A stretch of DNA of 63,760 nucleotides, counting the filler, from Stramenopiles sp. TOSAG23-6 (taxonomy: Eukaryota): assembly GCA_900128565.1 (NCBI GenBank). It is 9 parts of 9 records of this genome, joined end to end, with 100 filler letters (N's around TTAATTAATTAA, not from the genome) between each part and the next. Parts side by side here need not be neighbours in the genome. Positions count along the whole stretch, not along the records: positions 1 to 11,584 come from LT636256.1; positions 11,685 to 23,231 come from LT636257.1; positions 23,332 to 34,752 come from LT636259.1; positions 34,853 to 46,267 come from LT636260.1; positions 46,368 to 57,782 come from LT636261.1; positions 57,883 to 59,278 come from LT639120.1; positions 59,379 to 60,773 come from LT639121.1; positions 60,874 to 62,267 come from LT639122.1; 1 more part is not named here. One strand, given 5' to 3'. The translations under genes and the position numbers were made by a program. This document shows, piece by piece, positions 1-63,760 of this stretch (position 1 is its first letter; the number at the start of each line of letters is the position of its first letter). Below the pieces are notes generated by a model. It was given only the letters and a program-made list of their open reading frames with translations. It was not told where the DNA came from and did not search any database.

Positions 1-46
1 AAAAAAAAAAAAAAAAAAAAAAAAAATATATATATGGAAAAAATAC

Positions 47-243
47 CTGTGGTTGAACCAGTAATCCAAACAATGGATTTATCATTTTTATCACCAACAG
101 GGTTAGCATTATCATCATTATATTCGGTGACTGCAACTGCTGTGGCATATGTATTTGTAAAAATATTTGTCAAACAATTAAAATTTGTTAGGTCAGTATT
201 TTTTTTCAAAAAAAAAAAAAAAAAAAAAAAAATAAATTTTTTT

Positions 244-285
<42 letters not shown>

Positions 286-826
286 TACCAAAATTTTTTT
301 TTTTTTTTTTTCAAAAGAAAATTAAAAGTAAAACGTAAAACGTACATTGTAAGGGACTTGAACATTGTGTCAGAAATCCTTCCGTCGTACCAGCGATATA
401 CACAGTACCAACTGATGATTGATCAGGTGTTGGATCACCAACGATTGCAACTGCTTCATCAAATACTTTTGTTCCAAATTGAGAAATTCCAAGTTGTTTC
501 ATGTATTTTCGAAAAATATTTCAAAAAATTTCAATAAAATGTTTTTTTGTTAGGTACAAAATTTCGTATGAAACCAAAAAAAAAAAAATTCAATTTCAAA
601 TTTAAAAAAAAAATAAACATACATATTTCGTGTTGATAAAGCAATTACAAACACATCTTTTCGTGTTTTTGATGTCGTTGCATCAGTTGCTCCTTTTTTC
701 CAATCTGTAGGTTTTGTTCGGTCACTACAGGTAAAACCATCATAACAATTTGTCATTGTACCTGTGTTGTAAAAAAAAAAAAAAAAAAAAATTGATGTTT
801 TGTTGTTAGGTATGAAATTTCGTAGC

Positions 827-857
<31 letters not shown>

Positions 858-2050
858 TCTCAAAAAAAAAAAAAAAAAAAAAAATATGAATTTTTTTCAA
901 AAAAAAAAAAATATATATATAATAATAATAATGATATAATGATAACATATGATCAAGTAATTCAGTTCCAAATTGTAATTGAGCTAACGGTGGTGGTGAT
1001 GGTTTTGCATCTAAACCACTCTGTGTTCGTAATGTCGTTTTTCTGGTGTAAAAGTTGTTTCCACTGTACTCTTTACTGTACTATTTACAATGGAAGATAA
1101 CCATACTTTTAATACGAAAATATCAGTTATTGAGTTATGTTTTCCATCAGTGGAACAAGCAAGATTTGGATTTCCAATTTCATTAGAACATAAATTGTGA
1201 AAAAAAAAAATTCAGAATTTTTGTTAGGTACGAAATTTCGTATGAAAAAAAAAATTTAAATTTTTTAAAAAAGTAAACAAACAACCGGAAGGGCTAAAAA
1301 CACCCGAAGTATTACCTATAATGAATGCCACGTGGCAATGTCTTTCTGCAATGGCAATGTCAGAGACATAATCATTTTGGGGAGTACCAAATTGTCTATA
1401 ATAAATATTTTCTCCTGTGATGCTGTCTGTCATTGATAAAAAAATATTTGTCTTGACTTGATCTGTGCTGCATGTATTTTGGAAAAATATTTCAAAAAAA
1501 ATTTTTTCCGTAAAAAAAAATTGTTAGGTACAAAATTTCGTACGAAAAAAAAATTTAATTTTCGAAAAAAAAAATTGAAAAAAAATAAAAACATACACTG
1601 AAGTTGCGTGGGAAGGCTTGGAAGAAGAGCTGTACTAGAAGCTCTTCCCAAGGGCAAACATGAAGCTAATTGACCTGTTGTTTCACCAACTCCCCAAATG
1701 AATCGATTTCTATCACGATTTGGATTGTTTTTGGTTGGATCAGTTTTTTTACGTAAAAGAGGGAAAGGACCTCTTGTGCTTCGTAAAATGTCTTGAAACT
1801 TACTTCCCAATGTAGACGTCATTTTTTCCAACGTTTTTTCTGTTTGTACATAACTACTACTATCTAAATTTGTATTGCTTTGTTGTGTTGACCATGGATA
1901 CTTGTAATTATTTGTAAATGATGGTAAAATTGGACGCGATGGAAAGAGTTCTACGGTATAATTTGTGTATATCTGTGATGCCAATGTCAGTGTCATTATT
2001 GTGTTTGTACATAACACAAGAAGAGCTTTGTAAAGCGTTATTGTCTTCAT
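47..2050 (-). CDS. Secreted beta-propeller (SBBP-like) repeat protein; multi-exon, 3' end outside window
   Basis: Hydrophobic N-terminus; repeated 'QFGTxxxD..xxIA..xxGxTxG' and 'DIFVxK' motifs after removing introns 1472-1596, 1190-1282, 1081-1106, 501-622 and 149-345. The intron at ~762-946 has mismatched phases, possibly a collapsed assembly. Confidence 0.65.
501..622 (-). other. GT-AT family intron (122 nt)
   Basis: at|GTATGT...AAAATACAT|g gives RNM-KQLGISQFGTK in frame. Confidence 0.8.
1081..1106 (-). other. Candidate 26-nt canonical GT-AG intron
   Basis: GTATGG...AAATAG removal fixes a frameshift and gives DIFVLK-YSKEY...QLQFGTELLDH. Confidence 0.5.
1190..1282 (-). other. GT-AT family intron (93 nt)
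   Basis: t|GTTTGT...CACAATTTAT|gt gives PSGC-SNEIGNPNLACSTDG. Confidence 0.75.
1472..1596 (-). other. GT-AT family intron (125 nt)
   Basis: t|GTATGT...CCAAAATACAT|gc joins ORF 1430..2050 to ORF 1224..1433 (QLQC-STDQVKTNIFLSMTDSITG). Confidence 0.8.
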
Positions 2051-2521
2051 TCTTGTATAAAGAAATTATTCAAAGATAATGTTGTACAGAAATAAAATGG
2101 ACTGCTTAATTACATAAAAAATGTGTCAACTGTAGTCATTTGCAATAAAGAATATTAATAATATTTCGTATGTCTAATACTATTGCTATGATGCGTGGAC
2201 TATGATGGACTATATGATGGATGATGATAGAAAGAAGAAAAGTTTGTAACAGTTTCATAAAAATGTTGAATTTCTAATTTAGCTATATACGTTAGATTTC
2301 GGATTTCGGAATTTGTGTGCAAACTAACAGCAAAATGAGGTGGCGTGAGCTGTCATCATGCGAGCCAATTTTTTTTATTTTGGTACGAATTTTCGTACTT
2401 AAACGTGCGCAAGCATATCCATTCACATTTTCTTCGCAAGCTCCGCTACTCTCCACACAATTCACTTTGAGATCTGCGCAGCAGTGTAAATAATAGGAAA
2501 GCTATAGTGATCGAATAATAA

Positions 2522-3061
<540 letters not shown>

Positions 3062-3350
3062 GTTTAGATTTATTTTCAGTTTCTTTTCCTTTGTTTATTC
3101 CTTTATTCAAGTGATATGTTACAATTAAGTCACGTTTGATATATAAAGGAAATCAATCAAAATATATATCTTGTTTATTTTTATTTTTGTAGTTATGTAG
3201 TAATATCGTCATTGTTGGAGTTGGAGTTGGAGTAGTAACCCTAACATTTTTTTCGGGTTGCATATATACTTTTTATATATACTTTTTTAGTTATACAATC
3301 AAATATATACATGAAACATTTAAAAGAATCCAATATATATTTTATTGAAT

Positions 3351-3953
3351 TCAACGAATATATTCAAGCATTCGCCTTGAATGTGTACTTTGATGCTCTG
3401 CTTCGGCCTCTTTCAACACATCGACAAGCATCGATAACGTTGAGTAATCTGTTTGTAAGTAAGTACTTTGTTCATTGTTTTCATTCGTTACTTTTGTATC
3501 CAGACGTAGCATAAATATGGGCTCCATTGTGTTGTGACACATTCGACTTCCTATTTCCATATCTAATCTCCAATCTAAGTCACTGTATTGAGGTAACTGA
3601 GCGTCTAGTTGTTCTACACATTGTTTTAATACGGATAAATGTAACAAAAAGAATGTACACATTTCCTCTTGAATAACTCTTGAAAAGGACAGTTTCTCTA
3701 ACATTTTACACATACCAGCACGGCCTAACTTGCGTTTTGTTGCGGTAATTAATAAAGCTGCAAGTGAATCTATTCCTTTATAGACATTTTTAATACTTAA
3801 CCCATGGGCACATGCCTTTGACTGAAGACGCTTGTTCATGCCTCCTTGAAGTGACTCTAGTGCAACTTCGCATACACCTTTTATATGCTCAGATTGTAAC
3901 TTTTTTATTATAAATAAATCATCTACTGTGCTTTTATGTAAACCTGCAGCCAT
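3351..3953 (-). CDS. COMMD2: COMM domain protein, COMMD2-like
   Basis: LPQYSDLDWRLDMEIGSR...P...LQTDY COMM signature. Confidence 0.85.
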   Translation of the reverse strand: MAAGLHKSTVDDLFIIKKLQSEHIKGVCEVALESLQGGMNKRLQSKACAHGLSIKNVYKGIDSLAALLITATKRKLGRAGMCKMLEKLSFSRVIQEEMCTFFLLHLSVLKQCVEQLDAQLPQYSDLDWRLDMEIGSRMCHNTMEPIFMLRLDTKVTNENNEQSTYLQTDYSTLSMLVDVLKEAEAEHQSTHSRRMLEYIR

Positions 3954-4269
3954 TATATACTATATCGTAGAATGGTTTTGCTGTATTTCAATAATGTTCT
4001 TGAAAATAATATTAAAATTTCCTAATGAATGAATGACTGATCTGATATGAAACAAAACAAAAAAAAAGCTTTTTTTTTTTTTNCNGGNAAACAAATAAAT
4101 TCCAAATTAAAATTTAAAAGCCAGCGTAGAAAGAGGAAAACACGGTATTCCCTTGCTTGCAATGATAACCCACTGTCCTTTTACATCTTTGTGTAAAATA
4201 GGTTTTATACTAAATTTAACGGTGAATAATAAAAGGTTCGAGTAATCAAAGCACATTGGCTACATTAAA

Positions 4270-5502
4270 ATGATTCAGTTTATACTATATACAGTGCTAC
4301 TTATATCTTCATATGTGTATCATGGTGAAGCAGCTACCGCTTTTCGACAATCACCATTCACTCATGGGGGTAGTCCAGCAAAAAAATTGAAGGATATAGC
4401 AGTAGGTCCATTCAGCTTTGACATGGTATCTGCATTAAGTCCTTTTCTCTCTTTTTCTGACATGGAATCTCTTTCCGCTACAAATAAAGAAAACCGACAG
4501 CTGGTCAGTGAGGCGTATTTTCAGCCAAAAGCACGACACTTCTTCACGAAATTTGCGAGACGATTCGGACGATACAGCAGCGTTGAACAACTAAGAAAAT
4601 CTACTGAAAAACCAGAAAGCGAACCTCTATTAAAGTGGCTAGGTCGTGTAGTAAGAATGTACAGAAGGTTTCTTGAAACTTCTAATTACTCCAAAGCAAC
4701 AACAAACACCCTTACAAGGATTGAAGACGAAAGCCGTGATGATTGGCTTCTCCGAATAGAGAGGTTGGAAAGAGAGTTGGAAAGGGAAGCTTTGATTGCA
4801 CTGTATCATAATACAGACGGAGGTAGTTGGATGCATATAGATAATTGGAACACAGATACGAATATTTGTGAATGGTATGGAGTTACGTGTAATCAAGGAG
4901 GATGGGTTATTGCATTGAACTTGGACAACAACTTTCTATCTGGTCCAATACCCATGGAAATTGGTCAACTAACAAATCTTGAAGAACTGGATTTGCGAAA
5001 CAACCTACTATCTGGTTCAATTCCAACTGAAATTGGTCAACTAACAAATCTCGAATGGTTGTACTTGAATGCAAACGAACTATCTGGTCCAATTCCAACG
5101 GAATTTGGTCGACTAACAAATCTCAACGATTTGAGGTTGTCTGAGAACGATCTATCTGGTCCAATACCAAAAGAAATTGGTCAACTAACAGATGTTACGC
5201 ACTTGGCGTTAGATAACAACAACCAACTAACTGGTCCAATTCCAACTGAAATTGGTCAGCTAAGAAGTCTTGAATATTTGGACTTGGAAGAAAACAAACT
5301 AACTGGTCCAATTCCACGTGAAATTGGTCAATTATTGAATCTCGAAAAATTGTTCTTGAAAAACAACAACCTAACTGGCTCAATACCAAAGGAAATTGGT
5401 CAATTAACAAATCTTGAAAGCTTGAGTTTGGAATTCAACCAACTATCTGGGAAAATACCAAAAGAAATTGGTCAACTTCCAAATCTCAAAGGGTTTCACT
5501 AA
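4270..5502 (+). CDS. Secreted plant-type LRR protein (LRRNT cap plus ~8-9 24-aa repeats)
   Basis: Signal peptide; EREALIALY...W...CEWYGVTC cap; LxxLxLxxNxLSGPIPxEIGQL repeats. Confidence 0.9.
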   Translation: MIQFILYTVLLISSYVYHGEAATAFRQSPFTHGGSPAKKLKDIAVGPFSFDMVSALSPFLSFSDMESLSATNKENRQLVSEAYFQPKARHFFTKFARRFGRYSSVEQLRKSTEKPESEPLLKWLGRVVRMYRRFLETSNYSKATTNTLTRIEDESRDDWLLRIERLERELEREALIALYHNTDGGSWMHIDNWNTDTNICEWYGVTCNQGGWVIALNLDNNFLSGPIPMEIGQLTNLEELDLRNNLLSGSIPTEIGQLTNLEWLYLNANELSGPIPTEFGRLTNLNDLRLSENDLSGPIPKEIGQLTDVTHLALDNNNQLTGPIPTEIGQLRSLEYLDLEENKLTGPIPREIGQLLNLEKLFLKNNNLTGSIPKEIGQLTNLESLSLEFNQLSGKIPKEIGQLPNLKGFH

Positions 5503-5993
5503 CAACAATCTATCTGGTTCAATGCTAACCAAAGTTTTTCCACTAAAAAGCCTTTCCAGGGATGGGACTTGAGATTAATATAACTTACTTACTGGTTCAA
5601 TACCAATCGTCCACTCAAAATCGTTCTGATNNNNNNNNNNNNNNNNNNNNNNNNNNNNNNNNNNNNNNNNNNNNNNNNNNNNNNNNNNNNNNNNNNNNNN
5701 NNNNNNNNNNNNNNNNNNNNNNNNNNNNNNNNNNNNTAATATAACTTACTTACTGGTTCAATACCAATCGTCCACTCAAAATCGTTCTGATCAAAGATAT
5801 AAAAACAAAAGAAAAACAAAAACTTTAAGGAATTTTCAAGCAGGTTTTTTAGGGTTTTTCAGGGTTTTGCTCTTCATAATAAAATGTAATAAAAAATGAC
5901 AAAAACAAATAAAAAAAAGCATTTATTATAAATATGTTATCGTGCCCAAATTTATTTTTTTTTTCGTACGTAATTTTGTACCTAAAGATTTTT

Positions 5994-7758
5994 TTATCGT
6001 GCCCAAGTTTCTTTCTTGGCTAATTTTTGTCTTTTATATGCTTTTTTACCCCCTTCATTTTTTCGATTTTGACTTTGAAGAAATCGTTTTTTCGTGTTTT
6101 TTGTAAATGATTTATCCGCTAACATTTCTGCAACAAAATTTTGTTTTCTTTCTTTTTTAGTTAAATTTGCTAATTTACGTGGTTCAAATGCACCAGCAAC
6201 AATTGTACCCATTTCAAATTGATTTGGTAAAATTTTATCATCATTTTTGTTCATTTTTTTATGTATTATGAAAAATATTTTTTTTTTTGGATAATAAAAA
6301 AAATTGTTAGGTACAAAATTTTTTACAAAATAAATAAAAAAAAAAATTTAAAAAAAAAAAACGTACATAAAATTGTTTGGTATGAATAAATCGTCGCATT
6401 TGCAAAGTTTGTAAATCTCTTTTTAATTGTGCATTAACAGATGGAGTTTGAATTCGAACTCTTGTAGCTTCATTATGAGCTTGAGCAGATTTGAGACGCA
6501 TGTATTGTGAGAAAAATATTTTCAATTTTTTTTTTTTTTTTCGGTAAAAAAAAAATCGTTAGGTACAAAATTTACTATGAAAAAAAAAAAAAATTCAAAA
6601 AAAAAAATCGTTAGGTAAAAAATTTACTATGAAAAAAAAAAAAATTCAAAAAAAAAAAACATACATTCTTTGTATATCATTTGCATGAAGCGAAATATTA
6701 TCTTTTCCAATATCAGTAATTTTCACATTGGATGGGAAATTTTTGTTATGTTGAATTGTTTTCTTTTTCGTATTGTTTTCTTCTAATGGAGCAGGTTTGT
6801 CAGCAAACTGTAAATAGGGTGAAGATTCTAAACCACTCTGAAGTGTCAAAATTGGTTGTGCAGTGTTAGGGTTAGGGTTTATAGATTTTGTTTTTTTTGA
6901 TATTGTACATTTCTCTGTTAGTATTGTTGGTTTAGGGTTAGGGTTTTCCTCTTTTGTGCTTGTTATTACTTGCATTGCATTCTGAACTAAATTAAAAACA
7001 TCATCATCATCATCACTTTCATTGTTGTTTACATGTTCAACATTATTTTCATCATTAACAAGATTATTTGCAAGACTATTTACATCATCAATTTCACTTT
7101 GTTCTTCTTCATCTTCATCCCCACTAATTTTTAAAGAATCAGGAACACGATCTTCAGGAATATCAGACAGCCTCTCTTTACGAGTCGCTGTATTCTTTCG
7201 AATATCACTTTCTTCAGCCCAAGTATCATTTTTATTACTTAAACCAATGAAACTTATATAGTACGTAAAAGAATCATCTTCATTATATTTAACTTGAACG
7301 ATTTTGGCTTGATCCCATCGTTCGGATGTATTCGTCTCTCGCAAAGCTTCTACAACATCCCCTTCTTGCCATGCAGGGGTAGGTAGTATTTTCTTCTTCT
7401 TTTTTGTTTTTTTTGAGGTCTTTTTCTTGGACTTTTTGTTTGTTTTCTTTCCATTTTTGGTCATTTTTTTCTTTACTTTTGTGTTTGTTGAATCTGCACT
7501 AGATGAACGAGAACGAATACGTGCACTAGAACGAGTCGCAACATGTTTATTTTGTTGGTTATTCAATGTTTTTTTGTTTTCAACCTTTGTAAGAGTGCGG
7601 GTACTTCTTCGACGTGTGGTCATTGATTCTTCTTTTTTTTTTTTACTTTGTTTTGTTTTTTGTGTCTTTTGTAGTTTTTGTGTATTGTTAGACGTTGATT
7701 CTTCCTGCACTGTCTTTTGAGTACGACTACTACGTCGTAATGACTTCTTTGTCACCAT
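5994..7758 (-). CDS. FCF2: Fcf2/DNTTIP2 pre-rRNA processing protein with N-terminal Tudor-knot/chromo-barrel-like segment; 3 exons
   Basis: LKRDLQTLQMRRFIHTKQFY-KK...PNQFEMGTIV...TKKERKQNFVAEMLAD after removing introns 6500-6664 and 6261-6366; YYISFIGLSNKNDTW resembles a Tudor-knot. Confidence 0.85.
6261..6366 (-). other. GT-AT family intron (106 nt)
   Basis: tat|GTACGT...CATAATACAT|aaa restores the Fcf2 'FYKK' motif. Confidence 0.85.
6500..6664 (-). other. GT-AT family intron with internally duplicated core (165 nt)
   Basis: at|GTATGT...CACAATACAT|g; core present twice. Confidence 0.75.
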
Positions 7759-7844
7759 TATAGTTAAACAATAATGTTACTAATTCTAATAAAGACAATA
7801 TTTTATAATAGGAGAGAGACCTTTCCGATACACCTGAAGACAGA

Positions 7845-7872
7845 CACACACACACTCTCTCTCTCTCTCTCT
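7845..7872. repeat. (CA)n(CT)n microsatellite in divergent promoter region
   Basis: cacacacacactctctctctctctctct. Confidence 0.8.
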
Positions 7873-8126
7873 GTGAGCGAACTTGACACGCTGAATCTAC
7901 CACACAGGTTTTGTACCATTTTGGTACGAAAAACACAAACCTGCTCCAAACTCATTTTTTTTGATCAATGATTCATGAAAACAGTTACAAAATCTTTTGA
8001 CATCTCATCTGTAATCAACACAATTTACATTTTTTATCAGTGTTTTTACTATTTAGAGTCAATTTCTATATCCAAATATCACAGTACAAACCAACTAAAT
8101 AAATGATACAGTACTGCTAATAGAGA

Positions 8127-11100
8127 ATGACGTCATTAGTAGGTCATACGGTGGTAATAAAACCACCCTCTTCTTCACGTTTGTCTTGTCCAACGATACA
8201 AAACGAACAAAATGAACAAAAAGAAATGGCGAAACAACAAAACCATCGAGTTGGAGCTGTAATTAAACATGACATTGAAAGGAATCTATTATATGTCATA
8301 TATAATAATGATACTTCTGGATCTGTCTTGTACAATCCTGCTTACATTGAAGTCAACAACTCACCCACTCTTGAAGACATTTTAAGCCACACTGTGAATC
8401 GTGACGATCCAACTACAAAAAAACAAAAAAATGAAAAATTGCAAAGATTAGCTTCTGCTTTATTGACAAATGAAAACATCAATGTAGACAATACACTTTC
8501 TCAAGCACTTTCTATTGTATCATATAAAGAAAGTAATGGAGAAAATATACTTGGTAGTGTTGTTGATATTATATTAGAGAGTTATTGTGATGATATGTGG
8601 TTAAGTAGGAAAAATAGTACGGCAAGGGTTAGGGTTAGTGACGTACATTCACTGGAAAAAGAGAAAAAAAAAATGCAAAACCCTAACCCTATCGCCAGTA
8701 TATCTTCCAGTGGTACTGATGATGATGATGATGATAATAATAATAACATGGATGAAAATAGTAAACAAAGTATTCAATATACGCAAAATAATTGGTTATC
8801 ATCCGCAAAGAGAAACGAAAATAGAAAAGAAATTGATATTTTTTCAAAATTGAATTTTGAAAAAACATCTGAAAAAGAAATTGAAAAAACATCTGAAAAA
8901 AAAAGTATTACAAAAAATGCTGTTCGTGGTCCTGCTGGACCTTCTTTTCATACAATGGATATATATAACGATAAACCTATACCCAAAACAACAAATATGA
9001 CAAATATAAAAACAAATAGAACAAAAAAAAAAGAAAAAAAAATGTCTTTAACAAACACGAAATCTTTGGAAAGTCTTTCGAATCCATTTGNACCGTCTTT
9101 TCCTATACAAAACTCTCTATATAAAGAAACCCTAACCCTAAATGAAAGAAATGAAAGAAAACGAATATCACCGTATACAATAAATACGGAAACAGTACCT
9201 ACTAGTCACTATTTAGGAATAGATAAATATCATTCCATTGTAACAAACCCTAACCCTAGTACTTTGACAGAAACAAAACACGAAATATCTGTACTCTATC
9301 AAAATAACCCTAACCCTAATACAAGGACCAATGAAACTGTCAAACATAAACAACAATTTCGTGTAGGAAAACCATTCGATAAAGGCAATAAAGGCAAAAG
9401 TGTTTTTTCAACCACAGCATCAAGTGTTTTACAAGATTCAATGTACCTAAATAACCTAAATAGTACGACTAAAAGTATACAAGATATGTTAGGTACAAAT
9501 TTTGGTACAAAAAAAATAAATTCGAAATTGAAAAAAAAAAAAAAAAGGGAACCCTAACCCTAGTACAATATTTTTAAAAATTCAAAAAATTCAAAAGACA
9601 TATTGTTAATAAATGAACGATATGAGCGAGATAAATATATTATTGAACATGGTACAATCATAGTAAAATTTGTTTTTCAACTTCCTTACAAAAATGTTGA
9701 AATTGTGAAAATGAAGTTACATGTACGTGTTTCATTACGAATTTCAAATTTAGTTTTTTTATACGAAATTTTCTACGTAACAAATTTTTTTAGATTTTTT
9801 TTGGAATTTCAAATTTATTTTTTTATAGGAAATTTTGTACGTACGATTATTTTTGAATTTGTATTCTATACTTTTTCATTACGAATTTAATTTTTTTATT
9901 GAATGTTTGGGGGTTGATTCATAAATAAGATTTTTTTTTTTTTTGATATTTGATATTTGATATTTGAAATTTGAAATTCGATTAAAAATTAAAAATTAAA
10001 AATTAAAAATTAAAAATTGTAAACCTAACAAAAAAATTTAAATGTTTTACATATAGTCTTATACTACATGACAANCACTGGTCTACACAATATTATTTCA
10101 TCCAATTTATTGAAAAATTAACTGAACAATATTTTAACTATACAAATTCAGTACCTAAAGAAAATTCTCAAATTTGTCTCCACTATGAAGATAGGGTTGG
10201 GGATTGGATNCGTATTCCTGGATTTCGTGCTTTTTCAATTGCTGTAAATGAAATTCGAAATAAAATGATTAAAAAAATAGAAAAAGCATATTTTAAAAAA
10301 ATACAAAGTGATTATTTAACAATGAATTTAAATATAGATCATATTATGGAAGANTCTTCATTGGTTATATTTGTTTCAAATAAAGAAGAAGAGGATAAAA
10401 AACACGAAACACATGAAACACATGAAAAACACGAAAAACAGTCAACCACACAAATTCTCCCACAAAACCAACAAAATCAACAACAAAATCAACAACAAAA
10501 TCAACCTATGCATTGGCAACGAGGTGAATTATTAGGTAAAGGATCATATGGAAAAGTTTTTTCTGCATTAGATTGTACATTTTCATGATAAATTTTTACT
10601 ATTCATTTTTTTTTTGTAGTACATTTCGTACCTAACAAAAAAAAATTTTAATTTTTGAAATATTTTTTCACAATATTGTAACAACTGGACGACATTTTGC
10701 AGTAAAACAAGTAAGTTTAGAAAAAGCTGGTATACAATCTTCAAAACAGGTTTGTGCGCTTGAAAAAGAAATTTCTTTATTATCAAGGCTAAANCATCCT
10801 AATATTGTCAGTTATTTGGGGTCACAAAAAGAATCAAAACATCCAAAATCAAAAAAAAGTGGAAAATTATATATTTTTCTGGAGTTATGTGGAGGTGGTA
10901 GTATAACAACTACAATTAAAAAATTTGGAGGGAAATTACCAGAATCAGTCATAAGACAATATACAAAACAGATATTATATGGTTTAGTATATCTTCATAA
11001 TTGTAATATGTATGTTTCCATTACTTTTATTATTTCAAATTGTATAATTTTTTACACGAAATATTTTTTTATTTTTTAATTTTTTTTTAAATTTTTTTTA

Positions 11101-11584
11101 GAAAATAATACTAGTATATACTAAAGAAAACACAACGAATTGAATATATTGTTGTACAAAACATTGTACATAGAGATATAAAAGGTTCAAATTGTTTAGT
11201 ATCGCGAAATGGCACAATAAAATTAGCTGATTTTGGTTGTTCTCGAGTTTTACATTCAAATAACCAATCTAAAGATGCAAGTCAATCTTTTGATTTGACG
11301 GCTGTTGGAACACCACAATATATGTACGTTTTCATTTCAATTTCGAATTGTTTTTTTTCGTACGAAATTTTGTACCTAAGATTTTTTTTTTTGAAATATT
11401 TTTTCATAATCCATGGCGCCAGAGGTGATGATGAAATCAGATAATTTACCTGAAAATAACCCAAATTTTTTTGTTATGAGTTTTGACGGAGAAGCAACAA
11501 TTGAAAAATTACGTAACAAATGTGAAACTATAAATACAAAAAATACAAAAAATACAAAAAATACAAAAAATACAAAAAATACAA
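8127..11584 (+). CDS. STE11/MEKK-like MAP3K with PB1-like segment; multi-exon, truncated by contig end
   Basis: [57 protein letters not shown] after splicing; YEDRVGDWI resembles PB1. Linkage to the 8127..9557 ORF is uncertain. Confidence 0.8.
10575..10678 (+). other. Family intron with probable GT-TG ends (104 nt)
   Basis: t|GTACAT...CACAATATTG|ta gives [15 protein letters not shown]; no AG or AT acceptor gives this frame nearby. Confidence 0.6.
11010..11164 (+). other. GT-AT intron (155 nt)
   Basis: at|GTATGT...ACAAAACAT|t restores [14 protein letters not shown]. Confidence 0.85.
11324..11414 (+). other. GT-AT family intron (91 nt)
   Basis: at|GTACGT...CATAATCCAT|g restores kinase GTPQY-M-APEV. 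Confidence 0.9.
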
Positions 11585-11628
11585 NNNNNNNNNNNNNNNN
11601 NNNNNNNNNNNNNNNNNNNNNNNNNNNN

Positions 11629-11640
11629 TTAATTAATTAA
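11629..11640. other. Artificial contig spacer; also at 23276, 34797, 46312, 57827, 59323, 60818, 62312
   Basis: Identical TTAATTAATTAA (stops in all frames) flanked by N runs. Confidence 0.95.
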
Positions 11641-11744
11641 NNNNNNNNNNNNNNNNNNNNNNNNNNNNNNNNNNNNNNNNNNNNTTTTCGTACGAAATTT
11701 TGTACCTAATAACAAAAATCTTGTACTATTTTTTCACAATACAT

Positions 11745-12188
11745 GCTTTCTCCACTAAAGTTTTGGAGCTAAATTCTGCTGGAAAAGTTGTTGTGCGTGA
11801 TAAATTCGCTGTGACATACTGTAACGACTTAGATACCTTTCATAATGATCTTCGTCAGGAATCTGGTGATCCTGAGTTAGAAGATTGTGTCAAGATTAGA
11901 ACTGTGCCAGAACGATTTATTTTTACAGTAGAAGTAACAGGTGCTTTGACACCATCTGAAGTGGTTCTCTCTGCGCTAAAAATTATTGAAAAGAAAATTG
12001 AGATAGTTGAAACGCAACTCAAACATGAAATTGAGAATGAGGGACAAAATACAGATATAAATGGTGTTGTAATGGATAAAAGAGGTGACATACAAAATTT
12101 ACCTCGGACGTTGCCAGGTCGTTTTGAGTCTGCTGATACTGCAGCTCGGCCACTTCTCCCAGGTGAGTTGTATAGTGTTGGTCGCTAA
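11745..12188 (+). CDS. RPB3: RNA polymerase II subunit RPB3-like, last exon (5' part off contig)
   Basis: RFIFTVEVTGALTPSEVVLSALKII; preceded by the family acceptor CACAATACAT ending at 11744. Confidence 0.75.
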   Translation, partial: AFSTKVLELNSAGKVVVRDKFAVTYCNDLDTFHNDLRQESGDPELEDCVKIRTVPERFIFTVEVTGALTPSEVVLSALKIIEKKIEIVETQLKHEIENEGQNTDINGVVMDKRGDIQNLPRTLPGRFESADTAARPLLPGELYSVGR

Positions 12189-12397
12189 GATTACTTTTAG
12201 GAGTGTGCAGTGGAGATATATACAGATTTTGCAACACTTTGATACAATTGAATGATAAATTTATGACAAAATTTTGTACTTTATGTATGTTATCGAAATA
12301 TTATTACTAGCTGTAGTACGAAAAAAATGTATCCAATACTCTGAATCAAGGACTTTATTTTTTTTTGTACCAAAATGTAATACCCAACAAAAAAACA

Positions 12398-13820
12398 TTA
12401 CTCATTATTCGCCTTTGAAGTCCATGCAACAAGCCACTTTAAATTAGTAAGTAAATATTTTAACGCAAAAGTCCATTTTTGCCAGTCACCTAATTGAATT
12501 GAGTAGCCTCCTATTTTATAATCCTTAATTTGATACGGCATATGAATGGTACGATCAACACGTGCCGCATATCGACCAAGTTCATCAAGACAGGCAAGAA
12601 AAGCAACCATGTATGGTGAAAAAAAACTTTAAAAAAAAAATTGTTAGATACAAAATTTTCTTAGTACACTCAAATGAAGTACACAATTAATTAGGGTTAG
12701 GGTTAATGAAAACAAACATTCCTCGATTATATGCACTTTTACCACGCCAACCACCATCCCAATATAGAGGATTGTAGTTACGCTCATCACCAATACGACT
12801 CACTCTAGAATACGATCCTTTTGGTATAATTCTAAATTTGCTAAATTTAAAATTCAAATGACTTTTAGCAATAGTTGTCATTAGTACAGCTGCCTGACCC
12901 CAAGCCGCATTAATTTCAGCAAAATCCACAAGTTGTGTCGGAAGCCTACCTAATCTGAATGTGTTAATTGTACCAAATGGACCCGAATGCCATATATAAA
13001 AAGCATCATTATTTACATTCGTTCTTTTAAGTTGTAATAATTTTTCATCCAGGCGTTGCTCCTGAAGTACCAGTGACCTCAACTCTTGGGTATCACAATC
13101 CAATTGAAGTTCCCAGTTGCCTGTTTTTTCCCAATATTTTCTGGATGATATTTTTAGTTTTTTTGTCTTTAATTTTTCTATTCTTAATTCATTTTCAGTT
13201 TTCTCTACTTGTAGCGTTACTTGTGACACTTCTTTTTTCATTCGTTCCAATTCGAGTCGAAGTTCCGCCAGAGAGAAAGAAGAAAATTCCCGAGACTTTG
13301 TTTTTGTTTTTTCGTTCGATGCCTTTGCTATATTACATATAGTTGAACTGTTATCACTGATATCTACTTTCTCCAAAGATTTCATAAAGTTTAGATATAA
13401 ATCACGCTCAGCAAGAACTTCTTCCAACTCTTTTTTTACTCTTTCTTCTGAATTCATACTGCAGCGAGCACACAAAGGTTGACATTCCACGGGATCACTT
13501 GCTAATGGAGAACAAAACCTTGCCAGGCTACACAGAGCACTCAAGGAACTCTTGCTATCATAAGTCAAAGAATGTATCATATCATCAGAATCACTCCGTG
13601 TTGCGTTATGCTCTACAGTCCCATTATTCCCACTCGTTGAATCTTTCAAAGAGCCAGCCTGGACAAACTTCCGAAGAGCGCGGAATCGATCATTAAATGA
13701 TTCTTCAGGTGGTAATAGAACTAATGGGTAGCCGCAACATTGACAGGCAGGGTCCCAAGAGGATTTATCCCAAGCCACTTCAAAATCTACCGGTGGAACT
13801 ACTTTTTTTGAGTCAACCAT
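12398..13820 (-). CDS. ATG6: Beclin-1/Atg6; 2 exons
   Basis: QPLCARC, LKRTNVNNDAFYIWHSGPFGTINTFRLGRLP, EINAAWGQ, AFLACL, WTFALKYLLTNLKW. Confidence 0.95.
12609..12717 (-). other. GT-AT family intron (109 nt) containing a telomeric dimer
   Basis: at|GTTTGT...CACCATACAT|g restores YNRG-M-VAFLACL. Confidence 0.85.
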
Positions 13821-14276
13821 CTATATTACGTGGAATATTTCCTTCCTATAACTATAATACTCTCAGTTCTCAATATATTTCGAAGCAATACTTTTTGCTT
13901 TTTTTTGTCTAGATGAAGCAAAATGAGATATGGTCAATTGGGTTATTGAATTGAATCTAATCTCTAGACCAAATAATCATCTATAAAATATGCATAAAAT
14001 ATTTTCTGGTGATTCATGACCCGTGGAAGACTGGAAGAAGAATCATCTATAGGAATCGAATATGGCGGCGATGGCGCCACAACAACGCGATGATGACACG
14101 TCATCATCTGACTCGGTTTTCCGTTTTTTGTTTGAAAAGAACCGTGTCGTCCGTTGTCGATTTTTTGCTTGTGTTGTGTCTGTCTGTCAATAAAAAATAC
14201 TTGGAGGATACGTTTATTTCTATTGTATATTCATTGTAACATTTCCCTCTTTATTCTTTAATATAACTAATGTAAA

Positions 14277-15858
14277 ATGGCGTCCAAAGTTCTTGGAAAT
14301 AGTAGAGGTGTTGGTTCATTGTGGAATCCAAATTCGTACCACTGGGAAGAAACAAATCATACAAAGTTCTCTATACAACTTCTTGAACACCTTTTCAAGT
14401 CTATTTCAATTGACTGTGGCGACGCGACGTGTCACATAAAGGAGGTTAGATACGTACGCGGTGATTCAGCAGTCAACATTCGCCGAGGGAAAAAAATTGC
14501 AATATTTGAGTTTGAAGCCCAGTTGCGATGGGAAGGATACTCAAAGTTAACCAAGAAAAAAAGTAAAGGCACAGTTGATATACCTTCAATTGTCCCTGAA
14601 GATGTTGAAGATGACGAATTTGAAGTTCATATATCTGGTGACTCTGGACCAGCTGCTACACTCATGCGAGATAAAGGAAGACGTGCAATTTACGCGGCGG
14701 TCAGAAATTTTCTCAAACGTTTAATGAGTATTGGTAATGATCATGCTGCAATAATAGCAGACAAAAGTCGTCGCATTGAAGCAAAAAAAAAAACAGATGA
14801 AGCAATACAGTTAAAAGGTAAAGAAAAATTAGCAATTGAAGAAAAAATACGTCAACAGGAAGCAGAAATCCTTGGTGTGTCCTCAATGGAAACAGAACGA
14901 AAAGCCGCTCTCCTTCCTTTGAAAAAAACAGTGAAACAAAAAAGTAATCCTAATCCGACTACCATTAAACAAAAGAAAACCCTAACCCTATTACCACCAA
15001 CTCCACCTGAAAATTCTCAAGACATTGGTGATAAAATCTCTACAATTTCGATAGAAAATAAAGCTTTTGTAGCTGCTCATTCGGCTGAATCCGCTGCAAG
15101 TAAATTAATAAATCCATCTCCACTTTTTGCAACCAAAATATCTCAAATTTCCCCAACAGAAAAAACAGAAAAAACAGAAAAATCATTTCAGCTTGTACAT
15201 TTTCAAAATTAAATTTCAAATTATTTTTTTTTCATAGTAAATTTTGTACCTAACAAAATATTTTACAAAACAAAAAAACAAATATTTTTTTCCAATACAT
15301 GGAAGTCAGTGGAATGAAAGAAGTTTTCATTGGGAAAATGCCGATATCACAAAATGGGCTATTCAGACATTAAGAAAAAAAATTTGTAATATATCAAGCC
15401 CTAACCCTAGTCAAATATCAGTCACAAAAATTGAGAAATTGGAAGGTACAGCAGAATTTGCCTCAAGAAAAGGAAAACAAATAGTTTTATTTGAGTTTAT
15501 TATAGAAGCCAGTTGGAACGGGAAATTATGTGATGGTAGTGGAAATATACTCGTTTCTACAAATGGAACACTTACCTGGAGAGAGTGTGCCCCAGACAAT
15601 TTAGATCCAGACGATATCCATATAAAATTTTGCAGTGAAAATTCTTCAAATGCTATAAAACGGCTAGAAAATATCGCTTCTGTAAAATTACGCGCTAGTT
15701 TGTTACGTTGTGTTTGTGAATTAGAAAAAGATATGTATTTTGAATTTTTTTTTCAATTTCGAATTTATTTTTCGTACGAAAATTCGTACCTAACGATTTT
15801 TTTTTGAAATATTTTTCCAAAATACATACGTAATGGGAAATTTAGGATCTCTGAGTAA
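14277..15858 (+). CDS. Protein with two Aha1 N-terminal (Hsp90 activator) domains; 3 exons
   Basis: WNPNSYHWEE...RRGKKIAIFEF and WNERSFHWE...RKGKQIVLFEF; introns 15195-15300 and 15735-15827. Confidence 0.8.
15195..15300 (+). other. GT-AT family intron (106 nt)
   Basis: ctt|GTACAT...TCCAATACAT|gga gives FQL-GSQWNERSFHWE. Confidence 0.85.
15735..15827 (+). other. GT-AT family intron (93 nt)
   Basis: Full consensus; splicing gives LEKD-I-RNGKFRISE*. Confidence 0.7.
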
Positions 15859-15959
15859 ATTTCCTAAAAAGATCAGATCGCGCTCGCTCCTGTAAAAATG
15901 GAGCGATATAAACCGGTAATTTCGAAATTTCTATTCAAATTCTTTAGGCGCCATTTGTA

Positions 15960-16845
15960 ATGCAGATGAGCATTATATTATGTACATTGGGATTCTTCGT
16001 GTCTCAAGTGAATTCAGGTGATGTGTTCAAGCCAATTAGTGCACCTAACCTTAATGGACCTTACTTGCGGAGTCAAACTCCTCATGCACCTTCAACGGGT
16101 AAATTTCCAACGTCCTTCAGTGAATACCCTAAAGGAGCAGAATATTTTGATATATATTCTCCAAATATCACGTCCTTATATTCGCAAGTATTTTGGAAAG
16201 GTTTAGCTCCTGTTTCCCTTCCAGATGAAATTGTGGCCCGATATGCTGGCAAGGGGATGGCAGTCATTGGCTTTGAGATGGACCAGGTCCGAAGAGGTTT
16301 CGACGGAGAACCAGACGTGAGTGTACCTATAACTGTAGCTTATAATCACCATTTTGAGAGTGTAATGATTGGTTCAAAAAATGAATTCAAATTTGCGGAA
16401 TTTGATAGTCCTGAAGATCCACGATTACAAGAAATAAAATCCAGTAGAATGGGTGGACACGGATTACCAAGTGAGAAACACGCGTGGATAGTTGAGAAGA
16501 ATGAGGATGAGATACCATCAACTTTACCTACAAAACAAAACTTTGGTGGTGCTAATGGTGGTGAATATCGATTATCATATCATGGATATGCTCCTGGTTT
16601 TGTCCAAGTGATTGAAAGTCCGCACTCATTCCAAATTACACCAATGCAAATTGATACTTGGGAAAGAGATAAAATGCCTATTTCAGGTCCGGCTCCATTT
16701 GTGTCTGGTCCAGTACCACGGAATAATCTGGCTCCAACAACAGGCCCAGATGCTTTATATTCTGGGTTACTTGAATGTCCTGTGACTACACGTATTTCTA
16801 AAGTGATTCATGGAAAATATTTACTTTTGTCAGCTGGTCCTTCTT
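15960..16845 (+). CDS. Secreted hypothetical protein, first exon; continuation probably lost by a mis-join inside the following intron
   Basis: Signal peptide and a long ORF with YNHHF; splicing to the next acceptor gives a stop within 3 codons. Confidence 0.6.
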
Positions 16846-16937
16846 GTATGTTTTATATGAATTTTTTTTTCAATTTTTTTTCATACGAAATTTCGTACCT
16901 AACGAATTTTTTTTTGAAATATTTTTTCACAATCCAT

Positions 16938-17108
16938 CAACCGTCTAAGAGAGCATTACAATATTTAGCAAGAAAAAAAAAACAACAAAAAAAAAGGAAA
17001 GAACTACAAGATACTGTATTTTTTCATCATTCATTTTAATTTAAATTTAAATTTACATTTAAAAAAATTAAATTTTTTTTTTTTTTATTTTATAAAAAAT
17101 TTTTACCT

Positions 17109-17139
<31 letters not shown>

Positions 17140-20100
17140 CAATATTGTCCAAAATATATATGTACCAAAATGTTATATTTAATGCAAATCTTGAAAATTC
17201 TCAATTATGCCATCAAAATTTTAATTCATTTACCGACGGTAGTTTTGTAGCAAATAAGCATAGGCTGGACACACTAAATGATCAACGCGTACGTCATTAT
17301 ATTTATTTTTTTTAAGTACGATATTTTGTACCTAATTTTTAAATTTTATTTACATTTTTTTACATTTTTATACGAAATTTTTTTAAATTTTTTTAAAATT
17401 TTTTAAAATTATTATATTTTAAATATCAATCGAAAATTTTTTTAAAATTTTTATATATTTTGTATATTTCTTTACAGAATATATTTTATCAGATAAAGAT
17501 ATGATTGAAATACAACAATTAAAAGCAGAAGAACGAGAACGAGAAAAAATTTGTAGGTTTAAAAAAAAAAAATCGTACGAAATTTTGTACCTAATGATTT
17601 TTTTTTAAAACCCTAACCCTAACCTAACCTAATACATAAATGAACAATACAGTAGCTCAAGCGTTAAAAGATGCTCATAATAAGCATATTTGTCGTATAC
17701 GTGCTCAGCGAATTCGAGGTAAAACTTCTGGTGAACGAAATTGTTTTTTAGGTATTTTAATTTTTTTCATACGAAATTTTGTACCTAACATTTTTTTTTC
17801 AAATTTTCAATTTTAAAATGATTCTAGAAAATGTTTTTTTATTTCTACAATAATAATTTTTTATTTTTGTACAAATTTAAATGTAAATTTAAATTTAAAA
17901 TTCATTTAAAAAAAAAATTGAAATATGTCAAACCATTGCAGGTATATCAAAAGATGGTTCTGGACAAACCTGGCAGAGTCTTTCTGAAACACGAAATCAA
18001 CAAAAACGAAATCAACGAAAGTATAGGTACAATCATAATAATAACACACCTAAATTTTTTAGACAAACGAAATCTTCATTATTAAGACAAAAACGATACC
18101 AAAATGACCAAAATAACAAAGAAATGACGTCACTGTTGATGTCTCACAGCAGGTCTGTCAAAAAAAATCCAAACTCATCACGAAATACTAAAAAAACTCC
18201 AAAAACGTTACGTAAAAAATTACGTAGAAAGAAAAATGAAGAAGAAACAAATACAACAAATACAACAAATACAACAAATACATCGTTTTGGTATAAGCAG
18301 CGAAACACAAAAATAAGTGAAAGTGAAAAATCTGTAAATTTTAGAAAAAAATATGAAACTTTTTTGAATTCTGAAAAAAATTTTGAAAAAAATTTTGATA
18401 ATAATTTTGATAATAATATTGAGGAAAGACCTCAATGGTCTCTTAGTAAAAATAATATGAAAAAAGTATCCTATAGTAGACCTCATATGGCTCCTGAGCG
18501 TGACACAAATGAAATTTTGGGTATACAACAAAATGATTCCAATTATTCTGGAGATGTGCGTTAAAAAAAAAAAAAAAAAAAAAATTTCATACGAAAATTT
18601 TGTACCTAACCAATTTTTTTATTATTCAAAAAAAAAATATTTTTCACTCTATACAATGTAAATATTACAGAACGTCATAATAGCGACATCAAAGTATTTA
18701 CTGCTCCAATGGGTGATTCTACAACTGGTACAACAAATTCATATAAAAATATAAAAAAGTCAAAAAATAATAATTTTGGACAAAATGATAATTCAACAAT
18801 TTTGTATGAAAATTTTGTACCTAAGGAAAGTTTTCCCGATAAACACGAATTCTTGAATGGTTTAGAAGAGTCTCTTGAATCTATTGATCATGATGTAAAC
18901 CCTAACCCTAATGAAAGTTGGGTCTTTCATTCAGATGTACTAGATGGATTACACGAAATATCAAAAGAAGAAGAATTTGTAGAAAACCCTAACCCTAACA
19001 AAAATATTCAGACTACAAATGACTCATTACACGAAATATCAAAACAAGAAGAATTTGTAGAAAACCCTAACCCTAACAAAAATAATCTGACTACAAATGA
19101 CTCATTACACGAAATATCAAAACAAGAAGAAATCGTTGAACATTTGAGTGAGTTTTTTTTCAAAATATTTTTGAAAAACCTTGAAAAAAAAAATTCGTAC
19201 ATAATTTTGTACCTAACGATTTTTTTTTTCAAAAATATTTTTTCACAATGAATTCTCGAAATCATCAAAAATTGATATGAATATGAAAATATGGCAAAAA
19301 GTGATTGATACTGCAAAGAACAATACTAGTGGTAGACCGGGTAACGTATTCTTAGAAGACATCTCCAAAGAAAATATTGATTTTACAATGATTACAGAAT
19401 TATTACAATTACAAAACAATTTTCATACAAAAAAATATACACCTACCCGTACGTTGTTTATATACAAAATTTTGTAAAGAAAAAAAAAAAAATCTAAAAT
19501 TTTTTTTCATACAAATTTTCATACCTAACATTTAAAAAAAAAAATCTAAAAAAAATCTAAAAAAAAATTTTTNATACAATATTTCATACCTAACATTAAA
19601 AAAAAATTGTATATATATTATATACTCTTTAGGTATTTTACGCATCAATCATCCATACGAGCAAAATATCATTGGATCTTCAGAATCGACTTCAATTATT
19701 GAGTTACAAAACAAAACAAATCATAATGATATTCAAATGTTATTTTATGGTGGAGATAGTGAGGAGTTGACATCTATTGCGAGATTTGGTTTTTCATCAT
19801 TACACGAAAAACACGAAATGTCTACTAACCCTAACCCTAGTCACCCACAAAATGGTGATGCTTCTATAATTATCTGTTCTGATGATATCAATATTGCTGA
19901 TCAATTTCATAAATCATTACCAGAGACTCATTCTGTTGCATTACCTGGCCATTGGAAAGGTATAAAATTAACTGCCACGTGGCGAACACTATTAGTCGCT
20001 GTTGCGCCTGGTGAAATTGTAGACACAAACCCTAACCCTAGCTATACAAAAGGTTTAAAAGGTGTAAAAAAATGTATAGAAAAAAATGACTTGACGAATG

Positions 20101-20381
20101 TACAGTATATAATAAAGAATCTTGGAAGCCAAACAAATAAAACCAAAAATATAATGCAAAAAATAAAAAAAGCAGGATATAATTCTATTAAAGTTGATTT
20201 GTTGAATAATGATGAAAATGATAAAAAAACTGAAAACCCTAACCCTAGTACTGAAACATTTGAACATAATGAATCAAAACAAAATCAAATTAAAGAGAGT
20301 AGATTTTTTTTAGATGTAAAAGACAAATGTGTGTTACCTTGTTTTTTGATTGAATATGAATATAATTGTATGTTTAATTGA
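16938..20381 (+). CDS. Multi-exon low-complexity protein with C-terminal PARP-catalytic-like domain
   Basis: Frames joined by introns 17016-17159, 17289-17482, 17752-17941 (AG), 18556-18654, 19148-19253, 19449-19632 (AG); junction near 17553-17637 unresolved; MLFYGG..IARFGF...LLVAVAPG...VLPCFLIEY resembles the PARP fold. Confidence 0.5.
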
Positions 20382-20717
20382 TTTTTTTACAATAAAGAAA
20401 AAACTGCACTCTATATACTAATAAATTGATAAATTGGTCGTTATATAAAATTCTAACTATATTGACTTTTTGATCAATCTCAATACTTTTACTAATATAT
20501 CATCATTGTAATTACTTCAATACATACAAAATTTTACACACTAAAAACATCAAGTAGTATACATTTTTATATACTTTTTTGTTTTTTTGAAGAATTATTT
20601 TAGGATTTTAGGATTTTAGGATTGGAATGCGTCTACTCTACAAACAAATGGACATTCAGTAAAAGTATCATATCCACGTGAATTGAGAGAGATGACTCCA
20701 TCGTTGTTCGTTGATAA

Positions 20718-21236
20718 TTAATTATCTTTGTGTTGAGTTTGCGTTTTTATTTTTTTCTTCTTCTTTTTTTTTTTTTTTCGTTTTTTATGTTGTCGCGTTT
20801 CAGTGCTTTCATCGATAGTACTGTATTTTCGCTTCTTTTCTTCATTGCTATGTTTTCGTTTTTTCTTTTTTCGTTTTTTCTTTTTTGTATAAATTTGACT
20901 CATTTCCGGTTTAATTCCTAAAATTTGCTCCACTGTACTCATATCCGGAACACAATTGATACCTTGTTTCTGAAGTAATGTTGTAACTTCCATATGTGAT
21001 CGTGCAGTCTTTGGACCACGGCGAGAAATTCTCTCAGTGCTTGCTACATAGTGCCAGCTCTCTGGAAACGGAAGACAACTCACAAGATTCACCTGTGGTG
21101 TTCTTGTTTTGACAAGTGGTGTTCTAGGAGTAGGTATCTGTTGTAAAGACACACTTGTATCATCAATTAATAAAGAAGGAGAACAACATGATAAAAGGGT
21201 TCTGATTGCACCTCGAGATGTTGCTACACTACACAT
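20718..21236 (-). CDS. Hypothetical protein with Lys-rich C-terminus
   Basis: 172-aa ORF with coding-like composition; no family recognised. Confidence 0.5.
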   Translation of the reverse strand: MCSVATSRGAIRTLLSCCSPSLLIDDTSVSLQQIPTPRTPLVKTRTPQVNLVSCLPFPESWHYVASTERISRRGPKTARSHMEVTTLLQKQGINCVPDMSTVEQILGIKPEMSQIYTKKKKRKKKKRKHSNEEKKRKYSTIDESTETRQHKKRKKKKKKKKKIKTQTQHKDN

Positions 21237-21748
21237 TGTACTAGAAAATATTAAATAGGACGAATAATTGGGAAATCAACGTTCTCCTATTAATTAGCCA
21301 ACGTTTTATACAATGTACGCTTAAATACGTCGTTCTCTTTTTTTTTGATGTGCGATTACAAAATAAGTACAACGTACAACGTGCGATGTAATATTCTTAT
21401 TTACTAATAGATACAAATGTTATTTGTTTACTAATCGACTCTTCTTGCTCTTTTCAATACTAAAAGTAAGGTGGAAGGAGCATTAGATACGTATACTATT
21501 GCTATTTGCGTGACACTGATAAAATAGCGCAAAAATAGTGAAATGAGTGACGTCAAACACGAAAAACAAGAGTTTGGTTTTTGTAACTGTTTTTTTTGAG
21601 GTCTTCATCCTTGGAAGGAGGTCAAAAAAAAAAAAGTGAACTATTTTCAGTTTGGTTTTTTTACACATACAAAATTGTATGCGTTGAATTATATGTCATG
21701 GACGACTTTTATACCACTGGTAATATACACAAGTAAATATCTTCAAGT

Positions 21749-23150
21749 ATGTATATAATGTTAAATATACAACTTCTGCTTGGTGTATTCCTCGTATTAA
21801 ACATCACTACAATAAAAACAATAGTAGATGCGACGTGTAGTGATTGTTCTTGTTACCCATACTGTATGCCGTGGGAGGAATCACGGCCATATTATAATCG
21901 AAACCCACAAACAATTAACAAATATATGGGTACGTTTACTAATTATGGTTCAAATCTCACCGAAATAGTGAAACAAGTCCTCATTCTTCCTTATATTGTA
22001 CCAATAGAACCTGTGTCATCAATGACTGAAGACGATTGGCTAACTCATTATTTATCACTCCAAGGCATAGATATCTCATTACGACTTGGTGAGCTTAGCA
22101 ATGATGATATCACAGCACGAACAGAATTGCGTAATAAATACATTACAATGTATTCAAATGATACCAAAATGAAGTCTGGATTTTTAGATAAAAATGATGC
22201 CGGTGCAGATTGGAACGTTTCTCCTATTTTACCCAATCTTTTGTATAATTCTACTTTTGTATACGGAATGGCTAATTTTAAAGCAGGGCAATGTGTGCAA
22301 AATCAAAATTGTGGTGAAATAACAGATAGAAAATCAGATAATGATTTTATTGATGGTTACATTGTTGATAGTATGTTTTTATTATATATTTTTTTTATTT
22401 TTTTTTTTTTTTTTACAAATGTAAAACTAACATTTTTTTTTTTTGTATGATATTTTTTTACATTTCATGTGATATAACTGTAGCTAAAATAGATTCAAAT
22501 ACGGGAGACATTATTAATATATGGCAGTATGGTTCACCACAGAATGATATAGCAGTAGCTATTCTTGCAGATTCAGGGGTATCAAATCGAACAAAAAATA
22601 ACTCTGACAAAAATGATATAAAAAATATGTATGTTTTATTTTTTTTTTTTTTTACCGAAAAAAAAAAATCAATTTTTTTTTTCATACGAAATTTTGTACC
22701 TAACAAATTTTTTTTTTATAGAAAAATTTTGAAATATTTTTCCAAAATACATAGATAACGAAAATACAAATAGACCTCTACGTTCATGGGATTTTGATTG
22801 GCAAAATAATTTAGTATGGATTTTTGGTACAACAGAATCTCCACGTATGTATGTTTTAATTTTTTTTTTACTATGATTTTTTTTTTTATAAAAATTTTGT
22901 ACCTAACGAATTTTTTTTTCAAATATTTTTCCAAAAGTCAATTGCACCAACTTTTTTTGAAAAGGGTCAAAAACCTACGAAAATTGAACGGAGTAAAGGG
23001 CGTCCAAAAGGGAATAATAATCACAATGGATGTAATATTCCTTTTGATCCAAATCCTCTTGTTACTCATGATGATTTATTATATAAAGTTAAAAATGGGG
23101 AAAATCCAGGAACAATGGTTGATATTGAAACAGACATGGGAAATGTCTAT
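21749..23150 (+). CDS. Secreted SBBP-like beta-propeller protein; multi-exon, truncated by contig end
   Basis: Signal peptide; DITVAKIDSNTG...WQYGSPQNDIAVAI and VWIFGTT after introns 22371-22468, 22629-22752 and ~22845-22941. Confidence 0.65.
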
Positions 23151-23176
23151 GTATGTTTTATTTTTTTTTTTGTATG

Positions 23177-23231
<55 letters not shown>

Positions 23232-23331
23232 NNNNNNNNNNNNNNNNNNNNNNNNNNNNNNNNNNNNNNNNNNNNTTAATTAATTAANNNNNNNNNNNNN
23301 NNNNNNNNNNNNNNNNNNNNNNNNNNNNNNN

Positions 23332-24559
23332 CTGAAGCACCCACAAAATTTATTCCTTTTTTATTATTACTATTATATTCTTTTTTGTGATTGTTGCTTA
23401 TACCATTTTCTCTAAATATTGTTTTACTTTGAGCGACAGAAGATTTTTTCGTAGTATCAACATAATCACTTGCAAATCTTTGGTATTTATGATTATTAGG
23501 GTTAGGGTTATCAACATAATCACTTGCAAATCTTTGGTATTTATGATTATTTTTCATTGGCCCTTCCACACTCATCTTCCATCCTTTTTCGAAAAGCATC
23601 TGATTGACTCTTGAGTCTTCACACATGGAGCTGTTATTAGCACTGTTGCATGAAGTTTGCTGAAACGAATCAGTTTTCTCATTTTCAGAACACTTTGAAT
23701 TTTTGACACTTTTTCTATAATTACTATCAATCGGAGGAATGTCGTTTTCTTCGCACAAATTTATAGGCTGATTTGAACTAATTCTGTGAACTACTGTTGT
23801 TGGTACTGAATGTACTGCAACTTCATCATCTAAAATAACCGTGTTTCGTGTTTCGTTCTTCATGCTGGATATTTTTTCCACATTTATTTTCTCGGAAGTT
23901 TCCTTTGTGATTTTACCTTTTTTCGACCCGGATAAAATAGGATTTAAAAATGTAAATGGATTTTCACTGCTTATACTATCATTACATACACTATCATTAC
24001 TATCGGTAGTTGTATTTTTTTCCACGTCAGGGACACTATTGTCGGCAACAATGACGGGAGAATTGATAGGATCTGAAAATCTATCAAGAGTTTCCATAAA
24101 CGAGCAAGCTTCAATTGGCTGAATACTATCTGGAACAGCAACTACACATACACCTGCTTTACCATTTACTGTAGTATTATCTTTAAATCGAACGACGCAA
24201 TTCACAACACTAGTAGGGGTCAAAGCAACAGGTGCTGATGGAGGCTTCTCACGCAGAACTTCTACTTTTCTAGGTATATGGATATCTACCATCTGGTTCC
24301 GTGGAAGAGTCGTAGAACAAACAACTGGACTAGTAATGACTTCAGAAGTAACATCATTCTTTGCAGAATCATATATAGTTTCAAAATGATCATTTTTCGT
24401 TTGAACAAAAGGAGTTGTTGGGTTTGTTCTCATCGGCTGAGGAGTCGACTCTAGGGAATGTCTATTCACTCCTATTGGTGAAATACTATAACTTCGTCCA
24501 GAATCAGTTCGCTCAAACGAGAAACCCTCATCAGCCGTAACATTTACATAAGATTCCAT
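23332..24559 (-). CDS. Hypothetical S/N/T-rich protein, truncated by contig end
   Basis: >400-codon ORF; internal duplicate NNHKYQRFASDYVD. Confidence 0.6.
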
Positions 24560-24999
24560 TGCAATATACTCACCTTAACATTTAAAAGATGGATATCAAA
24601 ATTCAAGAACAAGCAAAAACGATATACGTCTGATGGTGATCCCTGTTGTTTCTCCCTATCACTCTCTCTACCGGTCACTCATGTGAAGCCACACTGAATC
24701 TACTGTTTTTGTACCAAATTTTGTACCAAAATTTAATCTAGAATTTTTTGCAAGCATCATCATCTGATGGCTGGGTTCTGGGTACCACATATTTTCAATA
24801 CCAGGTAGACCTCTCACTTACCACACAAACATTCCTCCTACGTTGACTAAAAGTTCATATGAAAAAGGACCTCGCGCGGATTAACTCTGTATTATTCAAT
24901 AGACTATATTTTTCCAGTATCTGTAGACACTACTACACAACAGGCTGAAAATTTCAGATTGCATCATTATTCGGTTTAATATCGTGTGTTGTTTGAGTA

Positions 25000-27900
25000 A
25001 TGGTTCCTAATTGGATAAAAAAGGGAATACGAAAACGTCCTTACTCTGAAGTTGCTGGAGTTGTGAATGGAACTCTTCCTCAGGAAAGTGGACCTCCCAT
25101 AACGCCCGATCATATGTCCATCAAAGAACTATCCACGAAATCGTCAAGTGCGATACAAATAAATGATGAAAATGTAAATTCTCGAAATATTCAGGTGGTT
25201 CAATCTAAGAATGTGTCTAAAAAAAAAGGAAAAAAGCGTAAAAAACAGACAGTCGAAGAAAAGAAAAATTTCGCCGAACGCATGGCAAAAGGCAGAGCAG
25301 AAAAACGACGCAAGCAAGCAGCGCAGACAGCAATTGATGAATTAAACAAAGACGTCTCTGAAATTGTAGATGAGAGTGAAGTAAATGAAGAAGAGGAATG
25401 CGTCGGTAATCGTAGAAGTTCGCGTTCTCGAGTATCCAGGTATATGCAAATTGACGGACAAACTGTTTTGAAAGCAAATAATTATACAATGGAACAAGGG
25501 GAACTTTCAGTGTATTCGCGTGAAGCTCGAGGTACGTTTGATGCATCCTCAAATGATATTAAGAGACCTGTTCGAAATGCATATATGCTATTTATGTCAG
25601 AATTTGAAGCCCCAACAGAAGACAATAGACCTTATATACAGCAAGCTTCGGAAACATGGCAAGGTCTTTCAGATGCTAAGAGAATGGAATTTAAACGCCG
25701 TCACCAACAAATGGAAGAAAAATGGTTAGAAACGGTTGAAAATAATAAAAGAAAAGCTCAAGAAAAAATAGCTGCAGAAAAATTAGCCGATCAAAATAGG
25801 CAAATTTTAGCAAATAAACAACGCGACGAAGAATGGCAAAAACTAAATGAAAAACGCAAAATGAGTAAAGCTGCAAAAATGAAGGCACAAGGTAAAGATC
25901 GTGTGTTTGATCTGAGTACTATAGAAGGTCGTCGCCTTAAGCATAATAAATCAATGAAAGCTGAACGAGAGTCAGTTATTGCTCTACGGAATACAGTTTT
26001 TGCATATTATCGAAATAATCTCAAAGGATTTACTGAAAATATCCCTCATGCCCTTTCAACATCTGAGTATGATGTAATGACGGCAGGGCTCGTGGATACT
26101 GAAGGCGCCCCATGTGTATCTCAACCAAGTATTATTGTTAATGGTACTATGAGAAATTATCAATTGAAAAGTTTGGAATGGCTACTTTGGATGTATGTAC
26201 GTTTTCATCAGAAATTTCAATTTTATTTATTTTCATACGAAATTTCGTACCTAACAAATTTTATAAAAAAAATATTTTTTCACAATATATGATCATGGTA
26301 TGAATCCAATTCTCGCTGATGAAATGGGATTAGGTAAAACGTTGCAGACAATTGCATATTTAGCTGCATTAAAAGAGAGGGGCGTGTGTGGTCCACATGT
26401 ACGTTTTCATTATGAATTTCTAATGTATTTTTGTTTCATATGAAATTTTGTAATTAATGATTTTTTTGATTTTTTTGTTTTTCACAATACATCTTGTTGT
26501 TGTGCCATTGAGCGTAATGAGTTCATGGATGAGTGAGTTTCGTCGTTGGTGTCCATCGCTACGTGTAGTTCGCTTGCATTCACAAGACAAACATGAAAGA
26601 ATGCGTTTGCGTACATTTTCAAAATTGAAATTCGTTTTTTTTTTTATCATATAAAATTTTGTATCTAACCAAAAAAATCAAATATTTGAAATATTTTCCT
26701 ACAATATATGTACCCATGTAATTGCCGATGTCAAGAATTATGACGTCATTGTAACTACATATGATTATGTTAAAGTGAAGGAAATGAGACACACTTTGAG
26801 TTCTCGCATAGCTTGGAGATGTCTTGTACTTGACGAGGGTCACAAACTGAAAAATGATGAAGCTGAAATTAGCCTGGCAATGCGACGTGTTAATTGTCAA
26901 TCAATACTATTATTAACTGGAACTCCTTTGCAAAATAATTTACATGAGTTATGGTCTCTATTGAATTTTTTATACCCTAAAATATTTCCCGAATCGATTG
27001 CATTTGATGACGCATTTAGTTTAAATGGTTCCCAGATGCAAATTAAACGAGACGTATTGTCAAGAGCACATCATCTTATGGTTCCTCTAATGTTACGCCG
27101 TGTGAAACATGAAGTCGAAACTATGCTTCCTCCAAGAGTTGAAACAATTATCAAATGTCCATTGAGTGAAATGCAGAATTTTTGGTATAAACGTTTGTTG
27201 TTGAAGAATTCTGCCATGTTACAAGGATTGGAAGAAAGACAAATTTTAAAAGAGAAGGGGGAAAATGTCGGACAAAACTCTGGTGGTGAATGGAAAAAAT
27301 TGAAAAGTTTAATGATGCAACTTAGGAAATGTTGTAATCATCCATTTCTATTTCCTAATGTTGAAAATACACTTGCAGATGCTGATGAATTGATCAACGA
27401 AGATGGTGCTGCAAATGAATCAATCGTAAAAGCATCTGGAAAAATGGAGAACTTGGATCGTTTGCTTACTGGGTTGTTTGCAAATGGTCATCGTGTAGTC
27501 ATATTTTCACAATTTACAAGATTTTTAGATATTGTAGATGATTATCTTCAACTTCGTGGCTATCAATTCGCAAGACTAGATGGAGGAACAAATCGCGTAC
27601 AACGTATGGTCGACATACAAGAGTTCAATAAACCTAATTCTCCATTAGTTGCATTCATTATGAGCACAAAAGCAGGTGGTTTGGGTGTAAATCTTCAGAC
27701 TGCTGATACAGTTATTCTTCTAGATAGTGATTGGAATCCACAAAATGATTTGCAAGCGATGGCTAGAGTTCATCGTATTGGTCAGACTAAGTTGTGTCAT
27801 GTATATCGTATGGTAAGTTCCGGTACGATGGAAGAACGAATTGTACAACGTGCTCAAAAGAAATTATTTCTAGATACAATGGTCAATCGTGGTTCCACCT

Positions 27901-29547
27901 CTAATGCTAAAGCGGTAGAAAAATTAGGTAGCAAAGAACTTCTTGAAGCTTTGTCCTTTGGTGTAGAGCGATTGTTTGACAAGAAAAATGATAATGATTC
28001 ATTGGAGAAAGATAGATATTTGAGTGAAAGTGAGGTAGCTTCTATAATTGACCGTTCAAAAACAAAAGAATCTGTGAAAATCTCAGTTAATAATGAAGAT
28101 GATAATACTAATGATGTATCTGAAAGTTCATCTACAGCAACTACGATGAAATCTTCGTCAGTGAGTCTACAAAGTGGTCAGCGCCAAACTCTTGCATCAT
28201 ATGATGAAGTCGCACCAATGACAAAATTAACATTTTTTCAAGGACAAGATTTCCGTGCTGGGGGTGTTGCTACATATAAAGATATGGCAGATGCTTGGGT
28301 CGAAGAACTTAAATCTAAGCGGAAAGCGCGTGAAAGAAAGTCTAGATATATGCAAATTGATGGACAAACTGTTTTGAAAGCAAATAACTATACGATGAAT
28401 CAAGGGGAACCTTCTGTGTTTCATCAAGAAAATAGAAAAAATAAAGACGAACAAGTAGCTATCGTTGCTCAAACTGGTCCACAACGTGCTGGTCGTGATT
28501 ATGAGCATGAATCACAGTGTTTGTATTGTTGGGACGGTGGTGATTTAGTGTGTTGTGATGGGTGTCCTGCTTCTTTTCACTTAGAATGTTTAGGATTATC
28601 AAAAGCTTCTTTAGATAATATGAAATTTCAATGGTACGTTTTCATATTGAATTTCAAATTTTGTTTTTATACCAAATTCTGTACCTAACGATTTTCGGAT
28701 TTTACATTTTTTTTCACATTACATGTATTGTCCTCATCACTCATGTATAGAATGTGGTCGCAAGGCTGCTGCGGTAGGTGGTCTTATTTTCCGATGTGAG
28801 GTTTGTCCTACTAGTTATTGCGAGGATCATTTACCTGATATTGCACGAAATAACATTACAAACAAATGTAAAAGATTTCAAAATCTCGGCCAAAATCATC
28901 CGAAACAAGCTTGTTTTGTGCTTTGTTCTGAAAAATGTCAAATCTTCCACAAGGCAACAAATGGTGGTTCTAATTTAAGTATTTTTAATACTTTGGAAAA
29001 TAAGGAGAAAGCAATGCGGAACGCAGAACGAGATTTAAAGAAAGAGAAACAGAAAAAAACTCGTGATGCGTTGGCATGGCATAAAACAAAATCAGACGAA
29101 CGCAAACAATGGTATGGCAACAGCACATCTGATAAATTTGACAGTACAAATAGTAAAAATAAATCGTCTGAGTCTTCATTGATAAAAACAGAAGAAAATA
29201 CAGAATGTTATAAAAAAACTCGTTCAAAATCATTATTAAATGAAAATCGGTGGTTCAAAGGTATGCGATTAAAAGTTGATTATATGGGTAGACAATATTC
29301 CGCTAAAGTAGTTCGAACATCTAAAACTGCTTTGTATGTAAAGTATAGTGATGGATCACAAGAGGATATCTTATGGGAAGATGTCGAGGAGCGGGTTATT
29401 AAAGTCCCTGTAAAAAAGAAATCTGAAAATGTCATTTTGCCTCCACAAGACGAAATTAAAAATGAAGACAATCAAATAAATTTCATTTTGCCTCCACAAG
29501 ACGAAATTAAAAATGAAGACAATCAAATAAGTATACACGATTTATAA
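25000..29547 (+). CDS. SNF2-family chromatin remodelling ATPase with HMG box, PHD fingers and Tudor-like C-terminus; 5 exons
   Basis: [11 protein letters not shown] (HMG); [95 protein letters not shown]. Confidence 0.93.
26197..26290 (+). other. GT-AT family intron (94 nt)
   Basis: tat|GTACGT...CACAATATAT|gat gives [23 protein letters not shown]. Confidence 0.9.
26399..26492 (+). other. GT-AT family intron (94 nt)
   Basis: cat|GTACGT...CACAATACAT|ctt gives [10 protein letters not shown]. Confidence 0.9.
26611..26709 (+). other. GT-AT family intron (99 nt)
   Basis: c|GTACAT...TACAATATAT|gt gives [23 protein letters not shown]. Confidence 0.85.
28634..28724 (+). other. GT-AT family intron (91 nt)
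   Basis: tg|GTACGT...CACATTACAT|g gives FQ-W-YCPHHSC. Confidence 0.9.
29433..29529 (+). repeat. 45-bp tandem duplication at the SNF2 3' end
   Basis: cattttgcctccacaagacgaaattaaaaatgaagacaatcaaat x2 ([15 protein letters not shown]). Confidence 0.9.
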
Positions 29548-30322
29548 TTGGCAACACTTGTTTCTCTCCATTATTTTCACTCGCACTAGTAATTTTGCTT
29601 TCTTGTTGTTGCTGTTGTTGTTCTTGTGGCAATGTTGATTTCACGTTTTCGAAAGCTCTTATTTTCTTTAATGGTGATAGTGGTGTTTGTGGTATTGATT
29701 GTTTTTGTTTTGTACAATTAGGAGTTTGTAAGGAACCAATAGCCGTCTTTATCCATTGCGTAACTTCAAGTACTTTCTTTTTATGGACTGCTAATGCTGA
29801 ACAAGTTTGAGGCGCAAATTTATCAACCCAAAGATCATGTTTTTGTTGTTGATTTTGTAGTTTTGAGGGAAATATCGGTATTTTTCTTTTTCTACTTTGG
29901 TATGTTACATCCCTATGTCCTAGTGATTTTGTTTGTTTCAAAAAAGAAGGGTTTCTGTGTTTCAAGTCATTCTCTATTTTTGGATGTTTCTTTGTAAACT
30001 CTTCATTGATTTTTTTCCTATCTTGTTTCACAACCACACCTCTTGAAGGACTTTTCATGGTGCCTCTAACAGCATTATGCATCGTTCGATGGGAATTAGT
30101 ATCTATACTTTTTTTGGCTCTCTTTCGAGGTTGTGAACCTGATTGACATTTTGTAGAAAGCAAAGCACGTCTTGAACTACTTCGGGTGTTTTTAGAGACA
30201 CTTTCTGCACCATTTGCAAACCAATCGATAGCATCCTCGATATTCTTGAATCGCAACGACGCATGCTTGGACTTTTCGGCATCGAATCCCATAGCGAGTA
30301 ATTCGCTGAGAATATTCGGCAT
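29507..30322 (-). CDS. UBA domain plus RAD17-like N-terminus, apparently truncated before the ATPase domain
   Basis: LLAMGF...AIDW (UBA); LWVDKFAPQTCSALAVHKKKVLEVTQWI (RAD17 N-terminal motif); no Walker A. Confidence 0.6.
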   Translation of the reverse strand: MPNILSELLAMGFDAEKSKHASLRFKNIEDAIDWFANGAESVSKNTRSSSRRALLSTKCQSGSQPRKRAKKSIDTNSHRTMHNAVRGTMKSPSRGVVVKQDRKKINEEFTKKHPKIENDLKHRNPSFLKQTKSLGHRDVTYQSRKRKIPIFPSKLQNQQQKHDLWVDKFAPQTCSALAVHKKKVLEVTQWIKTAIGSLQTPNCTKQKQSIPQTPLSPLKKIRAFENVKSTLPQEQQQQQQESKITSASENNGEKQVLPIINRVYLFDCLHF

Positions 30323-30557
30323 TTTGTTGAAAAATTCAATAATATGGATGAAGAAATATTCTTTTCTGACCTGACCAGTCTGTAAAATTTTGCGATTGAT
30401 ACCCCTAACCCTAGCTAGGCCTAGAATATTTATACGCAGATGCATAATATTATAATTTGATGCGCCGTTAAAACGTTTTTGAGAATTGATCTTGAGTAAC
30501 TGTTGATCGGTTAAAAGCAACGAAAAACGGTTCAAAGAAGCCAGAAGTTCACATAAA

Positions 30558-31475
30558 ATGAAAATACGTCCTATATTGGCACAACCATGTACAAGTTCAG
30601 AGACTGAACTAGAATTAGGATTGGGTTATTATCACGGCGACGGTGTTAAAAGGAATTATGAGTCGTCATTTCGTTGGTTTGAAAACGCTGCTAATTTGAA
30701 CAATTCTGATGCTATGTTTATTTTAGCTTATCTATATACAAACGGAATTGGTATATCAAAGAGTAAACATTGTGCATCAGTTTTGCTGAAAAGGGCCAGC
30801 ATGCAAGGTCATACTTTAGCAGAAGATATTCTAAAACATATTTCTAAGAGTGATAATTTAATATCTACCATATTTGAAAGGTACACAAAAGCAAAAAAAG
30901 GTCTACCCAGTGGACAGTGTATGCTTGGTGTCTGCTCATACTACGGTATTAATAATACCCCACAGAACTATAGTACTGCAACAGCATGGTTCACTAAAGC
31001 AGCAAATGCAGGATATGCTTATGCTCAGCTTCGATTAGGAATATGTTATGAAAATGGGCATGGCGTGCATGAAAATTATAAAGAAGCTGTCCATTGGTAC
31101 AAGGCTTCTGCTTGGCAAAATAATGCTGAAGCTCAATATAAGCTTGGTAAATGTTTTTATCACGGTCATGGTGTAGAAAAATGTTATAAAACTGCAATTT
31201 CTTGGTATAAAAATGCCGCAGAAAACAAACACGAAAAATCATTTTTAGAATTAGCGTATTGTTGTGTGCTTGGCCATGGTTTGAAGCAGTGCTTTAGCAA
31301 TACCTTCCATTGGATACAGAAAGCAGCCAATGCAGGTTCTCCGGAAGCTCAGTATAAACTTGGGATTTGTTATTATGATGGTATTGGTGTGAATATAAAT
31401 TACAAATTAGCATTAGAATGGCACAAAAGAGCATCAAAACAAAATATTAGTTCAATGAAAAAGAGTCAATTTTAA
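30558..31475 (+). CDS. Sel1-repeat protein
   Basis: Repeated AQYxLGxCYxxGxGV...AxxWYxKAA. Confidence 0.92.
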   Translation: MKIRPILAQPCTSSETELELGLGYYHGDGVKRNYESSFRWFENAANLNNSDAMFILAYLYTNGIGISKSKHCASVLLKRASMQGHTLAEDILKHISKSDNLISTIFERYTKAKKGLPSGQCMLGVCSYYGINNTPQNYSTATAWFTKAANAGYAYAQLRLGICYENGHGVHENYKEAVHWYKASAWQNNAEAQYKLGKCFYHGHGVEKCYKTAISWYKNAAENKHEKSFLELAYCCVLGHGLKQCFSNTFHWIQKAANAGSPEAQYKLGICYYDGIGVNINYKLALEWHKRASKQNISSMKKSQF

Positions 31476-31476
31476 T

Positions 31477-33058
31477 TTAGTGTTTATTGGTATAACAAAT
31501 CTCGCACGTAAGAAAATTTTGTTGATTATAAAATGTACAACTGGGACAATTCCATCCTTTCTCTGTATTTAAATCATCTCTTCCTTTCTCTGTATTTAAA
31601 TCATCCCTTCTTTTCTCCGTATTTAAATCATCCCTTGTTTGCACCGATTGCGATATTACACAGTTTACTGTAGTTTTTTTTTGGAACACATTTGTTTTTG
31701 CACTATCATTTGTTTTTGTTCTATTAAATTTCTTTCGTTGATTTTTTTTTTTTTTTTTTTCGGGTAACTTTAGGTTTTGTATCTTGTTTTGTTTCGCTAT
31801 ATGTTTTATCTTTTTTTGTTAAAGTTTCAGTATTTATCTCATTATCCAATCGGTTACAAAGTTTAATATTTTTTATTGAATTTATTTGTCTCGGGTTCAT
31901 TTGTTGTTTTCTAAGTTGTTTTTGTTGTTTTTGTATTTCATTAGTAATTTTAATAACTTCATTGTCCCACTTTTGTTCTTTACGTTTATTTAAATTATGA
32001 GTAGTGCTACAGCTTACATTATTTAGTACATCAAGTCCAAGATATTGTTCAGGTGTTGACAACTTTGAAGATAAAGTTTTAGCAACAACTCGATCAATAC
32101 TACATGCTAAAAATGAACTGACATTATTGTATGTAATTGGTATGGCACATACTGGACAAGGTACCGAATCTTCTATTTTGCCGTTGTTTAGTTTGATAAC
32201 GGTATCCATTGAAGCATTCAATTCGTTTTGAAGTTTATTTGTCTTCCATAAAAGATCTTTGTGCTGACTACGGATCAATTTCAGTTCTTTGCGTTCATTC
32301 GCCAATACTACAGAAAATTTTGATATTTCAGTCTCATAATTGTGACGTTCTATATACTCTACCTTTGTTAAAATACCTTTCAATGCCATATTTGCTGCAA
32401 GTTTTGTTTTTAATATTTCATGTTTTTTTTCTAGACTTTTGACTCTTTTCCCTGCAGAATTCAATTTTTTTTTCTCTTCTTTGAGTTTTGACAGAGACAA
32501 CTGCACACGTGATTCTAAAGTAAAATCAAAATTTTTTTTTGTGTAGGAACGAATAATACAACGTCGCCACCAATCAGCGACACAATCGTGGTGCATACTA
32601 TGAAAACAACCCGTCGGACGAAATGTTTCAGAAATATTTAACTTCTCCAGGCATATACAACAAATACCAGCAACATTATTCTCAGTCAACAACTCCCGCG
32701 TACGTTCAACGAGCTGAATTATACTTGGTGTTTGATCTGATGCTAGGTCAGACGATAAAGCCGCAAGTTCATTCTCAAGTGAGTTCACTACAGAGCCATC
32801 AAGACCTCGAGTGCGCTGTAGTCGACACTGGACTGCCCCACGATAAGGGTAACTTTCTGGTAATTCTAAGCAAAGAAAAGCCTCAACAAACATTTTATCA
32901 ACACAACCCTCTGTATCTGGACGGAGATGGACTGTCACAGATGTACTAGTTACACCAGAAGAACTAGCATAGGAGGAAAGCGTGCAATCCTCACCCACAT
33001 AACCCATATAAGTGAGCATTTCAAGCTCCATTTGCACGTCTTCTGATGGTTCACACAT
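31477..33058 (-). CDS. RWD-RING E3 ligase (RNF25-like) with C-terminal RanBP2 zinc finger; frameshift in a poly-A run
   Basis: ELEML..LPESYP (RWD); CCIC..CFHSMHHDC..coiled coil..CPVC; WNCPSCTFYN..CEIC in the downstream frame. Confidence 0.8.
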
Positions 33059-33414
33059 GCGGCTATCACAATTGCATTCGATAATACAAAGTTCTTACAA
33101 TTATTACTCGATGACGTTTGGCGGATAATCGCGTGTGATAATTATATAGGTGCTAGCACTAGCCTATTTTAATAGAAAATAGACTCTTAGTGTTCCAGTT
33201 AGGTTCACGTATCTAGCCTATACAAGTATTTATACATACACCTCCATGGCGATGGGTCCGTATTGTCCGTAAGCATGCCAATGTAGTTGATGTCATCATT
33301 GTCACTGAACAGAAATTTTTTTGATGTGTTGAGACATCGACATCAATGCGAATAAATTCGAAATTCGGGAGGGGGTTTAAAAAAAAAAATTCATTTGAAA
33401 TCATGTACATTTTT

Positions 33415-34752
33415 TTATTCCCAAATGAAAATACCTTTACCAGAGTTAAAAACAAAGTCTGCACCATCAATACGTACTATACCAGCATGTAAATTACAAA
33501 TCCAACGATGTGATATATTCTCTTGAGTAGGTTGCATTTGTTGTTTAATAAATTTTGACGAATTTNNNNNNNNNNNNNNNNNNNNNNNNNNNNNNNNNNN
33601 NNNNNNNNNNNNNNNNNNNNNNNNNNNNNNNNNNNNNNNNNNNNNNNNNNNNNNNNNNNNNNNNNNNNNNNNNNNNNNNNNNNNNNNNNNNNNNNNNNNN
33701 NNCATCACTACAATCATAATCTGAGCCAATTACAACATCATCATCAACTCCATCATTATCACTATTATTTTCATTCTTATTATTCACAACACACTTTGCT
33801 TTACTTTTTTCAAGTAAAACAGACAAATTATTTGATTTATTTACTTTTGTATTTGAACAAGATATATGTGAATATACTTCATTCATAAAAGAATCATCAA
33901 ATTCAGTTGATAATTTTGTTTCTATGTCTTTTGTATCCAGAATACCATCACTCGGAGGGGTAGAATTGAGTAAATTTGAAATTGAATCCGCACTAAATTT
34001 TGTACCTAATGAATTTTCAAGATGCTCACCCACATCGTTCATGAAATTATCTGTAGTACAAAGGGACGAAGATACATTTGAAACTTCATTTTTGATATGT
34101 AAAGGAATTGGTAATGGGATCGGTAAAGGAAGTGGATGAATTACATTCTGAACATGAAAAGGCATACTGATAGAATTATCTATCAAAGGTACAGCTATAG
34201 CTGTATTGTTTAATAAAGGTTGCGCATTATTACATGCAACTATATTATGGTTGCAATTTGTACCATTTTTCGAATACGTTTCGACAGTTGGAATGGAACG
34301 ACGCGAACGCTTTGCCATTTGAAAGCCCGACACGGGGGGAGAAGATTTATTGTTAGTAGNNNNNNNNNNNNNNNNNNNNACTCATTCAATAGTTTTCGCT
34401 TTCTTGTTATAAAGGGTTGTGTTGGATTAACTCTACCAGAGGGATCAACTACACGTTCATCTGACATCATTAATAACTTGCTAAACGTATTAACATTTTG
34501 GATACCCGATAAATTCGACGCATCGTTACGTTTTGAAAAAACACTAGTAGTAGGGTCACACTTTGAAGTGATTGTTTGATCACCGGGTATCAAGGACCTG
34601 AGGTTATAGTCACGTTCACAGTGCTCACTGAAATTCTTAACCCATAAGCTTCTTAATCGAAGAATGGTCTTTTCATTATGGCCTGCGGATTCAAGAAGAG
34701 GACCCACAGCTATCAGTACACGGTCAATGACACGGGCATACAAAACTCGTGT
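33415..34752 (-). CDS. GTF2A1: Transcription factor IIA large subunit (alpha/beta), gapped
   Basis: N-terminal YARVIDRVL...LRSLW; C-terminal WICNLHAGIVRIDGADFVF..GIFIW. Confidence 0.75.
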
Positions 34753-34852
34753 NNNNNNNNNNNNNNNNNNNNNNNNNNNNNNNNNNNNNNNNNNNNTTAA
34801 TTAATTAANNNNNNNNNNNNNNNNNNNNNNNNNNNNNNNNNNNNNNNNNNNN

Positions 34853-37800
34853 GGAAGATAATAGGAAATTCTTCCCAGGAAAGGTGAAGTCTATGAATGG
34901 AGATGGAACATTCAATATTGTATTTGATGATGGCGATGAAACTAACAAATTAGAACGAAAGTTTATAAAGATTTTAGATGAGGATTTACCATCCCCTTCT
35001 CCGGCGCCGGACAATAGTATTGCAGATACAAGTGGTGCATTATTCTCAACTGACCCTAAAGTTGCTGTCAATGACACAAAAGCGGATGCTATTTTCACTG
35101 CTGGAGATCTAGATGGCGATGAAATCTGGAATCTCGAAGAAGCTAATAGGGTTAATCAAATACTTGGTGAGGACCCAATGAATGCAGACGATTTCAAAGA
35201 ACTTTGTCTCGTTGTTGGTTGTCATGATACTGGTGGTATAACAAAAGATGGCGTGAGAAAAATGTTTTCGATGCAAGAAGGTACTTCAGAACTTGATAAT
35301 GCATACAAATTATTGGTATTGTCGTCTTCTAAAGCTGGTCAATATATCGAAGGGGCAAAAGTTGAAGCCCAGTTTGGTAGTGAAACTGGTGAATGGTTTA
35401 AGGGTAAAATTGATCGTGTAAACAATGATGGTACATTCGATATTTTATATGATGATGGTGATCGTGAAAGAGTTGTCCAAAAACATCGAATTCGTTTGAA
35501 AGAGACAGCAAATACCGATATATCTTCAAAAGATATAGAGGATGATATAAATAGTGATGGAGTGTTCAAAGAGGGTGATGCAGTAGAAGCGATGTATGGT
35601 GACGGTGAAATTTGGTACCCTGCAACTATTACGAAAGTAAAACACGCGTCACAAGAAGACATTACTTATGATTTACTTTACAATGATAAGGATACTGAGA
35701 TAGGAGTCATACCCTCAAAGATCAGAGCGACTGAAAAATTATCTTTGCAAGCTGAGGACAAATTAATTGAGGAGCTCTTCACCGCAGGAGATCGTGATGG
35801 CGATAAAATTTGGAATCTTGAAGAAGCTAATCGAGTTAATGAAATCCTAGGNGANGCACCGATGAGTGAAAAAGATTTCGAAGAGCTTTGTGTATCGCTT
35901 GGTGATACCAGTGAGAAAGGAATGACAATCAATGGTGTGACTGAAATGTTTACCTCACAGCAAGACACTCAATCAGAACTTACTAGGGCTCGAAAACTTG
36001 TCATTGAAGCAATGAACGCAGCTGCTTTAGCCAAAGATCGAGGATATACTCTGGGTGATCGCATTGAAGCAAGGTTTGGCGGAGATGATACATATTACCC
36101 AGGAATTGTACAAGGTATAAATGATGACGGCACATTCGAGATTTTATATGATGATGGGGACAGTGAACCTACAGTTAAACATTTTTTATGAGACATCAAA
36201 GTGTGGTTGAGGATACTGGTGAGGATACAACGAATGGAAATTTGGGTACAGCAAACACAAACAAAAATGAGAAGGCCAGTAATTCATTGAATGAAAAGAA
36301 CTTCGTCGTTGGTACAGTCATTGAGGGTAATTATAATAGTGAAGGCAAATGGTTTAAAGGTAAAGTGGTCAATGTAAATGAAATTGACGGATCATTAAGG
36401 TACGACATTACATATGATGATGGTGATATTGAATCTGATGTTTCTAGCGAGAATATCCGATATCCTAAATTGGGTGGAGGTTTATTTACTGCATCACAAA
36501 AAGTTGAATGCAAGTATCAAGGAAGTGAAGAGTGGTATTCAGCATCAGTACTCTTGGCTAATACTGATGGCACTTATAATATTGCTTTCGATGATGGAGA
36601 TAGAGAAGATAATGTTCCATCTGAATTAATCCGTGCTCTTGATGATACACCCGAGGATAACGATTCGAATCTGACAAAGGATAATGAAAAGAAAGACCAG
36701 AAACAAGTTGACAAAACCAAAGAACCACAAGAGTTAGATGCAACTCCAGTGGAAGAAAACAAAGAACCACAAGAGTTAGATGCAACTCCAGTGGACGAAA
36801 ACAAAGAACCAGAAGATGCAGAGGAAACTCCAATGGACGAAAACAAAGAACCAGAAGATGCAGAGGAAGCTCCAATGGACGAAAACAAAGAAGCAGAAGA
36901 TGCAGAGGAAACTCTCATGGAAGAAAAAAAAGAAGCAGAAGATGCAGAGGAAACTTCAATTCAAGAAAGCAACCAGGAGGTAATTTCAGCCGATGAAGAC
37001 AAAAATTTAGAAGGTATGGAAACAGNGAAAGGAAATGAATTAGAATTTTCAGTTGGAGATTTAATAGAAGGTCAATATGATAAAGGCCCGGAGTGGTTTC
37101 CTGGTTCCATATCAGCAGTCAATAATGATGGTACGTATAATATAAAATATAGTGACGGTGATTCAGAAATGAATGTTCTAAAAGAGTACATTAGAGTACC
37201 ATTGGTAGGTGGTGGTTCATTTTCTGAAGGTGATCCTATAGAAGCATTATTCAGAGGAGAATCTGAGTGGTTTCCCGGAATGATATCTAAAGTGCATGAC
37301 AATAATACGTATGATATTATGTATTATGATGGCGATATAGAAGAACAAGTGGCTTCAACTCTAATTAGAATGTCGGATAATAATGCTGCTAAAGCAGCAC
37401 AGACTGCCGTTGCTAATTCCCCGAAAGCTAGTCAAGTACCTCCAGATGCAGATGAAGAATCCGAGGATGATGGTCCTCTTCTAGAAGGCTCCGCAGTGGA
37501 GGCATTATCCGGAGGCAATTGGGTTTCTGGTCAAATTAAAAATGTTCGCGAAAAGAAAGTAGAAGGAAAGGATGAAACTACAATTTCCACTTTTACATAT
37601 GACATTTTATTTGACGATGGAGAGCGTGAATCTAAGATGGATGCCAGCGATATCCGTGTTCTTTCAGCAGAGGATGCAGTTGCAGCTGCAGCTAACCTTG
37701 AAGGAAACAAAAAATACTTAGAAAATGGGATGTCAGTTGATGCTTTATATAACAAAGGAAATCGTTGGTTTGCTGGAAACGTAGGGAAGAAGAATGTACA

Positions 37801-38007
37801 TTTTCATCATTAATTTCAAATTTATTTTGTTCGTACGAAAATTTGTACCTAACAATTCTTTTTACTAAAAAAATATTTTTCACAATACATGAAAATGGTA
37901 CATATGAGATTGTGTATCATGATGGGGATATCGAAGAAGAAGTTCCACGAAATTTTATTAGATTATCATTAGGATCTAGACTGAAAATGATGTCCCAGGG
38001 TAAATGA
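34853..38007 (+). CDS. Large multi-Tudor/Agenet-like repeat protein with EF-hand-like inserts; 5' end off contig
   Basis: Many 'GxxVEAxY..WFxGxIxxVNxDGTYxIxYDDGDxE' repeats; probable 1-nt indel at ~36185; intron 37796-37890. Confidence 0.8.
36715..36960 (+). repeat. 39-bp coding minisatellite (KEPEDAEETPMDEN-like units)
   Basis: ~6 degenerate tandem units. Confidence 0.8.
37796..37890 (+). other. GT-AT family intron (95 nt)
   Basis: aat|GTACAT...CACAATACAT|gaa restores KKN-ENGTYEIVYHDGD. Confidence 0.88.
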
Positions 38008-38048
38008 TATAACACAATAAATTTAGTATTTACATTTTAGCCATTTTC

Positions 38049-38684
38049 TCAAATATTTACACTCGACCATTTTTCTTTAAATTTGTTTTTCTCCAGAAAA
38101 GCCTTTCGTCTTCCCAAGCAAGTACGCCAAGCTATTTGTATTGGTAAAACTACTGTGTAAATTGCTAAGAACCACTTAAGTCCAGAATACAGAAAAGGTG
38201 CCAAGTGATCACAGTTGTTATCTGATACTAAATAATAATAACCAAGAAATAGCCATTGTAGGTGAATTAGTAATAATATAAGTTCGCAGAATAATGCATG
38301 AGTAATTCTCCAATTTCTATTTGCAAAAAAGTGTATAATAGGGCAAACAGTACCATTGAGAAAAACAAATATACACTTTAAAATAATATATCCTCTCAAT
38401 GGCAACATGCAGTTGTCCTTATTTTTTGCTGCATAATATAGTATGTCTATTCCATATGCAAGCATGAAAATATTTGCAAAGAATACTGAAAGATCAGCAC
38501 TGAGAGATCCATAAATTGGTGAGTACTTTTCAATTTCATGTTTATACCAATCGTNTGTCGACTCCAACTCCGCCTCTAAAAATGTAGTAGGACTATTTGA
38601 TTTGACACGTAACAATGGACTCTCTACGCTTGAGTTAATCTCCGTGCTGGAATATTTACGGCTTGTTTTTTTCTCTTCAATCAT
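38049..38684 (-). CDS. Four-TM membrane protein
   Basis: Four hydrophobic segments; C..PL..Y and CxxxAPxLY patterns. Confidence 0.7.
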   Translation of the reverse strand: MIEEKKTSRKYSSTEINSSVESPLLRVKSNSPTTFLEAELESTXDWYKHEIEKYSPIYGSLSADLSVFFANIFMLAYGIDILYYAAKNKDNCMLPLRGYIILKCIFVFLNGTVCPIIHFFANRNWRITHALFCELILLLIHLQWLFLGYYYLVSDNNCDHLAPFLYSGLKWFLAIYTVVLPIQIAWRTCLGRRKAFLEKNKFKEKWSSVNI

Positions 38685-39026
38685 TGTTATAATTACTGAA
38701 TCGAATCATAAAGAAGAATACAAGGACACAATGTCATCATATAATAACTAACTATGAATCACGAGATGGTTAGAAATTTTCGATTTTAAATTTTAAATTG
38801 TAGTAGAATTCGAATTTCGTTCTTCAGCTGAAAATTCTTTTTTTGAATTTTTTTTGAAAAATTAATTTTTCTCTCTCGCGGAGCTGCCGGAGCAGGTTTG
38901 TCCTTCGAAAGCGCTTCTTCTGAGTTGAAGGCAGTGCGAAGAGTGAAAGGAGTGCTGCAGTTGAATTCAGTGAGAACCAATAATTAAATTGCTTGGTCTT
39001 CAGAGCGAAACGCATCATAATTAGAA

Positions 39027-39461
39027 ATGTCATATTTACTGCCTCATCTGAATTCAGGATGGGCTGTTGATCAAGCCATTTTGACCGAGGAGGAACGTGT
39101 TGTTGTGATTAGGTTTGGTCATGATTGGGACAAAGAGTGTATGATAATGGACGAAATCCTTTGCCACATTGCGGAGAAAGTAAAAAATTTTGCTGTGATT
39201 TATTTGGTCGATATAAGTGAGGTATCTGATTTTAATACAATGTATGAATTGTACGACCCTATGTCAGTCATGTTTTTTCATCGCAATAAGCATATTATGG
39301 TTGATTTTGGGACAGGAAACAACAACAAATGTAACTTTCAGGTGGAGAACAAGCAGGAGATGATTGATATTATTGAAGTCGTATATAGGGGGGCTGTTAA
39401 AGGTCGAGGTGTTGTTATATCACCAAAAGTATATTCCCTCAGAGACACTGCTTTAATGTAA
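39027..39461 (+). CDS. TXNL4A: Dim1/TXNL4A U5 snRNP protein
   Basis: MSYLLPHL..GWAVDQAI..EERVVVIRFGHDWD..RNKHIMVDFGTGNNNK. Confidence 0.96.
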   Translation: MSYLLPHLNSGWAVDQAILTEEERVVVIRFGHDWDKECMIMDEILCHIAEKVKNFAVIYLVDISEVSDFNTMYELYDPMSVMFFHRNKHIMVDFGTGNNNKCNFQVENKQEMIDIIEVVYRGAVKGRGVVISPKVYSLRDTALM

Positions 39462-39516
39462 CTTATTATAAAAAATATTAAAGCTTCATTTGAGTTATTT
39501 TTATGAATTTATTTTT

Positions 39517-40497
39517 TCAACTATGCACAATTATAGGTTGCCCAAGTCCCCCTCTTTGTTTTGAACTTTCGACATCTATTTCGAATATAAAATCTTTCCA
39601 GTCTTCGTCAAGTATAGCGTTGCGCTTAACGTACTCTTCTTCGTGGTCTGCTTCACCAGTAATATGTTTTCCAGTTTCTGAGGTCTCATCAAATACCAAA
39701 TGAACTTTATTTCCTGTCTGATTCCATTTGCCACTCATAATCAGTGAAGTTGTCTTCATTCCATCATATTCGAGAAATTCTCTCGTGTATATTTTTTTTC
39801 CAATCCATCTAGCAATACCCGATTGCATCAAGGTTAAAACACCTTCCCTGTAATCCAACATTTCCTTTGTATCATGAATGTTTAAAAAATATTTCAAAAA
39901 AAAAATTGTTAGGTACAAAATTTGGTACGAAATATTTTTTAAAAATTCATGATGAAAACGTACACGTATAGGGTTCCATAAATATGTTCCTGCCGCTACT
40001 TCATGAAAAGAGTTACGTTTTAGACCTGANATTGGACTTGAGATGTTTTCACTTGACATACTCTCACTTCGTTTTCGCCGTTCATTCATTCTTTTTCGTC
40101 GCCTGCCGCTCATTCTACGACGTTTCCTGGGGCTCTTTTTTTTTGTTTCTTTTGTTTCTTTTGTTTCTTGTTGTTTTTCTTGACCATCTGCAGAAGAGGT
40201 TTGTGATTTGTTCTCTGGAGGTATTGAAGACAATGTCTGAGGATCAAATGCATTATTCCAATCTATAATATCTTGGCTACTACTTTCTGATATTGTAGAT
40301 TGATTTTCGCCCCAATCTACAGTTTGTTCAGGACAAGCTATAGATAATGCACGACTTTCTTCTTTTTCTTTTTTAGATCTCCGACAACAAGCACAAAATT
40401 TAATTTCACTGCTTACTCTTTCATCTCTTGCTTCTTCTTCTTCTCTTTCATCCCTTCCTTCTTCTTCGTCTAAACGTTCAGATGAAACATTACCCAT
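39517..40497 (-). CDS. Hypothetical protein (MGNVSS start, possibly myristoylated) with an in-frame 90-nt GT-AT intron at 39874-39963
   Basis: Family consensus embedded in the ORF: cgt|GTACGT...AAACATTCAT|gat. Confidence 0.6.
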   Translation of the reverse strand: MGNVSSERLDEEEGRDEREEEEARDERVSSEIKFCACCRRSKKEKEESRALSIACPEQTVDWGENQSTISESSSQDIIDWNNAFDPQTLSSIPPENKSQTSSADGQEKQQETKETKETKKKSPRKRRRMSGRRRKRMNERRKRSESMSSENISSPXSGLKRNSFHEVAAGTYLWNPIRVRFHHEFLKNISYQILYLTIFFLKYFLNIHDTKEMLDYREGVLTLMQSGIARWIGKKIYTREFLEYDGMKTTSLIMSGKWNQTGNKVHLVFDETSETGKHITGEADHEEEYVKRNAILDEDWKDFIFEIDVESSKQRGGLGQPIIVHS

Positions 40498-40763
40498 ATC
40501 CACTAGATGCACATCCCAGTGTACTCTATAAGTGTAAAAAGATACTATATAATATACGGTGTACTTGTAGACGTCTACAAATTTCTGACACAGGATACAC
40601 AGGATCACCTTTTGACAGGATCGCCGAAATTGCGGATTGAATTCAGTTACACTTTTTTATGATAACTTTTTGACTACTAGCTAAGGTCATTACTACTTAC
40701 AGGCACACTAGCTATCTGTGTTTGTAAAAGATTTCATTCTTCAAATACGATCTACTCAAAANA

Positions 40764-43645
40764 ATGGCAACATCAACTNTTTCATCAACCGATCCTGCAA
40801 TCGCTAATAAGTTTGTAGAATCATACGAAGGAAGCAGATCTGGGGATGGAAGCATGCATGGCGATGCTACTCAATGCATATTTTTAGGAGAGCAATCTCA
40901 ATATAAAGGTCAATTTCATGCAAACCTTATGCANGGCTTGGGTTCTTATACATGGAAAGATGGAACAACTTTCGAAGGCGATTTTAAGTATAATCAAATT
41001 GATGGTAATGGCTCATANATATGGGCTGATAAAAGTTCATATACAGGTGGTGTATCTAAAGGGAAACGACATGGTTCCGGTGTATTTAAATATTCCCCAG
41101 AGCTTGGTGCAATTTATAAAGGTACATATAGAGAGGGTTTGCGTGAAGGGTATGGCGAGCTTTGGTATAATGCCGAAAAGAGTTCATTCTATAAAGGAAA
41201 CTGGCTTGGTGGTGAGCGTCATGGTTCGGGGTTTATGATCTACCCTAGTGGGAGTAGATATGATGGAGGTTGGTTGAATGGGAAGAAACATGGACATGGA
41301 GAATTCTTTTGGTCGAAGCAGAATGAAAAATATGTAGGGGATTGGAAAGAGGGTAAGCAACACGGTTTNGGTGTTCATACATGGCTACAAGAAAGTGATA
41401 GTGGGAAATATTCACCNGTGCATCTACGACAGATGTGTAATCGCTATGAAGGCAATTGGAAAAATGGTCTTCGTGATGGTTTTGGGATATTTCACTACGC
41501 CAATGGTGCAAAATATGAAGGTGATTGGAAGAATAATTTAAAACATGGTCGAGGTATTTTTACATTTGATGATGGCAATATTTTTGAAGGTGAATTTTTT
41601 CATGATCGAATGCTAACAGGTCCAGATAGAGCTGGCGCAGGTTCCAATTCNCCTCGTGCTCGAAATGACAACAGTTCAATAAAGGAAGTAACTATAAGTA
41701 AAGATTCCGCCACTTCTAATAAAAAGAGCAAAATTCGAAAAAGTCCTCTAAAAGGTAGTCACAAAAAGGAGGATATCAAATCTAAAAATAAAAAAAATAA
41801 TAAAAATAATAAAAATAATAAAAACAAGAAAGTGGGTAAAAGACCAAAGAAAAAACTAATCGCAACAGTGAAACAGACTCAATTGCATATTAGTGATGTA
41901 TTGGAAGGCAGAAATATTTCACAGGCTGAGCAAGATGACCAAATTCGAAGTATCCGAAATGCACTATTACGCACAAGTTCAAAACTACAGAATATTTACA
42001 AGTTTTATTCTGAAAAATGTTCATCCAATGAAGGGAATATGTTTACAATGCCTATGGAGGAATTCTGGGTCTTTGCACATGCATGCAAATTACCTAGACC
42101 ATCATTCCCATTGGCAAGAATTAACCGAGTGTTTCTCGAAATGCGATTGCATCATTTTAAGTCGATACGTAGTGGAAGAGCTCAAATAGTTGCATCGGGG
42201 GTTACATCGACATCAGAGTCTTTAATGGAGGCAGTAGTACCTCCTGAGAAATCATCAATTGGTGTACATTCGGGAAAAAGATCTCTCTTGTATCGTGATT
42301 TTATTGAAGGACTTGTTCGTATTTCACAAGCTCTTTATGATGCTGATCATGACGGCAGTGCAGTTAAACATGGGTGTACTATAAACCCAAAAAGAAGTAA
42401 GAAATATCCAACAACGTTGTCAGATAAATTTTGCTGGATGCTTTCTGATTTTATTACAGAGCCACCAAGTAATACAGAAACATTATCTGAATTCGAGAAA
42501 CTATTACAACATCCGGATATTCAAGGACTAATACTTAAATGGAAAGAAAATATACATANATTATTTTGCACATCCTCGAAACAGAAATGTTGTTTTTTAC
42601 CTGCTGCAAAAGACGAAACAATGAGTTGTGGGGAATGGGTGAATATGTTACGAAAAAATGGTCTTGTAAAGGATGGCACTGATGCGGATGCCATTACTGT
42701 GTCTACTGAAGCGGAAGATAATGCTAGTGCTAACAGTGTTAGTAGTGATTCCAAGTCAGATAGTTCTAGTGGTAATAGTCATTCAGATAGTAATAGTCAT
42801 TCAGATAGCAGTAGTCATAGTATAGTACAAGAAATACAAAAATGGCAAAAATCAGTTACTACAGACAAAGCTATTCAATTATTTATGTCTACAAACTTTC
42901 AAAGAAATATAAATGATTCTGAGATAAATGTACCAAATGTTGGAGAAAGTGTAGCATCAGAATGTTCTCTGCTTCATATTGAAATGATAGAATGGGAATT
43001 TATTCGGTTGTTATGCCGCTTTGTCTTCGAGACTCATTCCGATATTTTTCGTACAGCTAATCGTTTAGAAAAAGAAGAAAAGGAAGCNATAGAAGCTTCT
43101 GTTGCTGCTGCCATTGCGAGGAGAGAGGCAGCAGAAGCAGCTAGAGGTGCATCNCCGAGATCATGTACGTTGTCAAAATTGTTTTTTTTGCACCAAATTT
43201 TGTACCAAATTTTGCACCTAACAAAACAATAGATTGTACAATATCTTTTCACATTGCATCATTCTCACGTTCTTCGTCTAGGTATTCCACGAGACCTTCA
43301 TCAAGAACGTCGCCAAGGTCATCACCAAGAAACGCCTCAAGGCCTTCTTCGAGGTCTTCACCAAGAAACAGTTCGCGGCCATCTTCGCGGTCGTCAATAA
43401 GATCATCATCAAGGTCAACAACGGGTAAAAAGTCTATGTCATCATCACCTTTAATTACAAAAAAGAAGATGTCTTCGCTAGTTGAAGATCGGCCACTGAG
43501 TGGCTTGCATATTCCAACAGAGCTTCAAATGGACCCAGCAGAGCAACGTCGTGAAAGACGGAAAACAATGACAGAGAACTATTTNATGCAATTATCTGGA
43601 CTTTTCGAATTACTGTTTGTTATGGAGACAAATTCTATACAATAA
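40764..43645 (+). CDS. MORN-repeat protein, RSPH10B-like (radial spoke); GT-AT intron 43165-43259
   Basis: ~10 YxGxWxxGxxHGxG repeats then LQNIYKFYS; splicing joins the two ORFs in frame. Confidence 0.75.
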
Positions 43646-43981
43646 AAACAATCGATAAAGATTTATTTTGTTTTTAAAATGAACTTCAGTGTACGGTTGC
43701 GTTAAAAATTCCATGTTGTCCGCTACCGTATAGNTTAATGTATATTTTGCTATATATAAGATAGTCCCTTTTCGATTTGATCAATCTCAAATGCGCGCAA
43801 TTGCGAATAAGTTCAAACTTCAAACGACTTCAAACATCAAAAGCTGATGTCAACATTCAGTCAAGTTCACCCAATTACCCAAGAAGAACCTTCAGATTTG
43901 TTTGAATTCTTAAAATATAGAAATCCCTGATGAATTTAACTTCATTTTAACATCCATTTCAAAAGTCCAAAAGCCTCGAAA

Positions 43982-46212
43982 ATGGAAGTTCAAGTCCATC
44001 CAGAACCACCACTTGAAAATGATAGCAACTTGAACTCGTCATTACCAAGTCTTCCCTTCTACCCCCCTCGCCGTGACCTGCTCATTGGTTTTTTTTGTTC
44101 TTTTCTTTATCTAACCGTGCTCCTAAGCCTCGAAATGGGTTGTAACGCAGATGGGGGAGAAATGAGTTGTAAAATTCCACTTCGTGTCTCACCCGACCAG
44201 GTCCTCTTTTCAAGTGGCAAGGCACAAGACAAAGCACATGAGGCTCTGAGCACGAAAACAAAAATTAAAACTGCAGAGCCATGATCCTATAGTGGTAAGG
44301 TTGGAATTAAAATACAGATGTGGAATATCGATTTTTCGAGCTTTACATGGCAGATTCATGACAATAAAAAAGAGTTTAGTCGTGTGTTTTCAGCCCCAAC
44401 GTTGCCCTACCGAACTCGATGCGACAGCCATAGTTGCAGAAGAGCGAGTGATGGAGCATTAGTGGGTGTAGATGGGGTTTTCCCAAAGGCAGTCACATTC
44501 AATGCTGAAGCTGCTTTAATACAGAGTCAGAACTCTATCAGCGACGGATGGAAGATTCTGGATGAAAATTCCGAAGATTTTTTTGAAATGGAAAACGAAG
44601 TGAAACTATGGGAGGAAAATGAGGAAGCTCTGTATGTTTTATTTTTCTTCCATTTCGATTTTTTTTTCGTACGAAATTCCGTACCTAACAAATTGTACAA
44701 AAAAAATATTTTTACACAAACATGGAGTCTGAACTTTCGAATGAGTCTACAGAACGCGATTGTTTCAGTTCAGATATGATGGTGTTTTCAACACTTCAAC
44801 AAAGTCCTGTACCATGCAACATCGGCTTCGGATATGTAGAACCGAAGGAAATGAAAATATTTCCGACTACAATTACACGAAAAGAGTGCGAAGGAACAGA
44901 TGAACCACGTATGTTTTAGTTTTTTTCAAATTCGATTTTTTTTTCGTACGAAATTTTGTACCTAACGATTTTTTTTAAATATTTTTCCAAAATACATGCG
45001 CAACTTTCACTACAGATCCAAATGAACAACATGGGACTAGCTGCAAATGTTCATATGACCCAATAGCCGTAAGCAATGGTTCAACCGACTACAATATGTG
45101 GTGTACACCACTAGCAGCTCTCTCTGAACGAGGGAAACCAGTGCAGGATTTTTTTTTCACACCTGAAGGTTTTAAATATGGGGCAGCAAATAAGTATTGG
45201 ACAGATGAAGATCAAATTGCATATGAAAAAGATTATGAACTTTATGAAAAAAAGTTACAAGCAGAGGCAAAACAGAAATGTGGTACAATGTGTGATGACG
45301 AAGGAACATGTGCTGCAAGTCAATGTCAATGGGATTATGATCTGCTCGGTGGCATATCAATGGATCCTTTATTTGAGTATTGTGAACGCTCAGCTCCGTA
45401 TCATTTTATAGGGCAAAAAGCCAATGCAATTAGCAATCACTGGTTTGGTTTCTTTGCAGTTTGGACGGTTTGTTTTGGCATGAGTGATTTGTTGAGAAAG
45501 TCGAATCAATTAGAGATCAAAATCATTTGCGCTTGTTCAGCTGGTTTGGTGGTTGTGTTTATTCTCTGTCTAATTATTTTTGGCGACAAAGGTTTTGGTG
45601 GAGCCGTTCACATCTCCCTCTTTGGGACACAAATAATTGGAGTTTTACTTAACGCTGTTGGGGCAGCGGTAGGATATGGAACGAATAGAGATCCTAATAT
45701 TATTACAAAAACATATAAAAAAGGCGAAATAATTTCTTCTTCTGAGATGGTTACATTGAACAGTACTAATGCACCTGCTGAGGAAGAGCAGCAAAAAACA
45801 GTGATAATTGATACTGAAGAAAAGAATGTTGCAGCAACACGAGTCGCACTTGTAGCGAATATAATAGATATAGAGGCAGGTGATGTTGTCAAAAGTGATG
45901 TGTTGTATTTGTCAAATCATCTTCGTGACTGTCCGTTCCTAACACTGCAGTTTGGACTTGCTCTATTTATGACAGACTCGAGCAGTTTTTTATTTCATGC
46001 TTCGTTGACACAGTTAGGTCAGCGTTTAGATGTATTGGCTGTCTACTGTGTCGTTCTCACACCATTTGCATATAGTCTCCTTTCATTAATGAATGTACCA
46101 CCCCCTACTGTCACTAGTAGGAACCAGCCCAAACTTGTTCGTTTCCTTCGTTGTCTTACTATATTGATGCCATTGACTCTTGCATTTGTATTTGCATCTG
46201 CAGGAAACAAAG
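43982..46212 (+). CDS. Multi-TM protein with CREST/ceramidase-like motif; GT-AT introns 44632-44723 and 44909-44997; truncated
   Basis: YCE...QKANAISN, SSFLFHAS..QRLDV; both splices join ORFs in frame; in-frame TGA at 44282 unexplained. Confidence 0.65.
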
Positions 46213-46426
46213 GTATGTTTTATTTTTTTTTCAATTTCGAATTTATTTTTCGTACGAAATTTTGTACNNNNNNNNNNNNNNNNNNNNNNNNNNNNNNNNN
46301 NNNNNNNNNNNTTAATTAATTAANNNNNNNNNNNNNNNNNNNNNNNNNNNNNNNNNNNNNNNNNNNNCGTTAGGTACGAAATTTCGTATGAAAAAAAATT
46401 AAATTAGAAATTCATATGAAACGTAC

Positions 46427-48207
46427 ATCATTTACAGATGTTTTAATTCCCTGTAGCTGTGGTGCCCTATATCGAATTTCTCCCGTAAGACTATGCTTGT
46501 AATAATAAAATCCAGTATACGGCGAATATAATTTTTCCCATATGGAAAGCAAAAGATTCCGCATGTATTTTAGAANAATATTTCAAAAAAATCATTAGGT
46601 ACAAATTTCCGTACGAAAAAAAAATCGAATTTGAAAAAAAATAAAACATACATATTACGTCGAACAAGTTTTCTTCTATACATTCCTTGTAGTTTAGAAA
46701 TGGAAACAAACTCTCGCTCTTCTTCTGTCATATCTTCCCATTTAGGTTTTGTTACTTTACTTTCATTCATCTCATTTTCACCCTTTTCGTTTTCATCATT
46801 TTCATTTTCATCATTTTCACTATCTTCATCTATTATAGGTTTACCCAGATAATTGTAACGAATACCATCATATCCACCCACAGGTGCGTAAATTGTAACA
46901 TCATTACCAAAGTCATCATATTCATTTTCTTCGTTCAGAGCGAGTTTAGAAAATCGCTTTTCAATTTTTTCTAACTCAATTGAACGTAGACGTTTTTCAT
47001 TGTTGTGTACTACTTCGTCCTTTAATAACTTCGGTTTATCCCATTGTGCTTCACCAGTTTCATGATTTTGGTAATAATATGCTTGGTGCCATTCGTCCCA
47101 TTCCTTGGAAAATATTTTATTTAGCATTGCTTTGAACATCTTTCTTCCTCTTCTAGCTCTATACAATGTTTGGATTCTAGATGCAGCAGCATCAATTCCA
47201 GGTGTACCTAATAACTCTTCTAACTTTGCAGCAGCTGCTCTAGCTTCTTCCAGTTGTCTACGTCTTGAGGATTCTTCTCGACGACGCTTTCTTTTCTGCT
47301 GTCTTTCCCATTTTTTATTTTGCATTGTAGTAAATGAATCGATTCTACCCATTCGCGCTTCTCGTTCTGCATGCGAAAACTCAAAATGATACATAGCATC
47401 TGATGCGCACTGTTGTGTGATTATATTCGATGACATTGCCGCATATGCGGCTCTTGCAGCACGCATTGCAGCCTCCGCCTTTTGCTTTGCAACTTTTTTT
47501 TTACGGAATTCTGCAAGTCGTTCTTTCCTTGCCGCTTTTGCTCTCTTCTTTGCCTCTAATTGTTCTGGCGTGATTACATTTTTTTCTTTGTTTAATTTTC
47601 TTATAGATCTTCGATCTTGTTCTAAGCGTAACCTTTGTTTCTTCTTTACCTGGAACTTTTGGTATTCGATAATAGACACTGTGCCACTTTTATCCTCGTC
47701 AAAGCGTGCAAAGTCTTTAGCCGTACCAAGACCAGCTTTTATAAACTCGTCTTTATCTAGTTCACCACTACCATCATGATCAATCGCATTAAATTTATCT
47801 TTATAGCCTGCATTGTGCTTTTTCAAGTGTTTTTCTAGACGAGCCTGCATTTCAATACGTTTCTTTCGTGTACTCTCTAATTTCTCCTCTGCCTCTTTGA
47901 GTGTCTCATCGACAGATTTACCAGCGTCTGTTCCAGCTTGAATTTTTAAAGTGGTCATTTCGATATATTCACGAAGGTCTATAGTACCACTTCCGTCAAC
48001 ATCAGCAGCATCAAAGTCTTCGCTTGTGCCTAATCCTGCGGCCAAAAATTCGTCCTTTTCAATTCCACCACTGCTATCTTTATCAAATTCAGCAAAGTTG
48101 TTGGTTTCTTTATTTCGACGCTGTCGTTCAGCTTTTATCTTTGATTTGCGAAGCTTAGTCTTTTTATGACGGGCCATTGCAGCGACTTCTTCTTGTGTCA
48201 GCTCCAT
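46427..48207 (-). CDS. EF-hand, IQ and WW-like domain protein; GT-AT intron 46563-46651; truncated
   Basis: DKDSSGGIEKDEF-type loops; IQTLYRARRGR; YYYQNHETGEAQWDKP; spliced second unit WEKLYSPYTGFYYYKHSLTGE. Confidence 0.8.
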
Positions 48208-48364
48208 TTTGGAAGTATAAATTTAATTTATCATTGAAGAATCATTTGGGTTTATTATGCTGATATTATGTATCACTGTCGAGTGAAATCAAAATCATTC
48301 AAATGGGAAGACGTTTGTCGTTGTGTAACTGTCATATAGGAACTGATATATANATTATTTTTAT

Positions 48365-50830
48365 TTACTTTGTTGTAATTACCCCCGGATAGTTGGGTGC
48401 GTACTTTACTAACAGTCTGTTTAAATCACACACAGGAACATGCTCTTCTTCTGATACTTCTGAAAAAAGCTCTGAAAGACAATCTTCAGAAACATTCCCT
48501 TGAAGTTTTTCCATTATTTTATTCTTGAACTCTGACACTGNTAAATGTTGTTTCGTCGTTGTATCTAATACACAAGTTATAATGACANTGAGTGGATCTT
48601 CCAATACTAATATTTCTGCTTCTTCTCTTGCAAGAATCATTTTTGAAAACTGCGAAAAATTTAAGCTTTTGGTTTCACTTGAGANTGTTTGAAATATTAA
48701 CGCGAATGTGGCATCGGGTAACATATTATCACTAAGCATCTTATTTTGTCTATACCAACGCGCAAATGCAGTCAAACTAATTTCAGATTCACCAGTGTCA
48801 TCTTTCAGCATTTGGTTTGAGCCTATGCGTTCAAAAACACGATGTAAAATCATGTCCCTAGAATTTACTTCCAAATTTGTATGTATTTTCCGTGGTATAC
48901 TAGTATTAATACTAGTATTATTATTTGTTGATGGATGAATTACACTGTTAGAGGGTGCATCAGTATTAATTTCTAGATCTCCAAGTTTTCCACCATTATT
49001 TTCAAGAGTGTGTTTTGTTTTCAGTAAAATAAGCCAGTCAAATACACGGACAACAATTGTCGCAAGTCTAGATTGCGACCTTCCTATGACGTGGCGTTCA
49101 ACCTTATGGTTACGGAACACTCCAATACATGATATCATTGTCAGTTGCTTTGTCATTGATCCCAAGAAATAAAGAATAACTATTATTGGAATTGCTGCAA
49201 TTATTGGAATTAAAATTTGATACACAAGCGATACTTTTGATATCGCAANAGGTAGTTGAATCACTACAACTACCATGTATATAGCTGTACAAGCAACAAC
49301 AAACCTCAGCAGAAAACGCAAAAACCATGGCCCTTGACTTCCATACCAAAACACAGCATGAAGAGGCATATTGGACTCATACATTGGACCACAACGACAT
49401 ATACGTTTTTTTGTACCTTGGATATCTTTTTTATGAGCANGACTAAGAGATGTTTGACCAGACGTTTGAATCATTGTTGTCATTAGCTGCTTCAAACCTT
49501 CAGCTTTTTCCTTTTCCATCCCTGTTTTTGTGTATACGGGTAGATTTTGAGCACATTGCATTACGTTAACCCAAGATGGTGATTTACGAACTACATCTTC
49601 ATAAATGCGTTTTAATTTGATATGCATAATTATTGCCAATGTTAGTATAGTATACCCAAATCCAAGGAATACAACAAATTGTATTTTTGGTTTTTCTACT
49701 AGTGGTAGTATCATGACCATCATTATAACTTCAAGAAATAACCAAAGTTTCATTGGAATTCTCAATATATAAGCAATAGTTTCCCCTAATTGTATTGCCA
49801 GGTAATCTCCAAAGTCAAAATGAGCATATCTTGTCGTAGTTTCATCACAATCAAGTTTTGTTGGAAAGTAAGCCAACGTTTTAGACTCAGACTTTGAAGT
49901 AGGTAAATCTTGGAATAAGAACGGAATAAATTCCATTCGAAGTACAAGAAATTCAAAGGTTGNATAATCATTATTCATTCTTTTACCTTTCTTGGTACAA
50001 CTATGAAAAAATGTTTTTTTTGTCATTTCCTTAANAGAAAGCATAAAATCCCAGACAACATCTTCTGGGTGTTTACAAAAGTGTTCAAATTTCACCCAAT
50101 TNAAGCAAAGTGNTTCTCCTATCATTGTCAAGAGTACAACAAAAAANGCAAATACAGCCATTGAAGATGCAAGCAGTAAATTCACATAATCAATCATATC
50201 CCCAACTTGTTTNGGATCAAAAGATAAATCCTTTTCCTTTAATAATTCCGCAATCCAATAAAATATGCTACTTCTTTCAATTGCAAACCCAATCAAAAGA
50301 ACAACCGCCATGATTGCAAATTCTTGTAAGCCGGCATTTACTATGTCTTTCAGTGGAAGAATAGATTTTTTTGCGGCAAATACATAGACATTATTTATGC
50401 TATTATCCAGGAGAATTATAAAAAGAAAAATTNCAGCCAACGCGATAACTAATGCACCTATGGATGCTACTGTTACTGAAGCAAAACTGACAATTGAATT
50501 TCTTGAAGTAGTTGAATTTCTTGAAGTAGTTGAATTTCTTGAACTAGTTGGACTCCTTTTAGCNTTTCTCTCTTCCTCAGCCTTCATCTTGTCACTATCA
50601 ACCGAATCTTCTGTATCNTTCTTCTGTTTACTAACCTTACCCTGCACTTCCGCACTTTGGGCCCATATCCCATTCCAAATTTGCTCTACATCCGTAGTAC
50701 TGCTAGTAGGTTGAGACTGGCCTGTAACTGGTTCATAAGTGAGAGATCCTTGTTGCAACACATTACGATCTATTGAGATGGTACACAACGGCAATACAAG
50801 CACCATTAGCATCGTAAAATTTGTCATCAT
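48365..50830 (-). CDS. MLO-like multi-TM protein with degenerate C-terminal EF-hands
   Basis: QEFAIM, HFDFGDYL...IPMKLW, FWYGSQGPWFL resemble MLO motifs. Confidence 0.6.
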   Translation of the reverse strand: MMTNFTMLMVLVLPLCTISIDRNVLQQGSLTYEPVTGQSQPTSSTTDVEQIWNGIWAQSAEVQGKVSKQKXDTEDSVDSDKMKAEEERXAKRSPTSSRNSTTSRNSTTSRNSIVSFASVTVASIGALVIALAXIFLFIILLDNSINNVYVFAAKKSILPLKDIVNAGLQEFAIMAVVLLIGFAIERSSIFYWIAELLKEKDLSFDXKQVGDMIDYVNLLLASSMAVFXFFVVLLTMIGEXLCXNWVKFEHFCKHPEDVVWDFMLSXKEMTKKTFFHSCTKKGKRMNNDYXTFEFLVLRMEFIPFLFQDLPTSKSESKTLAYFPTKLDCDETTTRYAHFDFGDYLAIQLGETIAYILRIPMKLWLFLEVIMMVMILPLVEKPKIQFVVFLGFGYTILTLAIIMHIKLKRIYEDVVRKSPSWVNVMQCAQNLPVYTKTGMEKEKAEGLKQLMTTMIQTSGQTSLSXAHKKDIQGTKKRICRCGPMYESNMPLHAVFWYGSQGPWFLRFLLRFVVACTAIYMVVVVIQLPXAISKVSLVYQILIPIIAAIPIIVILYFLGSMTKQLTMISCIGVFRNHKVERHVIGRSQSRLATIVVRVFDWLILLKTKHTLENNGGKLGDLEINTDAPSNSVIHPSTNNNTSINTSIPRKIHTNLEVNSRDMILHRVFERIGSNQMLKDDTGESEISLTAFARWYRQNKMLSDNMLPDATFALIFQTXSSETKSLNFSQFSKMILAREEAEILVLEDPLXVIITCVLDTTTKQHLXVSEFKNKIMEKLQGNVSEDCLSELFSEVSEEEHVPVCDLNRLLVKYAPNYPGVITTK

Positions 50831-51192
50831 TACTGTTTACCAATGGATTGCTGTGTTTTCGGAGATCCAGTGCAAAGAGAGGGACAAAAATTTGAATTTT
50901 GAATTAATTTGAAATTTTTTTTCAATTCACAAACCTGTTTTCGTTTTCGTGCAGCGCTGTCGCTGTCCGTTTGTTTTTTTCAACGGATTATCATTTTTTT
51001 TTATTACATATGACTCACGTACCTACCGTAAGTAATACCAAGGGAATACTACGTAGGCTACCGGGGTGTACACCGGTGTACCAGCAGCTACTATAGTAAT
51101 AAGTAANCAGCAAAGTAGTAGAATAAGAGTAAATTTGATACTATAATAGGACATATTATGTTAGATGGATATTTCTCNTCAATAAGCCACGA

Positions 51193-51891
51193 ATGAGTGT
51201 ACGTTCTGATAATCCANTTACCGATAGTAATATATACGCTGCTGTGGAAGATGTTTTGGCTAGTTCGGAGATGCAGAAGCTACATACGTTGCTTCAAACC
51301 TCGTTAACANACCTTCCCACAAGTAGTTATGACTACAACGAACATATAAATAAAGTAATATCGATGTTTAGTGATAGTGTAAAAGGTGCTGTGCATAGAA
51401 ACAACAAAAAACGTAAAAGTTCAACGTTTAGGTCAAATAAATGGTATTCATTAGAAGATGCGAGATTGAAGACGGCAGTAGAAAAATATGGGAGAAAGTG
51501 GAAGTTAATATCAGAATTCGTCGGGACAAGAAATAGCACACAATGCCGACACCGCTGGACTAAGACATTGGCACCTGGTATAATAAAAGGACGATGGAAA
51601 AAACATGAGGATGATTTACTCAAGGGCATGAAAATGATAGACAGTTCTTGGAAAGATATCACCAAGGCAATTGTGGGTAGGAGTGAACAACAGTGCCGTG
51701 AACGCTGGGAGAAATGTTTAAACCCTTTGTTAAAGAAGAANAANTGGTCTTTAGAGGAAGATACAATTATTATCAGCACGCAATCAAAAATAGGAAATAA
51801 TTGGTCTACAATTGCAAAGTCATTGACGCAGCGAACAGCACAGGATATAAGAAATCGATTCAGAGCTCTTCAGTCCCGAAAAGTAGTCTAA
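51193..51891 (+). CDS. Three-repeat Myb transcription factor
   Basis: Three W-spaced repeats: RNSTQCRHRW, RSEQQCRERW, RTAQDIRNRF. Confidence 0.92.
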   Translation: MSVRSDNPXTDSNIYAAVEDVLASSEMQKLHTLLQTSLTXLPTSSYDYNEHINKVISMFSDSVKGAVHRNNKKRKSSTFRSNKWYSLEDARLKTAVEKYGRKWKLISEFVGTRNSTQCRHRWTKTLAPGIIKGRWKKHEDDLLKGMKMIDSSWKDITKAIVGRSEQQCRERWEKCLNPLLKKXXWSLEEDTIIISTQSKIGNNWSTIAKSLTQRTAQDIRNRFRALQSRKVV

Positions 51892-52122
51892 TTTTATCAT
51901 TGTTATATAATAAAGTCTAAGTTTTTTGTGGATCCTTCCTTCTTTTTCACTGCAAAAAACTTATCTACACGAAATACCGATCGATGATGGCCGATGGAAT
52001 GGAATCGAATCGGTGATCTGATGTCAAATGTTTTTGCGATTTCATTTAGAGATTGGTTGGCATGGCCACTTGAGAAAATTATTTTTATTTAATTGTCCAT
52101 TAAAGGATTTAGTTTACNCTTT

Positions 52123-53781
52123 ATGATGGGTGCCACAGATACGCCTGAAGGTCCCACTTTCGTGCCTCCAGGTGCAGTAGTTGACCCTCCATCATTACCT
52201 CCAACGCGTAGTGTTGCTTCGCTACCACGCGCGACAGTGACAGATCCTGAACAGCATGGTACTTTCCGAAAATATGTTGACTATAGTGTTAGCTACTTCG
52301 GTGCCGATGGGCATTTAATAGCTTCGGTTCGACGAAGATATAGCGATTTTCATTGGCTTCGTGAAGTACTATGTTCTCGNTACCGTGGAATGCTGATTGT
52401 CCCACTACCTGGTAAAGAGATGAAAAGTTTCTGGAATCCATCAGACATGGAATTTTTGAAGAAGCGCATGGCTGGCTTAGATCGTTTTATGGTAGGTTTA
52501 CTGGTTAACCCNTATCTTCGCAGTGATGCTTTGGTTAATAATTTTTTATGTACTGCATCTGACAAAGAATGGTCTTCAAAGAAAAAGACCATTTCTAATG
52601 TTTCACGAGAACAGGTATTGGCGTCTTGCCCAGGACTTGTTGCGTGGGAAAAGGCTGCAAATACCCATGAACTAGGAGATGAGTTTAAACCAAACAAGCA
52701 GCTGGAAGCGGTTCGNGACCAACACAAAAGCATTTCCGAAAGTATAANTGAGGCTTGTGGAGTATCTCAGAAATTATGCACTTCAGCGACTACTCTCGGT
52801 ACTGCTTCAAAGAATTTTCAGCAACGTTTAGATGTGCAAGCTTCTTCCATTGCCAATCTNCAACAGTCTTCGACTACTACAGGTCTAGCTGATGTTGCAG
52901 CTCGCATGGGTGATGCTGCTGATGTTTGNCAAGTCATATCGGCTGCTTGGCATAAGTGGAGTTTACAGAATACTTTACTNCCTGATTATTTGGAACTGTT
53001 TTTCAAGAGAGCTGAAGAAAGTCGCCAGCGTGATGCAGAAGCTCTCACTGTTCTTCTAAAGACTCATGCCAAGACTGTAGCAAAATATTCCAAAGAATGG
53101 ACAGCGAAAGAGAAACTTGCATTTCAATTACAAAAGGTAACAGATGCTGCAGCCACCCCTCTGGATTCAAAAACGCGACAAAAATTGGATAAAATTGGAG
53201 TTGAACTTGGTGAAGCAAGTACTAAAGCTGGAAAAACAAAAGCTAATATGGAGCTAGAATCTCGAGCTATTTTGCACACCGAACTTGCTCGTACTTCTTC
53301 AAATGATGTAACTTGTATTCGAGGTGTGTTTGAACAATTTGCAGCGACACAGATCGAAGTTCTGGACACCCAACGAAATATGTGGTTGGAGACTCTCCTT
53401 GCTTTGAAAGCAGANGTTGATCAGTGTAAGTTGGAAGCTAAACAGAGTCTTACGNGAGGTATAGCTGGTAAGTTGGTATTTCAACCATACCCAGACCACG
53501 ATGGGTCTGCGAGGTCGTGTCGCACAGCTACACTTATTCAGGACTTGAAACTTCACTCAACAAAAAAAAGCGATATTGAGGAAAAAGATGAGGNTGTTAA
53601 GAAGGTTGCTGAAGAAGACATTCAAGATGAAAACCGGAAGTCCAATAGTTCATTTTTTCTTGATGACAATAATACTTCTGTGGATAGTATAGTGAGTCCA
53701 AAAAAGATAAGTGAAGACAATGNGAATGACTCAGTTGATGTTGCTTGGAGTGAAGATATTCCGAACAGCAAGGATCTTTAG
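52123..53781 (+). CDS. Sorting nexin (PX plus BAR-like)
   Basis: VRRRYSDFHWLR..PLPGK..FLKKRMAGLDRF then coiled coil. Confidence 0.88.
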   Translation: MMGATDTPEGPTFVPPGAVVDPPSLPPTRSVASLPRATVTDPEQHGTFRKYVDYSVSYFGADGHLIASVRRRYSDFHWLREVLCSXYRGMLIVPLPGKEMKSFWNPSDMEFLKKRMAGLDRFMVGLLVNXYLRSDALVNNFLCTASDKEWSSKKKTISNVSREQVLASCPGLVAWEKAANTHELGDEFKPNKQLEAVXDQHKSISESIXEACGVSQKLCTSATTLGTASKNFQQRLDVQASSIANXQQSSTTTGLADVAARMGDAADVXQVISAAWHKWSLQNTLXPDYLELFFKRAEESRQRDAEALTVLLKTHAKTVAKYSKEWTAKEKLAFQLQKVTDAAATPLDSKTRQKLDKIGVELGEASTKAGKTKANMELESRAILHTELARTSSNDVTCIRGVFEQFAATQIEVLDTQRNMWLETLLALKAXVDQCKLEAKQSLTXGIAGKLVFQPYPDHDGSARSCRTATLIQDLKLHSTKKSDIEEKDEXVKKVAEEDIQDENRKSNSSFFLDDNNTSVDSIVSPKKISEDNXNDSVDVAWSEDIPNSKDL

Positions 53782-53946
53782 GTGTTAAAGCAGACATTTG
53801 TTTGTGNACTGATTTTCATTTTTTTGTCTTTCAAAGTTTCTTGACCATATGTTTATCAATAAAATCTTACACAATTACTTATTCACACTTTTCTATTTAA
53901 TATATTTAATTCACATTACTGTGAAATCTCCACNGAAACCCCTCAC

Positions 53947-54249
53947 TTATAACCANGAGGGGAGTACGCTGACCGTCGGTGACGTCAATACCGCATGCTT
54001 CACCGCAGCAGCAAGAGTCATATCCCCACAATTCGATTGGGAAGCGGCTAGTGTATTATTTATCATACTACATGGTGGTATTATTACTCCTTGAAACTGT
54101 TGTGTTGACGAAAGGCTATTATTNAAAGTATGGAACCCTTGNCGTTGTTTATGTCGCTTATTCGTTTTGCAAATGACATATATTCTCTTCTTTCTCCTAA
54201 CTACTTGNCAATTTTTACACATTCTGCGTACAGCTGAGCGGACTTTCAT
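53947..54249 (-). CDS. MRPL36: Organellar ribosomal protein bL36 with C-terminal extension
   Basis: MKVRSAVRRMC..VVRRKKRIYVICKTNKRHKQxQG. Confidence 0.9.
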   Translation of the reverse strand: MKVRSAVRRMCKNXQVVRRKKRIYVICKTNKRHKQXQGFHTXNNSLSSTQQFQGVIIPPCSMINNTLAASQSNCGDMTLAAAVKHAVLTSPTVSVLPXWL

Positions 54250-54650
54250 TTTTCTGTCTTTGATTGCTTTTCAATATTGTTGTATTACCTTAAGAATCTA
54301 AATTAAGCAAGTTGGTAGAAAATACTCTTATAACCTACAGTACGTCGTACAGTTGTTTCAGAAGTGTATAGAGAGAGACCTTGTGCAANCACTTCAGACT
54401 GAACAGAGGCACGTGCCACGTGGTCACTACTAACCCTAACCCTAGATATAATATCTAGAGATATTCTTTGCATATTCTTTGTACGAAACAACCAAATATT
54501 AAAAATAATATCACGAAAATATAAACCTAATTTTATAAAATGTATTTCTGGATGAAAAATATACCAACAATGAATAAAGTCAAAGGCAGATTGTCTCATT
54601 TCGGTATCAGCGATTTGTATATATTTGTATTGGATATAGATCTAAAGACA

Positions 54651-56126
54651 TTAGATAAATGTTTTGCAAGCAAGAACNATGAGAGATATACCATACACAA
54701 CTAGAAAGAATATACCCCTCCGCANATTCAGTATTGCTTTTTTCTGTTTACGGATAAAAGCAACGCCTAGCAAAGATATAAACGAAATACAAACAATGCC
54801 TGTTTGTAAATATGCTGTAAACTGTAGAGAAGAAGGATCATGGACAATCACTTTACCACCTGAGAGAATAGTGATCATCCATATAAACCCTAACCCTATA
54901 AGAATGTTACAAATCTGTGATCCAATACTATTACTAACAGCCATACTTCCATATCCTTTACGTGCTACCGTCACAGATTGAATCATGTCTGGAATTTCTG
55001 CACCTATTGCAACAATAGCAGTTCCAAAAAAACCAACTTCATCTGAAACATTCCACATTGAACACCAACGTTCCATAATAGCAGCAATCAAAAATGAAAA
55101 TAGGGATATCCATAGAAAAGCCACAAAAAATGTTGCTGGCCAAAAGTTTTCCCATGGAGTGCCCATTTCACATGGTACACANGTATATGAAAATGCCTTA
55201 TCTAAAGGTAGAACCATTATACGTACTATTTTCATTATTTTTGATGACGACAATTCCGAATCAACTTCAGGCAGTTGCAATTCTTCACTATTTGCAGCTG
55301 GTTCTTCTTGAGAAGTATCAATAGAAAGTAAACCTGTACTACTANTATTTAACTGTTCCCCAGCAACATTAATACCTGNAGATGGAGGCATATATTCACC
55401 AGTGGGAGCTCTTTCTCTATTAGCAGAGACTGTAGCCTCTTCGAGGGCGGCAAGCTCTTTTTCTTCTGCTGTTGCGGAATCCAGGAGAGACGTCCGACGA
55501 ACTTGGGCAACACTACGCCTCGCTTCGGCCACAAAATTAGAAAATGGAGCTGGCTCCAATCCAATAAACTTCCTTCGATAGACACGGCGGATCACCGGTG
55601 CTACTAATAAAACTATAATATATATAACATATATAGAGACAAGAGTAGCGGCCTCTACTATATCGATGACACCGTCATTGAAGAATTGGCAAAGACATAN
55701 AATTGCTATTAAATAAAAGGATATATCACGCAGTAATGGACGGCGTTTCAACTCTAATGGTACTCCGGAAAATATTCCACAACAACCAGGAATTGCCATA
55801 AACGCAATCATACCAGAACCTAAGATAGCACCGATACTTAAGGTAATGGAGTTATCAGAGTTATCAGTCGTTGTTGCTGACTTCAAGGTACTTACAGCGC
55901 TGATAATTATTTCGGGCGCTGCCGAACCAAACGCCATGAACGACGCACCAGCAACATCTTCAGGTATATGAAATTTTAAGCATAAGGTCTCGAGGCTTGC
56001 AACGAGGTGGTTGTCACATACTACAGCTACACCATAGAAGCTGTAAAGAAAAAGAACAAACTCGAACAAAATCCCCGCCCAGTTCCCGTCGATCGAATCA
56101 AGGCACGCATTTTGTACATTACACAT
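54651..56126 (-). CDS. K-dependent Na/Ca exchanger (SLC24/NCKX-like)
   Basis: DVAGASFMAFGSAAPE and AIGAEIPD...GYGSMAVSNSIGSQICNIL alpha repeats. Confidence 0.9.
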   Translation of the reverse strand: MCNVQNACLDSIDGNWAGILFEFVLFLYSFYGVAVVCDNHLVASLETLCLKFHIPEDVAGASFMAFGSAAPEIIISAVSTLKSATTTDNSDNSITLSIGAILGSGMIAFMAIPGCCGIFSGVPLELKRRPLLRDISFYLIAIXCLCQFFNDGVIDIVEAATLVSIYVIYIIVLLVAPVIRRVYRRKFIGLEPAPFSNFVAEARRSVAQVRRTSLLDSATAEEKELAALEEATVSANRERAPTGEYMPPSXGINVAGEQLNXSSTGLLSIDTSQEEPAANSEELQLPEVDSELSSSKIMKIVRIMVLPLDKAFSYXCVPCEMGTPWENFWPATFFVAFLWISLFSFLIAAIMERWCSMWNVSDEVGFFGTAIVAIGAEIPDMIQSVTVARKGYGSMAVSNSIGSQICNILIGLGFIWMITILSGGKVIVHDPSSLQFTAYLQTGIVCISFISLLGVAFIRKQKKAILNXRRGIFFLVVYGISLXVLACKTFI

Positions 56127-56312
56127 GCTTCAATAACCAAGCTATCTAAAGAGAGACGGCACAGCAATGATTTCTTGAGGGCCAAGTTAAATTCGTGGTA
56201 ATGTGAGAGCTTTGAAAGTCTTATTTTCCAGTACGACGACGAGTACGAGTCAGGTACTCACAACACCACCAGCAATTTGCCACCAGTGACTGCCGACTGA
56301 CCAGTAAATAAA

Positions 56313-56637
56313 TAGTGATTGGAAACTTCAAGCACGAAACTTACTACGAAACTTTATCGTGAAATTTATATGAAACTTCATGAAACTTCAATGAAACTTT
56401 CACCCCGTTTTTTCCGTAAATGAAACTTACTGTAAAATATACAAAGTTTCACTTAGGTTAGGGTTAGGGTTACCCTAACCCTAATGCCATATGTATATTG
56501 GGCAATATAAATCCAATAATATTTCGTGCATGAAACTTTCTTTTCACAAATGAAACTTATGAAAGTTTCATTGAAAGTTTCATGAAAGTTAGTGAAACTT
56601 CATGACAAAAAAAAAATCATGAAGTTTCCAATCACTA
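56313..56637. mobile_element. hAT-type MITE (325 bp)
   Basis: Perfect 18-bp TIR TAGTGATTGGAAACTTCA; 8-bp TSD TAAATAAA (56305-56312, 56638-56645); many subterminal TGAAACTT copies. Confidence 0.88.
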
Positions 56638-56763
56638 TAAATAAACTGCCGACGTTACCTGGTTCACCATTTTTTTCGGCTCTTTTTTTTGAAACAAGAT
56701 AAATTTTTTATACGTGCTCCTCTTATTTAAAAGAAATCTCGGTGTTTCTTTAAATATATAACC

Positions 56764-57689
<926 letters not shown>

Positions 57690-57939
57690 GTACGTTTTCA
57701 CAATTAATTTCAAAATTATTTTTTTTTCGTACGAAATTTTGTACCTAACAAATTTTGACTACATTTTTTTTTTACNANACATNNNNNNNNNNNNNNNNNN
57801 NNNNNNNNNNNNNNNNNNNNNNNNNNTTAATTAATTAANNNNNNNNNNNNNNNNNNNNNNNNNNNNNNNNNNNNNNNNNNNNGTACGAAATTTCGTATGA
57901 AAAAAAATTAAATTAGAAATTCATATAAAACATACAAAC

Positions 57940-58628
57940 ATTTGTTCATCGGCAATCTTTTCCATATAAAGAAATGATAAAAATAAAATTGTTGCCAAAA
58001 TATCAAATAGACAAAGAGGCTTGTATTCTTCTACTTCCTGAATATATGCAATTGGTGATACAATAGCTAAAAGGATGATATTTTGATACAAGCAAACAAA
58101 TACAGCGTTAAAATACTCAAATGTCAAAGATGGTGCACTCAACCATTGACGCACATGCTTCCAGCGATAATCTTCACCGCCAGAGTATCCACCTTTTATG
58201 TGGAAATTCCAGGTTAATCGCATTCCCCAAAGTGTTACAATACAACACATCAGTAGAATACGTGTTGAATTGAGCGATGAAAAAGCGTATATAACAAGCG
58301 ACACGCAACTTATGCACTCCCTCACAGAGAACTTTGATCGGCAAATTCCTATACAAACTGATAAGCACCACGTTATGAATGAAATGATAAACATTAAACA
58401 AATACATTTGGGCCATATTGAAATTTCACTGAAACCTCTTGATGTAAGACAATATTGAAAAGACTTCAACGAGTTTGTGCATACAACTGCAGATGACTGA
58501 GAATTCCACAAATATAAAACACCTACGACATTCACTGTTGCTCCACACACAACCAATTTTGGTGACATCATATCAGCTTTATCACGCAAGCGTAGCGGTG
58601 ACTCCATATGCAAAGTTGTCATTTCCAA
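57940..58628 (-). CDS. DUF1295 / steroid 5-alpha-reductase-like membrane protein; truncated
   Basis: WGMRLTWNF..KGGY..GEDYRW, EKIADEQ. Confidence 0.82.
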
Positions 58629-59609
58629 TTAAAGCTCAATTTCGTTGTGTTGTTTTGCTATAATATAACTCGAAAAAACATTTGGACTTGTTGTGAAGAA
58701 GGCATTTTGAAGCATTTTGAAAATATTATTATCACACGAAATATTTCAATTTTTTTTGTTTCGAGATTTTCCATCAAAAATGGCTGTCAACTTATGATGT
58801 TATATATGAAAATATTGGCCATTTGCATGTCACCCAACATTTTGACGCTCCTTGAAAGCGACTGGGTCACGTTGACATTACGTCAATGTCAGGGGATAGC
58901 ATGAACATAGTTACAGAGGCTACTTTCCCGATGGATATGAACTCCACTGTTCAGAGTAATGACTCCAATGGGCGAAAAGTTGTCCATTGGAAAATAGAAC
59001 CGTATCGTTCTACGATGCTGAAAGCCATTAATCTCGTTTTAGAAAAAGGACTGCCCACAAAGCAAGTATGTCGTGATTATTCAAATCTTTTCTCATGGTT
59101 TATGTATTATAATTGACTCATTGAAGTATCACCATGGCTCAGCTTTTATGGGCCATTTTTTTTCCATTTTGCTTCATTTATAGTGTTAAGTCCCAACTGT
59201 AAAATATTGTCTGACACTGTACCATCATACCTGCTAAACTAACGCTTTAACTTTTTTTTAAATATGAATCACTACAGANNNNNNNNNNNNNNNNNNNNNN
59301 NNNNNNNNNNNNNNNNNNNNNNTTAATTAATTAANNNNNNNNNNNNNNNNNNNNNNNNNNNNNNNNNNNNNNNNNNNNAAGAATATAATAATTATTATGA
59401 CCAGTGCTGTCGTGTCACATCGACATCATGATAACAATACCTTTTTTGAATCATTCCTTAGTTAGCTTAGGTAACAATTTTTGGTACGATTTTTTGAATG
59501 ATAGATTATTTTTCGTTTTTTTCCTTAAAATTCTAAGTTTTCTTCTTCTTCTTCTTTATTTATTTATTAAATCATCAAATGAGTCAAAACAAAATTTATT
59601 GAAAGCACA

Positions 59610-60719
59610 ATGGTTTGGAGTATCATTAGGAATCTTCGTAGTGTATTTTTCTTCATTGTTATGCTTGTCACGCATAGCACAAGTAGCAGTAGCAATTGCA
59701 TCTCAATCGTTTGGCCTCGACCTTTTTCAGTCATGCTGAATCCATCAATTGTCATTTTGCGTGTTGCTGGGGATGAACAACTCCAATCGTGTGCTAATAT
59801 ACAAAGTATATGCTTGAATTTTGACCAAGAAGATGCACAAAAGTGTATCGATGTTCCATTTCGTCGTGATGGTGAAGCAATTAGCGTCCAAGTTGTCCTA
59901 AATCACCTGCGTTTTGGAACGATTGTCCTTTCAGTTGAGGCTTTTACACAAACTCTACCGAACATTGAAAAGCAGATATCGGACGACGACTTGCTCACTA
60001 GAATATTTGAGGTGCTTGACCCATCTACTAATTCTGCTGCTCAAATACGTATTCCTTTGGTGCATACAGCTGCTGTCTTTAATTCTATTCAACCTNNNNN
60101 NNNNNNNNNNNNNAATGTGACTTTTTTGTCTCCTATGGAAGGTGAAGTTGTTTATGGTGCATCAGTGGAAGTTATCCTCCTTGTCACTGGTTTTGGTTTT
60201 GATCAAAATGTACTTTTATCACTGCCTCGAAATATTGAAGTGTGTTTCGTACTTCTTAATTATAAAAATCATGAAAATCATGACAAACGAATAAAATATG
60301 AAAAATATGAAAAATATGAAAAACAAATACAATGTGTACGTCGTATTGAAATGGCTCATAGTGTAGCCTTGATTGGACTTCTACCTGGTCCTAATGTATT
60401 AAAAGCCTTTTTGCGTACTATAAATACTCGTGAAGAGATTGGTCATTCAACAACAATAATTTTTGAATCGGAACAAATTGACAAAAAAAATATTTTTTCA
60501 CNNTGACAAAAATAATATTTTTCAAACTGAAGAGACTTCAGAAACTGAACGGGAAAAATATTCTGCATTGAGCCCAACAAACAAAGCCACAGTTTTAAAT
60601 TATGCTGAACCAATACAGTATTTAAGTACAAAATTTCGTATGAACAAAAAAGACATTGTCTTACCCGATATAACAATACTCACACCAAAACCATTTTCTA
60701 TTTTGAGTCCTGAAAATGT
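59610..60719 (+). CDS. Secreted hypothetical protein with repeated 'I/F-x-SP' beta domains; partial
   Basis: Signal-like N-terminus; long ORF broken by Ns; ends at a family donor. Confidence 0.55.
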
Positions 60720-61025
60720 GTACGTTTTCATTTCAATTTCGAATTTAGTTTTTTTTTCGTACGAAATTTTGTANNNNNNNNNNNNNNNNNNNNNNNNNNN
60801 NNNNNNNNNNNNNNNNNTTAATTAATTAANNNNNNNNNNNNNNNNNNNNNNNNNNNNNNNNNNNNNNNNNNNNATGTACGTTTTCATCATGAATTTCTAA
60901 TTTATTTATTTTTTTCATACGAAATTTTGTACTTAAACAAAAAAGATTTTTTTTTTTTTGACATGTATGTTTTCATCATGAATTTCTAATTTATTTCGAA
61001 TTTGACATATTTTTTCACAAGACAT

Positions 61026-61939
61026 GGAGCATCTTGTCCAGTAGGCATTGGTGTAAGTTGTAGTGCCGACCGTCAAGCTTGGGGGAAGATCACTGAAGAG
61101 GGTGTGTTTATTGAAGAATTAGAACGTGACCCTGCTAAATACTTGCCTGATATTGATGAAAAAACTTTACTTGGTGGTGGTGATGTTCACGAGGTGAATT
61201 TAAATGATGGCATGGATAAAGTATTATTGAAACTAAATGAATTACCAGTCAAATCTAGAGTATCTCTCACAGGCACGTTAGTAGTTGCTAGAGATATTGC
61301 ACATGCTAAACTTTTGGAAAGATTAAATAAGGATGGAGAGTTGCCACAGTATATGTACGCTTTCATTATAATTTATTTTTTTCCACTAGACTTATTTTTT
61401 CATACCAAAATTTGTACCTAATAAATTCTACATTTTTTTTTTTCACAATATAGGCGTGACCATCCTGTTTATTATGCAGGCCCTGCGAAAACTCCTGAAG
61501 GAATGGCATCTGGATCATTTGGTCCAACAACTGCAGGACGCATGGATAGTTATGTTGATGCATTCCAAGCAGCTGGCGGTAGTAAAATTATGCTTGCAAA
61601 AGGAAATCGAAGTAGCCAAGTGACTCAATCATGTTTGTTCTCTCATTATGATTTGTTTTTGAAATATTTTTTTTCATTGAAATTTTTGTACCTAACAAAA
61701 ATATCATTTTTTTTGAAATATTTTTTCACAACTCATGTAAAAAGCATGGCGGATTTTATTTAGGATCTATTGGAGGACCTGCGGCAGTTTTGGCTATGAA
61801 TTGTATTAAAAAAGTCGAAGTATTGGAATATGAAGAATTAGGTATGGAGGCTGTTTGGAAGATCGAAGTAGAGAATTTTCCTGCCTTTGTCGTGGTTGAC
61901 AATAAAGGAAATGATTTTTTTTCTAAATGGCAAGCGTAA
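61026..61939 (+). CDS. Class I (Fe-S) fumarate hydratase, C-terminal part; introns 61345-61453 (GT-AG) and 61633-61736 (GT-AT)
   Basis: [64 protein letters not shown]. Confidence 0.95.
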
Positions 61940-61993
61940 AAAAATGATATAATAAAGTATTGTTGACAATATCAGATTTATTATTGAAAAGAT

Positions 61994-62267
61994 TCAAGTA
62001 CCGATGGATAAGTTTTCTATTGACTCATAAATTTCAATACTATCGTTAGGTCCTTTCTTTATACTATTATTAGGGTTAGGATTGGCTTCTTTCTTTAAAC
62101 GATTATGAATACTTTTTACATTTATTAGTATCTCTTTTTTAGATGTATTTATAATTTTTGGATTTTTTTTTTCTATCTCTTTTTTAGATGTATTTATAAT
62201 TTTTGGATTTTCTTTTTCTATCTCTTTTTTAGATGTATTTATAATTTTTGGATTTTCTTTTTCTATC
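61994..62267 (-). CDS. C-terminal fragment of an unknown gene with a 45-bp coding tandem repeat
   Basis: Open frame IEKENPKIINTSKKE x3 ending in TGA. Confidence 0.45.
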
Positions 62268-62458
62268 NNNNNNNNNNNNNNNNNNNNNNNNNNNNNNNNN
62301 NNNNNNNNNNNTTAATTAATTAANNNNNNNNNNNNNNNNNNNNNNNNNNNNNNNNNNNNNNNNNNNNATTGTGAAAAAATATTTCAAAAAAAAATCGTTA
62401 GGTACAAAATTTCGTACGAAAACAAAATAATAAATTCGAAATTGAAAGGAAAACGTAC

Positions 62459-63147
62459 AATGATTCCGCTTCTAACGACTTTTGTAACCGACTTGATTCC
62501 CACATTCGTTTTCTATTCTTTATGTCATGGTTGTCTAAATCATATTTTGATTTTAAACCAAAATTACGAGAATTACTTTTTGGCCTATCTTTTTTCTGAG
62601 TTGGAAATAATCTTTTCATAATGAGGTTATTTTTCACAGCATCTTTTGATATATGAAGTATCCCTGATTTCCCCCCTGGAGGATGATTAGAGACGACGCT
62701 ATGCATGATAATACTACTCCATTTTTCTTCTTCATCATTTTGTGGAGGTGAGCTATTATTCTCATTTGTTTTTAACAAACAATGCCTATCAGAGTTTTGA
62801 GTCTTGAGTCTTGAAACCTTTTTATCTAAAATCTTAAAAAGTCGTTGTTCCATATCCATTCCTTCTTGACCTGATTCGACAGAAATATTTTGTTGCATTT
62901 TTTCTTGTTGTTTTAGTAGTGCTAGTTGTTGAGTATGATTCTTCTGTGCCTCTGAAAGACGTTCTTCAATAGTCAAGTGTTTCAATTCATCATAGAATCC
63001 TTTTCTTCGCCTGCTACGGTCATTTCGAATTTCAGATAGTTTTCGTTCTCCTCGTTTACGTAAAACATTGAGTCTTTTTTCTGGATTATATGATTTTGAG
63101 CTCACAAGTCGGATTGTAGATACTGCAGTTTTTATGACGTCTGTCAT
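62459..63147 (-). CDS. Hypothetical coiled-coil protein, first exon
   Basis: Long ORF ending at family donor tt|GTACGT. Confidence 0.55.
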
Positions 63148-63426
63148 GGTAGAGTTTATAAAGGTAAAAACCGGTCAAATAAGCTTGTGTAGTTCATACA
63201 TGCCTATGCCCATCTCAAGAATATTCTCCTGCTAATCTCCTGCGTAACTGACATGTAACTGTACGAGCTAGAATCTCAAATCACACATCCCATAGCGCCG
63301 TCCAATTCTGTTACTTGACAAAACGACAATGTGTCGATTTATTTGGTTGACCAATCCAATCATTACCAATATTACATGATGTATATAGTAATGCACATTT
63401 CAATCATTTAACAAAGGACTACTAGC

Positions 63427-63760
63427 ATGGGTATTTGCTGTTCAAAACCAAAGACTCCACCAGTAAATGAAAAGCTGAAAGAAATCATTAAGAAGCATAA
63501 ACTAACACCAGCAGTGATCAAGAGATTTCATAAACCCTTCAAGCAATATGATGTCGATGACAGTGGAACGATTGATATTGATGAGTTCTATGACATGGTT
63601 GGTGAAAAACCAAGTATATTTGGTGATTCAATCTTTGAGCTACTCGCGATAACAACCGACTCCGGAATCGATTTTGCTGAGTGGGTTGAGGCTTTAGTTA
63701 CTTTTTGCATGTGGGGCAAAGATCACATGCTAAAGTTTTGTTTTTTTATTTTTGATAAAG
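63427..63760 (+). CDS. Calcineurin-B-like EF-hand protein, acylated N-terminus; partial
   Basis: MGICCS; DVDDSGTIDIDEF; IDFAEWV...FCFFIFDK. Confidence 0.8.
   Translation, partial: MGICCSKPKTPPVNEKLKEIIKKHKLTPAVIKRFHKPFKQYDVDDSGTIDIDEFYDMVGEKPSIFGDSIFELLAITTDSGIDFAEWVEALVTFCMWGKDHMLKFCFFIFDK

Follow-up and report, generated by a model that had tools for sequence, protein, structure and literature searches.

The window (the whole 63.8-kb stretch of DNA that was analysed) contained genes for Beclin/Atg6, an Aha1-like protein and a Na/Ca exchanger, 45 matches to an intron-forming repeat family (TTTTGTACCTAA), and 24 exact copies of the telomere-like sequence CCCTAACCCT, counted on both strands (Table 1). 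The host of these motifs is an AT-rich marine microbial eukaryote. In 100 dinucleotide-preserving shuffles CCCTAACCCT appeared 0.01 times on average and at most once, whereas its density in the window was ~1 per 2.7 kb. The original prediction of more than 20 copies was thus borne out, and all 23 start positions that it listed were matched within 2 nt, minus-strand copies (6868, 6934, 12693, 23498, 30403 and 56460) beginning 1-2 nt later than listed. The 24th copy (56473) was the inverted partner of 56460, and the end coordinate given at that time, 62082, belonged to a one-mismatch copy.

Twenty of these copies were exact 13-mers, corresponding to a 13-letter unit of telomere sequence, AACCCTAACCCTA. 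Runs of at least three full telomere units were absent from the window, in agreement with the earlier description of the motifs as "about two units", and continuation into imperfect CCTAA units was seen only at 17611 and at 56453-56470. Both register and length were fixed. The base at +1 was A in 23/24 copies, followed by A/G at +2 and C/T at +3. Twenty of the 24 copies were single, and there were two inverted pairs. Single units (AACCCTA) were at background level (6 observed, 3.1 expected), and degenerate copies were at chance level (9 independent ones with 1-3 mismatches, against a shuffle expectation of 9.7 for 0-3 mismatches). Since single units were at background, mismatched copies few and the 13-mers exact, there was no sign of gradual build-up in place.

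Table 1. Telomere-like motif copies and related features in the window.
Feature	Position	Strand	Context
Motif copy, NPNP	6868..6877	-	exon, C strand in sense; ORF 6649-7776 (-)
Motif copy, NPNP	6934..6943	-	exon, C strand in sense; ORF 6649-7776 (-)
Motif copy, RVRV	8625..8634	-	exon of ORF 8124-9554 (+), G strand in sense
Motif copy, NPNP	8681..8690	+	exon; right arm of inverted pair with 8625
Motif copy, TLTL	9130..9139	+	exon, C strand in sense
Motif copy, NPNP	9248..9257	+	exon
Motif copy, NPNP	9308..9317	+	exon
Motif copy supplying stop (CCC-TAA) of ORF 8124-9554	9552..9561	+	inside antisense repeat-family copy
Motif copy	12693..12702	-	GT..AG intron of Beclin/Atg6 gene, C strand in sense
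Degenerate copy AATCCTAATCCGA, 3 mismatches, NPNP	14946..14958	+	matching place in first copy of 32-nt tandem duplication
Motif copy, TLTL	14980..14989	+	exon, linker of Aha1-like gene; second copy of 32-nt tandem duplication
Motif copy, SPNP	15399..15408	+	exon, alpha1-beta1 loop of second Aha1_N domain
Motif copy of two perfect units followed by two of CCTAA	17611..17620	+	repeat-family intron
Motif copy, NPNP	18900..18909	+	exon
Motif copy, NPNP	18987..18996	+	exon; within 78-nt tandem repeat
Motif copy, NPNP	19065..19074	+	exon; duplicate of 18987 via 78-nt tandem repeat
Motif copy, NPNP	19829..19838	+	exon
Motif copy, NPNP	20030..20039	+	exon
Motif copy, NPNP	20237..20246	+	exon
11-nt telomeric filler, NPNP	23498..23508	-	exon
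Motif copy	30403..30412	+	between divergent Rad17/UBA-like ORF (-) and Sel1-repeat ORF (+)
Motif copy, non-coding	54434..54443	+	between convergent PX-domain (+) and Na_Ca_ex (-) ORFs
Motif copy, I-G-L-G-F	54888..54897	+	exon of Na/Ca-exchanger gene (-), G strand in sense
Head-to-head pair, copies 56460- and 56473+	56458..56484		divergent promoter region
One-mismatch copy AATCCTAACCCTA	62071..62083	-	sole independent one-mismatch copy

By our own gene models 17/24 copies were exonic, and 19/24 lay inside ORFs of at least 150 aa, confirming that they fall mostly within coding exons. When codons were shuffled synonymously (1000 runs over 46 ORFs, 46.9 kb), copies in ORFs averaged 0.12, with a maximum of 2, compared with the 19 observed. 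NPNP peptides were encoded exactly as AAC-CCT-AAC-CCT (AACCCTAACCCT) in 13/14 cases, while AAC made up 240/979 Asn codons and CCT 219/552 Pro codons. The synonymous null and this single codon combination together indicated a constraint on nucleotides, as had been proposed; Asn-Pro codon usage did not account for the copies. The accompanying statement that they are translated in different frames held for 4 of the 17 exonic copies (2 TLTL, 1 RVRV and 1 GLG) but was overstated, the other 13 being read as Asn-Pro (N-P-N-P or S-P-N-P). Counted as independent exonic events, the NP, TL, RV and GL frames stood at 12:2:1:1, whereas available A-R-Y / R-Y-T sites were split 27:27:27:19% (chi-square, p = 3e-4). 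A sense-strand bias of 17:2 (p = 7e-4) was also found, and the C strand was in sense in 18/20 transcribed copies, including all three in non-coding transcribed DNA. Copy density was about equal in non-coding sequence (0.32 per kb) and exons (0.41 per kb). Primer availability on the T-rich antisense strand was considered as a cause of the frame and strand bias and rejected, as it does not explain it. This preference for one frame and one strand is the main unexplained feature of the motifs.

Copy density differed strongly between contigs, and 18/24 copies lay within the first 23.0 kb of the 62.7 kb that is not N (p = 1.7e-4). The noted clustering in intron-rich genes was partly right, the intron-forming repeat being ~2x denser in the same 23.0 kb (24/45 matches). 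ORF 6649-7776 (-) gave weak Pfam matches only (chromo/Tudor-knot), no relatives were found for residues 135-364 of the ORF 6667-7758 product, and there were none for the ORF 8127-9554 product among the similar-length candidates listed. Copies 8625 and 8681 face head to head as a 12-nt perfect inverted pair (right arm 8679-8690), 42 nt apart. In the Aha1-like gene, the two copies of the 32-nt tandem duplication match at only 77%, yet copy 14980 is exact, and it therefore looks old. The loop that carries 15399 is no longer than the human, yeast or paralogous-domain loop, indicating no net insertion. Copy 19065 was not counted as an independent event because the 78-nt tandem repeat at 18948-19131 (2.4 copies, 97% matches) makes it a duplicate of 18987. 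An exhaustive protein search with 19575-20378 returned one true relative, P0001 (43-51% identity); P0002 was rejected as a low-complexity match only. The NPNP of 19829 falls in a stretch 18 residues longer than in P0001, a relative too distant to resolve 4-residue indels outside this one expanded loop.

Three motif copies lie inside members of the repeat family, and all three are extra or replacing sequence relative to the family consensus, not point changes. At 9552 the motif is extra sequence right after the GTAC of an antisense repeat copy; in the Beclin/Atg6 intron (~12627-12717, -) the 12693 motif is extra to the repeat and lies 13 nt from the 5' splice site. At 17611, between a branch-like CCTAAT and the 3' AG near 17652, ~15 nt of family consensus were lost and ~23 nt gained. 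Use of the TTTTGTACCTAA repeat as a promoter/5'UTR cassette was rejected, its ATG being out of frame and long ORFs joining across it, as was AT-AC or GT-AT splicing, since canonical GT..AG fits the Beclin gene and the P0001-like gene. Among metagenome contigs, a repeat-family 21-mer matched one (L001, 1,076 nt), which holds one repeat copy and no telomere motif, and the Beclin protein matched none.

At 23498, perfect 43-nt direct repeats (23455-23497 and 23509-23551) directly abut the telomeric filler on either side, and each of these contributes 2 in-register bases, so that the telomeric match is 15 nt. The pair at 56458-56484 forms a palindrome with 13-nt arms, 100% complementary, and 1 nt between them. 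Only three copies, at two loci, are in divergent promoter regions; 30403 lies 5' to the initial Met of the minus-strand ORF and is probably non-coding. The 54888 copy encodes part of a transmembrane alpha-repeat, within a membrane helix that is conserved. Its gapless alignment to NCX_Mj shows that it was not inserted, and the copy consists of codon choices only at conserved residues, with GGG used twice (GGG is 77/730 Gly codons). Under the synonymous-codon null, one chance copy in ORFs has p ~0.11.

We consider the chances about even that the motifs were added at DNA breaks by a telomerase-type activity, as short, template-limited tracts that were then filtered by tolerance at the level of translation. 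A free 3' end at a break would be extended by one short, non-processive, RNA-templated round of synthesis, giving ~11-13 nt in constant register (G strand TAGGGTTAGGGTT). The extended end would then use 1-3 nt of microhomology to join its partner, sometimes with the flank duplicated, a few bases lost, or both ends extended into a head-to-head pair. In a compact, gene-dense genome most breaks would fall within genes, and survivors would be those that keep the frame and add a harmless peptide, overwhelmingly sense-strand Asn-Pro-Asn-Pro in poorly conserved protein segments, together with copies in introns, UTRs and promoters. Telomerase is the candidate enzyme, a single round of synthesis may account for the fixed length, and selection on peptide and transcript may account for the frame and strand bias.

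The originally proposed break-repair scars received direct structural support at 6/24 copies (5 loci), which have the anatomy of indels or break junctions. The break-site modifications were the perfect 43-nt flank duplication (23498), a deletion plus insertion (17611) and the perfect palindrome (56458-84). Extra sequence relative to a reference was present in 3/3 repeat-family copies and at 23498, but not at 54888, and without net insertion at 15399. All 24 exact two-unit copies are perfect telomere-type repeats in mid-contig, taking TTAGGG as the organism's own telomere repeat, an assumption made in a window with no array of at least three units. An Rfam search of the whole window gave no match.

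Several observations stand against break-repair scars. The frame and strand biases are far above what break position predicts (p = 3e-4 and p = 7e-4). Equal birth of the six strand-by-phase classes with survival of NP alone predicts a non-coding density several-fold above that of exons, rather than the near equality found. Neutral steady turnover predicts that copies with 1-3 mismatches outnumber exact ones, and the opposite was seen; with decayed copies missing, either every copy is very recent, which implies an extraordinary rate (1 per 2.7 kb), or the copies are being maintained. The exact 14980 in its diverged duplication, the gapless 54888 in a conserved helix and 15399 without net insertion also fit poorly, as does a length of nearly always two units when vertebrate scars range widely.

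A less probable, though by no means negligible, alternative is that the motifs are preserved as cis-elements, whether as an exact bipartite DNA site of a dimeric telomere-repeat Myb protein (TRF/Tbf1/Teb1/TRB-type, acting in gene bodies) or a C-rich AACCCUAACCCUA read on the transcript by an RNA-binding protein. Such sites could be born by templated insertion, kept exact by purifying selection and set in the coding frame of least cost (sense-strand NPNP). TRF1 dimers need two YTAGGGTTR half-sites, according to the excerpted text of PMC3241663, and the 13-mer is the shortest sequence with two complete TAGGGTT cores, both present, as far as the bare sequence goes, in 23/24 copies. Immediately 5' of the G-strand core, 21/24 copies have Y (including 9 with a non-telomeric C), and 20/24 have R one base further out, although this purine/pyrimidine preference is partly expected from the codon after NPNP. 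Maintenance would also fit the missing decayed copies, single units at background and absent triple units, 54888 as a product of codon choice alone, the exact 14980 in an old duplication, and an exon density not below the non-coding one. It would likewise account for the frame and strand bias, the C strand being in sense in 18/20 transcribed copies. An RNA reader, on the other hand, leaves the promoter palindrome unexplained, and a double-stranded DNA site requires no strand bias. Intermediates and half-sites are not enriched, so stepwise building of sites is impossible. Moreover, the clearest loci (23498, 56458-84 and 17611) resemble repair accidents rather than placed elements, no common function is evident among the genes that carry motifs, and contigs differ greatly in motif density. 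A single Myb gene lies in the window (51139-51891), with three ordinary Myb repeats. The suggested telo-box or Myb site gained from the G strand, which forms two overlapping TRF1-type half-sites, and lost from a distribution unlike that of plant telo boxes; it may be a rival to break repair or a layer added to it. It is conceivable, but somewhat more doubtful still, that telomerase-type insertion makes the sites and that a putative Myb dimer or RNA C-strand reader keeps thousands of them letter-perfect in exons, in a single frame of the sense strand. If so, maintained sites would mark fast-evolving, intron-invaded genes, e.g. for chromatin state, nuclear positioning or transcript handling, and would be the equivalent, within genes and layered over the protein code, of the plant telo box.

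It is very unlikely that the motifs were produced artificially by amplification, assembly or the joining of contigs. N44-TTAATTAATTAA-N44 linkers connect the contigs of the window, which also has many single N, and its best DNA run matches are two small runs from one sample; but the copies are in mid-contig, leave long reading frames uninterrupted to either side, and obey rules of frame and strand that are foreign to any chimera-forming process. Words sampled from 12000-19500 (general words, not motif sites) were also found in independent seawater metagenomes (22-44%): their share was 0.89-0.90 in the two small DNA runs, 0.22-0.44 in three seawater metagenomes and 0.05-0.16 in five RNA runs.

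Slightly more improbable again is a role in seeding chromosome fragmentation or de novo telomere addition, similar to that of ciliate breakage sequences or of the sites of repeated telomere addition in yeast. An exact short telomere-like sequence could prime telomerase, but this proposal was not supported: 17/24 copies are inside intact long ORFs, orientation tracks the host gene and not the contig (minus gene with minus copies, plus with plus), and no copy adjoins a longer array. The signature of breakage with de novo addition was likewise absent, there being no array of at least three units and the copies standing in open frames.

We give scarcely any credence to selection on the peptide, in which NPNP would be a short linear motif of use to the protein and identity at the DNA level would follow as a by-product: Asn-Pro is read in 13/17 exonic copies, but one codon combination, with an expected share of ~1% from codon usage, encodes 13/14 NPNP, and the same 13-mer occurs in two other frames, introns and promoters and as a stop codon. 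Equally implausible is local slippage or duplication of the AACCCT hexamer, or a transposon footprint or target-site duplication (e.g. from excision of the intron-forming repeat), which was rejected: the motif is formally a 6-nt tandem duplication and the copies co-cluster with the repeat family, but single units are not enriched (6 vs 3.1) and triple units are absent, repeat-family flanks have no telomere-like bases, and its introns occur in all three phases.

A search for an 18-mer found no match in viral contigs and three in prokaryote genomes, all bacterial MAGs, which were taken as chance. A literature search for in-frame exonic two-unit telomere motifs found no report, and to our knowledge such a density of telomere sequence in genes has not been described in other organisms. 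Should the copies be repair patches, the organism would be inserting telomere sequence into its own genes, and four-residue protein insertions and short tandem duplications would arise to a measurable extent from telomerase-type repair. If they are maintained, they would form an unusually sharp nucleotide code overlaid on coding sequence and offer a handle on telomere-binding proteins away from chromosome ends in a little-studied marine lineage. The two make opposite predictions: scars should be polymorphic and lineage-specific, maintained sites shared and conserved.

Vertebrate interstitial telomeric tracts are mostly non-coding. Unlike those scars, the motifs described here stand at ~1 per 2.7 kb, 17/24 of them are exonic and in frame, predominantly in a single frame and on the sense strand, and decayed copies are missing. 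Interstitial telomeric sequences of horse and primates at repaired breaks carry flank duplications, deletions, in-register bases and head-to-head stretches (PMC7215372, in excerpt), and the short vertebrate sequences of the Giulotto/Nergadze model resemble 23498, 17611 and 56458-84 in being perfect repeats, present as insertions with the anatomy of breaks (PMC7215372). Vertebrate tracts run from few to hundreds of units (PMC7215372), whereas the length here is nearly fixed at two. For plant telo boxes (AAACCCTA), non-processive telomerase on free 3' ends has been proposed as the origin; these are 1.1-1.3 units long and associated with translation-related genes, and they are over-represented in 5'UTRs and promoters but under-represented in CDS, where Arabidopsis has 2966 instead of an expected 6143 (PMC3022908, in excerpt). 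The motifs share with them a fixed register (starting AA(A)CCCT and ending CCCTA), strong over-representation and strand asymmetry relative to transcription (PMC3022908), but have two units, are mostly in CDS and follow no gene class. Only 3 copies are in promoter regions as against 17/24 in exons, and the hosts are Beclin, Aha1-like and Na/Ca-exchanger genes and several ORFs without a Pfam family, not genes of the translation apparatus. Compared with the TRF1-type Myb site (PMC3241663, in excerpt), the G strand here may be read as Y-TAGGGTT-AGGGTT, i.e. two half-site cores with a tolerated outer Y; unlike in that site, the half-sites overlap and the outer base of the second is more often T than the consensus R.

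The telomeric sequence CCCTAACCCT occurred 24 times in the window, against 0.01 expected; all 23 places listed in the original prediction were present, and the 24th copy was the inverted partner of the copy starting at 56460 (copies are named by start position). The recurrent unit was a 13-mer, AACCCTAACCCTA, with 20 exact copies and five one-mismatch variants, four of which differed at an end position only. A window-wide search detected no third full unit at any copy. The window contained 43 CCCTAA hexamers, of which the double motif accounted for 36, and single units outside it were at background (AACCCTA, 6 versus 3.1 under a third-order Markov model). A search of the window allowing up to three mismatches yielded 48 hits versus 9.7 in shuffles, comprising the 24 copies, 14 readings of them shifted by 6 nt, one shifted reading of the variant at 62071 and nine independent hits. 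Since third units were absent, single units were at background and degenerate hits were not above shuffles, the family was all-or-none: two-unit copies were exact, and half-sites, longer arrays and decayed relatives showed no excess.

Among the 24 copies, flanking position -3 was A or T, positions -2, -1 and +1 were A in 23, 22 and 23 copies, position +2 was A in 12, G in 9, T in 3 and C in none, and position +3 was T in 11, C in 9, A in 4 and G in none. Tracts longer than two units (17621–17632 and 56453–56457) contained extra CCTAA/TTAGG units, one C/G short, on the +1 side of the C-strand (CCCTAA-type) motif, which may reflect how addition starts. Directly upstream of copy 54434 were two CACGTG boxes (within CACGTGCCACGTGG, 54400–54433), and just downstream was an AT-rich near-palindrome; the boxes and the near-palindrome were within the intergenic region between the convergent genes.

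For a codon-aware null, synonymous codons were reshuffled in 1000 runs among 46 non-overlapping ORFs of at least 150 aa (46.9 kb). The ORFs contained 19 copies, compared with a null mean of 0.12 and a maximum of 2, so the excess remained in the test that had been proposed with the original prediction. NPNP peptides numbered 14 and were encoded 13 times by AAC-CCT-AAC-CCT, although AAC accounted for only 240 of the 979 Asn codons and CCT for 219 of the 552 Pro codons. Because the synonymous null was far below the observed count and NPNP used nearly one encoding, the constraint is on nucleotides and not on the peptide, as had been claimed.

The locations of the copies, according to our gene models, are listed in the table. 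ORFs had a motif density of 0.41 per kb, no lower than the 0.32 per kb of the remaining sequence. Two of the exonic copies (15399 and 54888) were within a Pfam domain match, the others being in segments without a family match. Varied reading frames had been predicted, but the Asn-Pro frame comprised 13 of the 17 exonic copies (12 NPNP and one SPNP); the remainder read TLTL (two), RVRV (one) and GLG (one). Counting the tandem-duplicated pair 18987/19065 once, the frames were 12:2:1:1. Sites for a 12-nt insert beside the observed flank pattern were counted for each strand and phase, and the skew was significant (chi-square p = 3e-4; NP in at least 12 of 16, p = 9e-5) because the four stop-free classes were about equally available (27:27:27:19%). 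Among 19 independent events in transcribed DNA, 17 had the C strand in sense (p = 7e-4), a count including the two intronic copies and 9552, whose orientation matched the host gene and not the surrounding repeat copy.

No exonic copy was in the first third of an ORF or gene model, which may simply reflect the location of poorly conserved tails; those in ORF 8127–9554 started at nt 499, 555, 1004, 1122 and 1182 of 1,428. The long, multi-exon gene at about 17652–20378 (+) contained six exonic copies and one intronic copy. Its only detectable relative was a 1471-aa protein (P0001) with 43–51% identity over the C-terminal domain, and both ended LPCFL[IV]EYEY.

Locations of motif copies, linkers and intron-repeat features
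Feature	Position	Detail
Motif copies in exons		17 copies
Motif copies in introns	12693, 17611	2 copies
Motif copy at ORF stop codon	9552	1 copy, inside antisense repeat copy
Motif copies in divergent promoter regions	30403, pair 56460/56473	3 copies
Motif copy in convergent 3′ intergenic DNA	54434	1 copy
Linkers joining contigs	11585–11684, 23232–23331, 34753–34852, 46268–46367, 57783–57882, 59279–59378, 60774–60873, 62268–62367	N44-TTAATTAATTAA-N44
Open-frame codons either side of repeat	15195–15309	200/165
Open-frame codons either side of repeat	44909	73/200
Open-frame codons either side of repeat	1596	156/79
Open-frame codons either side of repeat	6664	199/51
Example repeat-family members	11311–11416 (+), 44904–45000 (+), 39873–39976 (-), 15190–15302 (+), 1470–1597 (-)	

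The analysis covered one stitched window of 63,760 bases, a chain of spacer-joined contigs (five pieces of ~11.4–11.6 kb, then pieces of ~1.4 kb), and thus adjacent pieces are not necessarily neighbours in the genome. GC content across it was 26–41%. Its ORFs were long, used the standard code and encoded ordinary eukaryotic proteins (LRR, Arf, COMM, Beclin/Atg6, Aha1, SNF2-PHD, Tudor/Agenet, MORN, EF-hand, PX, Na/Ca exchanger, cathepsin and Myb). Window DNA was present in public sequencing runs, two small ones from a single coded organism and several from seawater metagenomes and metatranscriptomes, and the source is therefore a marine planktonic eukaryote. DNA of a close relative was not found by protein and short-word searches, including metagenome contigs, viral contigs and prokaryote genomes. 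Single N, probably ambiguity codes, were scattered across the window (~90) very unevenly, with 9 in the first 23.2 kb (6 at 5.7–23.2 kb) and ~55 at 46.4–57.8 kb; the contigs rich in motifs had either the lowest polymorphism or the shallowest sampling.

Another abundant repeat had TTTTGTACCTAA as its core, with 22 exact cores in 62.7 kb, and an nhmmer profile (15 seed copies, threshold E<1e-3) gave 45 hits, 24 of them within the first 23 kb. Besides a GTAYGT start, members had a branch-like CCTAAC, a T run and, ahead of the first AG, a conserved ..ATACATG tail. Long open frames crossed the repeat in consistent phase, and two junctions were confirmed by homology: CFLG|ISKDG compared with P0001 (a GT..AG intron at ~17757–17940), and the Beclin BARA domain, with Pfam positions 1–113 in one ORF and 107–179 in the next. 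The elements look like introner- or MITE-type introns, and this assignment replaced a first reading of the repeat as a promoter cassette. Our gene models were built from ORFs, the repeat family and the two homology-checked junctions. The ends of the family resembled short inverted repeats (ATGTAY...RTACAT), and several contig ends were within the repeat. The Aha1-like gene (14271–15804, +) seemed to have two tandem Aha1_N domains joined across a 115-nt intron of this family (15195–15309, phase 0); an AHSA1/START-like C-terminal domain was not detected in its ORFs. The sole environmental contig with the intron repeat (L001, 1–1076) carried one copy at ~90–180; its remainder looked unrelated, with adapter-like sequence at the end, and it was possibly chimeric.

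Most copies for which a reference existed appeared as indels. At 23498, an 11-nt telomeric filler lay exactly between perfect 43-nt direct repeats (spacing 54), and the telomeric register continued into the last two and first two bases of the flanking repeats, the classic picture of a staggered break with both flanks filled in; a short addition would have been primed on a TT-3′ end, followed by joining through TA. At 56458–56484, two 13-nt arms, 100% complementary, were one base apart, and both 3′ ends of a break may have been extended and then joined; the pair 8625/8681 faced the same way, with 42 nt between arms. Using the intron-family consensus as an “empty site”, the motif was extra or replacing sequence in all three family members that held a copy: ~23 nt of telomere-like sequence replaced ~15 nt of consensus at 17611, ~16 nt were added after the GTAC of the element at 9552, and ~14 nt were added 13 nt into the intron at 12693. 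At 19829, the stretch holding NPNP exceeded its P0001 counterpart by 18 residues, and P0001 lacked NPNP throughout.

Three copies counted against this picture. The Aha1_N loop with 15399 was not longer than in the human, yeast or paralogous domain, and 54888 encoded I-G-L-G-F in a transmembrane alpha-repeat with a gapless alignment to NCX_Mj. Copy 54888 may be a coincidence, since a single chance copy in the ORFs is expected with a probability of ~0.11 from the codon null. Copy 14980 was in the second copy of a 32-nt tandem duplication (14934–14996, +) with 77% matches between copies, the first of which had AATCCTAATCCGA at the matching place. An exact motif within such a duplication, and AATCCTAATCCGA in its sister, indicated that at least one copy is old and that a decayed sister exists. 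The duplication shifted the frame, the ancestral motif reading NPNP in degenerate copy 1 and TLTL in exact copy 2.

The best reading, which we hold with middling confidence, is that the copies are break-repair patches from a telomerase-type single round of synthesis. Short interstitial telomeric sequences of horse and primates are documented as sudden insertions at repaired breaks, with flank duplication at 3 and deletion at 20 of 66 loci, break-site bases in register and, occasionally, stretches arranged head to head (PMC7215372); the anatomy of the window motifs matches these. In having a fixed register and an almost fixed length, the window motifs resemble the plant telo box, whose proposed origin is a non-processive telomerase that adds a single template's worth to free 3′ ends (PMC3022908). 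On these two likenesses, templated single-round addition at DNA breaks would be the origin of the copies, with telomerase as the putative enzyme; the window showed no chromosome end and no telomerase RNA.

At steady state, neutral scarring would be expected to yield decayed copies in excess of exact ones, to occupy all four open frames and both strands, and to be denser in non-coding DNA; none of this was seen. Part of the skew may be selection on the product: alternating polar and non-polar residues, as in TLTL, RVRV and GLGL, are said to be disfavoured in proteins, and NPNP, unlike that pattern, does no harm in disordered segments. If present in sense transcripts, G-rich telomeric RNA could interfere with telomerase. 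To account for the missing decay, there must have been a very recent burst (one copy per 2.7 kb, at well under 1% divergence) or rapid loss, or else purifying selection must act on the exact sequence.

This last possibility corresponds to a putative maintained binding element, which we advance tentatively as the main rival, a serious one, or as an added layer. On its G strand (TTAGGG-type), the 13-mer consists of exactly two overlapping TAGGGTT cores, and the outer base was Y in 21 of the 24 copies; TRF1 dimers need two YTAGGGTTR half-sites (PMC3241663). Birth by insertion and upkeep by a reader protein could be compatible, and the two readings would not be exclusive.

No description of exonic in-frame telomeric motifs of this kind was found in the open-access literature searched, which covered interstitial telomeric repeats (exons, protists and marine protist groups), telo boxes, the motif string and introners with telomeres. 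Compared with plant telo boxes, the window motifs lacked the defining 5′UTR enrichment and CDS depletion, and they also lacked the defining features of breakage signals. They would belong to the general class of interstitial telomeric repeats from break repair, in an unusual combination: two units only, a density of ~0.4 per kb, an exonic share of 71%, dominance of one frame and strand, and no decay.

Follow-up and report, generated by a model that had tools for sequence, protein, structure and literature searches.

The window, a 63,760-nucleotide stretch of joined, AT-rich contigs from the marine eukaryote Stramenopiles sp. TOSAG23-6, is filled by one stereotyped intron family with lengths of 89-194 nt (Table 1), and it raises the question of what determines the last base of these introns. 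In the initial annotation it was proposed that the cut falls 5 nt after CACAA or CAAAA whatever the bases are, with nearby AGs being ignored. This observation is largely real, in the sense of a GT...AT family with a fixed 3' box, but neither a strict distance of 5 nt from CACAA nor a free terminal dinucleotide is shown. Judged from the sequence, the family, which is highly stereotyped and very abundant, probably consists of spliceosome-type introns whose 3' splice site coincides with the end of the box and not with the first AG.

The layout of the family is GTAYGTTTT..., a small hairpin, GTACCTAAC, a T-run and CA(C/A)AATACAT|G, where the last T of CA(C/A)AATACAT is the final intron base and the following exon mostly begins with G. 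At the 5' end, GTAYGTTTT(CAT) is followed by an A/T-rich stretch, and the consensus of the 29 curated introns, GTAYGTTTTCAT, reaches to about +9 to +12. The 6-bp hairpin (GTACGA/TYGTAC) adjoins the almost invariant CCTAAC box, which is located 32-59 nt from the intron end in most copies. Of the hairpin cells, 81% are paired, as compared with 76% in shuffles, and 5 double changes are seen. The position counts of the curated set give the 3' box as A-A-T-A-T-T-T-T-T-T/C-C-A-C/A-A-A-T-A-C-A-T, with a literal CA[CA]AA at -10 to -6 in part of the family only. In a MAFFT alignment of 25 intron copies, the mean column identity is 54% and the T-A-A of CTAAC is invariant; CTAAC is more conserved than CACAA, by position counts as well as by alignment. 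The copy number is high, with AAATTTYGTACCTAA being matched 22 times in 63.8 kb, and the intron density in the window is about one per 1.6-3 kb. The assembly is fragmentary, with many single N calls, and half of the contig ends (8 of 16) fall within an intron element.

Table 1. Introns of the window, with their terminal sequences and the outcome of joining the flanking exons.
Feature	Positions	Strand	Ends	Remarks
Intron	501-622	-	GTATGT...GAAAATACAT	
Intron	1190-1282	-	GTTTGT...CACAATTTAT	
Intron	1472-1596	-	GTATGT...CAAAATACAT	
Intron	6261-6366	-	GTACGT...CATAATACAT	
Intron	6500-6664	-	GTATGT...CACAATACAT	hairpin/branch module duplicated
Kinase intron 1	10575-10678	+	GTACAT...CACAATATTG	ends TG with GT fixed; in frame, 132 codons
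Kinase intron 2	11010-11164	+	GTATGT...TACAAAACAT	restores 16-letter protein motif
Kinase intron 3	11324-11414	+	GTACGT...CATAATCCAT	restores GTPQY-M-APEVM
Intron 3' half at contig start	11685-11744	+	...CACAATACAT	RNA polymerase L-like exon follows
Beclin gene intron	12609-12717	-	GTTTGT...CACCATACAT	CCCTAA repeats within
Aha1-like gene intron	15195-15300	+	GTACAT...CCAATACAT	168 codons open
Aha1-like gene intron	15735-15827	+	GTATTT...CAAAATACAT	9 codons, then stop
Family intron, frame exception	16846-16937	+	...CACAATCCAT	92 nt misfits frame
Putative intron, 144 nt	17016-17159	+	GTATTTTTTCATC...CCAAAATATAT	same-frame exons joined; read by eye
Intron	17289-17482	+	GTACGT...TTTACAGAATAT	AG at 17477 passed over; AT at 17482 in frame
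Intron, exception	17553-17640	+		telomere-like CCCTAA repeats inside
Intron	17752-17905	+	GTATTT...TAAAATTCAT	218 codons open
Intron, ambiguous	18556-18657	+	GTGCGT...	in-frame ends TATAC 18654 (box-aligned) or ACAAT 18657
Intron	19148-19253	+	GTGAGT...CACAATGAAT	
Intron, ambiguous	19449-19632	+	GTACGT...	without 3' box; AT 19623 and AG 19632 both in frame
Intron	22371-22468	+	GTATGT...TACATTTCAT	95 codons open
Intron	22629-22752	+	GTATGT...CAAAATACAT	AG two bases on (22754) gives stop
Intron, ambiguous	22845-22942	+		two solutions
SNF2 gene intron	26197-26290	+	GTACGT...CACAATATAT	restores 23-letter protein stretch
SNF2 gene intron	26399-26492	+	GTACGT...CACAATACAT	restores GPH-LVVVP
SNF2 gene intron	26611-26709	+	GTACAT...TACAATATAT	658 codons open
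PHD finger intron	28634-28724	+	GTACGT...CACATTACAT	junction codon TG|G, Trp of FQ-W-YCPHHSC
Intron	37796-37890	+	GTACAT...CACAATACAT	
Intron	39874-39963	-	GTACGT...AAACATTCAT	
Intron behind MORN-repeat exon	43165-43259	+	GTACGT...CACATTGCAT	
Intron	44632-44723	+	GTATGT...ACACAAACAT	in-frame cut at literal CACAA+4, behind ACAT
Intron	44909-44997	+	GTATGT...CAAAATACAT	423 codons open
Intron	46563-46651	-	GTATGT...TAAAATACAT	
Fumarase intron	61355-61453	+	GTACGC...CACAATATAG	AG at box-aligned position; restores 15-letter stretch
Fumarase intron	61633-61736	+	GTTTGT...CACAACTCAT	restores 18-letter protein stretch

The bare CACAA is not enriched (189 observed, as compared with 203 +/- 12 expected). 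The 16-mer TTTTTTCACAATACAT, at a weighted score of at least 19/23, occurs 23 times when both strands are considered, and 0, 1, 1, 4 and 2 times in five one-strand mononucleotide shuffles. In the frame test, 26 of the 37 candidate 5' sites have a best 3' box scoring at least 18; with the GT fixed as the 5' end, the cut right behind the box and at least 30 codons required to be open, 22 of these 26 are open at the box end, as compared with 5 at +1 and a single one at +2. Among the 29 curated introns, 27 are in frame at offset 0, 6 at -2/+1 and none at -1 or +2, three of the 29 (17289, 17752 and 44632) having been placed by eye with the frame already known. The long ORFs of the window suit the standard genetic code. 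This frame analysis determines the intron length modulo 3 and not the register; register 0 (GT...AT) is adopted because of the conservation and a few homology-checked junctions. In this register GT is present at the 5' end of all 29 curated introns, and the terminal dinucleotide is AT in 27, AG in one and TG in one, with CAT being the intron end in 22.

When counting from the CTAA box, the cut coincides with the first AG in 1 of these 29 introns, with the first AT in none, with the first YAT in 1 and with the first CAT in 11, and the 40-nt stretches preceding the 29 ends contain 134 ATs in total. Scanning for AG or AT from this box therefore fails, and an extended 3' element is needed, as the initial annotation had suggested. 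The two passed-over AGs quoted there also behave as described: the AG at 17477 leads to a stop after 8 codons, whereas about 41 codons are open behind the AT at 17482, and the AG at 22754 gives an immediate stop, whereas 40 codons are open behind the AT at 22752.

The exact intron boundaries, in length and frame, are supported by the conserved protein motifs that are restored on splicing. Removing 104 nt at kinase intron 1 joins a 16-letter protein stretch, and the well-established HRD and APE motifs are restored at the kinase junctions. The contig holding position 10678 contains single-N, low-quality calls. Conserved SNF2 motifs (a 16-letter motif and GPH-LVVVP) and the PHD Trp are recovered in the same way, and the exon behind 15735-15827 may be the last exon of the Aha1-like gene. 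The fumarase junctions give LPQY-M-RDHPVYY and a second, 14-letter conserved stretch. P[QD]Y, one residue and [KL] precede DHPxYY in 63 of 121 proteins (120 listed and one more), where the single residue is hydrophobic in all 63 and the [KL] residue is K in 61 and L in 2; the spacing of a 10-letter fumarase motif is equal in the relatives and in the spliced product. Of the relatives with a solved structure, 6mso scores best (116 bits), and the enzyme does not resemble kinetoplastid fumarases more than mollusc, chromerid or bacterial ones. In the protein searches no protein of Stramenopiles sp. TOSAG23-6 was matched, spliced or not.

The 3' pentamers quoted earlier are all located, being TATTG (10678), TATAG (61453), CTCAT (61736), TGAAT (19253), TTTAT (1190, minus strand), TATAC (18654) and GTCAA (22941), and TACAT and TATAT are found at many sites. 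Under a base-blind ruler, the stronger reading of the initial annotation, the second-step site would be 5 nt past CACAA/CAAAA and the terminal dinucleotide would be free, for example with the true branch adenosine inside CACAA and the site set sterically. We consider this unlikely. For U12-type introns it is known that the 3' site is chosen by its distance from the branch site and that several dinucleotides are tolerated, which provides a precedent, and two AGs close to cuts are unused, one 5 nt before (17477) and one 2 nt behind (22754). The variable dinucleotide that hints at such a ruler is confined to TG (10678) and AG (61453), both in frame at the box-aligned position, in 2 of the 29 introns; with GT not fixed, kinase intron 1 can also be read as the same-length TT(10573)..AT(10676) or as TA(10576)..AT(10676), 3 nt shorter. 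AC (18654) and AA (22941) could also be read in frame at the aligned position, but, as had been noted, both have AT alternatives: the 18556 intron can end at 18657 or run from GTTAAA(18560) to TAT(18652), and the 22845 intron is either GT22845..GTCAA22941, box-aligned and ending AA, or GT22849..TCAAT22942, ending AT and with the better 5' match GTATGTTTT. The excess of AT and CAT ends is not predicted by a base-blind rule unless all copies are young, and from these counts it follows that the identity of the end bases is itself strongly conserved. The claim that the cut is always at CACAA+5 does not hold for 44632-44723, where the only clear natural indel in the stretch from CACAA to the intron end is seen: a 1-nt gap in the alignment separates CACAA from ACAT, and the cut moves with CAT and not with the distance. 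The higher conservation of CTAAC also speaks against this ruler.

Two introns, 16846 and 17553, fit neither the +5 rule nor the AT-end rule. The exons flanking 16846-16937 read in the same frame, requiring 90 or 93 nt. The putative intron 17016-17159 presupposes a real exon at 16938-17015. For the 17553 intron, a cut behind ACAT (17637) generates a TAA junction codon, and the first open cut is behind 17640, ending AA.

That the family is a transformed and massively expanded minor-spliceosome (U12-like) class with co-evolved snRNAs, as in the Physarum expansion, is quite improbable. As hallmarks of such a class one would expect an extended, conserved 5' site, a conserved branch-like box and non-AG ends; CCTAAC is similar to TCCTTAAC, and for 10 of the 29 introns an AT...AC register (exon ending AT, intron ending ACAT) is formally possible, yielding an identical mRNA. 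However, the defining 5' TATCC is present in none of the 29 introns (first-hexamer list), most copies have the CTAA box 32-59 nt before the intron end and not at 10-20 nt, and family introns have a long T-run, which U12-type introns typically lack. GTAYGT and TACYTAAC are, moreover, equally yeast-like U2-type signals. In the available part of the source, GT-AT is a known but rare U12-type boundary (10.1101/2020.10.12.336362), and the Physarum +6T form GTATCTTT, as far as it is described there, differs from the 5' consensus of the window mainly at +5.

In the favored reading, a U2-type spliceosome would remove the introns from the RNA, with CCTAAC as the likely branch box and the 3' splice site at the end of a box of about 16-20 nt (AAATATTTTTT-CA(C/A)AA-TA-CAT), not at the first AG. 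The normal terminal dinucleotide of this organism would be AT (as CAT or TAT), with AG being tolerated at the same position. A trans-acting factor, either an altered U2AF-like protein or an snRNA, may read the box and set the last base; position and CAT identity would then be two aspects of one composite signal rather than a base-blind ruler. A search of the window for snRNAs found none. If RNA data confirm this, GT...AT as the rule, in place of the near-universal AG ending, would be a rare departure from the basic splicing rules, and no published description of such introns was found in a literature search.

Non-spliceosomal removal, by nonconventional introns of the euglenid/diplonemid type with pairing ends or by ciliate IES-like elimination of DNA elements from somatic DNA, is very improbable. 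The ends other than GT-AG and the internal palindromic GTAC motifs of this repeated family (repeat-family listings) would be in agreement with it, as would the available parts of the reports that marine diplonemid single-cell genomes are rich in non-GT-AG introns (PMC12621601, PMC6221363). Against it, the invariant GT, the GTAYGT-like 5' sites, the CTAAC box and the T-run are spliceosomal signals, the standard genetic code suits the long ORFs, and the fumarase is not nearer to kinetoplastid enzymes. The two ends pair weakly (-5.4 kcal/mol for ends of the same intron, as compared with -4.8 for re-paired and -3.6 for shuffled ends), RNAalifold gives no consensus structure for the family alignment, and no direct repeat per copy beyond the consensus is detected (2.31 versus 2.32 nt; 2775 of 5000 permutations reach the value).

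It is extremely improbable that the AT ends are artefacts, produced by wrong gene models or by an error-prone single-cell or low-coverage assembly. The single N calls, the short contigs, the contig breaks within the element and the frame problems of introns 16846 and 17553 could be explained in this way, but the same end is found in 27 independent introns, which belong to unrelated genes on both strands, and conserved motifs are restored to the residue. An independent metagenome contig (L014, reverse complement, 644-747) has the same intron type, in frame, with GT...CACAATACAT, and seawater metagenome runs of another study contain 21-40% of the sampled words.

Among known systems, Saccharomyces introns have the rigid signals GTATGT and TACTAAC, and Trichomonas and Giardia introns have GTATGT with the 3' motif ACTAACACACAG. 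These U2-type introns have in common with the window family a GTAYGT start, a CTAAC-type box and a long 3' motif fixing the acceptor, but the window introns end in AT and not in AG, their CTAAC, instead of being fused to the 3' site, lies about 32-59 nt ahead of it, with a conserved hairpin and the T-run in between, and they are dense, unlike in intron-poor protists and yeasts. The euglenid and diplonemid nonconventional introns, in the available parts of the sources (PMC6221363, PMC12621601), are likewise not GT-AG and reported from marine single-cell genomes, but they are described as lacking conserved borders, with pairing ends, whereas in the window family the GT is invariant, the 5' site is U1/U6-like, the boxes are conserved and the ends do not pair significantly. 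With U12-type introns, including the expanded Physarum set as far as that source is available (10.1101/2020.10.12.336362), the family shares an extended conserved 5' site, the tolerance of non-AG ends and a 3' site whose position is tied to a motif a narrowly limited distance upstream; it differs in the missing TATCC core, the box distances and the T-run, and GT-AT, the rule here, accounts there for less than one per cent. Introner elements of Micromonas, Aureococcus and Amoebophrya, in the accessible parts of their descriptions (PMC7789003, PMC3879977, PMC11282704), also occur as many similar copies in unrelated genes, with assembly breaks at the copies and an internal palindrome, but in the window copies no terminal inverted or per-copy direct repeats are detected. 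The splice sites of the Amoebophrya introners, according to the part of the report that was available (PMC7789003), vary relative to the hairpin and have no dominant dinucleotide, whereas in the window family the boundaries are fixed and GT...AT is dominant.

Repeat finding and motif listing reveal a single intron-like element on both strands, spaced at about one per 1.6–3 kb, and the alignment of its copies gives the consensus GTAnGTTTTCATT..AAATTT...TTTTTTC(G/A)TACGAAATTTTGTACCTAAC(A/G)A-T-run-(G)AAATATTTTTTCACAATACAT. Many alike copies are present across unrelated genes, a copy number as in introners, and 8 of the 16 contig ends lie within the element, as is expected when a very high copy number breaks an assembly. 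The bare CACAA pentamer is not enriched (189 observed, 203 expected), but the 16-mer box at the 3′ end, at a weighted score of at least 19, has 23 matches on the two strands when compared with 0–4 in five one-strand shuffles, and nearly all of these matches are directly 3′ of GTACCTAAC. In a curated set of 29 introns, the lengths are 89–194 nt (median 99), and all 29 begin with GT, the 5′ hexamers being GTATGT (10), GTACGT (8), GTACAT (4), GTTTGT (3), GTATTT (2), GTGAGT (1), and GTACGC (1), such that the first three account for 22 of the 29. CTAA, the candidate branch site, is found at least 20 nt from the intron end in 29/29, most copies have the CCTAAC box at a distance of 32–59 nt from the end, and T occupies positions −16 to −11 in 21–27 of the 29 introns. 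No covariation of the GTAC/GTAT 5′ ends with the 3′ end is seen in the table of curated junctions. For a 6-bp hairpin just 5′ of CTAAC, 81% of the cells are paired, versus 76% for shuffled copies, and there are five double changes, which provides modest support for a conserved structure; in the alignment, both GTACC half-sites of copy 43165 have become GCACC, which fits a hairpin less well than a direct repeat.

For the frame test, the 5′ end was taken as the GT opening the conserved block, and the cut was made immediately behind the highest-scoring match to the 3′ box. Among 37 candidate 5′ sites, 26 have a box score of at least 18 of 23, and a cut at the box end leaves at least 30 codons open in 22 of these 26, as compared with five for a cut at +1 and one at +2 (hand count from the table). 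The four failures are 15735, 16846, 17289, and 60965. After 15735, there are nine codons before a stop, and the exon may be terminal; at 17289, the scoring took the second AT of ATATAT, whereas the first, at 17482, is in frame; and the upstream exon of 60965 is outside the contig. In the curated set, 27/29 introns keep the frame when cut at the box end, whereas a shift to −2/+1 keeps it in six and a shift to −1 or +2 in none; three of the 29 were positioned by eye, their frame being known beforehand.

Because frame alone fixes only the length modulo 3, junctions in conserved proteins were also checked. In the fumarase gene, two intron junctions restore conserved blocks. Of 121 proteins compared, 63 have P[QD]Y, one residue, and K (61) or L (2) ahead of DHPxYY, and the residue after P[QD]Y is hydrophobic in all 63; the spacing of the second block is also the same. 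The solved structure nearest to this fumarase is that of a class I fumarate hydratase (PDB entry: 6mso). In the SNF2 gene, conserved motifs are read through across two introns, and the Trp of the PHD finger is generated from a codon split into TG and G. The kinase, when compared with the textbook motifs of this fold, reads through to GTPQY-M-APEVM, and one further junction is likewise restored. A like intron is found in a different gene of an unrelated metagenome contig (L014), in frame as GT...CACAATACAT. Of 17 metagenome loci matched by the pattern ACGAAATTTYGTACCTAA, only two contain the family, namely L014 and L002, the latter a metagenome or single-cell contig in which the 5′ half of the intron, up to the branch box, comes after a DNA-polymerase-like exon. 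The sequence after this box is unrelated and its end resembles a sequencing adapter; L002 is probably chimeric. The possibility that box-adjacent ATGs are start codons was rejected, the box being within conserved domains. From DNA, reading frames, and protein homology, on which the whole case for GT...AT introns is built, our conclusion is that coding sequence is interrupted by the elements, which would have to be removed exactly from the GT to the last box base.

The introns of the curated set end with AT in 27 cases (CAT 22, TAT 4, AAT 1), with AG in one (61453, fumarase), and with TG in one (10678, kinase), the terminal AG of U2-type introns thus being found in 1/29. The preceding exon ends with AT in 15/29 and the following exon begins with G in 18/29; therefore, both junctions tend to have AT before and G after the cut. 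A per-copy duplication as the origin of this similarity is excluded by the re-pairing control, and target-site duplications per copy were rejected, as the junction microhomology is 2.31 nt, versus 2.32 nt when re-paired. In 10/29 introns (hand count from the table), the exon ends with AT and the intron with ACAT; therefore, an AT...AC register gives an identical mRNA. The GT...AT boundaries (register 0) are nevertheless favored, because the GT is invariant and the two preceding bases are not, because the PHD Trp requires register 0 to +3, and because the Met/hydrophobic position of fumarase requires register 0 or +1.

The initial annotation had proposed that the acceptor is set by position, with the cut 5 nt after CACAA/CAAAA, a variable terminal dinucleotide, and nearby AGs ignored, through an extended 3′ element or a ruler mechanism. 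The extended element is supported. The first motif after CTAA coincides with the cut in 1/29 introns for AG, 0/29 for AT, 1/29 for YAT, and 11/29 for CAT, and the last 40 nt of the 29 introns contain AT 134 times and AG six times; because such simple scanning from CTAA cannot explain the sites, an extended 3′ element is required. It is also confirmed that nearby AGs (at 17477 and 22754) are passed over. These unused AGs speak for a ruler indifferent to the bases at the cut, as do the AG of 61453 and the TG of 10678, which occupy the box-aligned position. The ruler is not supported, however. Conservation at the end of the box itself equals that of the CACAA block: 28/29 introns have A at −2 and 27/29 have T at −1, when compared with 19 (C), 27 (A), 18 (C), 26 (A), and 25 (A) of 29 at −10 to −6. 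In addition, the 44632 intron, as aligned, lacks one nucleotide between CACAA and ACAT, and its in-frame cut is after ACAT, 4 nt from CACAA (44723), whereas the cut at +5 meets a stop after about 17 codons. The proposed AA end at 22941 belongs to an intron for which the better 5′ site, GTATGTTTT, leads to an AT end at +6 (22845/22849 intron), the +5 solution needing GTATGTATG, and the 18556 intron is in frame both with AC (+5, 18654) and with AAT followed by G (+8). Of the variable dinucleotides, the AG and the TG stand as box-aligned ends, whereas the AC and AA cases have AT alternatives in frame. For the kinase TG intron, there is no GT...AT solution, and the alternatives require a TT or TA 5′ end; homology does not discriminate here, because the kinase homologues differ by one residue in the loop at this junction, and the contig contains low-quality calls. 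Judged from the sequence, the acceptor of this dense family, being the end of a long box with AT and not AG, is real and unusual, and the part of the initial proposal that is not supported is the indifference to base identity.

Two introns fit neither rule. The 92-nt length of the intron starting at 16846 is at odds with flanking exons that share one frame, and splicing GT17553...ACAT17637 would make a TAA codon at the junction 17552/17638. Further observations on these and other regions are collected in the table.

Coordinates of introns, repeats, and other features in the window and in the two metagenome loci
Feature	Coordinates	Observation
Intron 16846	16846–16937	Open in the frame of the host ORF 15948–17039; retention would add 30 residues without a stop
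Open frame after intron 17553–17637	from 17640	ATG-led, directly after the junction TAA
Intron with telomere-like repeats	17553–17640	Repeats take the place of the T-run and CACAA box
Short telomere-like (CCCTAA)n/(TTAGGG)n tracts	17596–17632 (+); 9545–9562	In or beside introns
Telomere-like tract	~12655–12690	Inside minus-strand intron 12609–12717
Telomere-like tract, L014	~885–950 (reverse complement)	
Intron, L014	644–747 (reverse complement)	
L002 (OJFB01010238.1)	1–150; 1040–1076	
Intron copy	60874–61025	5′ module GTAYGTTTTCATCATGAATTTCTAATTTATTT twice, starts 60876 and 60965
Intron copy	6500–6664 (−)	Hairpin and CCTAAC module duplicated
LRR gene	4853–5556	72-nt periodic repeats
Tudor/Agenet gene	36668–37003	42-nt tandem repeats
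Pure A or T tracts, 20–60 nt	207–290; 826–880; 17108–17135; 18563–18585; 23175–23231	Intergenic and at one contig end
Spacers between contigs	11585–11684; 23232–23331; 34753–34852; 46268–46367; 57783–57882; 59279–59378; 60774–60873; 62268–62367	N44-TTAATTAATTAA-N44, 100 bases each

The G+C content over the 63,760 bases is 27–39%, the contigs are of about 11.5 kb first and then about 1.4 kb, and there are many single N calls. Stop-to-stop ORFs in the standard code reach 834 aa, with the eukaryotic domains Arf, protein kinase, Beclin, Aha1, SNF2 with PHD, DIM1, MORN, and class I fumarase; no rRNA, tRNA, or snRNA/Rfam RNA was found within the window. Of the words sampled from one 10-kb stretch, 92–93% are shared by two small DNA runs of 2015 from a single organism, probably the source itself, 21–40% by seawater DNA metagenome runs, and 5–13% by five seawater poly(A) metatranscriptome runs. 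Such word shares say nothing on splicing, and of the source they suggest no more than that it is probably a marine microbe. In protein searches, the kinase exon has no match, the Aha1 exon has one (36% identity), and the fumarase exon has matches from molluscs, chromerids, Nannochloropsis, and alphaproteobacteria, the best at 71% identity; the kinase ORF, compared with 1.84 billion representatives, best matches a tandem-kinase protein (47% identity). None of the matches in the kinase, Aha1, and fumarase searches is from the source organism itself, the closest anywhere being at 71% identity, and the Atlas neighbors of Beclin are not informative on lineage. Marine diplonemid single-cell genomes are said, in extracts of two reports, to carry many non-GT-AG introns (PMC12621601, PMC6221363). 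A diplonemid origin is unsupported, there being no tie to Euglenozoa, because no group has a fumarase closer to that of the window than molluscs, chromerids, and alphaproteobacteria do.

In open-access papers and bioRxiv, no description was found of an intron set dominated by GT-AT/GU-AU, of introners with odd acceptors, or of the window motifs. Few signals in eukaryotic gene expression are as conserved as the AG at the 3′ end of introns. U2AF35 reads this AG first, and it is read again in the catalytic center, where it lies beside the first G and the branch adenosine. It is possible, and we propose it tentatively, that a free-living marine eukaryote has re-coded its 3′ splice site from AG to AU in essentially all introns, the site being the end of the extended box UUUUUUCACAAUACAU, about 35–50 nt 3′ of a hairpin-flanked UACCUAAC. 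The candidate GT-AT introns may be removed as lariats by the spliceosome. Such a re-coding would imply a co-evolved change in 3′-site recognition at both steps, which could concern a factor resembling U2AF35 and, in the catalytic core, the way in which the last base pairs with the first G; the AT preference also at the 5′ exon end (15/29) hints that one changed recognition component might serve both junctions. A lineage with GT...AT as its norm would be a natural experiment on how AG recognition can change, and it would show which spliceosomal parts need to co-evolve. Such a norm would also account for the failure of standard gene finders and spliced aligners, which are built on GT-AG, with environmental genomes of this kind; the large protein collections searched contain no proteins of this apparently common seawater organism. 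The character of the family also bears on intron spread.

Several known systems can be compared with this family. Ciliate IESs are absent from somatic DNA, are bounded by TA, and commonly occur in hosts with a variant code; the observation from the window is that ORFs in the standard code reach 834 aa. The nonconventional introns of euglenids have no conserved borders and a stable structure pairing the ends; the borders of the window family are conserved, and its end-to-end pairing is weak (−5.4 kcal/mol for own ends, −4.8 re-paired, and −3.6 shuffled). RNAalifold finds no consensus structure across the copies, and an end-pairing structure was rejected on both grounds. Introners of Amoebophrya and Aureococcus have direct or inverted repeats, as described in PMC7789003; in the window family, neither per-copy direct repeats nor terminal inverted repeats of the introner type were found in the curated junctions and end-duplex energies.

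U12-type introns have the 5′ site [AG]TATCCTT, whereas TATCC is found in 0/29 window introns, and their branch box TCCTTAAC is about 10–20 nt from the end, without a pyrimidine tract, whereas in most window copies the CCTAAC is 32–59 nt from the end and a T-run is present. Membership in this class fails on the 5′ core and the box distance, as judged from these motifs. The U12-type 3′ site is set by distance, with a flexible terminal dinucleotide; in the window family, AG and TG are at the aligned position, yet 27/29 ends are AT and the cut at 44723 comes after CAT. The analogy is still useful. In Physarum, the minor system is expanded, with the branch motif at −12 to −10, and GT-AT makes up 17% of the noncanonical boundaries, according to 10.1101/2020.10.12.336362. 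With U2-type introns, the family shares the GT and a GTRNGT-like 5′ site (29/29 GT), a candidate for U1/U6 pairing, and a YNYTRAY/CTAAC box that lies 5′ of the intron end, with a pyrimidine tract after it. By their sequence, three elements are signals of the spliceosome, namely the 5′ site, the CTAAC, which is nearly invariant, and the T-run. The difference is at the 3′ end, which in U2-type introns is AG, normally the first after the branch site, and in the window family is AT in 27/29.

What the first reader, a model, noticed from the sequence alone, without database searches (positions are those of the whole stretch)
11324..46651. The introns form one sequence family, with self-complementary ends and an AT|GT insertion bias (introner-like)
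Introns in unrelated genes are alignable along most of their length (compare 11324-11414, 15735-15827, 44909-44997, 46563-46651). They occur in all three phases and within conserved motifs, which suggests recent gain. By my hand count about half of the upstream exons end in AT, so the junction reads ATGTA...TACAT, a short inverted repeat, often with flanking micro-duplications (TCATGT, ACAT, TATG, GTAC). Established: introners in Micromonas and Aureococcus are non-autonomous DNA transposons that take splice sites from their TIRs or TSDs. Inference: a transposon-derived intron wave, or end-pairing that helps define the splice sites.
Basis: partly seen in the sequence, partly recalled or inferred. 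Interest (0 to 1): 0.8.

Follow-up and report, generated by a model that had tools for sequence, protein, structure and literature searches.

The report
Repeated introns ending in AT, not AG
Dozens of short introns in unrelated genes of this MAST-3-like protist are copies of one ~95-base sequence, and they appear to be cut out at GT...AT instead of the near-universal GT...AG, which would mean a multiplying intron family plus an altered splice-site rule.

Summary
The window is a chain of contigs from a eukaryote whose Beclin exon is 90% identical to a EukProt CDS named GSMAST32 (MAST-3 stramenopile, by my reading of the name). A profile of the element finds 46 copies (5.3% of bases). I curated 30 introns (89-197 nt, 17.5% GC, all three phases); 26 match the family. 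All carry GTAYGT, a TACCTAAC branch-like box about 36 nt from the end, T runs, and end in CA(C/A)AATACAT. The new point is that 28 of 30 end in AT, one in AG, one in TG. Cutting at GT...AT keeps at least 25 open codons on both sides in 29 of 30. Seven junctions are residue-exact against homologs or Pfam profiles (SNF2 x4, Beclin, kinase, fumarase). Upstream exons end in AT in 16 of 30 (9% expected) and downstream exons start with G in 18 of 30. Eight of 16 contig ends fall inside copies, which indicates a high-copy repeat. Mobility itself is not shown: no fixed TSD, no transposase, no full antisense copy, no covariation for end pairing, and no RNA reads could be laid. Best reading: an introner-like family with non-canonical GT-AT splicing, a new variant of a known kind.

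The parts
149..345 (-). intron, GTACGT...ACAT, no family profile hit
   Evidence: 3'-PWM plus frame scan; 58 and 48 open codons on the two sides; no nhmmer hit
501..622 (-). family intron, GTATGT...ATACAT
   Evidence: 152/62 open codons, phase 2
1190..1282 (-). family intron, GTTTGT...ATTTAT
   Evidence: 80/58 open codons
1472..1596 (-). family intron, GTATGT...ATACAT
   Evidence: 156/81
6261..6366 (-). family intron, GTACGT...ATACAT
   Evidence: 64/88
6500..6664 (-). family intron with the core box duplicated in tandem
   Evidence: 370/63
10575..10678 (+). family intron in a kinase gene; 3' end reads ATTG at the position where other copies read ACAT
   Evidence: Exon 2 residue 2 maps to Pkinase profile position 23. 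The spacing of exon 1 to the profile rests on my recall of the profile consensus.
11010..11164 (+). kinase intron without the family core, GTATGT...AAACAT
   Evidence: Pfam Pkinase: exon 2 ends at profile position 117 at residue 108 of 109, and exon 3 starts at position 120. The last residue and the split codon fill positions 118-119.
   Evidence: Exon 3 ends at Pkinase profile position 163. The APE motif is recalled.
11685..11744 (+). 3' part of a family intron cut by a contig start; ends CACAATACAT before an RNA_pol_L exon
12609..12717 (-). family intron in Beclin, GTTTGT...ATACAT, with CCCTAACCCTA inside
   Evidence: tblastn of P0127 and P0128 gives NRGM|VAFL with no gap. Pfam APG6 is colinear.
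15195..15300 (+). family intron between two Aha1_N domains
   Evidence: (308/168 open codons)
16846..16937 (+). family copy whose GT...AT excision is NOT supported by frames
   Evidence: 13/33 open codons at shift 0, and better at shift -2
17016..17159 (+). intron candidate GTATTT...ATATAT, no family hit
17752..17905 (+). family intron candidate, GTATTT...ATTCAT
19148..19253 (+). family intron, GTGAGT...ATGAAT
   Evidence: 179/73
22371..22468 (+). intron candidate GTATGT...TTTCAT, no family hit
22629..22752 (+). family intron, GTATGT...ATACAT
   Evidence: 85/40
22849..22942 (+). family intron; 3' border ambiguous
   Evidence: the same open run of 38 codons at shifts -2, 0 and +1
26197..26290 (+). 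family intron 1 of an SNF2 gene, GTACGT...ATATAT
   Evidence: tblastn of P0001, P0003 and P0004 gives ...[20 protein letters not shown], residue-exact
26399..26492 (+). family intron 2 of the SNF2 gene
   Evidence: [11 protein letters not shown], residue-exact; SNF2-rel_dom profile
26611..26709 (+). family intron 3 of the SNF2 gene
   Evidence: 52/658 open codons
28634..28724 (+). family intron 4 of the SNF2 gene
   Evidence...KFQW|(Y)CPHHSC, with one residue between the HSPs as in the homologs
37796..37890 (+). family intron in a Tudor/Agenet gene
   Evidence: 539/38
39874..39963 (-). family intron, GTACGT...ATTCAT
   Evidence: 231/118
43165..43259 (+). family intron in a MORN-repeat gene, GTACGT...TTGCAT
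   Evidence: 812/127
44632..44723 (+). family intron
   Evidence: 115/64
   Evidence: 73/423
46213..46267 (+). 5' part of a family copy cut by a contig end
46368..46426 (-). 5' part of a family copy cut by a contig start
   Evidence: 523/49
57690..57782 (+). family intron in a papain-like protease gene, ending at a contig end
57883..57935 (-). 5' part of a family copy at a contig start
60720..60773 (+). 5' part of a family copy at a contig end
60876..61025 (+). family intron at a contig start, with its 5' 30 nt repeated in tandem
61349..61453 (+). family intron in a fumarase gene that ends ATAG, with G where other copies have T
   Evidence: The Fumerase_C profile leaves a gap of about 4 positions at this junction.
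61633..61736 (+). family intron in the fumarase gene, GTTTGT...ACTCAT
   Evidence: Fumerase_C: exon 2 ends at profile position 141, the split codon is 142, and exon 3 starts at 143
62368..62458 (-). family copy cut by a contig start
5948..5998 (+). partial copy (core only) flanked by a 12-nt direct repeat

Best explanation
These are real introns of a MAST-3-like stramenopile. Most of them are copies of one ~90-105-nt AT-rich element. Each copy lies in the sense orientation and brings a whole set of splicing signals. These are a 5' site GTAYGTTTT, a branch-site-like box AAATTTTGTACCTAAC whose A lies a median 36.5 nt from the 3' end, T runs, and a fixed 3' terminus TTTTTTCA(C/A)AATACAT.

Shown here: removing the stretch from the first G of GTA to the last T of ...CAT restores the reading frame and the colinearity with homologs. 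The borders are therefore GT...AT, not GT...AG.

Inferred: the U2-type spliceosome removes them, and its 3' site recognition has shifted from YAG to YAU. A G(+1)-U(-1) contact could stand in for G-G. The long conserved 3' block would supply the specificity that a bare AT cannot, since each tail holds on average 6.2 AT dinucleotides.

Inferred: the family multiplied by copying itself into new positions that read AT|G, as introners do. The route is open. It could be a DNA element with a 2-3-nt duplication, or reverse splicing into sites that look like ligated exons.
For: Family: 46 profile hits, 5.3% of bases, and 26 of 30 curated introns match. One pair from unrelated genes is 92% identical. 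Similarity stops at the borders: exon positions -8 to -3 and +2 to +8 show no consensus.

Borders: 28 of 30 introns end in AT, 1 in AG and 1 in TG. With GT...AT excision, 29 of 30 keep at least 25 open codons on both sides. In the first set of 27 this was 24 at shift 0, against 4-9 at 3' shifts of +-1 or +-2. Seven junctions are residue-exact: SNF2 x4, Beclin, kinase 11010-11164 and fumarase 61633-61736. The micro-repeats allow shifts of [-4,0] at 26399 and [0,+4] at 26611, so only shift 0 fits all introns.

Canonical AG fails. The first AG downstream gives an open frame in 11 of 27, close to the one third expected by chance. The last AG inside the intron works in 5 of 27.

Spliceosomal look: GT at +1,+2 in 30 of 30, A at +3 in 26, T at +6 in 30. 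A TACCTAAC-type box is present. Orientation is sense in 38 of 46 hits, with 4 'anti' and 4 ambiguous by a crude measure.

High copy number: 8 of 16 contig ends lie in copies, p 6e-7.

Other samples: one copy each in two metagenome contigs. In L002, excision ACAT|GTATG...ACAT|GG joins one ORF.

Insertion-site signal: AT at -2,-1 in 16 of 30 and AT|G in 8 of 30, against 2.6% expected.
Against: No RNA evidence.

Mobility is not demonstrated. I found no presence/absence polymorphism. The one intron that could be compared is also present in the GSMAST32 relative. There is no fixed TSD and no long TIR. No transposase was found in the 62 ORFs scanned. The Mantel test for linked 5'/3' variants was not significant (r 0.15, p 0.10).

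Conservation is concentrated in the three blocks that look like splicing signals. Four introns without a family hit have the same ends. Three of these four were found with a PWM built from the family, so they are not independent.

One family copy (16846-16937) does not fit GT...AT by frame. One has an ambiguous border (22849-22942). The AG-ending fumarase intron leaves a 4-position gap in the profile.

In 11 of 30 introns an AT...AC reading is equally possible.
Confidence: 0.6

Rival explanations
1. Stereotyped introns without recent mobility. In this lineage the spliceosome demands long, fixed signals: the 5' site, a 16-nt branch box and a 21-nt 3' block ending in AT. All introns, old or new, have therefore converged on or kept the same sequence, and the 'family' is a constraint rather than a wave of copies.
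For: The columns conserved at 80% or more fall mainly in the 5' site, the AAATTTTGTACCTAAC box and the AAATATTTTTYCAMAATACAT block. Introns with no family hit share the same ends; 11010-11164 was located by the kinase profile alone. 5' and 3' variants are not significantly linked. There is no TSD, transposase or full antisense copy. The Beclin intron is shared with the GSMAST32 relative.
Against: The spacers are alignable too: AATTTCGAATTT and the CGTACG palindrome. Copies in unrelated genes reach 92% identity over the full length. Contigs break inside copies at 8 of 16 ends, which needs long near-identical repeats. Three introns within 500 bp of the SNF2 gene and three within one kinase domain, beside exons of 640-820 codons with none, look like gain. 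Internal tandem duplications and partial copies exist.
Confidence: 0.22
2. The family is real but is not removed by ordinary spliceosomal chemistry at fixed GT...AT sites. Excision would be defined by pairing of the complementary ends and micro-repeats, with cut positions that differ from copy to copy, as proposed for Amoebophrya introners and euglenid nonconventional introns. Alternatively the elements are removed at the DNA level.
For: The ends ATGTAY/RTACAT can pair in 79.8% of cells. In minimum-energy folds, 14 of 30 introns pair at least 4 of their first 14 with their last 14 bases, against 4.2 expected from shuffles. Direct repeats of variable length and position span the borders, as described for Amoebophrya (PMC7789003, passages read). 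A bare AT cannot specify the site.
Against: The strict GTAYGT, the branch-like box and the T tract, all in sense orientation only, are spliceosomal hallmarks. RNAalifold finds no consensus structure. No pair covaries and the pairing percentage equals the shuffle control. Mean folding z is only -1.2. A single fixed border fits all the homology-checked junctions.
Confidence: 0.1
3. Artefact: the elements are insertions in dead genes, or products of misassembly of a metagenome bin, and are not removed at all.
For: The window is a chain of short contigs with many single N. No RNA evidence was obtained.
Against: Excision restores long ORFs in 29 of 30 cases and exact colinearity in seven conserved junctions of four genes. 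Copies occur in two independent metagenome contigs. A reversed-sequence control gives 4 hits against 42.
Confidence: 0.03

Closest known systems
Introner elements of Micromonas pusilla and Aureococcus, and the introner families surveyed by Gozashti et al. 2022 (PMC9860276, passages read; review PMC11282704, passages read)
   Same: Many introns in unrelated genes are copies of one short AT-rich sequence. Similarity reaches the intron borders and not beyond. The element supplies splice signals. Short repeats span the borders, and excision leaves the mRNA unchanged.
   Different: The described families use GY...AG borders (rare GC or GA 5' sites are mentioned) and have 3-9-bp TSDs and/or TIRs where these could be ascertained. 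Here the 3' border is AT, the micro-repeat is 0-4 nt with no fixed register, and the inverted repeat is only 5-6 nt. No MAST or stramenopile term occurs in the two survey papers (finds). Their supplementary tables could not be seen.
Non-canonical introner elements of Amoebophrya A25/A120 (PMC7789003, passages read)
   Same: A marine protist with repeated introns that lack GT-AG. The elements have 3-5-nt direct repeats overlapping the borders and inverted repeats at the ends, and they encode no transposase.
   Different: The paper reports no clear dinucleotide signature for Amoebophrya, 8-20-nt inverted repeats forming hairpins, and an undetected U1 snRNA. Here one signature (GT...AT, 28 of 30) dominates, the 5' site is a classical GTAYGT, a branch-like box is present, and no stable consensus hairpin is found.
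Non-canonical introns of the tunicate Fritillaria borealis (review PMC11282704; abstract of PMC13326754)
   Same: Most introns escape GT/AG. The 3' ends are A plus a non-G base (AG-AC, AG-AT). Origin from MITEs has been suggested. They are removed by an adapted U2 spliceosome, with divergent U2AF paralogs recognising the odd 3' ends.
   Different: There the 5' end is also non-canonical (AG) and the introns are diverse in sequence. Here the 5' end is canonical and the introns form one sequence family. Whether U2AF is duplicated or changed here could not be tested, because no genome is held.
Fungal introner-like elements (recalled from van der Burgt et al. 2012, which I saw only in the reference list of PMC9860276; Alternaria example in the Fig. 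2 legend of PMC9860276)
   Same: Short, sense-oriented intron copies that carry all the splice signals and show no TSD or TIR, with 'direct insertion' suggested.
   Different: The fungal elements are GT-AG introns.

Membership tests
Introner / introner-like element | Many introns of unrelated genes share sequence along their length | tested here: met
   46 profile hits; 26 of 30 curated introns match; host genes include a kinase, Beclin, Aha1, SNF2, a Tudor protein, a MORN protein, an EF-hand protein, a protease and fumarase
Introner / introner-like element | Similarity extends to the exon-intron borders but not into the exons | tested here: met
   Alignments; exon positions beyond -2 and +1 show no consensus
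Introner / introner-like element | Recent gain: presence/absence between relatives, species-specific positions | not testable with these tools
   No genome of the organism or of relatives is held. The only comparison, the Beclin intron, is shared with the GSMAST32 CDS.
Introner / introner-like element | Canonical GY...AG borders, as in the surveyed families | tested here: not met
   28 of 30 introns end in AT; AG alternatives fail the frame test
MITE / non-autonomous TIR DNA transposon | Target-site duplication of fixed length flanking the element | tested here: inconclusive
   Micro-repeats are enriched (mean 2.37 nt against 0.66) but vary from 0 to 4 nt on either side. They are equally compatible with an AT|G proto-splice consensus.
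MITE / non-autonomous TIR DNA transposon | Terminal inverted repeats | tested here: inconclusive
   Only ATGTAY/RTACAT, 5-6 nt, and two of those bases are exonic
MITE / non-autonomous TIR DNA transposon | Copies in both orientations and outside genes; a cognate autonomous element | tested here: not met
   No full-length antisense copy. The 4 'anti' calls of 46 are three partial copies plus one misjudged across a contig joint. No transposase was found in 62 ORFs. Only 64 kb was searched.
U12-type (minor) introns, including AT-AC | 5' site RTATCCTT, and branch box TCCTTAAC 10-26 nt from the 3' end (recalled definition) | tested here: not met
   The 5' hexamers are GTATGT, GTACGT, GTACAT and GTTTGT. 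The branch-like A lies a median 36.5 nt from the end. An AT...AC reparse is possible in only 11 of 30.
Euglenid / Amoebophrya hairpin-defined nonconventional introns | Stable pairing of the intron ends, variable borders, no U1-type 5' site | tested here: not met
   0 consensus pairs; no covariation; uniform GTAYGT and uniform borders

The most novel reading that the evidence does not exclude
In this MAST-3 lineage the nuclear spliceosome has moved its 3' splice site from AG to AU genome-wide. GU...AU introns would be the rule, and the exon-side consensus would have changed in step from AG|G to AU|G. One self-copying intron family that carries this signal would have supplied nearly all introns of the genome. 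That implies co-evolved changes in the factors that read the 3' site and the exon ends: U2AF35-like proteins, step-2 factors, and the U1 and U5 snRNAs. It would also explain why published gene models of relatives force AG sites inside introns and predict few genes.
Probability: 0.45. Interest if true: 0.9.

Novelty: new variant of a known kind. Interest (0 to 1): 0.8.

Why it matters
Introners are the best current explanation for bursts of intron gain. A few lineages (Fritillaria, Amoebophrya, euglenids) show that such bursts can accompany a loosened splice-site rule. This case would add a cleaner example. The 5' site is classical, there is a single dominant non-canonical 3' dinucleotide (AT), and one sequence family is involved, all in an abundant but almost unstudied group of ocean grazers. 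That makes two open questions directly testable. One is how the second splicing step tolerates a non-G last base. The other is whether the exon-side 'proto-splice site' follows the intron end.

There is also a practical consequence. Gene finders that insist on GT-AG will mis-model most multi-exon genes of these organisms. The GSMAST32 Beclin model carries six intron-derived residues. The single-cell MAST-3 assemblies were reported with only about 2,700-3,300 genes in 19-21 Mb (PMC5778133, Table 1 seen). Whether the introns cause that low count is my inference.

Tried and rejected
RNA evidence. The look-up of sequencing runs listed four metatranscriptome runs holding only 0.10-0.13 of the sampled words. 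These runs therefore say nothing about expression, junctions or habitat.

Composite palindromic element. Copy halves facing each other across 100-nt N blocks first looked like a larger inverted-repeat element. I rejected this when the blocks proved to be contig spacers, N44-TTAATTAATTAA-N44.

Canonical borders. Neither the first AG downstream nor the last AG inside the intron rescues the frames. A wider scan for any xCAG, xTAG or xAAG end could not discriminate, because any in-frame end downstream of a real intron passes. The low-GC island map was also uninformative.

Subfamilies. Linkage of the fourth 5' base with position -8 gave Fisher p 0.11. The Mantel test gave p 0.10. Neither is significant.

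Structure. RNAalifold found none.

Other collections. The core pattern found 2 metagenome contigs and 0 viral contigs. A shorter pattern hit 17 viral contigs, and 0 of the 17 matched the family profile, so these are chance matches.

Aha1 exon search for transcript-derived proteins spanning a junction: no hit at E<=1e-20.

Rfam: no snRNA or any other family in the window.

Not available: the whole genome and earlier findings. Huff et al. 2016 is not held.

Literature. I found no report of GT-AT introns or introners in MAST-3 in searches. The words intron and splic- are absent from the Incisomonas genome paper. In Seeleuthner et al. 2018 'intron' occurs twice; the one occurrence shown is in the gene-prediction methods. 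Supplements were not seen.

Full report
WHAT THE WINDOW IS

The 63,760 bases are 34% G+C. They are not one molecule. Eight blocks of the form N44-TTAATTAATTAA-N44 join contigs of about 11.5 kb and about 1.4 kb. That this is the usual six-frame-stop spacer for chaining contigs is my recollection.

ORFs read with the standard code carry ordinary eukaryotic domains. These include LRR, Beclin/APG6, Aha1_N, SNF2 with PHD, Sel1, Tudor/Agenet, MORN, EF-hand, PX, Na/Ca exchanger, papain-like protease, Arf, DIM1, Myb and class I fumarase.

The large Beclin exon is 90% identical to a EukProt CDS named GSMAST32.... I read that name as a MAST-3 (Nanomonadea, stramenopile) assembly, which is an inference from the name. 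The SNF2 exon has no close relative. Its best hit is at 56%, in a cluster that holds a Lotharella sequence.

THE FAMILY

A profile built from 25 copies finds 46 hits at E<0.01, covering 5.3% of the non-N bases. A 19-nt core with up to 4 mismatches occurs 52 times.

The consensus reads: GTA[CT]GTTTTCAT .. AATTTC(G)AATTT .. T-run .. TTTC[GA]TACGAAATTTTGTACCTAAC[GA]A .. T-run .. GAAATATTTTTTCA[CA]AATACAT.

I curated 30 introns with both ends present. They are 89-197 nt long (median 101.5), 17.5% G+C, and fall in phases 0/1/2 as 7/11/12. Twenty-six overlap a family hit. Eight more copies are cut by or abut contig ends.

Contig ends fall inside or at copies at 8 of 16 ends, against 5.3% expected (p 6e-7). 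This is what an assembler does at long near-identical repeats.

THE BORDERS ARE GT...AT

The copies have no AG where an intron should end. Twenty-eight of 30 end in AT, one in AG and one in TG.

Frame test:
- Cutting from the G of GTA to the final T keeps at least 25 open codons on both sides in 29 of 30.
- In the first set of 27, this held for 24 at shift 0, against 4-9 when the 3' cut was moved by 1 or 2 bases.
- The exception among the 30 is 15735-15827, which is followed by only 9 codons.
- Outside this set, 16846-16937 fails the test, and 22849-22942 is ambiguous.

Homology makes the borders exact at seven junctions:
- The four SNF2 introns give [31 protein letters not shown], a third junction, and KFQW|YCPHHSC. 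Three homologs show no missing or extra residue at these points.
- The Beclin intron gives NRGM|VAFL, as in P0127 and P0128.
- The kinase intron 11010-11164 joins Pkinase profile positions 117-118-119-120.
- The fumarase intron 61633-61736 joins Fumerase_C positions 141-142-143.

Because short repeats span the borders, each border can slide a little. The allowed ranges are [-4,0] at 26399 and [0,+4] at 26611. A single rule for all introns can therefore only be shift 0, that is GT...AT.

Canonical alternatives fail. The first downstream AG is usable in 11 of 27, about the chance third. An internal AG is usable in 5 of 27. At SNF2 intron 1, as I read, the next AG downstream would delete the GLGKT motif.

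One family copy (61349-61453) reads ATAG where the others read ACAT, so G and T occupy the same position. The protein profile leaves about four positions unaccounted for at that junction. One copy (10575-10678) reads ATTG there and still appears to be cut at the same place (partly on recall).

WHAT DEFINES THE 3' SITE

The branch-like A of TACCTAAC lies a median 36.5 nt from the end. The tail holds on average 6.2 AT dinucleotides. The used site is the first CAT after the branch-like box in only 12 of 30. A bare dinucleotide therefore cannot be the signal, and the long conserved 3' block must carry it. This is inference.

The ends ATGTAY/RTACAT are complementary in 79.8% of cells. That figure matches the shuffle control, and there is no compensatory change. 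RNAalifold predicts no consensus structure. In single-sequence folds, 14 of 30 pair their ends against 4.2 expected, mostly the GTATGTTTT...AAAATACAT type, and the mean z is only -1.2. End pairing is thus possible but unsupported as a mechanism.

EXON-SIDE SIGNAL

Upstream exons end in T in 23 of 30 and in AT in 16 of 30. Downstream exons start with G in 18 of 30. All three are far above coding background (p 3e-8, 9e-10 and 4e-6). Junction micro-repeats average 2.37 nt against 0.66.

I do not think this proves a target-site duplication, for two reasons. The repeat has no fixed length or side. In ordinary eukaryotes the exon consensus AG|G likewise mirrors the intron's AG end and G start. Here everything is the same with T in place of G at both -1 positions. 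The signal could come from a TSD of AT or ATG, from an insertion preference of reverse splicing, or from spliceosomal exon contacts.

IS IT MOBILE?

For:
- Similarity extends through spacers with no obvious splicing role.
- Copies in unrelated genes reach 92% identity.
- Contigs break at copies.
- Introns are crowded. There are three in 500 bp of the SNF2 gene and three in one kinase domain, next to exons of 640-820 codons with none.
- Internal tandem duplications and partial copies exist.
- Copies occur in two other metagenome contigs, and one of them lies in a complete small gene.

Against, or missing:
- No polymorphism could be tested. The Beclin intron is shared with the GSMAST32 relative, whose gene model reads FFSPYM out of the intron's 3' end.
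- Orientation is sense in 38 of 46 hits. None of the 4 'anti' calls is a full antisense copy: three are partial copies and one was misjudged across a contig joint.
- No transposase was found in the 62 ORFs scanned.
- 5' and 3' variants are not significantly linked.
- Four introns without a family hit share the ends. Three of these were found with a family-derived matrix and are not independent.

A sense-only family with exact borders and without TIR or TSD fits RNA-mediated spread at least as well as a DNA transposon.

COMPARISON AND NOVELTY

Introners are known, and so are non-canonical intron sets in Amoebophrya, Fritillaria and euglenids. The combination here is different: a classical 5' site, one dominant non-canonical 3' dinucleotide, and one sequence family, in MAST-3.

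I found no report of this in five full-text searches or in the three MAST-3 genome papers checked: plus the listing for PMC8163842, where 'introns' has 0 occurrences. Supplements were not seen.

I rate it a new variant of a known kind, with high interest. The main weakness is that no RNA read was seen.

Noticed in passing
window, 23 sites, e.g. 8681, 9130, 9248, 9308, 14980, 15399, 18900, 18987, 19065, 19829, 20030, 20237 (+); 6877, 6943, 12702, 23507 (-); inverted pair 56459-56483: The telomere-like motif CCCTAACCCTA, usually as AAA-CCCTAACCCTA-A/G, occurs 23 times against 0 in 100 shuffles. By my reading, most sites lie on the sense strand inside ORFs, where they would encode NPNP-like runs. 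Two lie inside family introns. L002 has similar motifs after its gene. It may be a second small inserted element or a regulatory box.
   Followed up: partly
window 11585-11684, 23232-23331, 34753-34852, 46268-46367, 57783-57882, 59279-59378, 60774-60873, 62268-62367: N44-TTAATTAATTAA-N44 spacers show that the window is a chain of separate contigs (five of about 11.5 kb, then several of about 1.4 kb). Neighbouring genes across a spacer are therefore not linked.
   Followed up: yes
window 12609-12717 (-) and protein P0126: The EukProt CDS of the close relative (GSMAST32...) has six extra residues (IFFSPY) exactly at this intron. FFSPYM is the translation of the intron's last 18 bases. That published gene model apparently forced an AG acceptor inside the intron.
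   Followed up: yes
window 5937-6008: A core-only copy of about 50 nt is flanked by a 12-nt direct repeat, TATCGTGCCCAA. This could be a local duplication or an insertion with a long duplication, unlike the other copies.
   Followed up: no
window 6500-6664 (-), 9723-9900 (+), 19449-19632 (+), 60876-61025 (+): Introns with part of the element repeated in tandem, either two core boxes or the 5' 30 nt twice. 19449-19632 seems to end in TTTAG and 762-~940 (-) in CAG, so a minority of AG ends may exist.
   Followed up: partly
window 36170-36200: Two long Tudor/Agenet ORFs (34809-36191 and 36179-37813) overlap out of frame at a T6 run, with ATGA at the junction. This is probably an assembly frameshift in one gene.
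   Followed up: no
window 2385-2410 and 24713-24735: Solitary near-palindromic pieces of the core (GGTACGAAAATTCGTACC-like) lie outside introns. The core itself contains the 12-nt palindrome TTTCGTACGAAA and three GTAC sites.
   Followed up: no
window 14271-15732 (+): The Aha1-like gene has two Aha1_N domains in tandem, one on each side of intron 15195-15300.
   Followed up: no

What the first reader, a model, noticed from the sequence alone, without database searches (positions are those of the whole stretch)
26197..28724. Four SNF2 introns fix the register as GT-AT and exclude AT-AC
Many junctions sit in short direct repeats (ATG, ACAT), so they could also be read as AT-AC. Introns 26611-26709 (gc|GT) and 28634-28724 (tg|GT) have no AT before the GT and cannot slide left. 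44909-44997 (ac|GT) cannot slide left either, and 44632-44723 (ct|GT) and 15195-15300 (tt|GT) cannot reach an AT start. GT...AT fits all of them and is the only shared register with a recognisable donor. Donors also lack the U12 ATATCCTT consensus.
Basis: partly seen in the sequence, partly recalled or inferred. Interest (0 to 1): 0.8.

Follow-up and report, generated by a model that had tools for sequence, protein, structure and literature searches.

The report
Introns that end in AT, not AG
A marine protist gene for a chromatin remodeller is split by four short, near-identical introns that start with GT like ordinary introns but end with AT instead of the near-universal AG, and the other introns I could place in this stretch follow the same rule.

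Summary
Removing 26197-26290, 26399-26492, 26611-26709 and 28634-28724 gives an SNF2/PHD protein that aligns without a gap at any junction to 10 homologues, and to 5 closer relatives at junctions 1-3. The allowed slides of introns 1 and 2 leave GT-AT as the only shared reading. Introns 1 and 4 cannot be read as AT-AC.

One correction: intron 3 can slide 4 bases to the right and then reads AT-AC.

The four belong to a high-copy intron family: 5' GTAYGTTTT, an internal TTTTGTACCTAAC box, a T-run, and 3' CACAATACAT|G. A profile of the four finds 57 hits in the window. Of 22 introns I placed by frame or homology, 21 end in AT. One (61355-61453) ends in AG at the same aligned position.

None has a U12-type donor. 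The donor and branch box look U2-like.

Public gene models that are letter-identical in the exons were forced onto AG acceptors and lose the ATPase motif I.

No RNA evidence was obtained. The only RNA-library contigs listed over intron 4 still carry it.

Best reading: introner-like spliceosomal introns with a GT-AT rule, in a MAST-3-like stramenopile. I found no paper that describes this.

The parts
24997..26196 (+). SNF2 gene, exon 1. This is the open frame; the true 5' limit was not set.
   Evidence: Open frame of 400 codons up to the donor. It aligns to homologues from residue 139 on.
26197..26290 (+). Intron 1, 94 nt, GT..AT, phase 0.
   Evidence: Its removal restores [25 protein letters not shown] (ATPase motif I), gap-free against 10 homologues. 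Slides allow TA-TA, AT-AT, TG-TA, GT-AT and TA-TG only.
26291..26398 (+). Exon 2, 36 codons.
26399..26492 (+). Intron 2, 94 nt, GT..AT, phase 0. It lies in a 4-base direct repeat, ACAT.
   Evidence: Its removal restores [14 protein letters not shown]. Slide range is -4..0, which includes AT-AC.
26493..26610 (+). Exon 3, 118 nt.
26611..26709 (+). Intron 3, 99 nt, GT..AT, phase 1.
   Evidence: Its removal restores [17 protein letters not shown]. Slide range is 0..+4, and +4 gives AT-AC.
26710..28633 (+). Exon 4: SNF2 domain, helicase C domain and the first half of a PHD finger.
   Evidence: Pfam SNF2-rel_dom 2.5e-48, Helicase_C 3.6e-24, PHD 2.3e-05.
28634..28724 (+). Intron 4, 91 nt, GT..AT, phase 2. 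It splits the conserved Trp codon TG|G.
   Evidence: Its removal restores KFQW|YCPHHSC, gap-free against P0001 and P0002. Slide range is 0..+3 with no AT-AC reading. The intron is present in an independent DNA metagenome contig, X3 record 13.
28725..29547 (+). Exon 5, to the stop codon.
   Evidence: Weak Pfam hits to C5HCH and Tudor.
10575..10676 (+). Kinase gene intron, GT..AT, family member.
11010..11164 (+). Kinase gene intron, 155 nt, GT..AT. A diverged copy without the GTACCTAAC box, with several unused AGs inside.
   Evidence: It joins [16 protein letters not shown].
11324..11414 (+). Kinase gene intron, 91 nt, GT..AT.
   Evidence: It joins GTPQYM|APEV. Slides give AT-CC, TG-CA, GT-AT and TA-TG, so AT-AC is not possible.
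12609..12717 (-). Beclin/Atg6 gene intron, 109 nt, GT..AT.
   Evidence: It joins YNRGM|VAFLACL, matching P0127, P0128 and P0129 without an indel. The public model P0126 used an internal AG and gains an aberrant IFFSPY.
15195..15300 (+). Aha1-like gene intron, 106 nt, GT..AT.
   Evidence: Flanking frames of 308 and 168 codons join. Slide range is -1..+1.
37796..37890 (+). Tudor/Agenet gene intron, 95 nt, GT..AT.
44632..44723 (+). Intron, 92 nt, GT..AT.
44909..44997 (+). Intron, 89 nt, GT..AT. It is 92% identical to the intron at 46563-46651 on the other strand, in another gene.
46563..46651 (-). EF-hand gene intron, 89 nt, GT..AT.
60876..61025 (+). Fumarate hydratase gene intron, composite (a tandem copy of the 5' half), ends ..GACAT.
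61355..61453 (+). Fumarate hydratase gene intron, 99 nt, GT..AG. The only AG-ending family member found.
   Evidence: The frame requires AG: it joins [20 protein letters not shown]. The AG sits at the aligned position of AT in the other copies.
61633..61736 (+). Fumarate hydratase gene intron, 104 nt, GT..AT.
   Evidence: It joins [18 protein letters not shown].

Best explanation
These are spliceosomal introns of one high-copy, introner-like family in the nuclear genome of an AT-rich marine protist. From the label of letter-identical public gene models, the organism is probably a MAST-3-type stramenopile.

Each copy is about 90-125 nt and has four parts:
- a yeast-like donor, GTAYGTTTT
- a nearly invariant box, TTTTGTACCTAAC, whose CTAAC is the likely branch site
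- a T-run
- an extended acceptor, CACAATACAT|G

The pre-mRNA is cut in front of GT and behind AT, so the 3' splice site dinucleotide is AT, not AG.

Shown here:
- The four SNF2 segments, and 18 more in other genes, must be removed in exactly this length and place to give conserved proteins.
- GT-AT is the only shared register.
- AG is tolerated at the same position in one copy.
- AGs inside or just behind the introns are not used.

Inferred:
- Removal happens at the RNA level, by a spliceosome.
- That spliceosome is the major (U2-type) one, given the donor and branch signals.
- Its 3' site choice has shifted from AG to AT, perhaps through changed U2AF or second-step factors.
- The family spread by copying itself into AT|G sites.
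For: 1. Homology at the junctions.
- The spliced SNF2 protein aligns over residues 139-1215 to transcript-derived P0001, and is gap-free at all 4 junctions against 10 homologues.
- Five closer relatives (P0167, P0168, P0170, P0171, P0172) run uninterrupted through junctions 1-3.
- Further junctions are checked by conserved motifs or homologues: Beclin YNRGM|VAFLACL against 3 homologues, kinase GTPQYM|APEV and [12 protein letters not shown], fumarase.

2. Register.
- 19 of 20 introns allow GT-AT and the 20th is GT-AG.
- Of 22 introns, 21 end in AT and 1 in AG, and 22 of 22 start with GT.
- AT-AC is possible in only 9 of 20.

3. Family.
- A profile built from the four SNF2 introns finds 57 hits in the window. 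38 of them have E <= 1e-3, and 4 of those are the training copies.
- Pairwise identity reaches 0.92 between introns in different genes. The median is 0.67, against 0.59 for shuffles, whose maximum is 0.68.
- The depth of the intron-1 bin in an independent DNA metagenome is 9476, against about 6-9 over the exons.

4. Spliceosome-like signals.
- G1 and T2 are present in 22 of 22. A3 is present in 19 of 21, and G or A at +5 in 21 of 21.
- YTAA sits at one aligned column in 19 of 19 copies.
- T occupies positions -16..-11 in 15-21 of 21 copies.

5. Reading frame. 14 of 15 well-scored copies join the two longest flanking frames (p = 2e-6).

6. AG is not simply missing.
- The Beclin intron has an AG 18 nt before its end. 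Using it, as the public model does, inserts residues that no homologue has.
- The public SNF2 model P0169, built on AG acceptors, loses [15 protein letters not shown] and [12 protein letters not shown] and reads into introns.

7. The DNA is real. X3 contigs from another sample carry introns 2, 3 and 4, with no difference listed at their ends.
Against: No spliced RNA was seen.
- In the two metatranscriptome runs, the only listed contigs over intron 4 still carry it. X7 record 26 (28532-28744) spans it whole, and X6 record 21 (28528-28700) runs into it.
- None of the 15 joints shown, of 65, equals a predicted intron.
- These libraries may hold DNA or pre-mRNA, their depth is about 2-8, and 50 joints were not shown. 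So this does not show that splicing is absent, but it is no support either.

The intron element is also abundant in the RNA libraries (bin depth about 1700, against about 2-8 over exons).

No snRNA or splicing-factor gene of this organism could be examined, so both the spliceosome type and the cause of AT use are untested.

The intersection argument assumes that all introns use one rule.

One well-scored copy (16846-16937) does not join the two longest frames. Spliced, it would end the protein 3 codons later.
Confidence: 0.7

Rival explanations
1. They are minor-type (U12-like) introns of a greatly expanded and transformed minor spliceosomal system, as in Physarum. GT-AT is a known U12 boundary subtype, and the 3' end is chosen by distance from a strong branch site.
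For: - GT-AT is a recognised non-canonical U12 subtype: 17% of the non-canonical U12-type introns of Physarum (passages read in bioRxiv 10.1101/2020.10.12.336362).
- The donor and the branch box are long and highly conserved, which is more typical of U12 than of U2 introns.
- The last base tolerates both T and G.
- A related stramenopile, Blastocystis, has hundreds of minor introns (passages read in bioRxiv 10.1101/2022.09.24.509304).
- Physarum shows that U12 snRNA and the branch motif can co-evolve.
Against: - 0 of 22 donors have TATCC. The donor GTAYGT is the yeast-type U2 form (recalled).
- The conserved box lies 32-59 nt from the 3' end in the 16 copies where the script picked it. That is at or beyond the <= ~45 nt limit given for U12 branch sites in the same preprint.
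- A T-run precedes the acceptor.
- No minor snRNA was found in the window, but the window is small.
Confidence: 0.15
2. They are spliceosome-independent 'nonconventional' introns of the euglenid, diplonemid or Amoebophrya kind. These are excised by an unknown machinery that relies on structure and on short direct repeats at the borders.
For: - Junctions often lie in short direct repeats: slide ranges reach 4 bases, and AT|G recurs at both ends.
- The introns are repeated elements, like the Amoebophrya introners (passages read in PMC7789003).
- The first five intron bases can pair with YGTAC just 5' of CTAAC in 95.8% of cells.
Against: - The borders are uniform (GT in 22 of 22, AT in 21 of 22) rather than variable.
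- The donor, branch box and T-run look spliceosomal.
- None of the 8 folded introns pairs its 5' end with its 3' end in the minimum-energy fold, and only 1 of 8 folds better than its shuffles (z -6.2; the others lie between -1.9 and +1.0).
- The 5'-end/branch-box pairing shows no covariation: 446 of 500 shuffles score at least as high.
Confidence: 0.07
3. The segments are not removed from RNA at all. Either they are recent transposon insertions that have inactivated the genes, or they are cut out at the DNA level in some cells.
For: - The RNA-library contigs over intron 4 keep the intron.
- The element has a very high copy number.
Against: - Every copy tested sits in sense orientation between open frames that join in phase: 14 of 15 well-scored copies.
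- The exons around them stay open and conserved in essential genes such as SNF2, Beclin, fumarase and a kinase. That would not be expected of dead genes.
- No intron-free DNA joint with these borders is listed in the DNA metagenome (15 of 65 joints shown).
- Stramenopiles are not known to eliminate DNA in this way (recalled).
Confidence: 0.04
4. The true register is AT-AC (or another slid pair), and GT-AT is a by-product of the repeats.
For: 9 of 20 introns can be read as AT-AC, including SNF2 introns 2 and 3.
Against: - 11 of 20 cannot, including SNF2 introns 1 and 4 and the kinase intron 11324-11414.
- The AT-AC readings of i2 (slide -2) and i3 (slide +4) fall at different positions of the conserved element.
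- The AG variant marks the last two intron bases.
Confidence: 0.02

Closest known systems
Canonical U2-type GT-AG spliceosomal introns (yeast-like signals: GTATGT, TACTAAC, pyrimidine tract)
   Same: - GT at the start, with GTAYGT as the donor.
- A CTAAC box upstream of the 3' end, and a T-run before the acceptor.
- G preferred as the first base of the next exon.
- One family member uses AG at the same position.
   Different: - The last base is T in 21 of 22.
- The acceptor motif is long (CACAATACAT).
- The upstream exon prefers AT, not AG, before the donor: 14 of 22, against a background of 0.10.
- Internal AGs are skipped.
U12-type introns of the rare GT-AT subtype (animals, plants, Physarum)
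   Same: - The same terminal dinucleotides.
- A strongly conserved donor and branch box.
- A tolerant last base.
   Different: - No [AG]TATCC donor (0 of 22).
- The branch box lies 32-59 nt from the end.
- Here GT-AT is the rule, not a fraction of a percent.
Introners (Micromonas, Aureococcus, Symbiodinium, fungi and others; Gozashti et al., bioRxiv 10.1101/2022.06.06.494994, passages read)
   Same: - Many near-identical short introns in unrelated genes: up to 92% identity, with dozens in 64 kb.
- Splicing leaves the coding sequence unchanged.
- A marine host.
   Different: - Known introners use GY-AG borders, and the survey started from annotated introns.
- Here the borders are GT-AT.
- No clear TIR: only GTAT/ATAC, 4 bases.
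- No target duplication beyond the AT(G) consensus.
Genomes dominated by non-canonical introns: Fritillaria borealis (PMC13326754, abstract read), Amoebophrya (PMC7789003, passages), hemistasiid diplonemids and euglenids (PMC12621601, abstract and introduction)
   Same: - Most introns escape GT-AG.
- Annotation pipelines mis-model the genes.
- There are short direct repeats at the borders.
- In Fritillaria the major spliceosome still does the work, with diverged U2AF.
   Different: - Those genomes show many different border pairs and mostly lose GT.
- Here a single, uniform pair (GT-AT) comes with otherwise classical signals.
- There is no pairing between the intron ends.

Membership tests
U2-type (major) spliceosomal intron | Donor GT with a U1/U6-compatible extension | tested here: met
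   GT in 22 of 22. GTA[CT][GA]T: A3 in 19 of 21, Y4 in 21 of 21, R5 in 21 of 21, T6 in 20 of 21. Compatibility with U1 and U6 is recalled, not tested.
U2-type (major) spliceosomal intron | Branch motif YTRAY upstream of the 3' end, followed by a pyrimidine tract | tested here: met
   YTAA at one aligned column in 19 of 19 copies. T at -16..-11 in 15-21 of 21. Use as a branch point was not shown.
U2-type (major) spliceosomal intron | 3' terminal AG | tested here: not met
   AG in 1 of 22, AT in 21 of 22.
U2-type (major) spliceosomal intron | Removal by U1/U2/U4/U5/U6 snRNPs through a lariat | not testable with these tools
   No genome is held, the window has no snRNA, and no spliced or lariat reads were seen.
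U12-type (minor) intron | Donor [AG]TATCCTT | tested here: not met
   0 of 22 have TATCC at +2..+6.
U12-type (minor) intron | Branch motif TTCCTTRAC close to the 3' end | tested here: inconclusive
   The box GTACCTAAC shares CCT..AAC but lies 32-59 nt from the end in the 16 copies where the script picked it. The limit of <= ~45 nt was read.
U12-type (minor) intron | U11, U12, U4atac and U6atac present in the genome | not testable with these tools
   No genome is held. None in the window at Rfam gathering scores.
Introner (intron-generating repeat family) | Many highly similar copies forming introns in unrelated genes | tested here: met
   57 profile hits, 38 at E <= 1e-3. Identity reaches 0.92 across genes. 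Copies lie in the SNF2, kinase, Beclin, Aha1, Tudor, EF-hand and fumarase genes.
Introner (intron-generating repeat family) | Marks of transposition (TSD, TIR) or presence/absence differences between strains | tested here: inconclusive
   AT before the donor in 14 of 22, against a background of 0.10. That could be a 2-3 base target duplication or a splice-site preference. Slides longer than 2 to the left occur in only 3 of 20. The end similarity is 4 bases (GTAT/ATAC, read). No empty sites were seen.
Euglenid-type nonconventional intron | Variable borders and pairing that brings the two ends together | tested here: not met
   The borders are uniform. 0 of 8 minimum-energy folds pair the two ends.

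The most novel reading that the evidence does not exclude
In this stramenopile lineage the major spliceosome has changed its 3' splice-site rule from AG to AT for essentially all introns. The exon-side preference has shifted in parallel (AT|GT instead of AG|GT), and recognition factors have co-evolved. This would be the first uniform replacement of a core splice-site dinucleotide, and it was carried through the genome by a self-copying intron family.
Probability: 0.4. Interest if true: 0.85.

Novelty: new variant of a known kind. Interest (0 to 1): 0.72.

Why it matters
The AG at the end of introns is among the most constant signals in eukaryotic genes, and U2AF and the second catalytic step both read it. 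A free-living organism whose introns keep a classical donor and branch site but end in AT would be a natural experiment. It would show how the 3' site is chosen and how far the spliceosome can drift.

It would also add a case where a self-copying intron family carries a non-standard border.

There is a practical side too. Public gene models for this DNA were forced onto AG acceptors and are wrong, for example in losing the ATPase motif of the SNF2 protein. Functional inferences drawn from such single-cell genomes of abundant marine grazers may therefore be distorted.

Tried and rejected
1. Whole-genome search: no genome is held for this window, so no snRNA, U2AF or genome-wide census was possible.

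2. Rfam on the window found 0 families at gathering scores. ARAGORN found 0 tRNAs.

4. RNA evidence.
- All four runs are contigs at low depth.
- No listed joint equals a predicted intron. The listed joints come from cross-matches among intron copies.
- The polyA run X13 laid only 8 contigs, none at a junction.

5. A metagenome scan with an 18-base core of the element gave 7 loci, all chance matches without the family. The profile hits only the seed region, at E about 8e-4.

6. Secondary structure.
- There is no consistent fold.
- The small hairpin before CTAAC pairs in 79.8% of cells, but 169 of 500 shuffles score as high.
- The 5'-end/box pairing shows no covariation.

7. TA-bounded excision of the Paramecium kind was rejected, because none of intron 2's registers starts with TA. 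A ciliate genetic code was rejected because the long exons are open under the standard code.

8. A diplonemid origin, suggested by papers on non-canonical introns, was dropped. The closest labelled proteins are GSMAST32 gene models, and the named homologues are green algae, Lotharella and stramenopiles.

9. Literature.
- Six searches found no report of GT-AT as a dominant intron class.
- The three MAST genome papers I searched by term do not discuss splice sites.
- Gawryluk et al. 2016 is not held.
- Supplements were not opened.


Full report
WHAT IS THERE

The region 24997-29547 (+) encodes an SNF2-family ATPase with a PHD finger. Pfam gives SNF2-rel_dom 2.5e-48, Helicase_C 3.6e-24 and PHD 2.3e-05. 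The frame is broken four times.

Removing 26197-26290 (94 nt), 26399-26492 (94 nt), 26611-26709 (99 nt) and 28634-28724 (91 nt) gives one open frame of 4173 nt. Its product aligns over residues 139-1215 to the transcript-derived protein P0001.

In a multiple alignment with 10 homologues there is no gap at any of the four junctions:
- [25 protein letters not shown]
- [14 protein letters not shown]
- RMRLR|THVIADV
- KFQW|YCPHHSC

Five closer relatives found with exon 3 (P0167, P0168, P0170, P0171, P0172) run uninterrupted through junctions 1-3. The length and place of each removed segment are therefore fixed by homology, to within the short repeats at the borders.

THE REGISTER

For 20 introns I computed how far each can slide without changing the product. 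The four SNF2 introns allow:
- i1: TA-TA, AT-AT, TG-TA, GT-AT, TA-TG
- i2: AC-AT, CA-TA, AT-AC, TG-CA, GT-AT
- i3: GT-AT, TA-TG, AC-GT, CA-TA, AT-AC
- i4: GT-AT, TA-TG, AC-GT, CG-TA

GT-AT is the only pair common to all four.

Intron 3 cannot slide left, but it can slide right by 4 and then reads AT-AC. It is i1 and i4 that exclude AT-AC.

Over all 20 introns:
- GT-AT fits 19, and the 20th is GT-AG.
- TG-CA fits 14.
- TA-TG fits 13.
- AT-AC fits 9.

With two more introns placed by motif (11010-11164 and 60876-61025), the tally is 21 AT and 1 AG at the 3' end, GT at the 5' end in 22 of 22, and no TATCC donor in 22.

Two facts support the register without assuming a common rule. First, the two bases before the donor vary (AT in 14 of 22) while G+1 and T+2 never do. 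Second, the fumarase intron 61355-61453 carries AG at exactly the aligned position where its relatives carry AT, and its frame ([20 protein letters not shown]) needs that AG.

A FAMILY, NOT FOUR ODDITIES

The four introns resemble each other along their whole length. A profile built from them finds 57 hits in the window on both strands. 38 have E <= 1e-3, including the 4 training copies.

The consensus, read, is:
- GTA[CT]GTTTTCA...
- TTTC[AG]TACGAAATTTTGTACCTAAC
- a T-run
- CA[CA]AATACAT|G

Pairwise identity between introns of different genes reaches 0.92 (44909-44997 against 46563-46651). The median is 0.67, against 0.59 for shuffled copies, whose maximum is 0.68. Signals alone would not need that much similarity, so the copies share descent, as introners do.

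An automated picker gave 41 candidate rows. In 15 of them both ends scored well (5' at least 8 of 9, 3' at least 9 of 10), and 14 of those 15 join the two longest flanking frames (p = 2e-6 against 1/3). Over all 41 rows, which include mis-picked ends, N flanks and chance boxes, 26 join. The one well-scored failure (16846-16937) would end its protein 3 codons after the junction.

A diverged intron without the box (11010-11164, kinase [12 protein letters not shown]) also ends in CAT and skips several AGs. So the AT rule is not confined to the youngest copies.

THE DNA IS REAL, THE RNA IS MISSING

Contigs of a DNA metagenome from another sample (X3) cover 26262-28179 and 28153-28928. They include introns 2-4, and no difference is listed at the intron ends. 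The bin holding intron 1 reaches depth 9476, against about 6-9 on the exons, which fits a very high copy number.

The RNA side gave nothing.
- The runs are low-depth contigs.
- The two contigs listed over intron 4 (X7 28532-28744 and X6 28528-28700) keep the intron.
- None of the 15 joints shown, of 65, matches a predicted intron.
- The tool warns that such libraries can hold DNA.

I count this as an absence of support, and as a point for the rival that the segments stay in the RNA.

WHAT KIND OF SPLICING

The donor GTAYGT, a CTAAC box and a T-run are the classical major-spliceosome signals (the yeast consensus is recalled). The U12 donor is absent (0 of 22). The box lies 32-59 nt from the 3' end in the 16 copies where the script picked it.

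GT-AT does occur as a rare U12 subtype, 17% of the non-canonical U12-type introns of Physarum, and U12 introns tolerate varied last bases. A transformed minor system therefore remains a rival (0.15).

Euglenid-like, structure-driven excision is unlikely.
- The borders are uniform.
- No minimum-energy fold of 8 introns pairs the two ends.
- Only 1 of 8 folds better than its shuffles.

The first five intron bases can pair with YGTAC just before CTAAC in 95.8% of cells, but there is no covariation. This is noted, not claimed.

The upstream exon ends in AT in 14 of 22 (background 0.10, p = 1.5e-9), and the next exon starts with G in 17 of 22. So the site looks like AT|G, where ordinary introns have AG|G. 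That could be a 2-3 base target duplication or a changed splice-site preference. Left slides longer than 2 occur in only 3 of 20, so a longer duplication is not supported.

WHOSE GENOME

The window is AT-rich, at 26-41% G+C in 2-kb steps. It appears to be several contigs joined by spacers of 44 N, TTAATTAATTAA and 44 N. Near-identical DNA occurs in seawater metagenomes.

Two public gene models labelled GSMAST32.ASY1.ANO1.* (EukProt) are letter-identical to the window's exons. The label suggests a MAST-3-type stramenopile, which is my inference.

Both models are mis-spliced.
- The Beclin model uses an AG 18 nt inside the intron and gains IFFSPY, where three homologues have nothing.
- The SNF2 model lacks [15 protein letters not shown] and [12 protein letters not shown] and reads into introns ([15 protein letters not shown]).

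So the AT rule was not recognised when these models were made.

NOVELTY

Six literature searches found GT-AT only as a rare class. The three MAST genome papers I searched by term say nothing about splice sites:
- PMC5778133, where 'intron' occurs twice, in methods
- PMC12614181
- PMC8163842

These were read, as passages only, with no supplements.

Known genomes dominated by non-canonical introns differ from this one by having many border types:
- Fritillaria (abstract)
- Amoebophrya (passages)
- hemistasiid diplonemids (abstract and introduction)

Known introners use GY-AG (passages).

I rate this a new variant of a known kind: spliceosomal, introner-like introns with a uniform GT-AT rule. Interest is 0.72. 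It is held down by the lack of RNA proof and of a genome-wide count.

Noticed in passing
window 11585-11684, 23232-23331, 34753-34852, 46268-46367, 57783-57882, 59279-59378, 60774-60873, 62268-62367: Identical 100-base spacers (44 N, TTAATTAATTAA, 44 N) divide the window, which therefore looks like several short contigs strung together. There are many single Ns elsewhere. Genes on different pieces need not be neighbours.
   Followed up: partly
window 12401-13820 (-) and 24997-29547 (+); proteins P0126, P0169: Public gene models labelled GSMAST32.ASY1.ANO1.872.1 and .2465.1 are letter-identical in the exons but wrongly spliced. They show spurious in-exon deletions, read-through into introns, and loss of the SNF2 motif I and of part of the PHD finger.
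   Followed up: yes
window 12640-12700 (-), 9540-9570, 17600-17630: Telomere-like CCCTAA/TTAGGG repeats sit inside or beside intron copies. The Beclin intron, for example, holds AACCCTAACCCTAA.
   Followed up: no
window 9720-9900, 6500-6664 (-), 60876-61025: Composite introns hold two or more partial copies of the family element in tandem. At 60876-61025, for example, a second GTATGTTTTCATCATGAATTTC follows ...GACAT.
   Followed up: partly
window 25441-25542 and 28048-28146 (residues 149-182 and 1018-1050 of the spliced SNF2 protein): A 33-residue motif, [22 protein letters not shown], occurs twice in the protein. It is shared with relatives P0167 and P0171, and Pfam does not name it.
   Followed up: no
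window 26068-26409 (intron 1 bin): Depth over the intron element is about 1700 in two RNA-library runs and 9476 in a DNA metagenome, against single digits over the exons. The element, or close relatives of it, is present in very many copies in seawater samples.
   Followed up: partly
alignment A1, columns 1-5 with 99-103: The first five intron bases (GTAYR) are complementary to the YGTAC that immediately precedes the CTAAC box in 95.8% of cells. There is no covariation, so a role in bringing the donor to the branch site is open.
   Followed up: partly
window 39021-39458 (+), 60990-61940 (+), 2522-3058 (+): Other genes in the window are a Dim1-like U5 snRNP thioredoxin-fold protein (read by eye, not scanned), a class I (Fe-S type) fumarate hydratase, and an intron-free ARF GTPase.
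   Followed up: no
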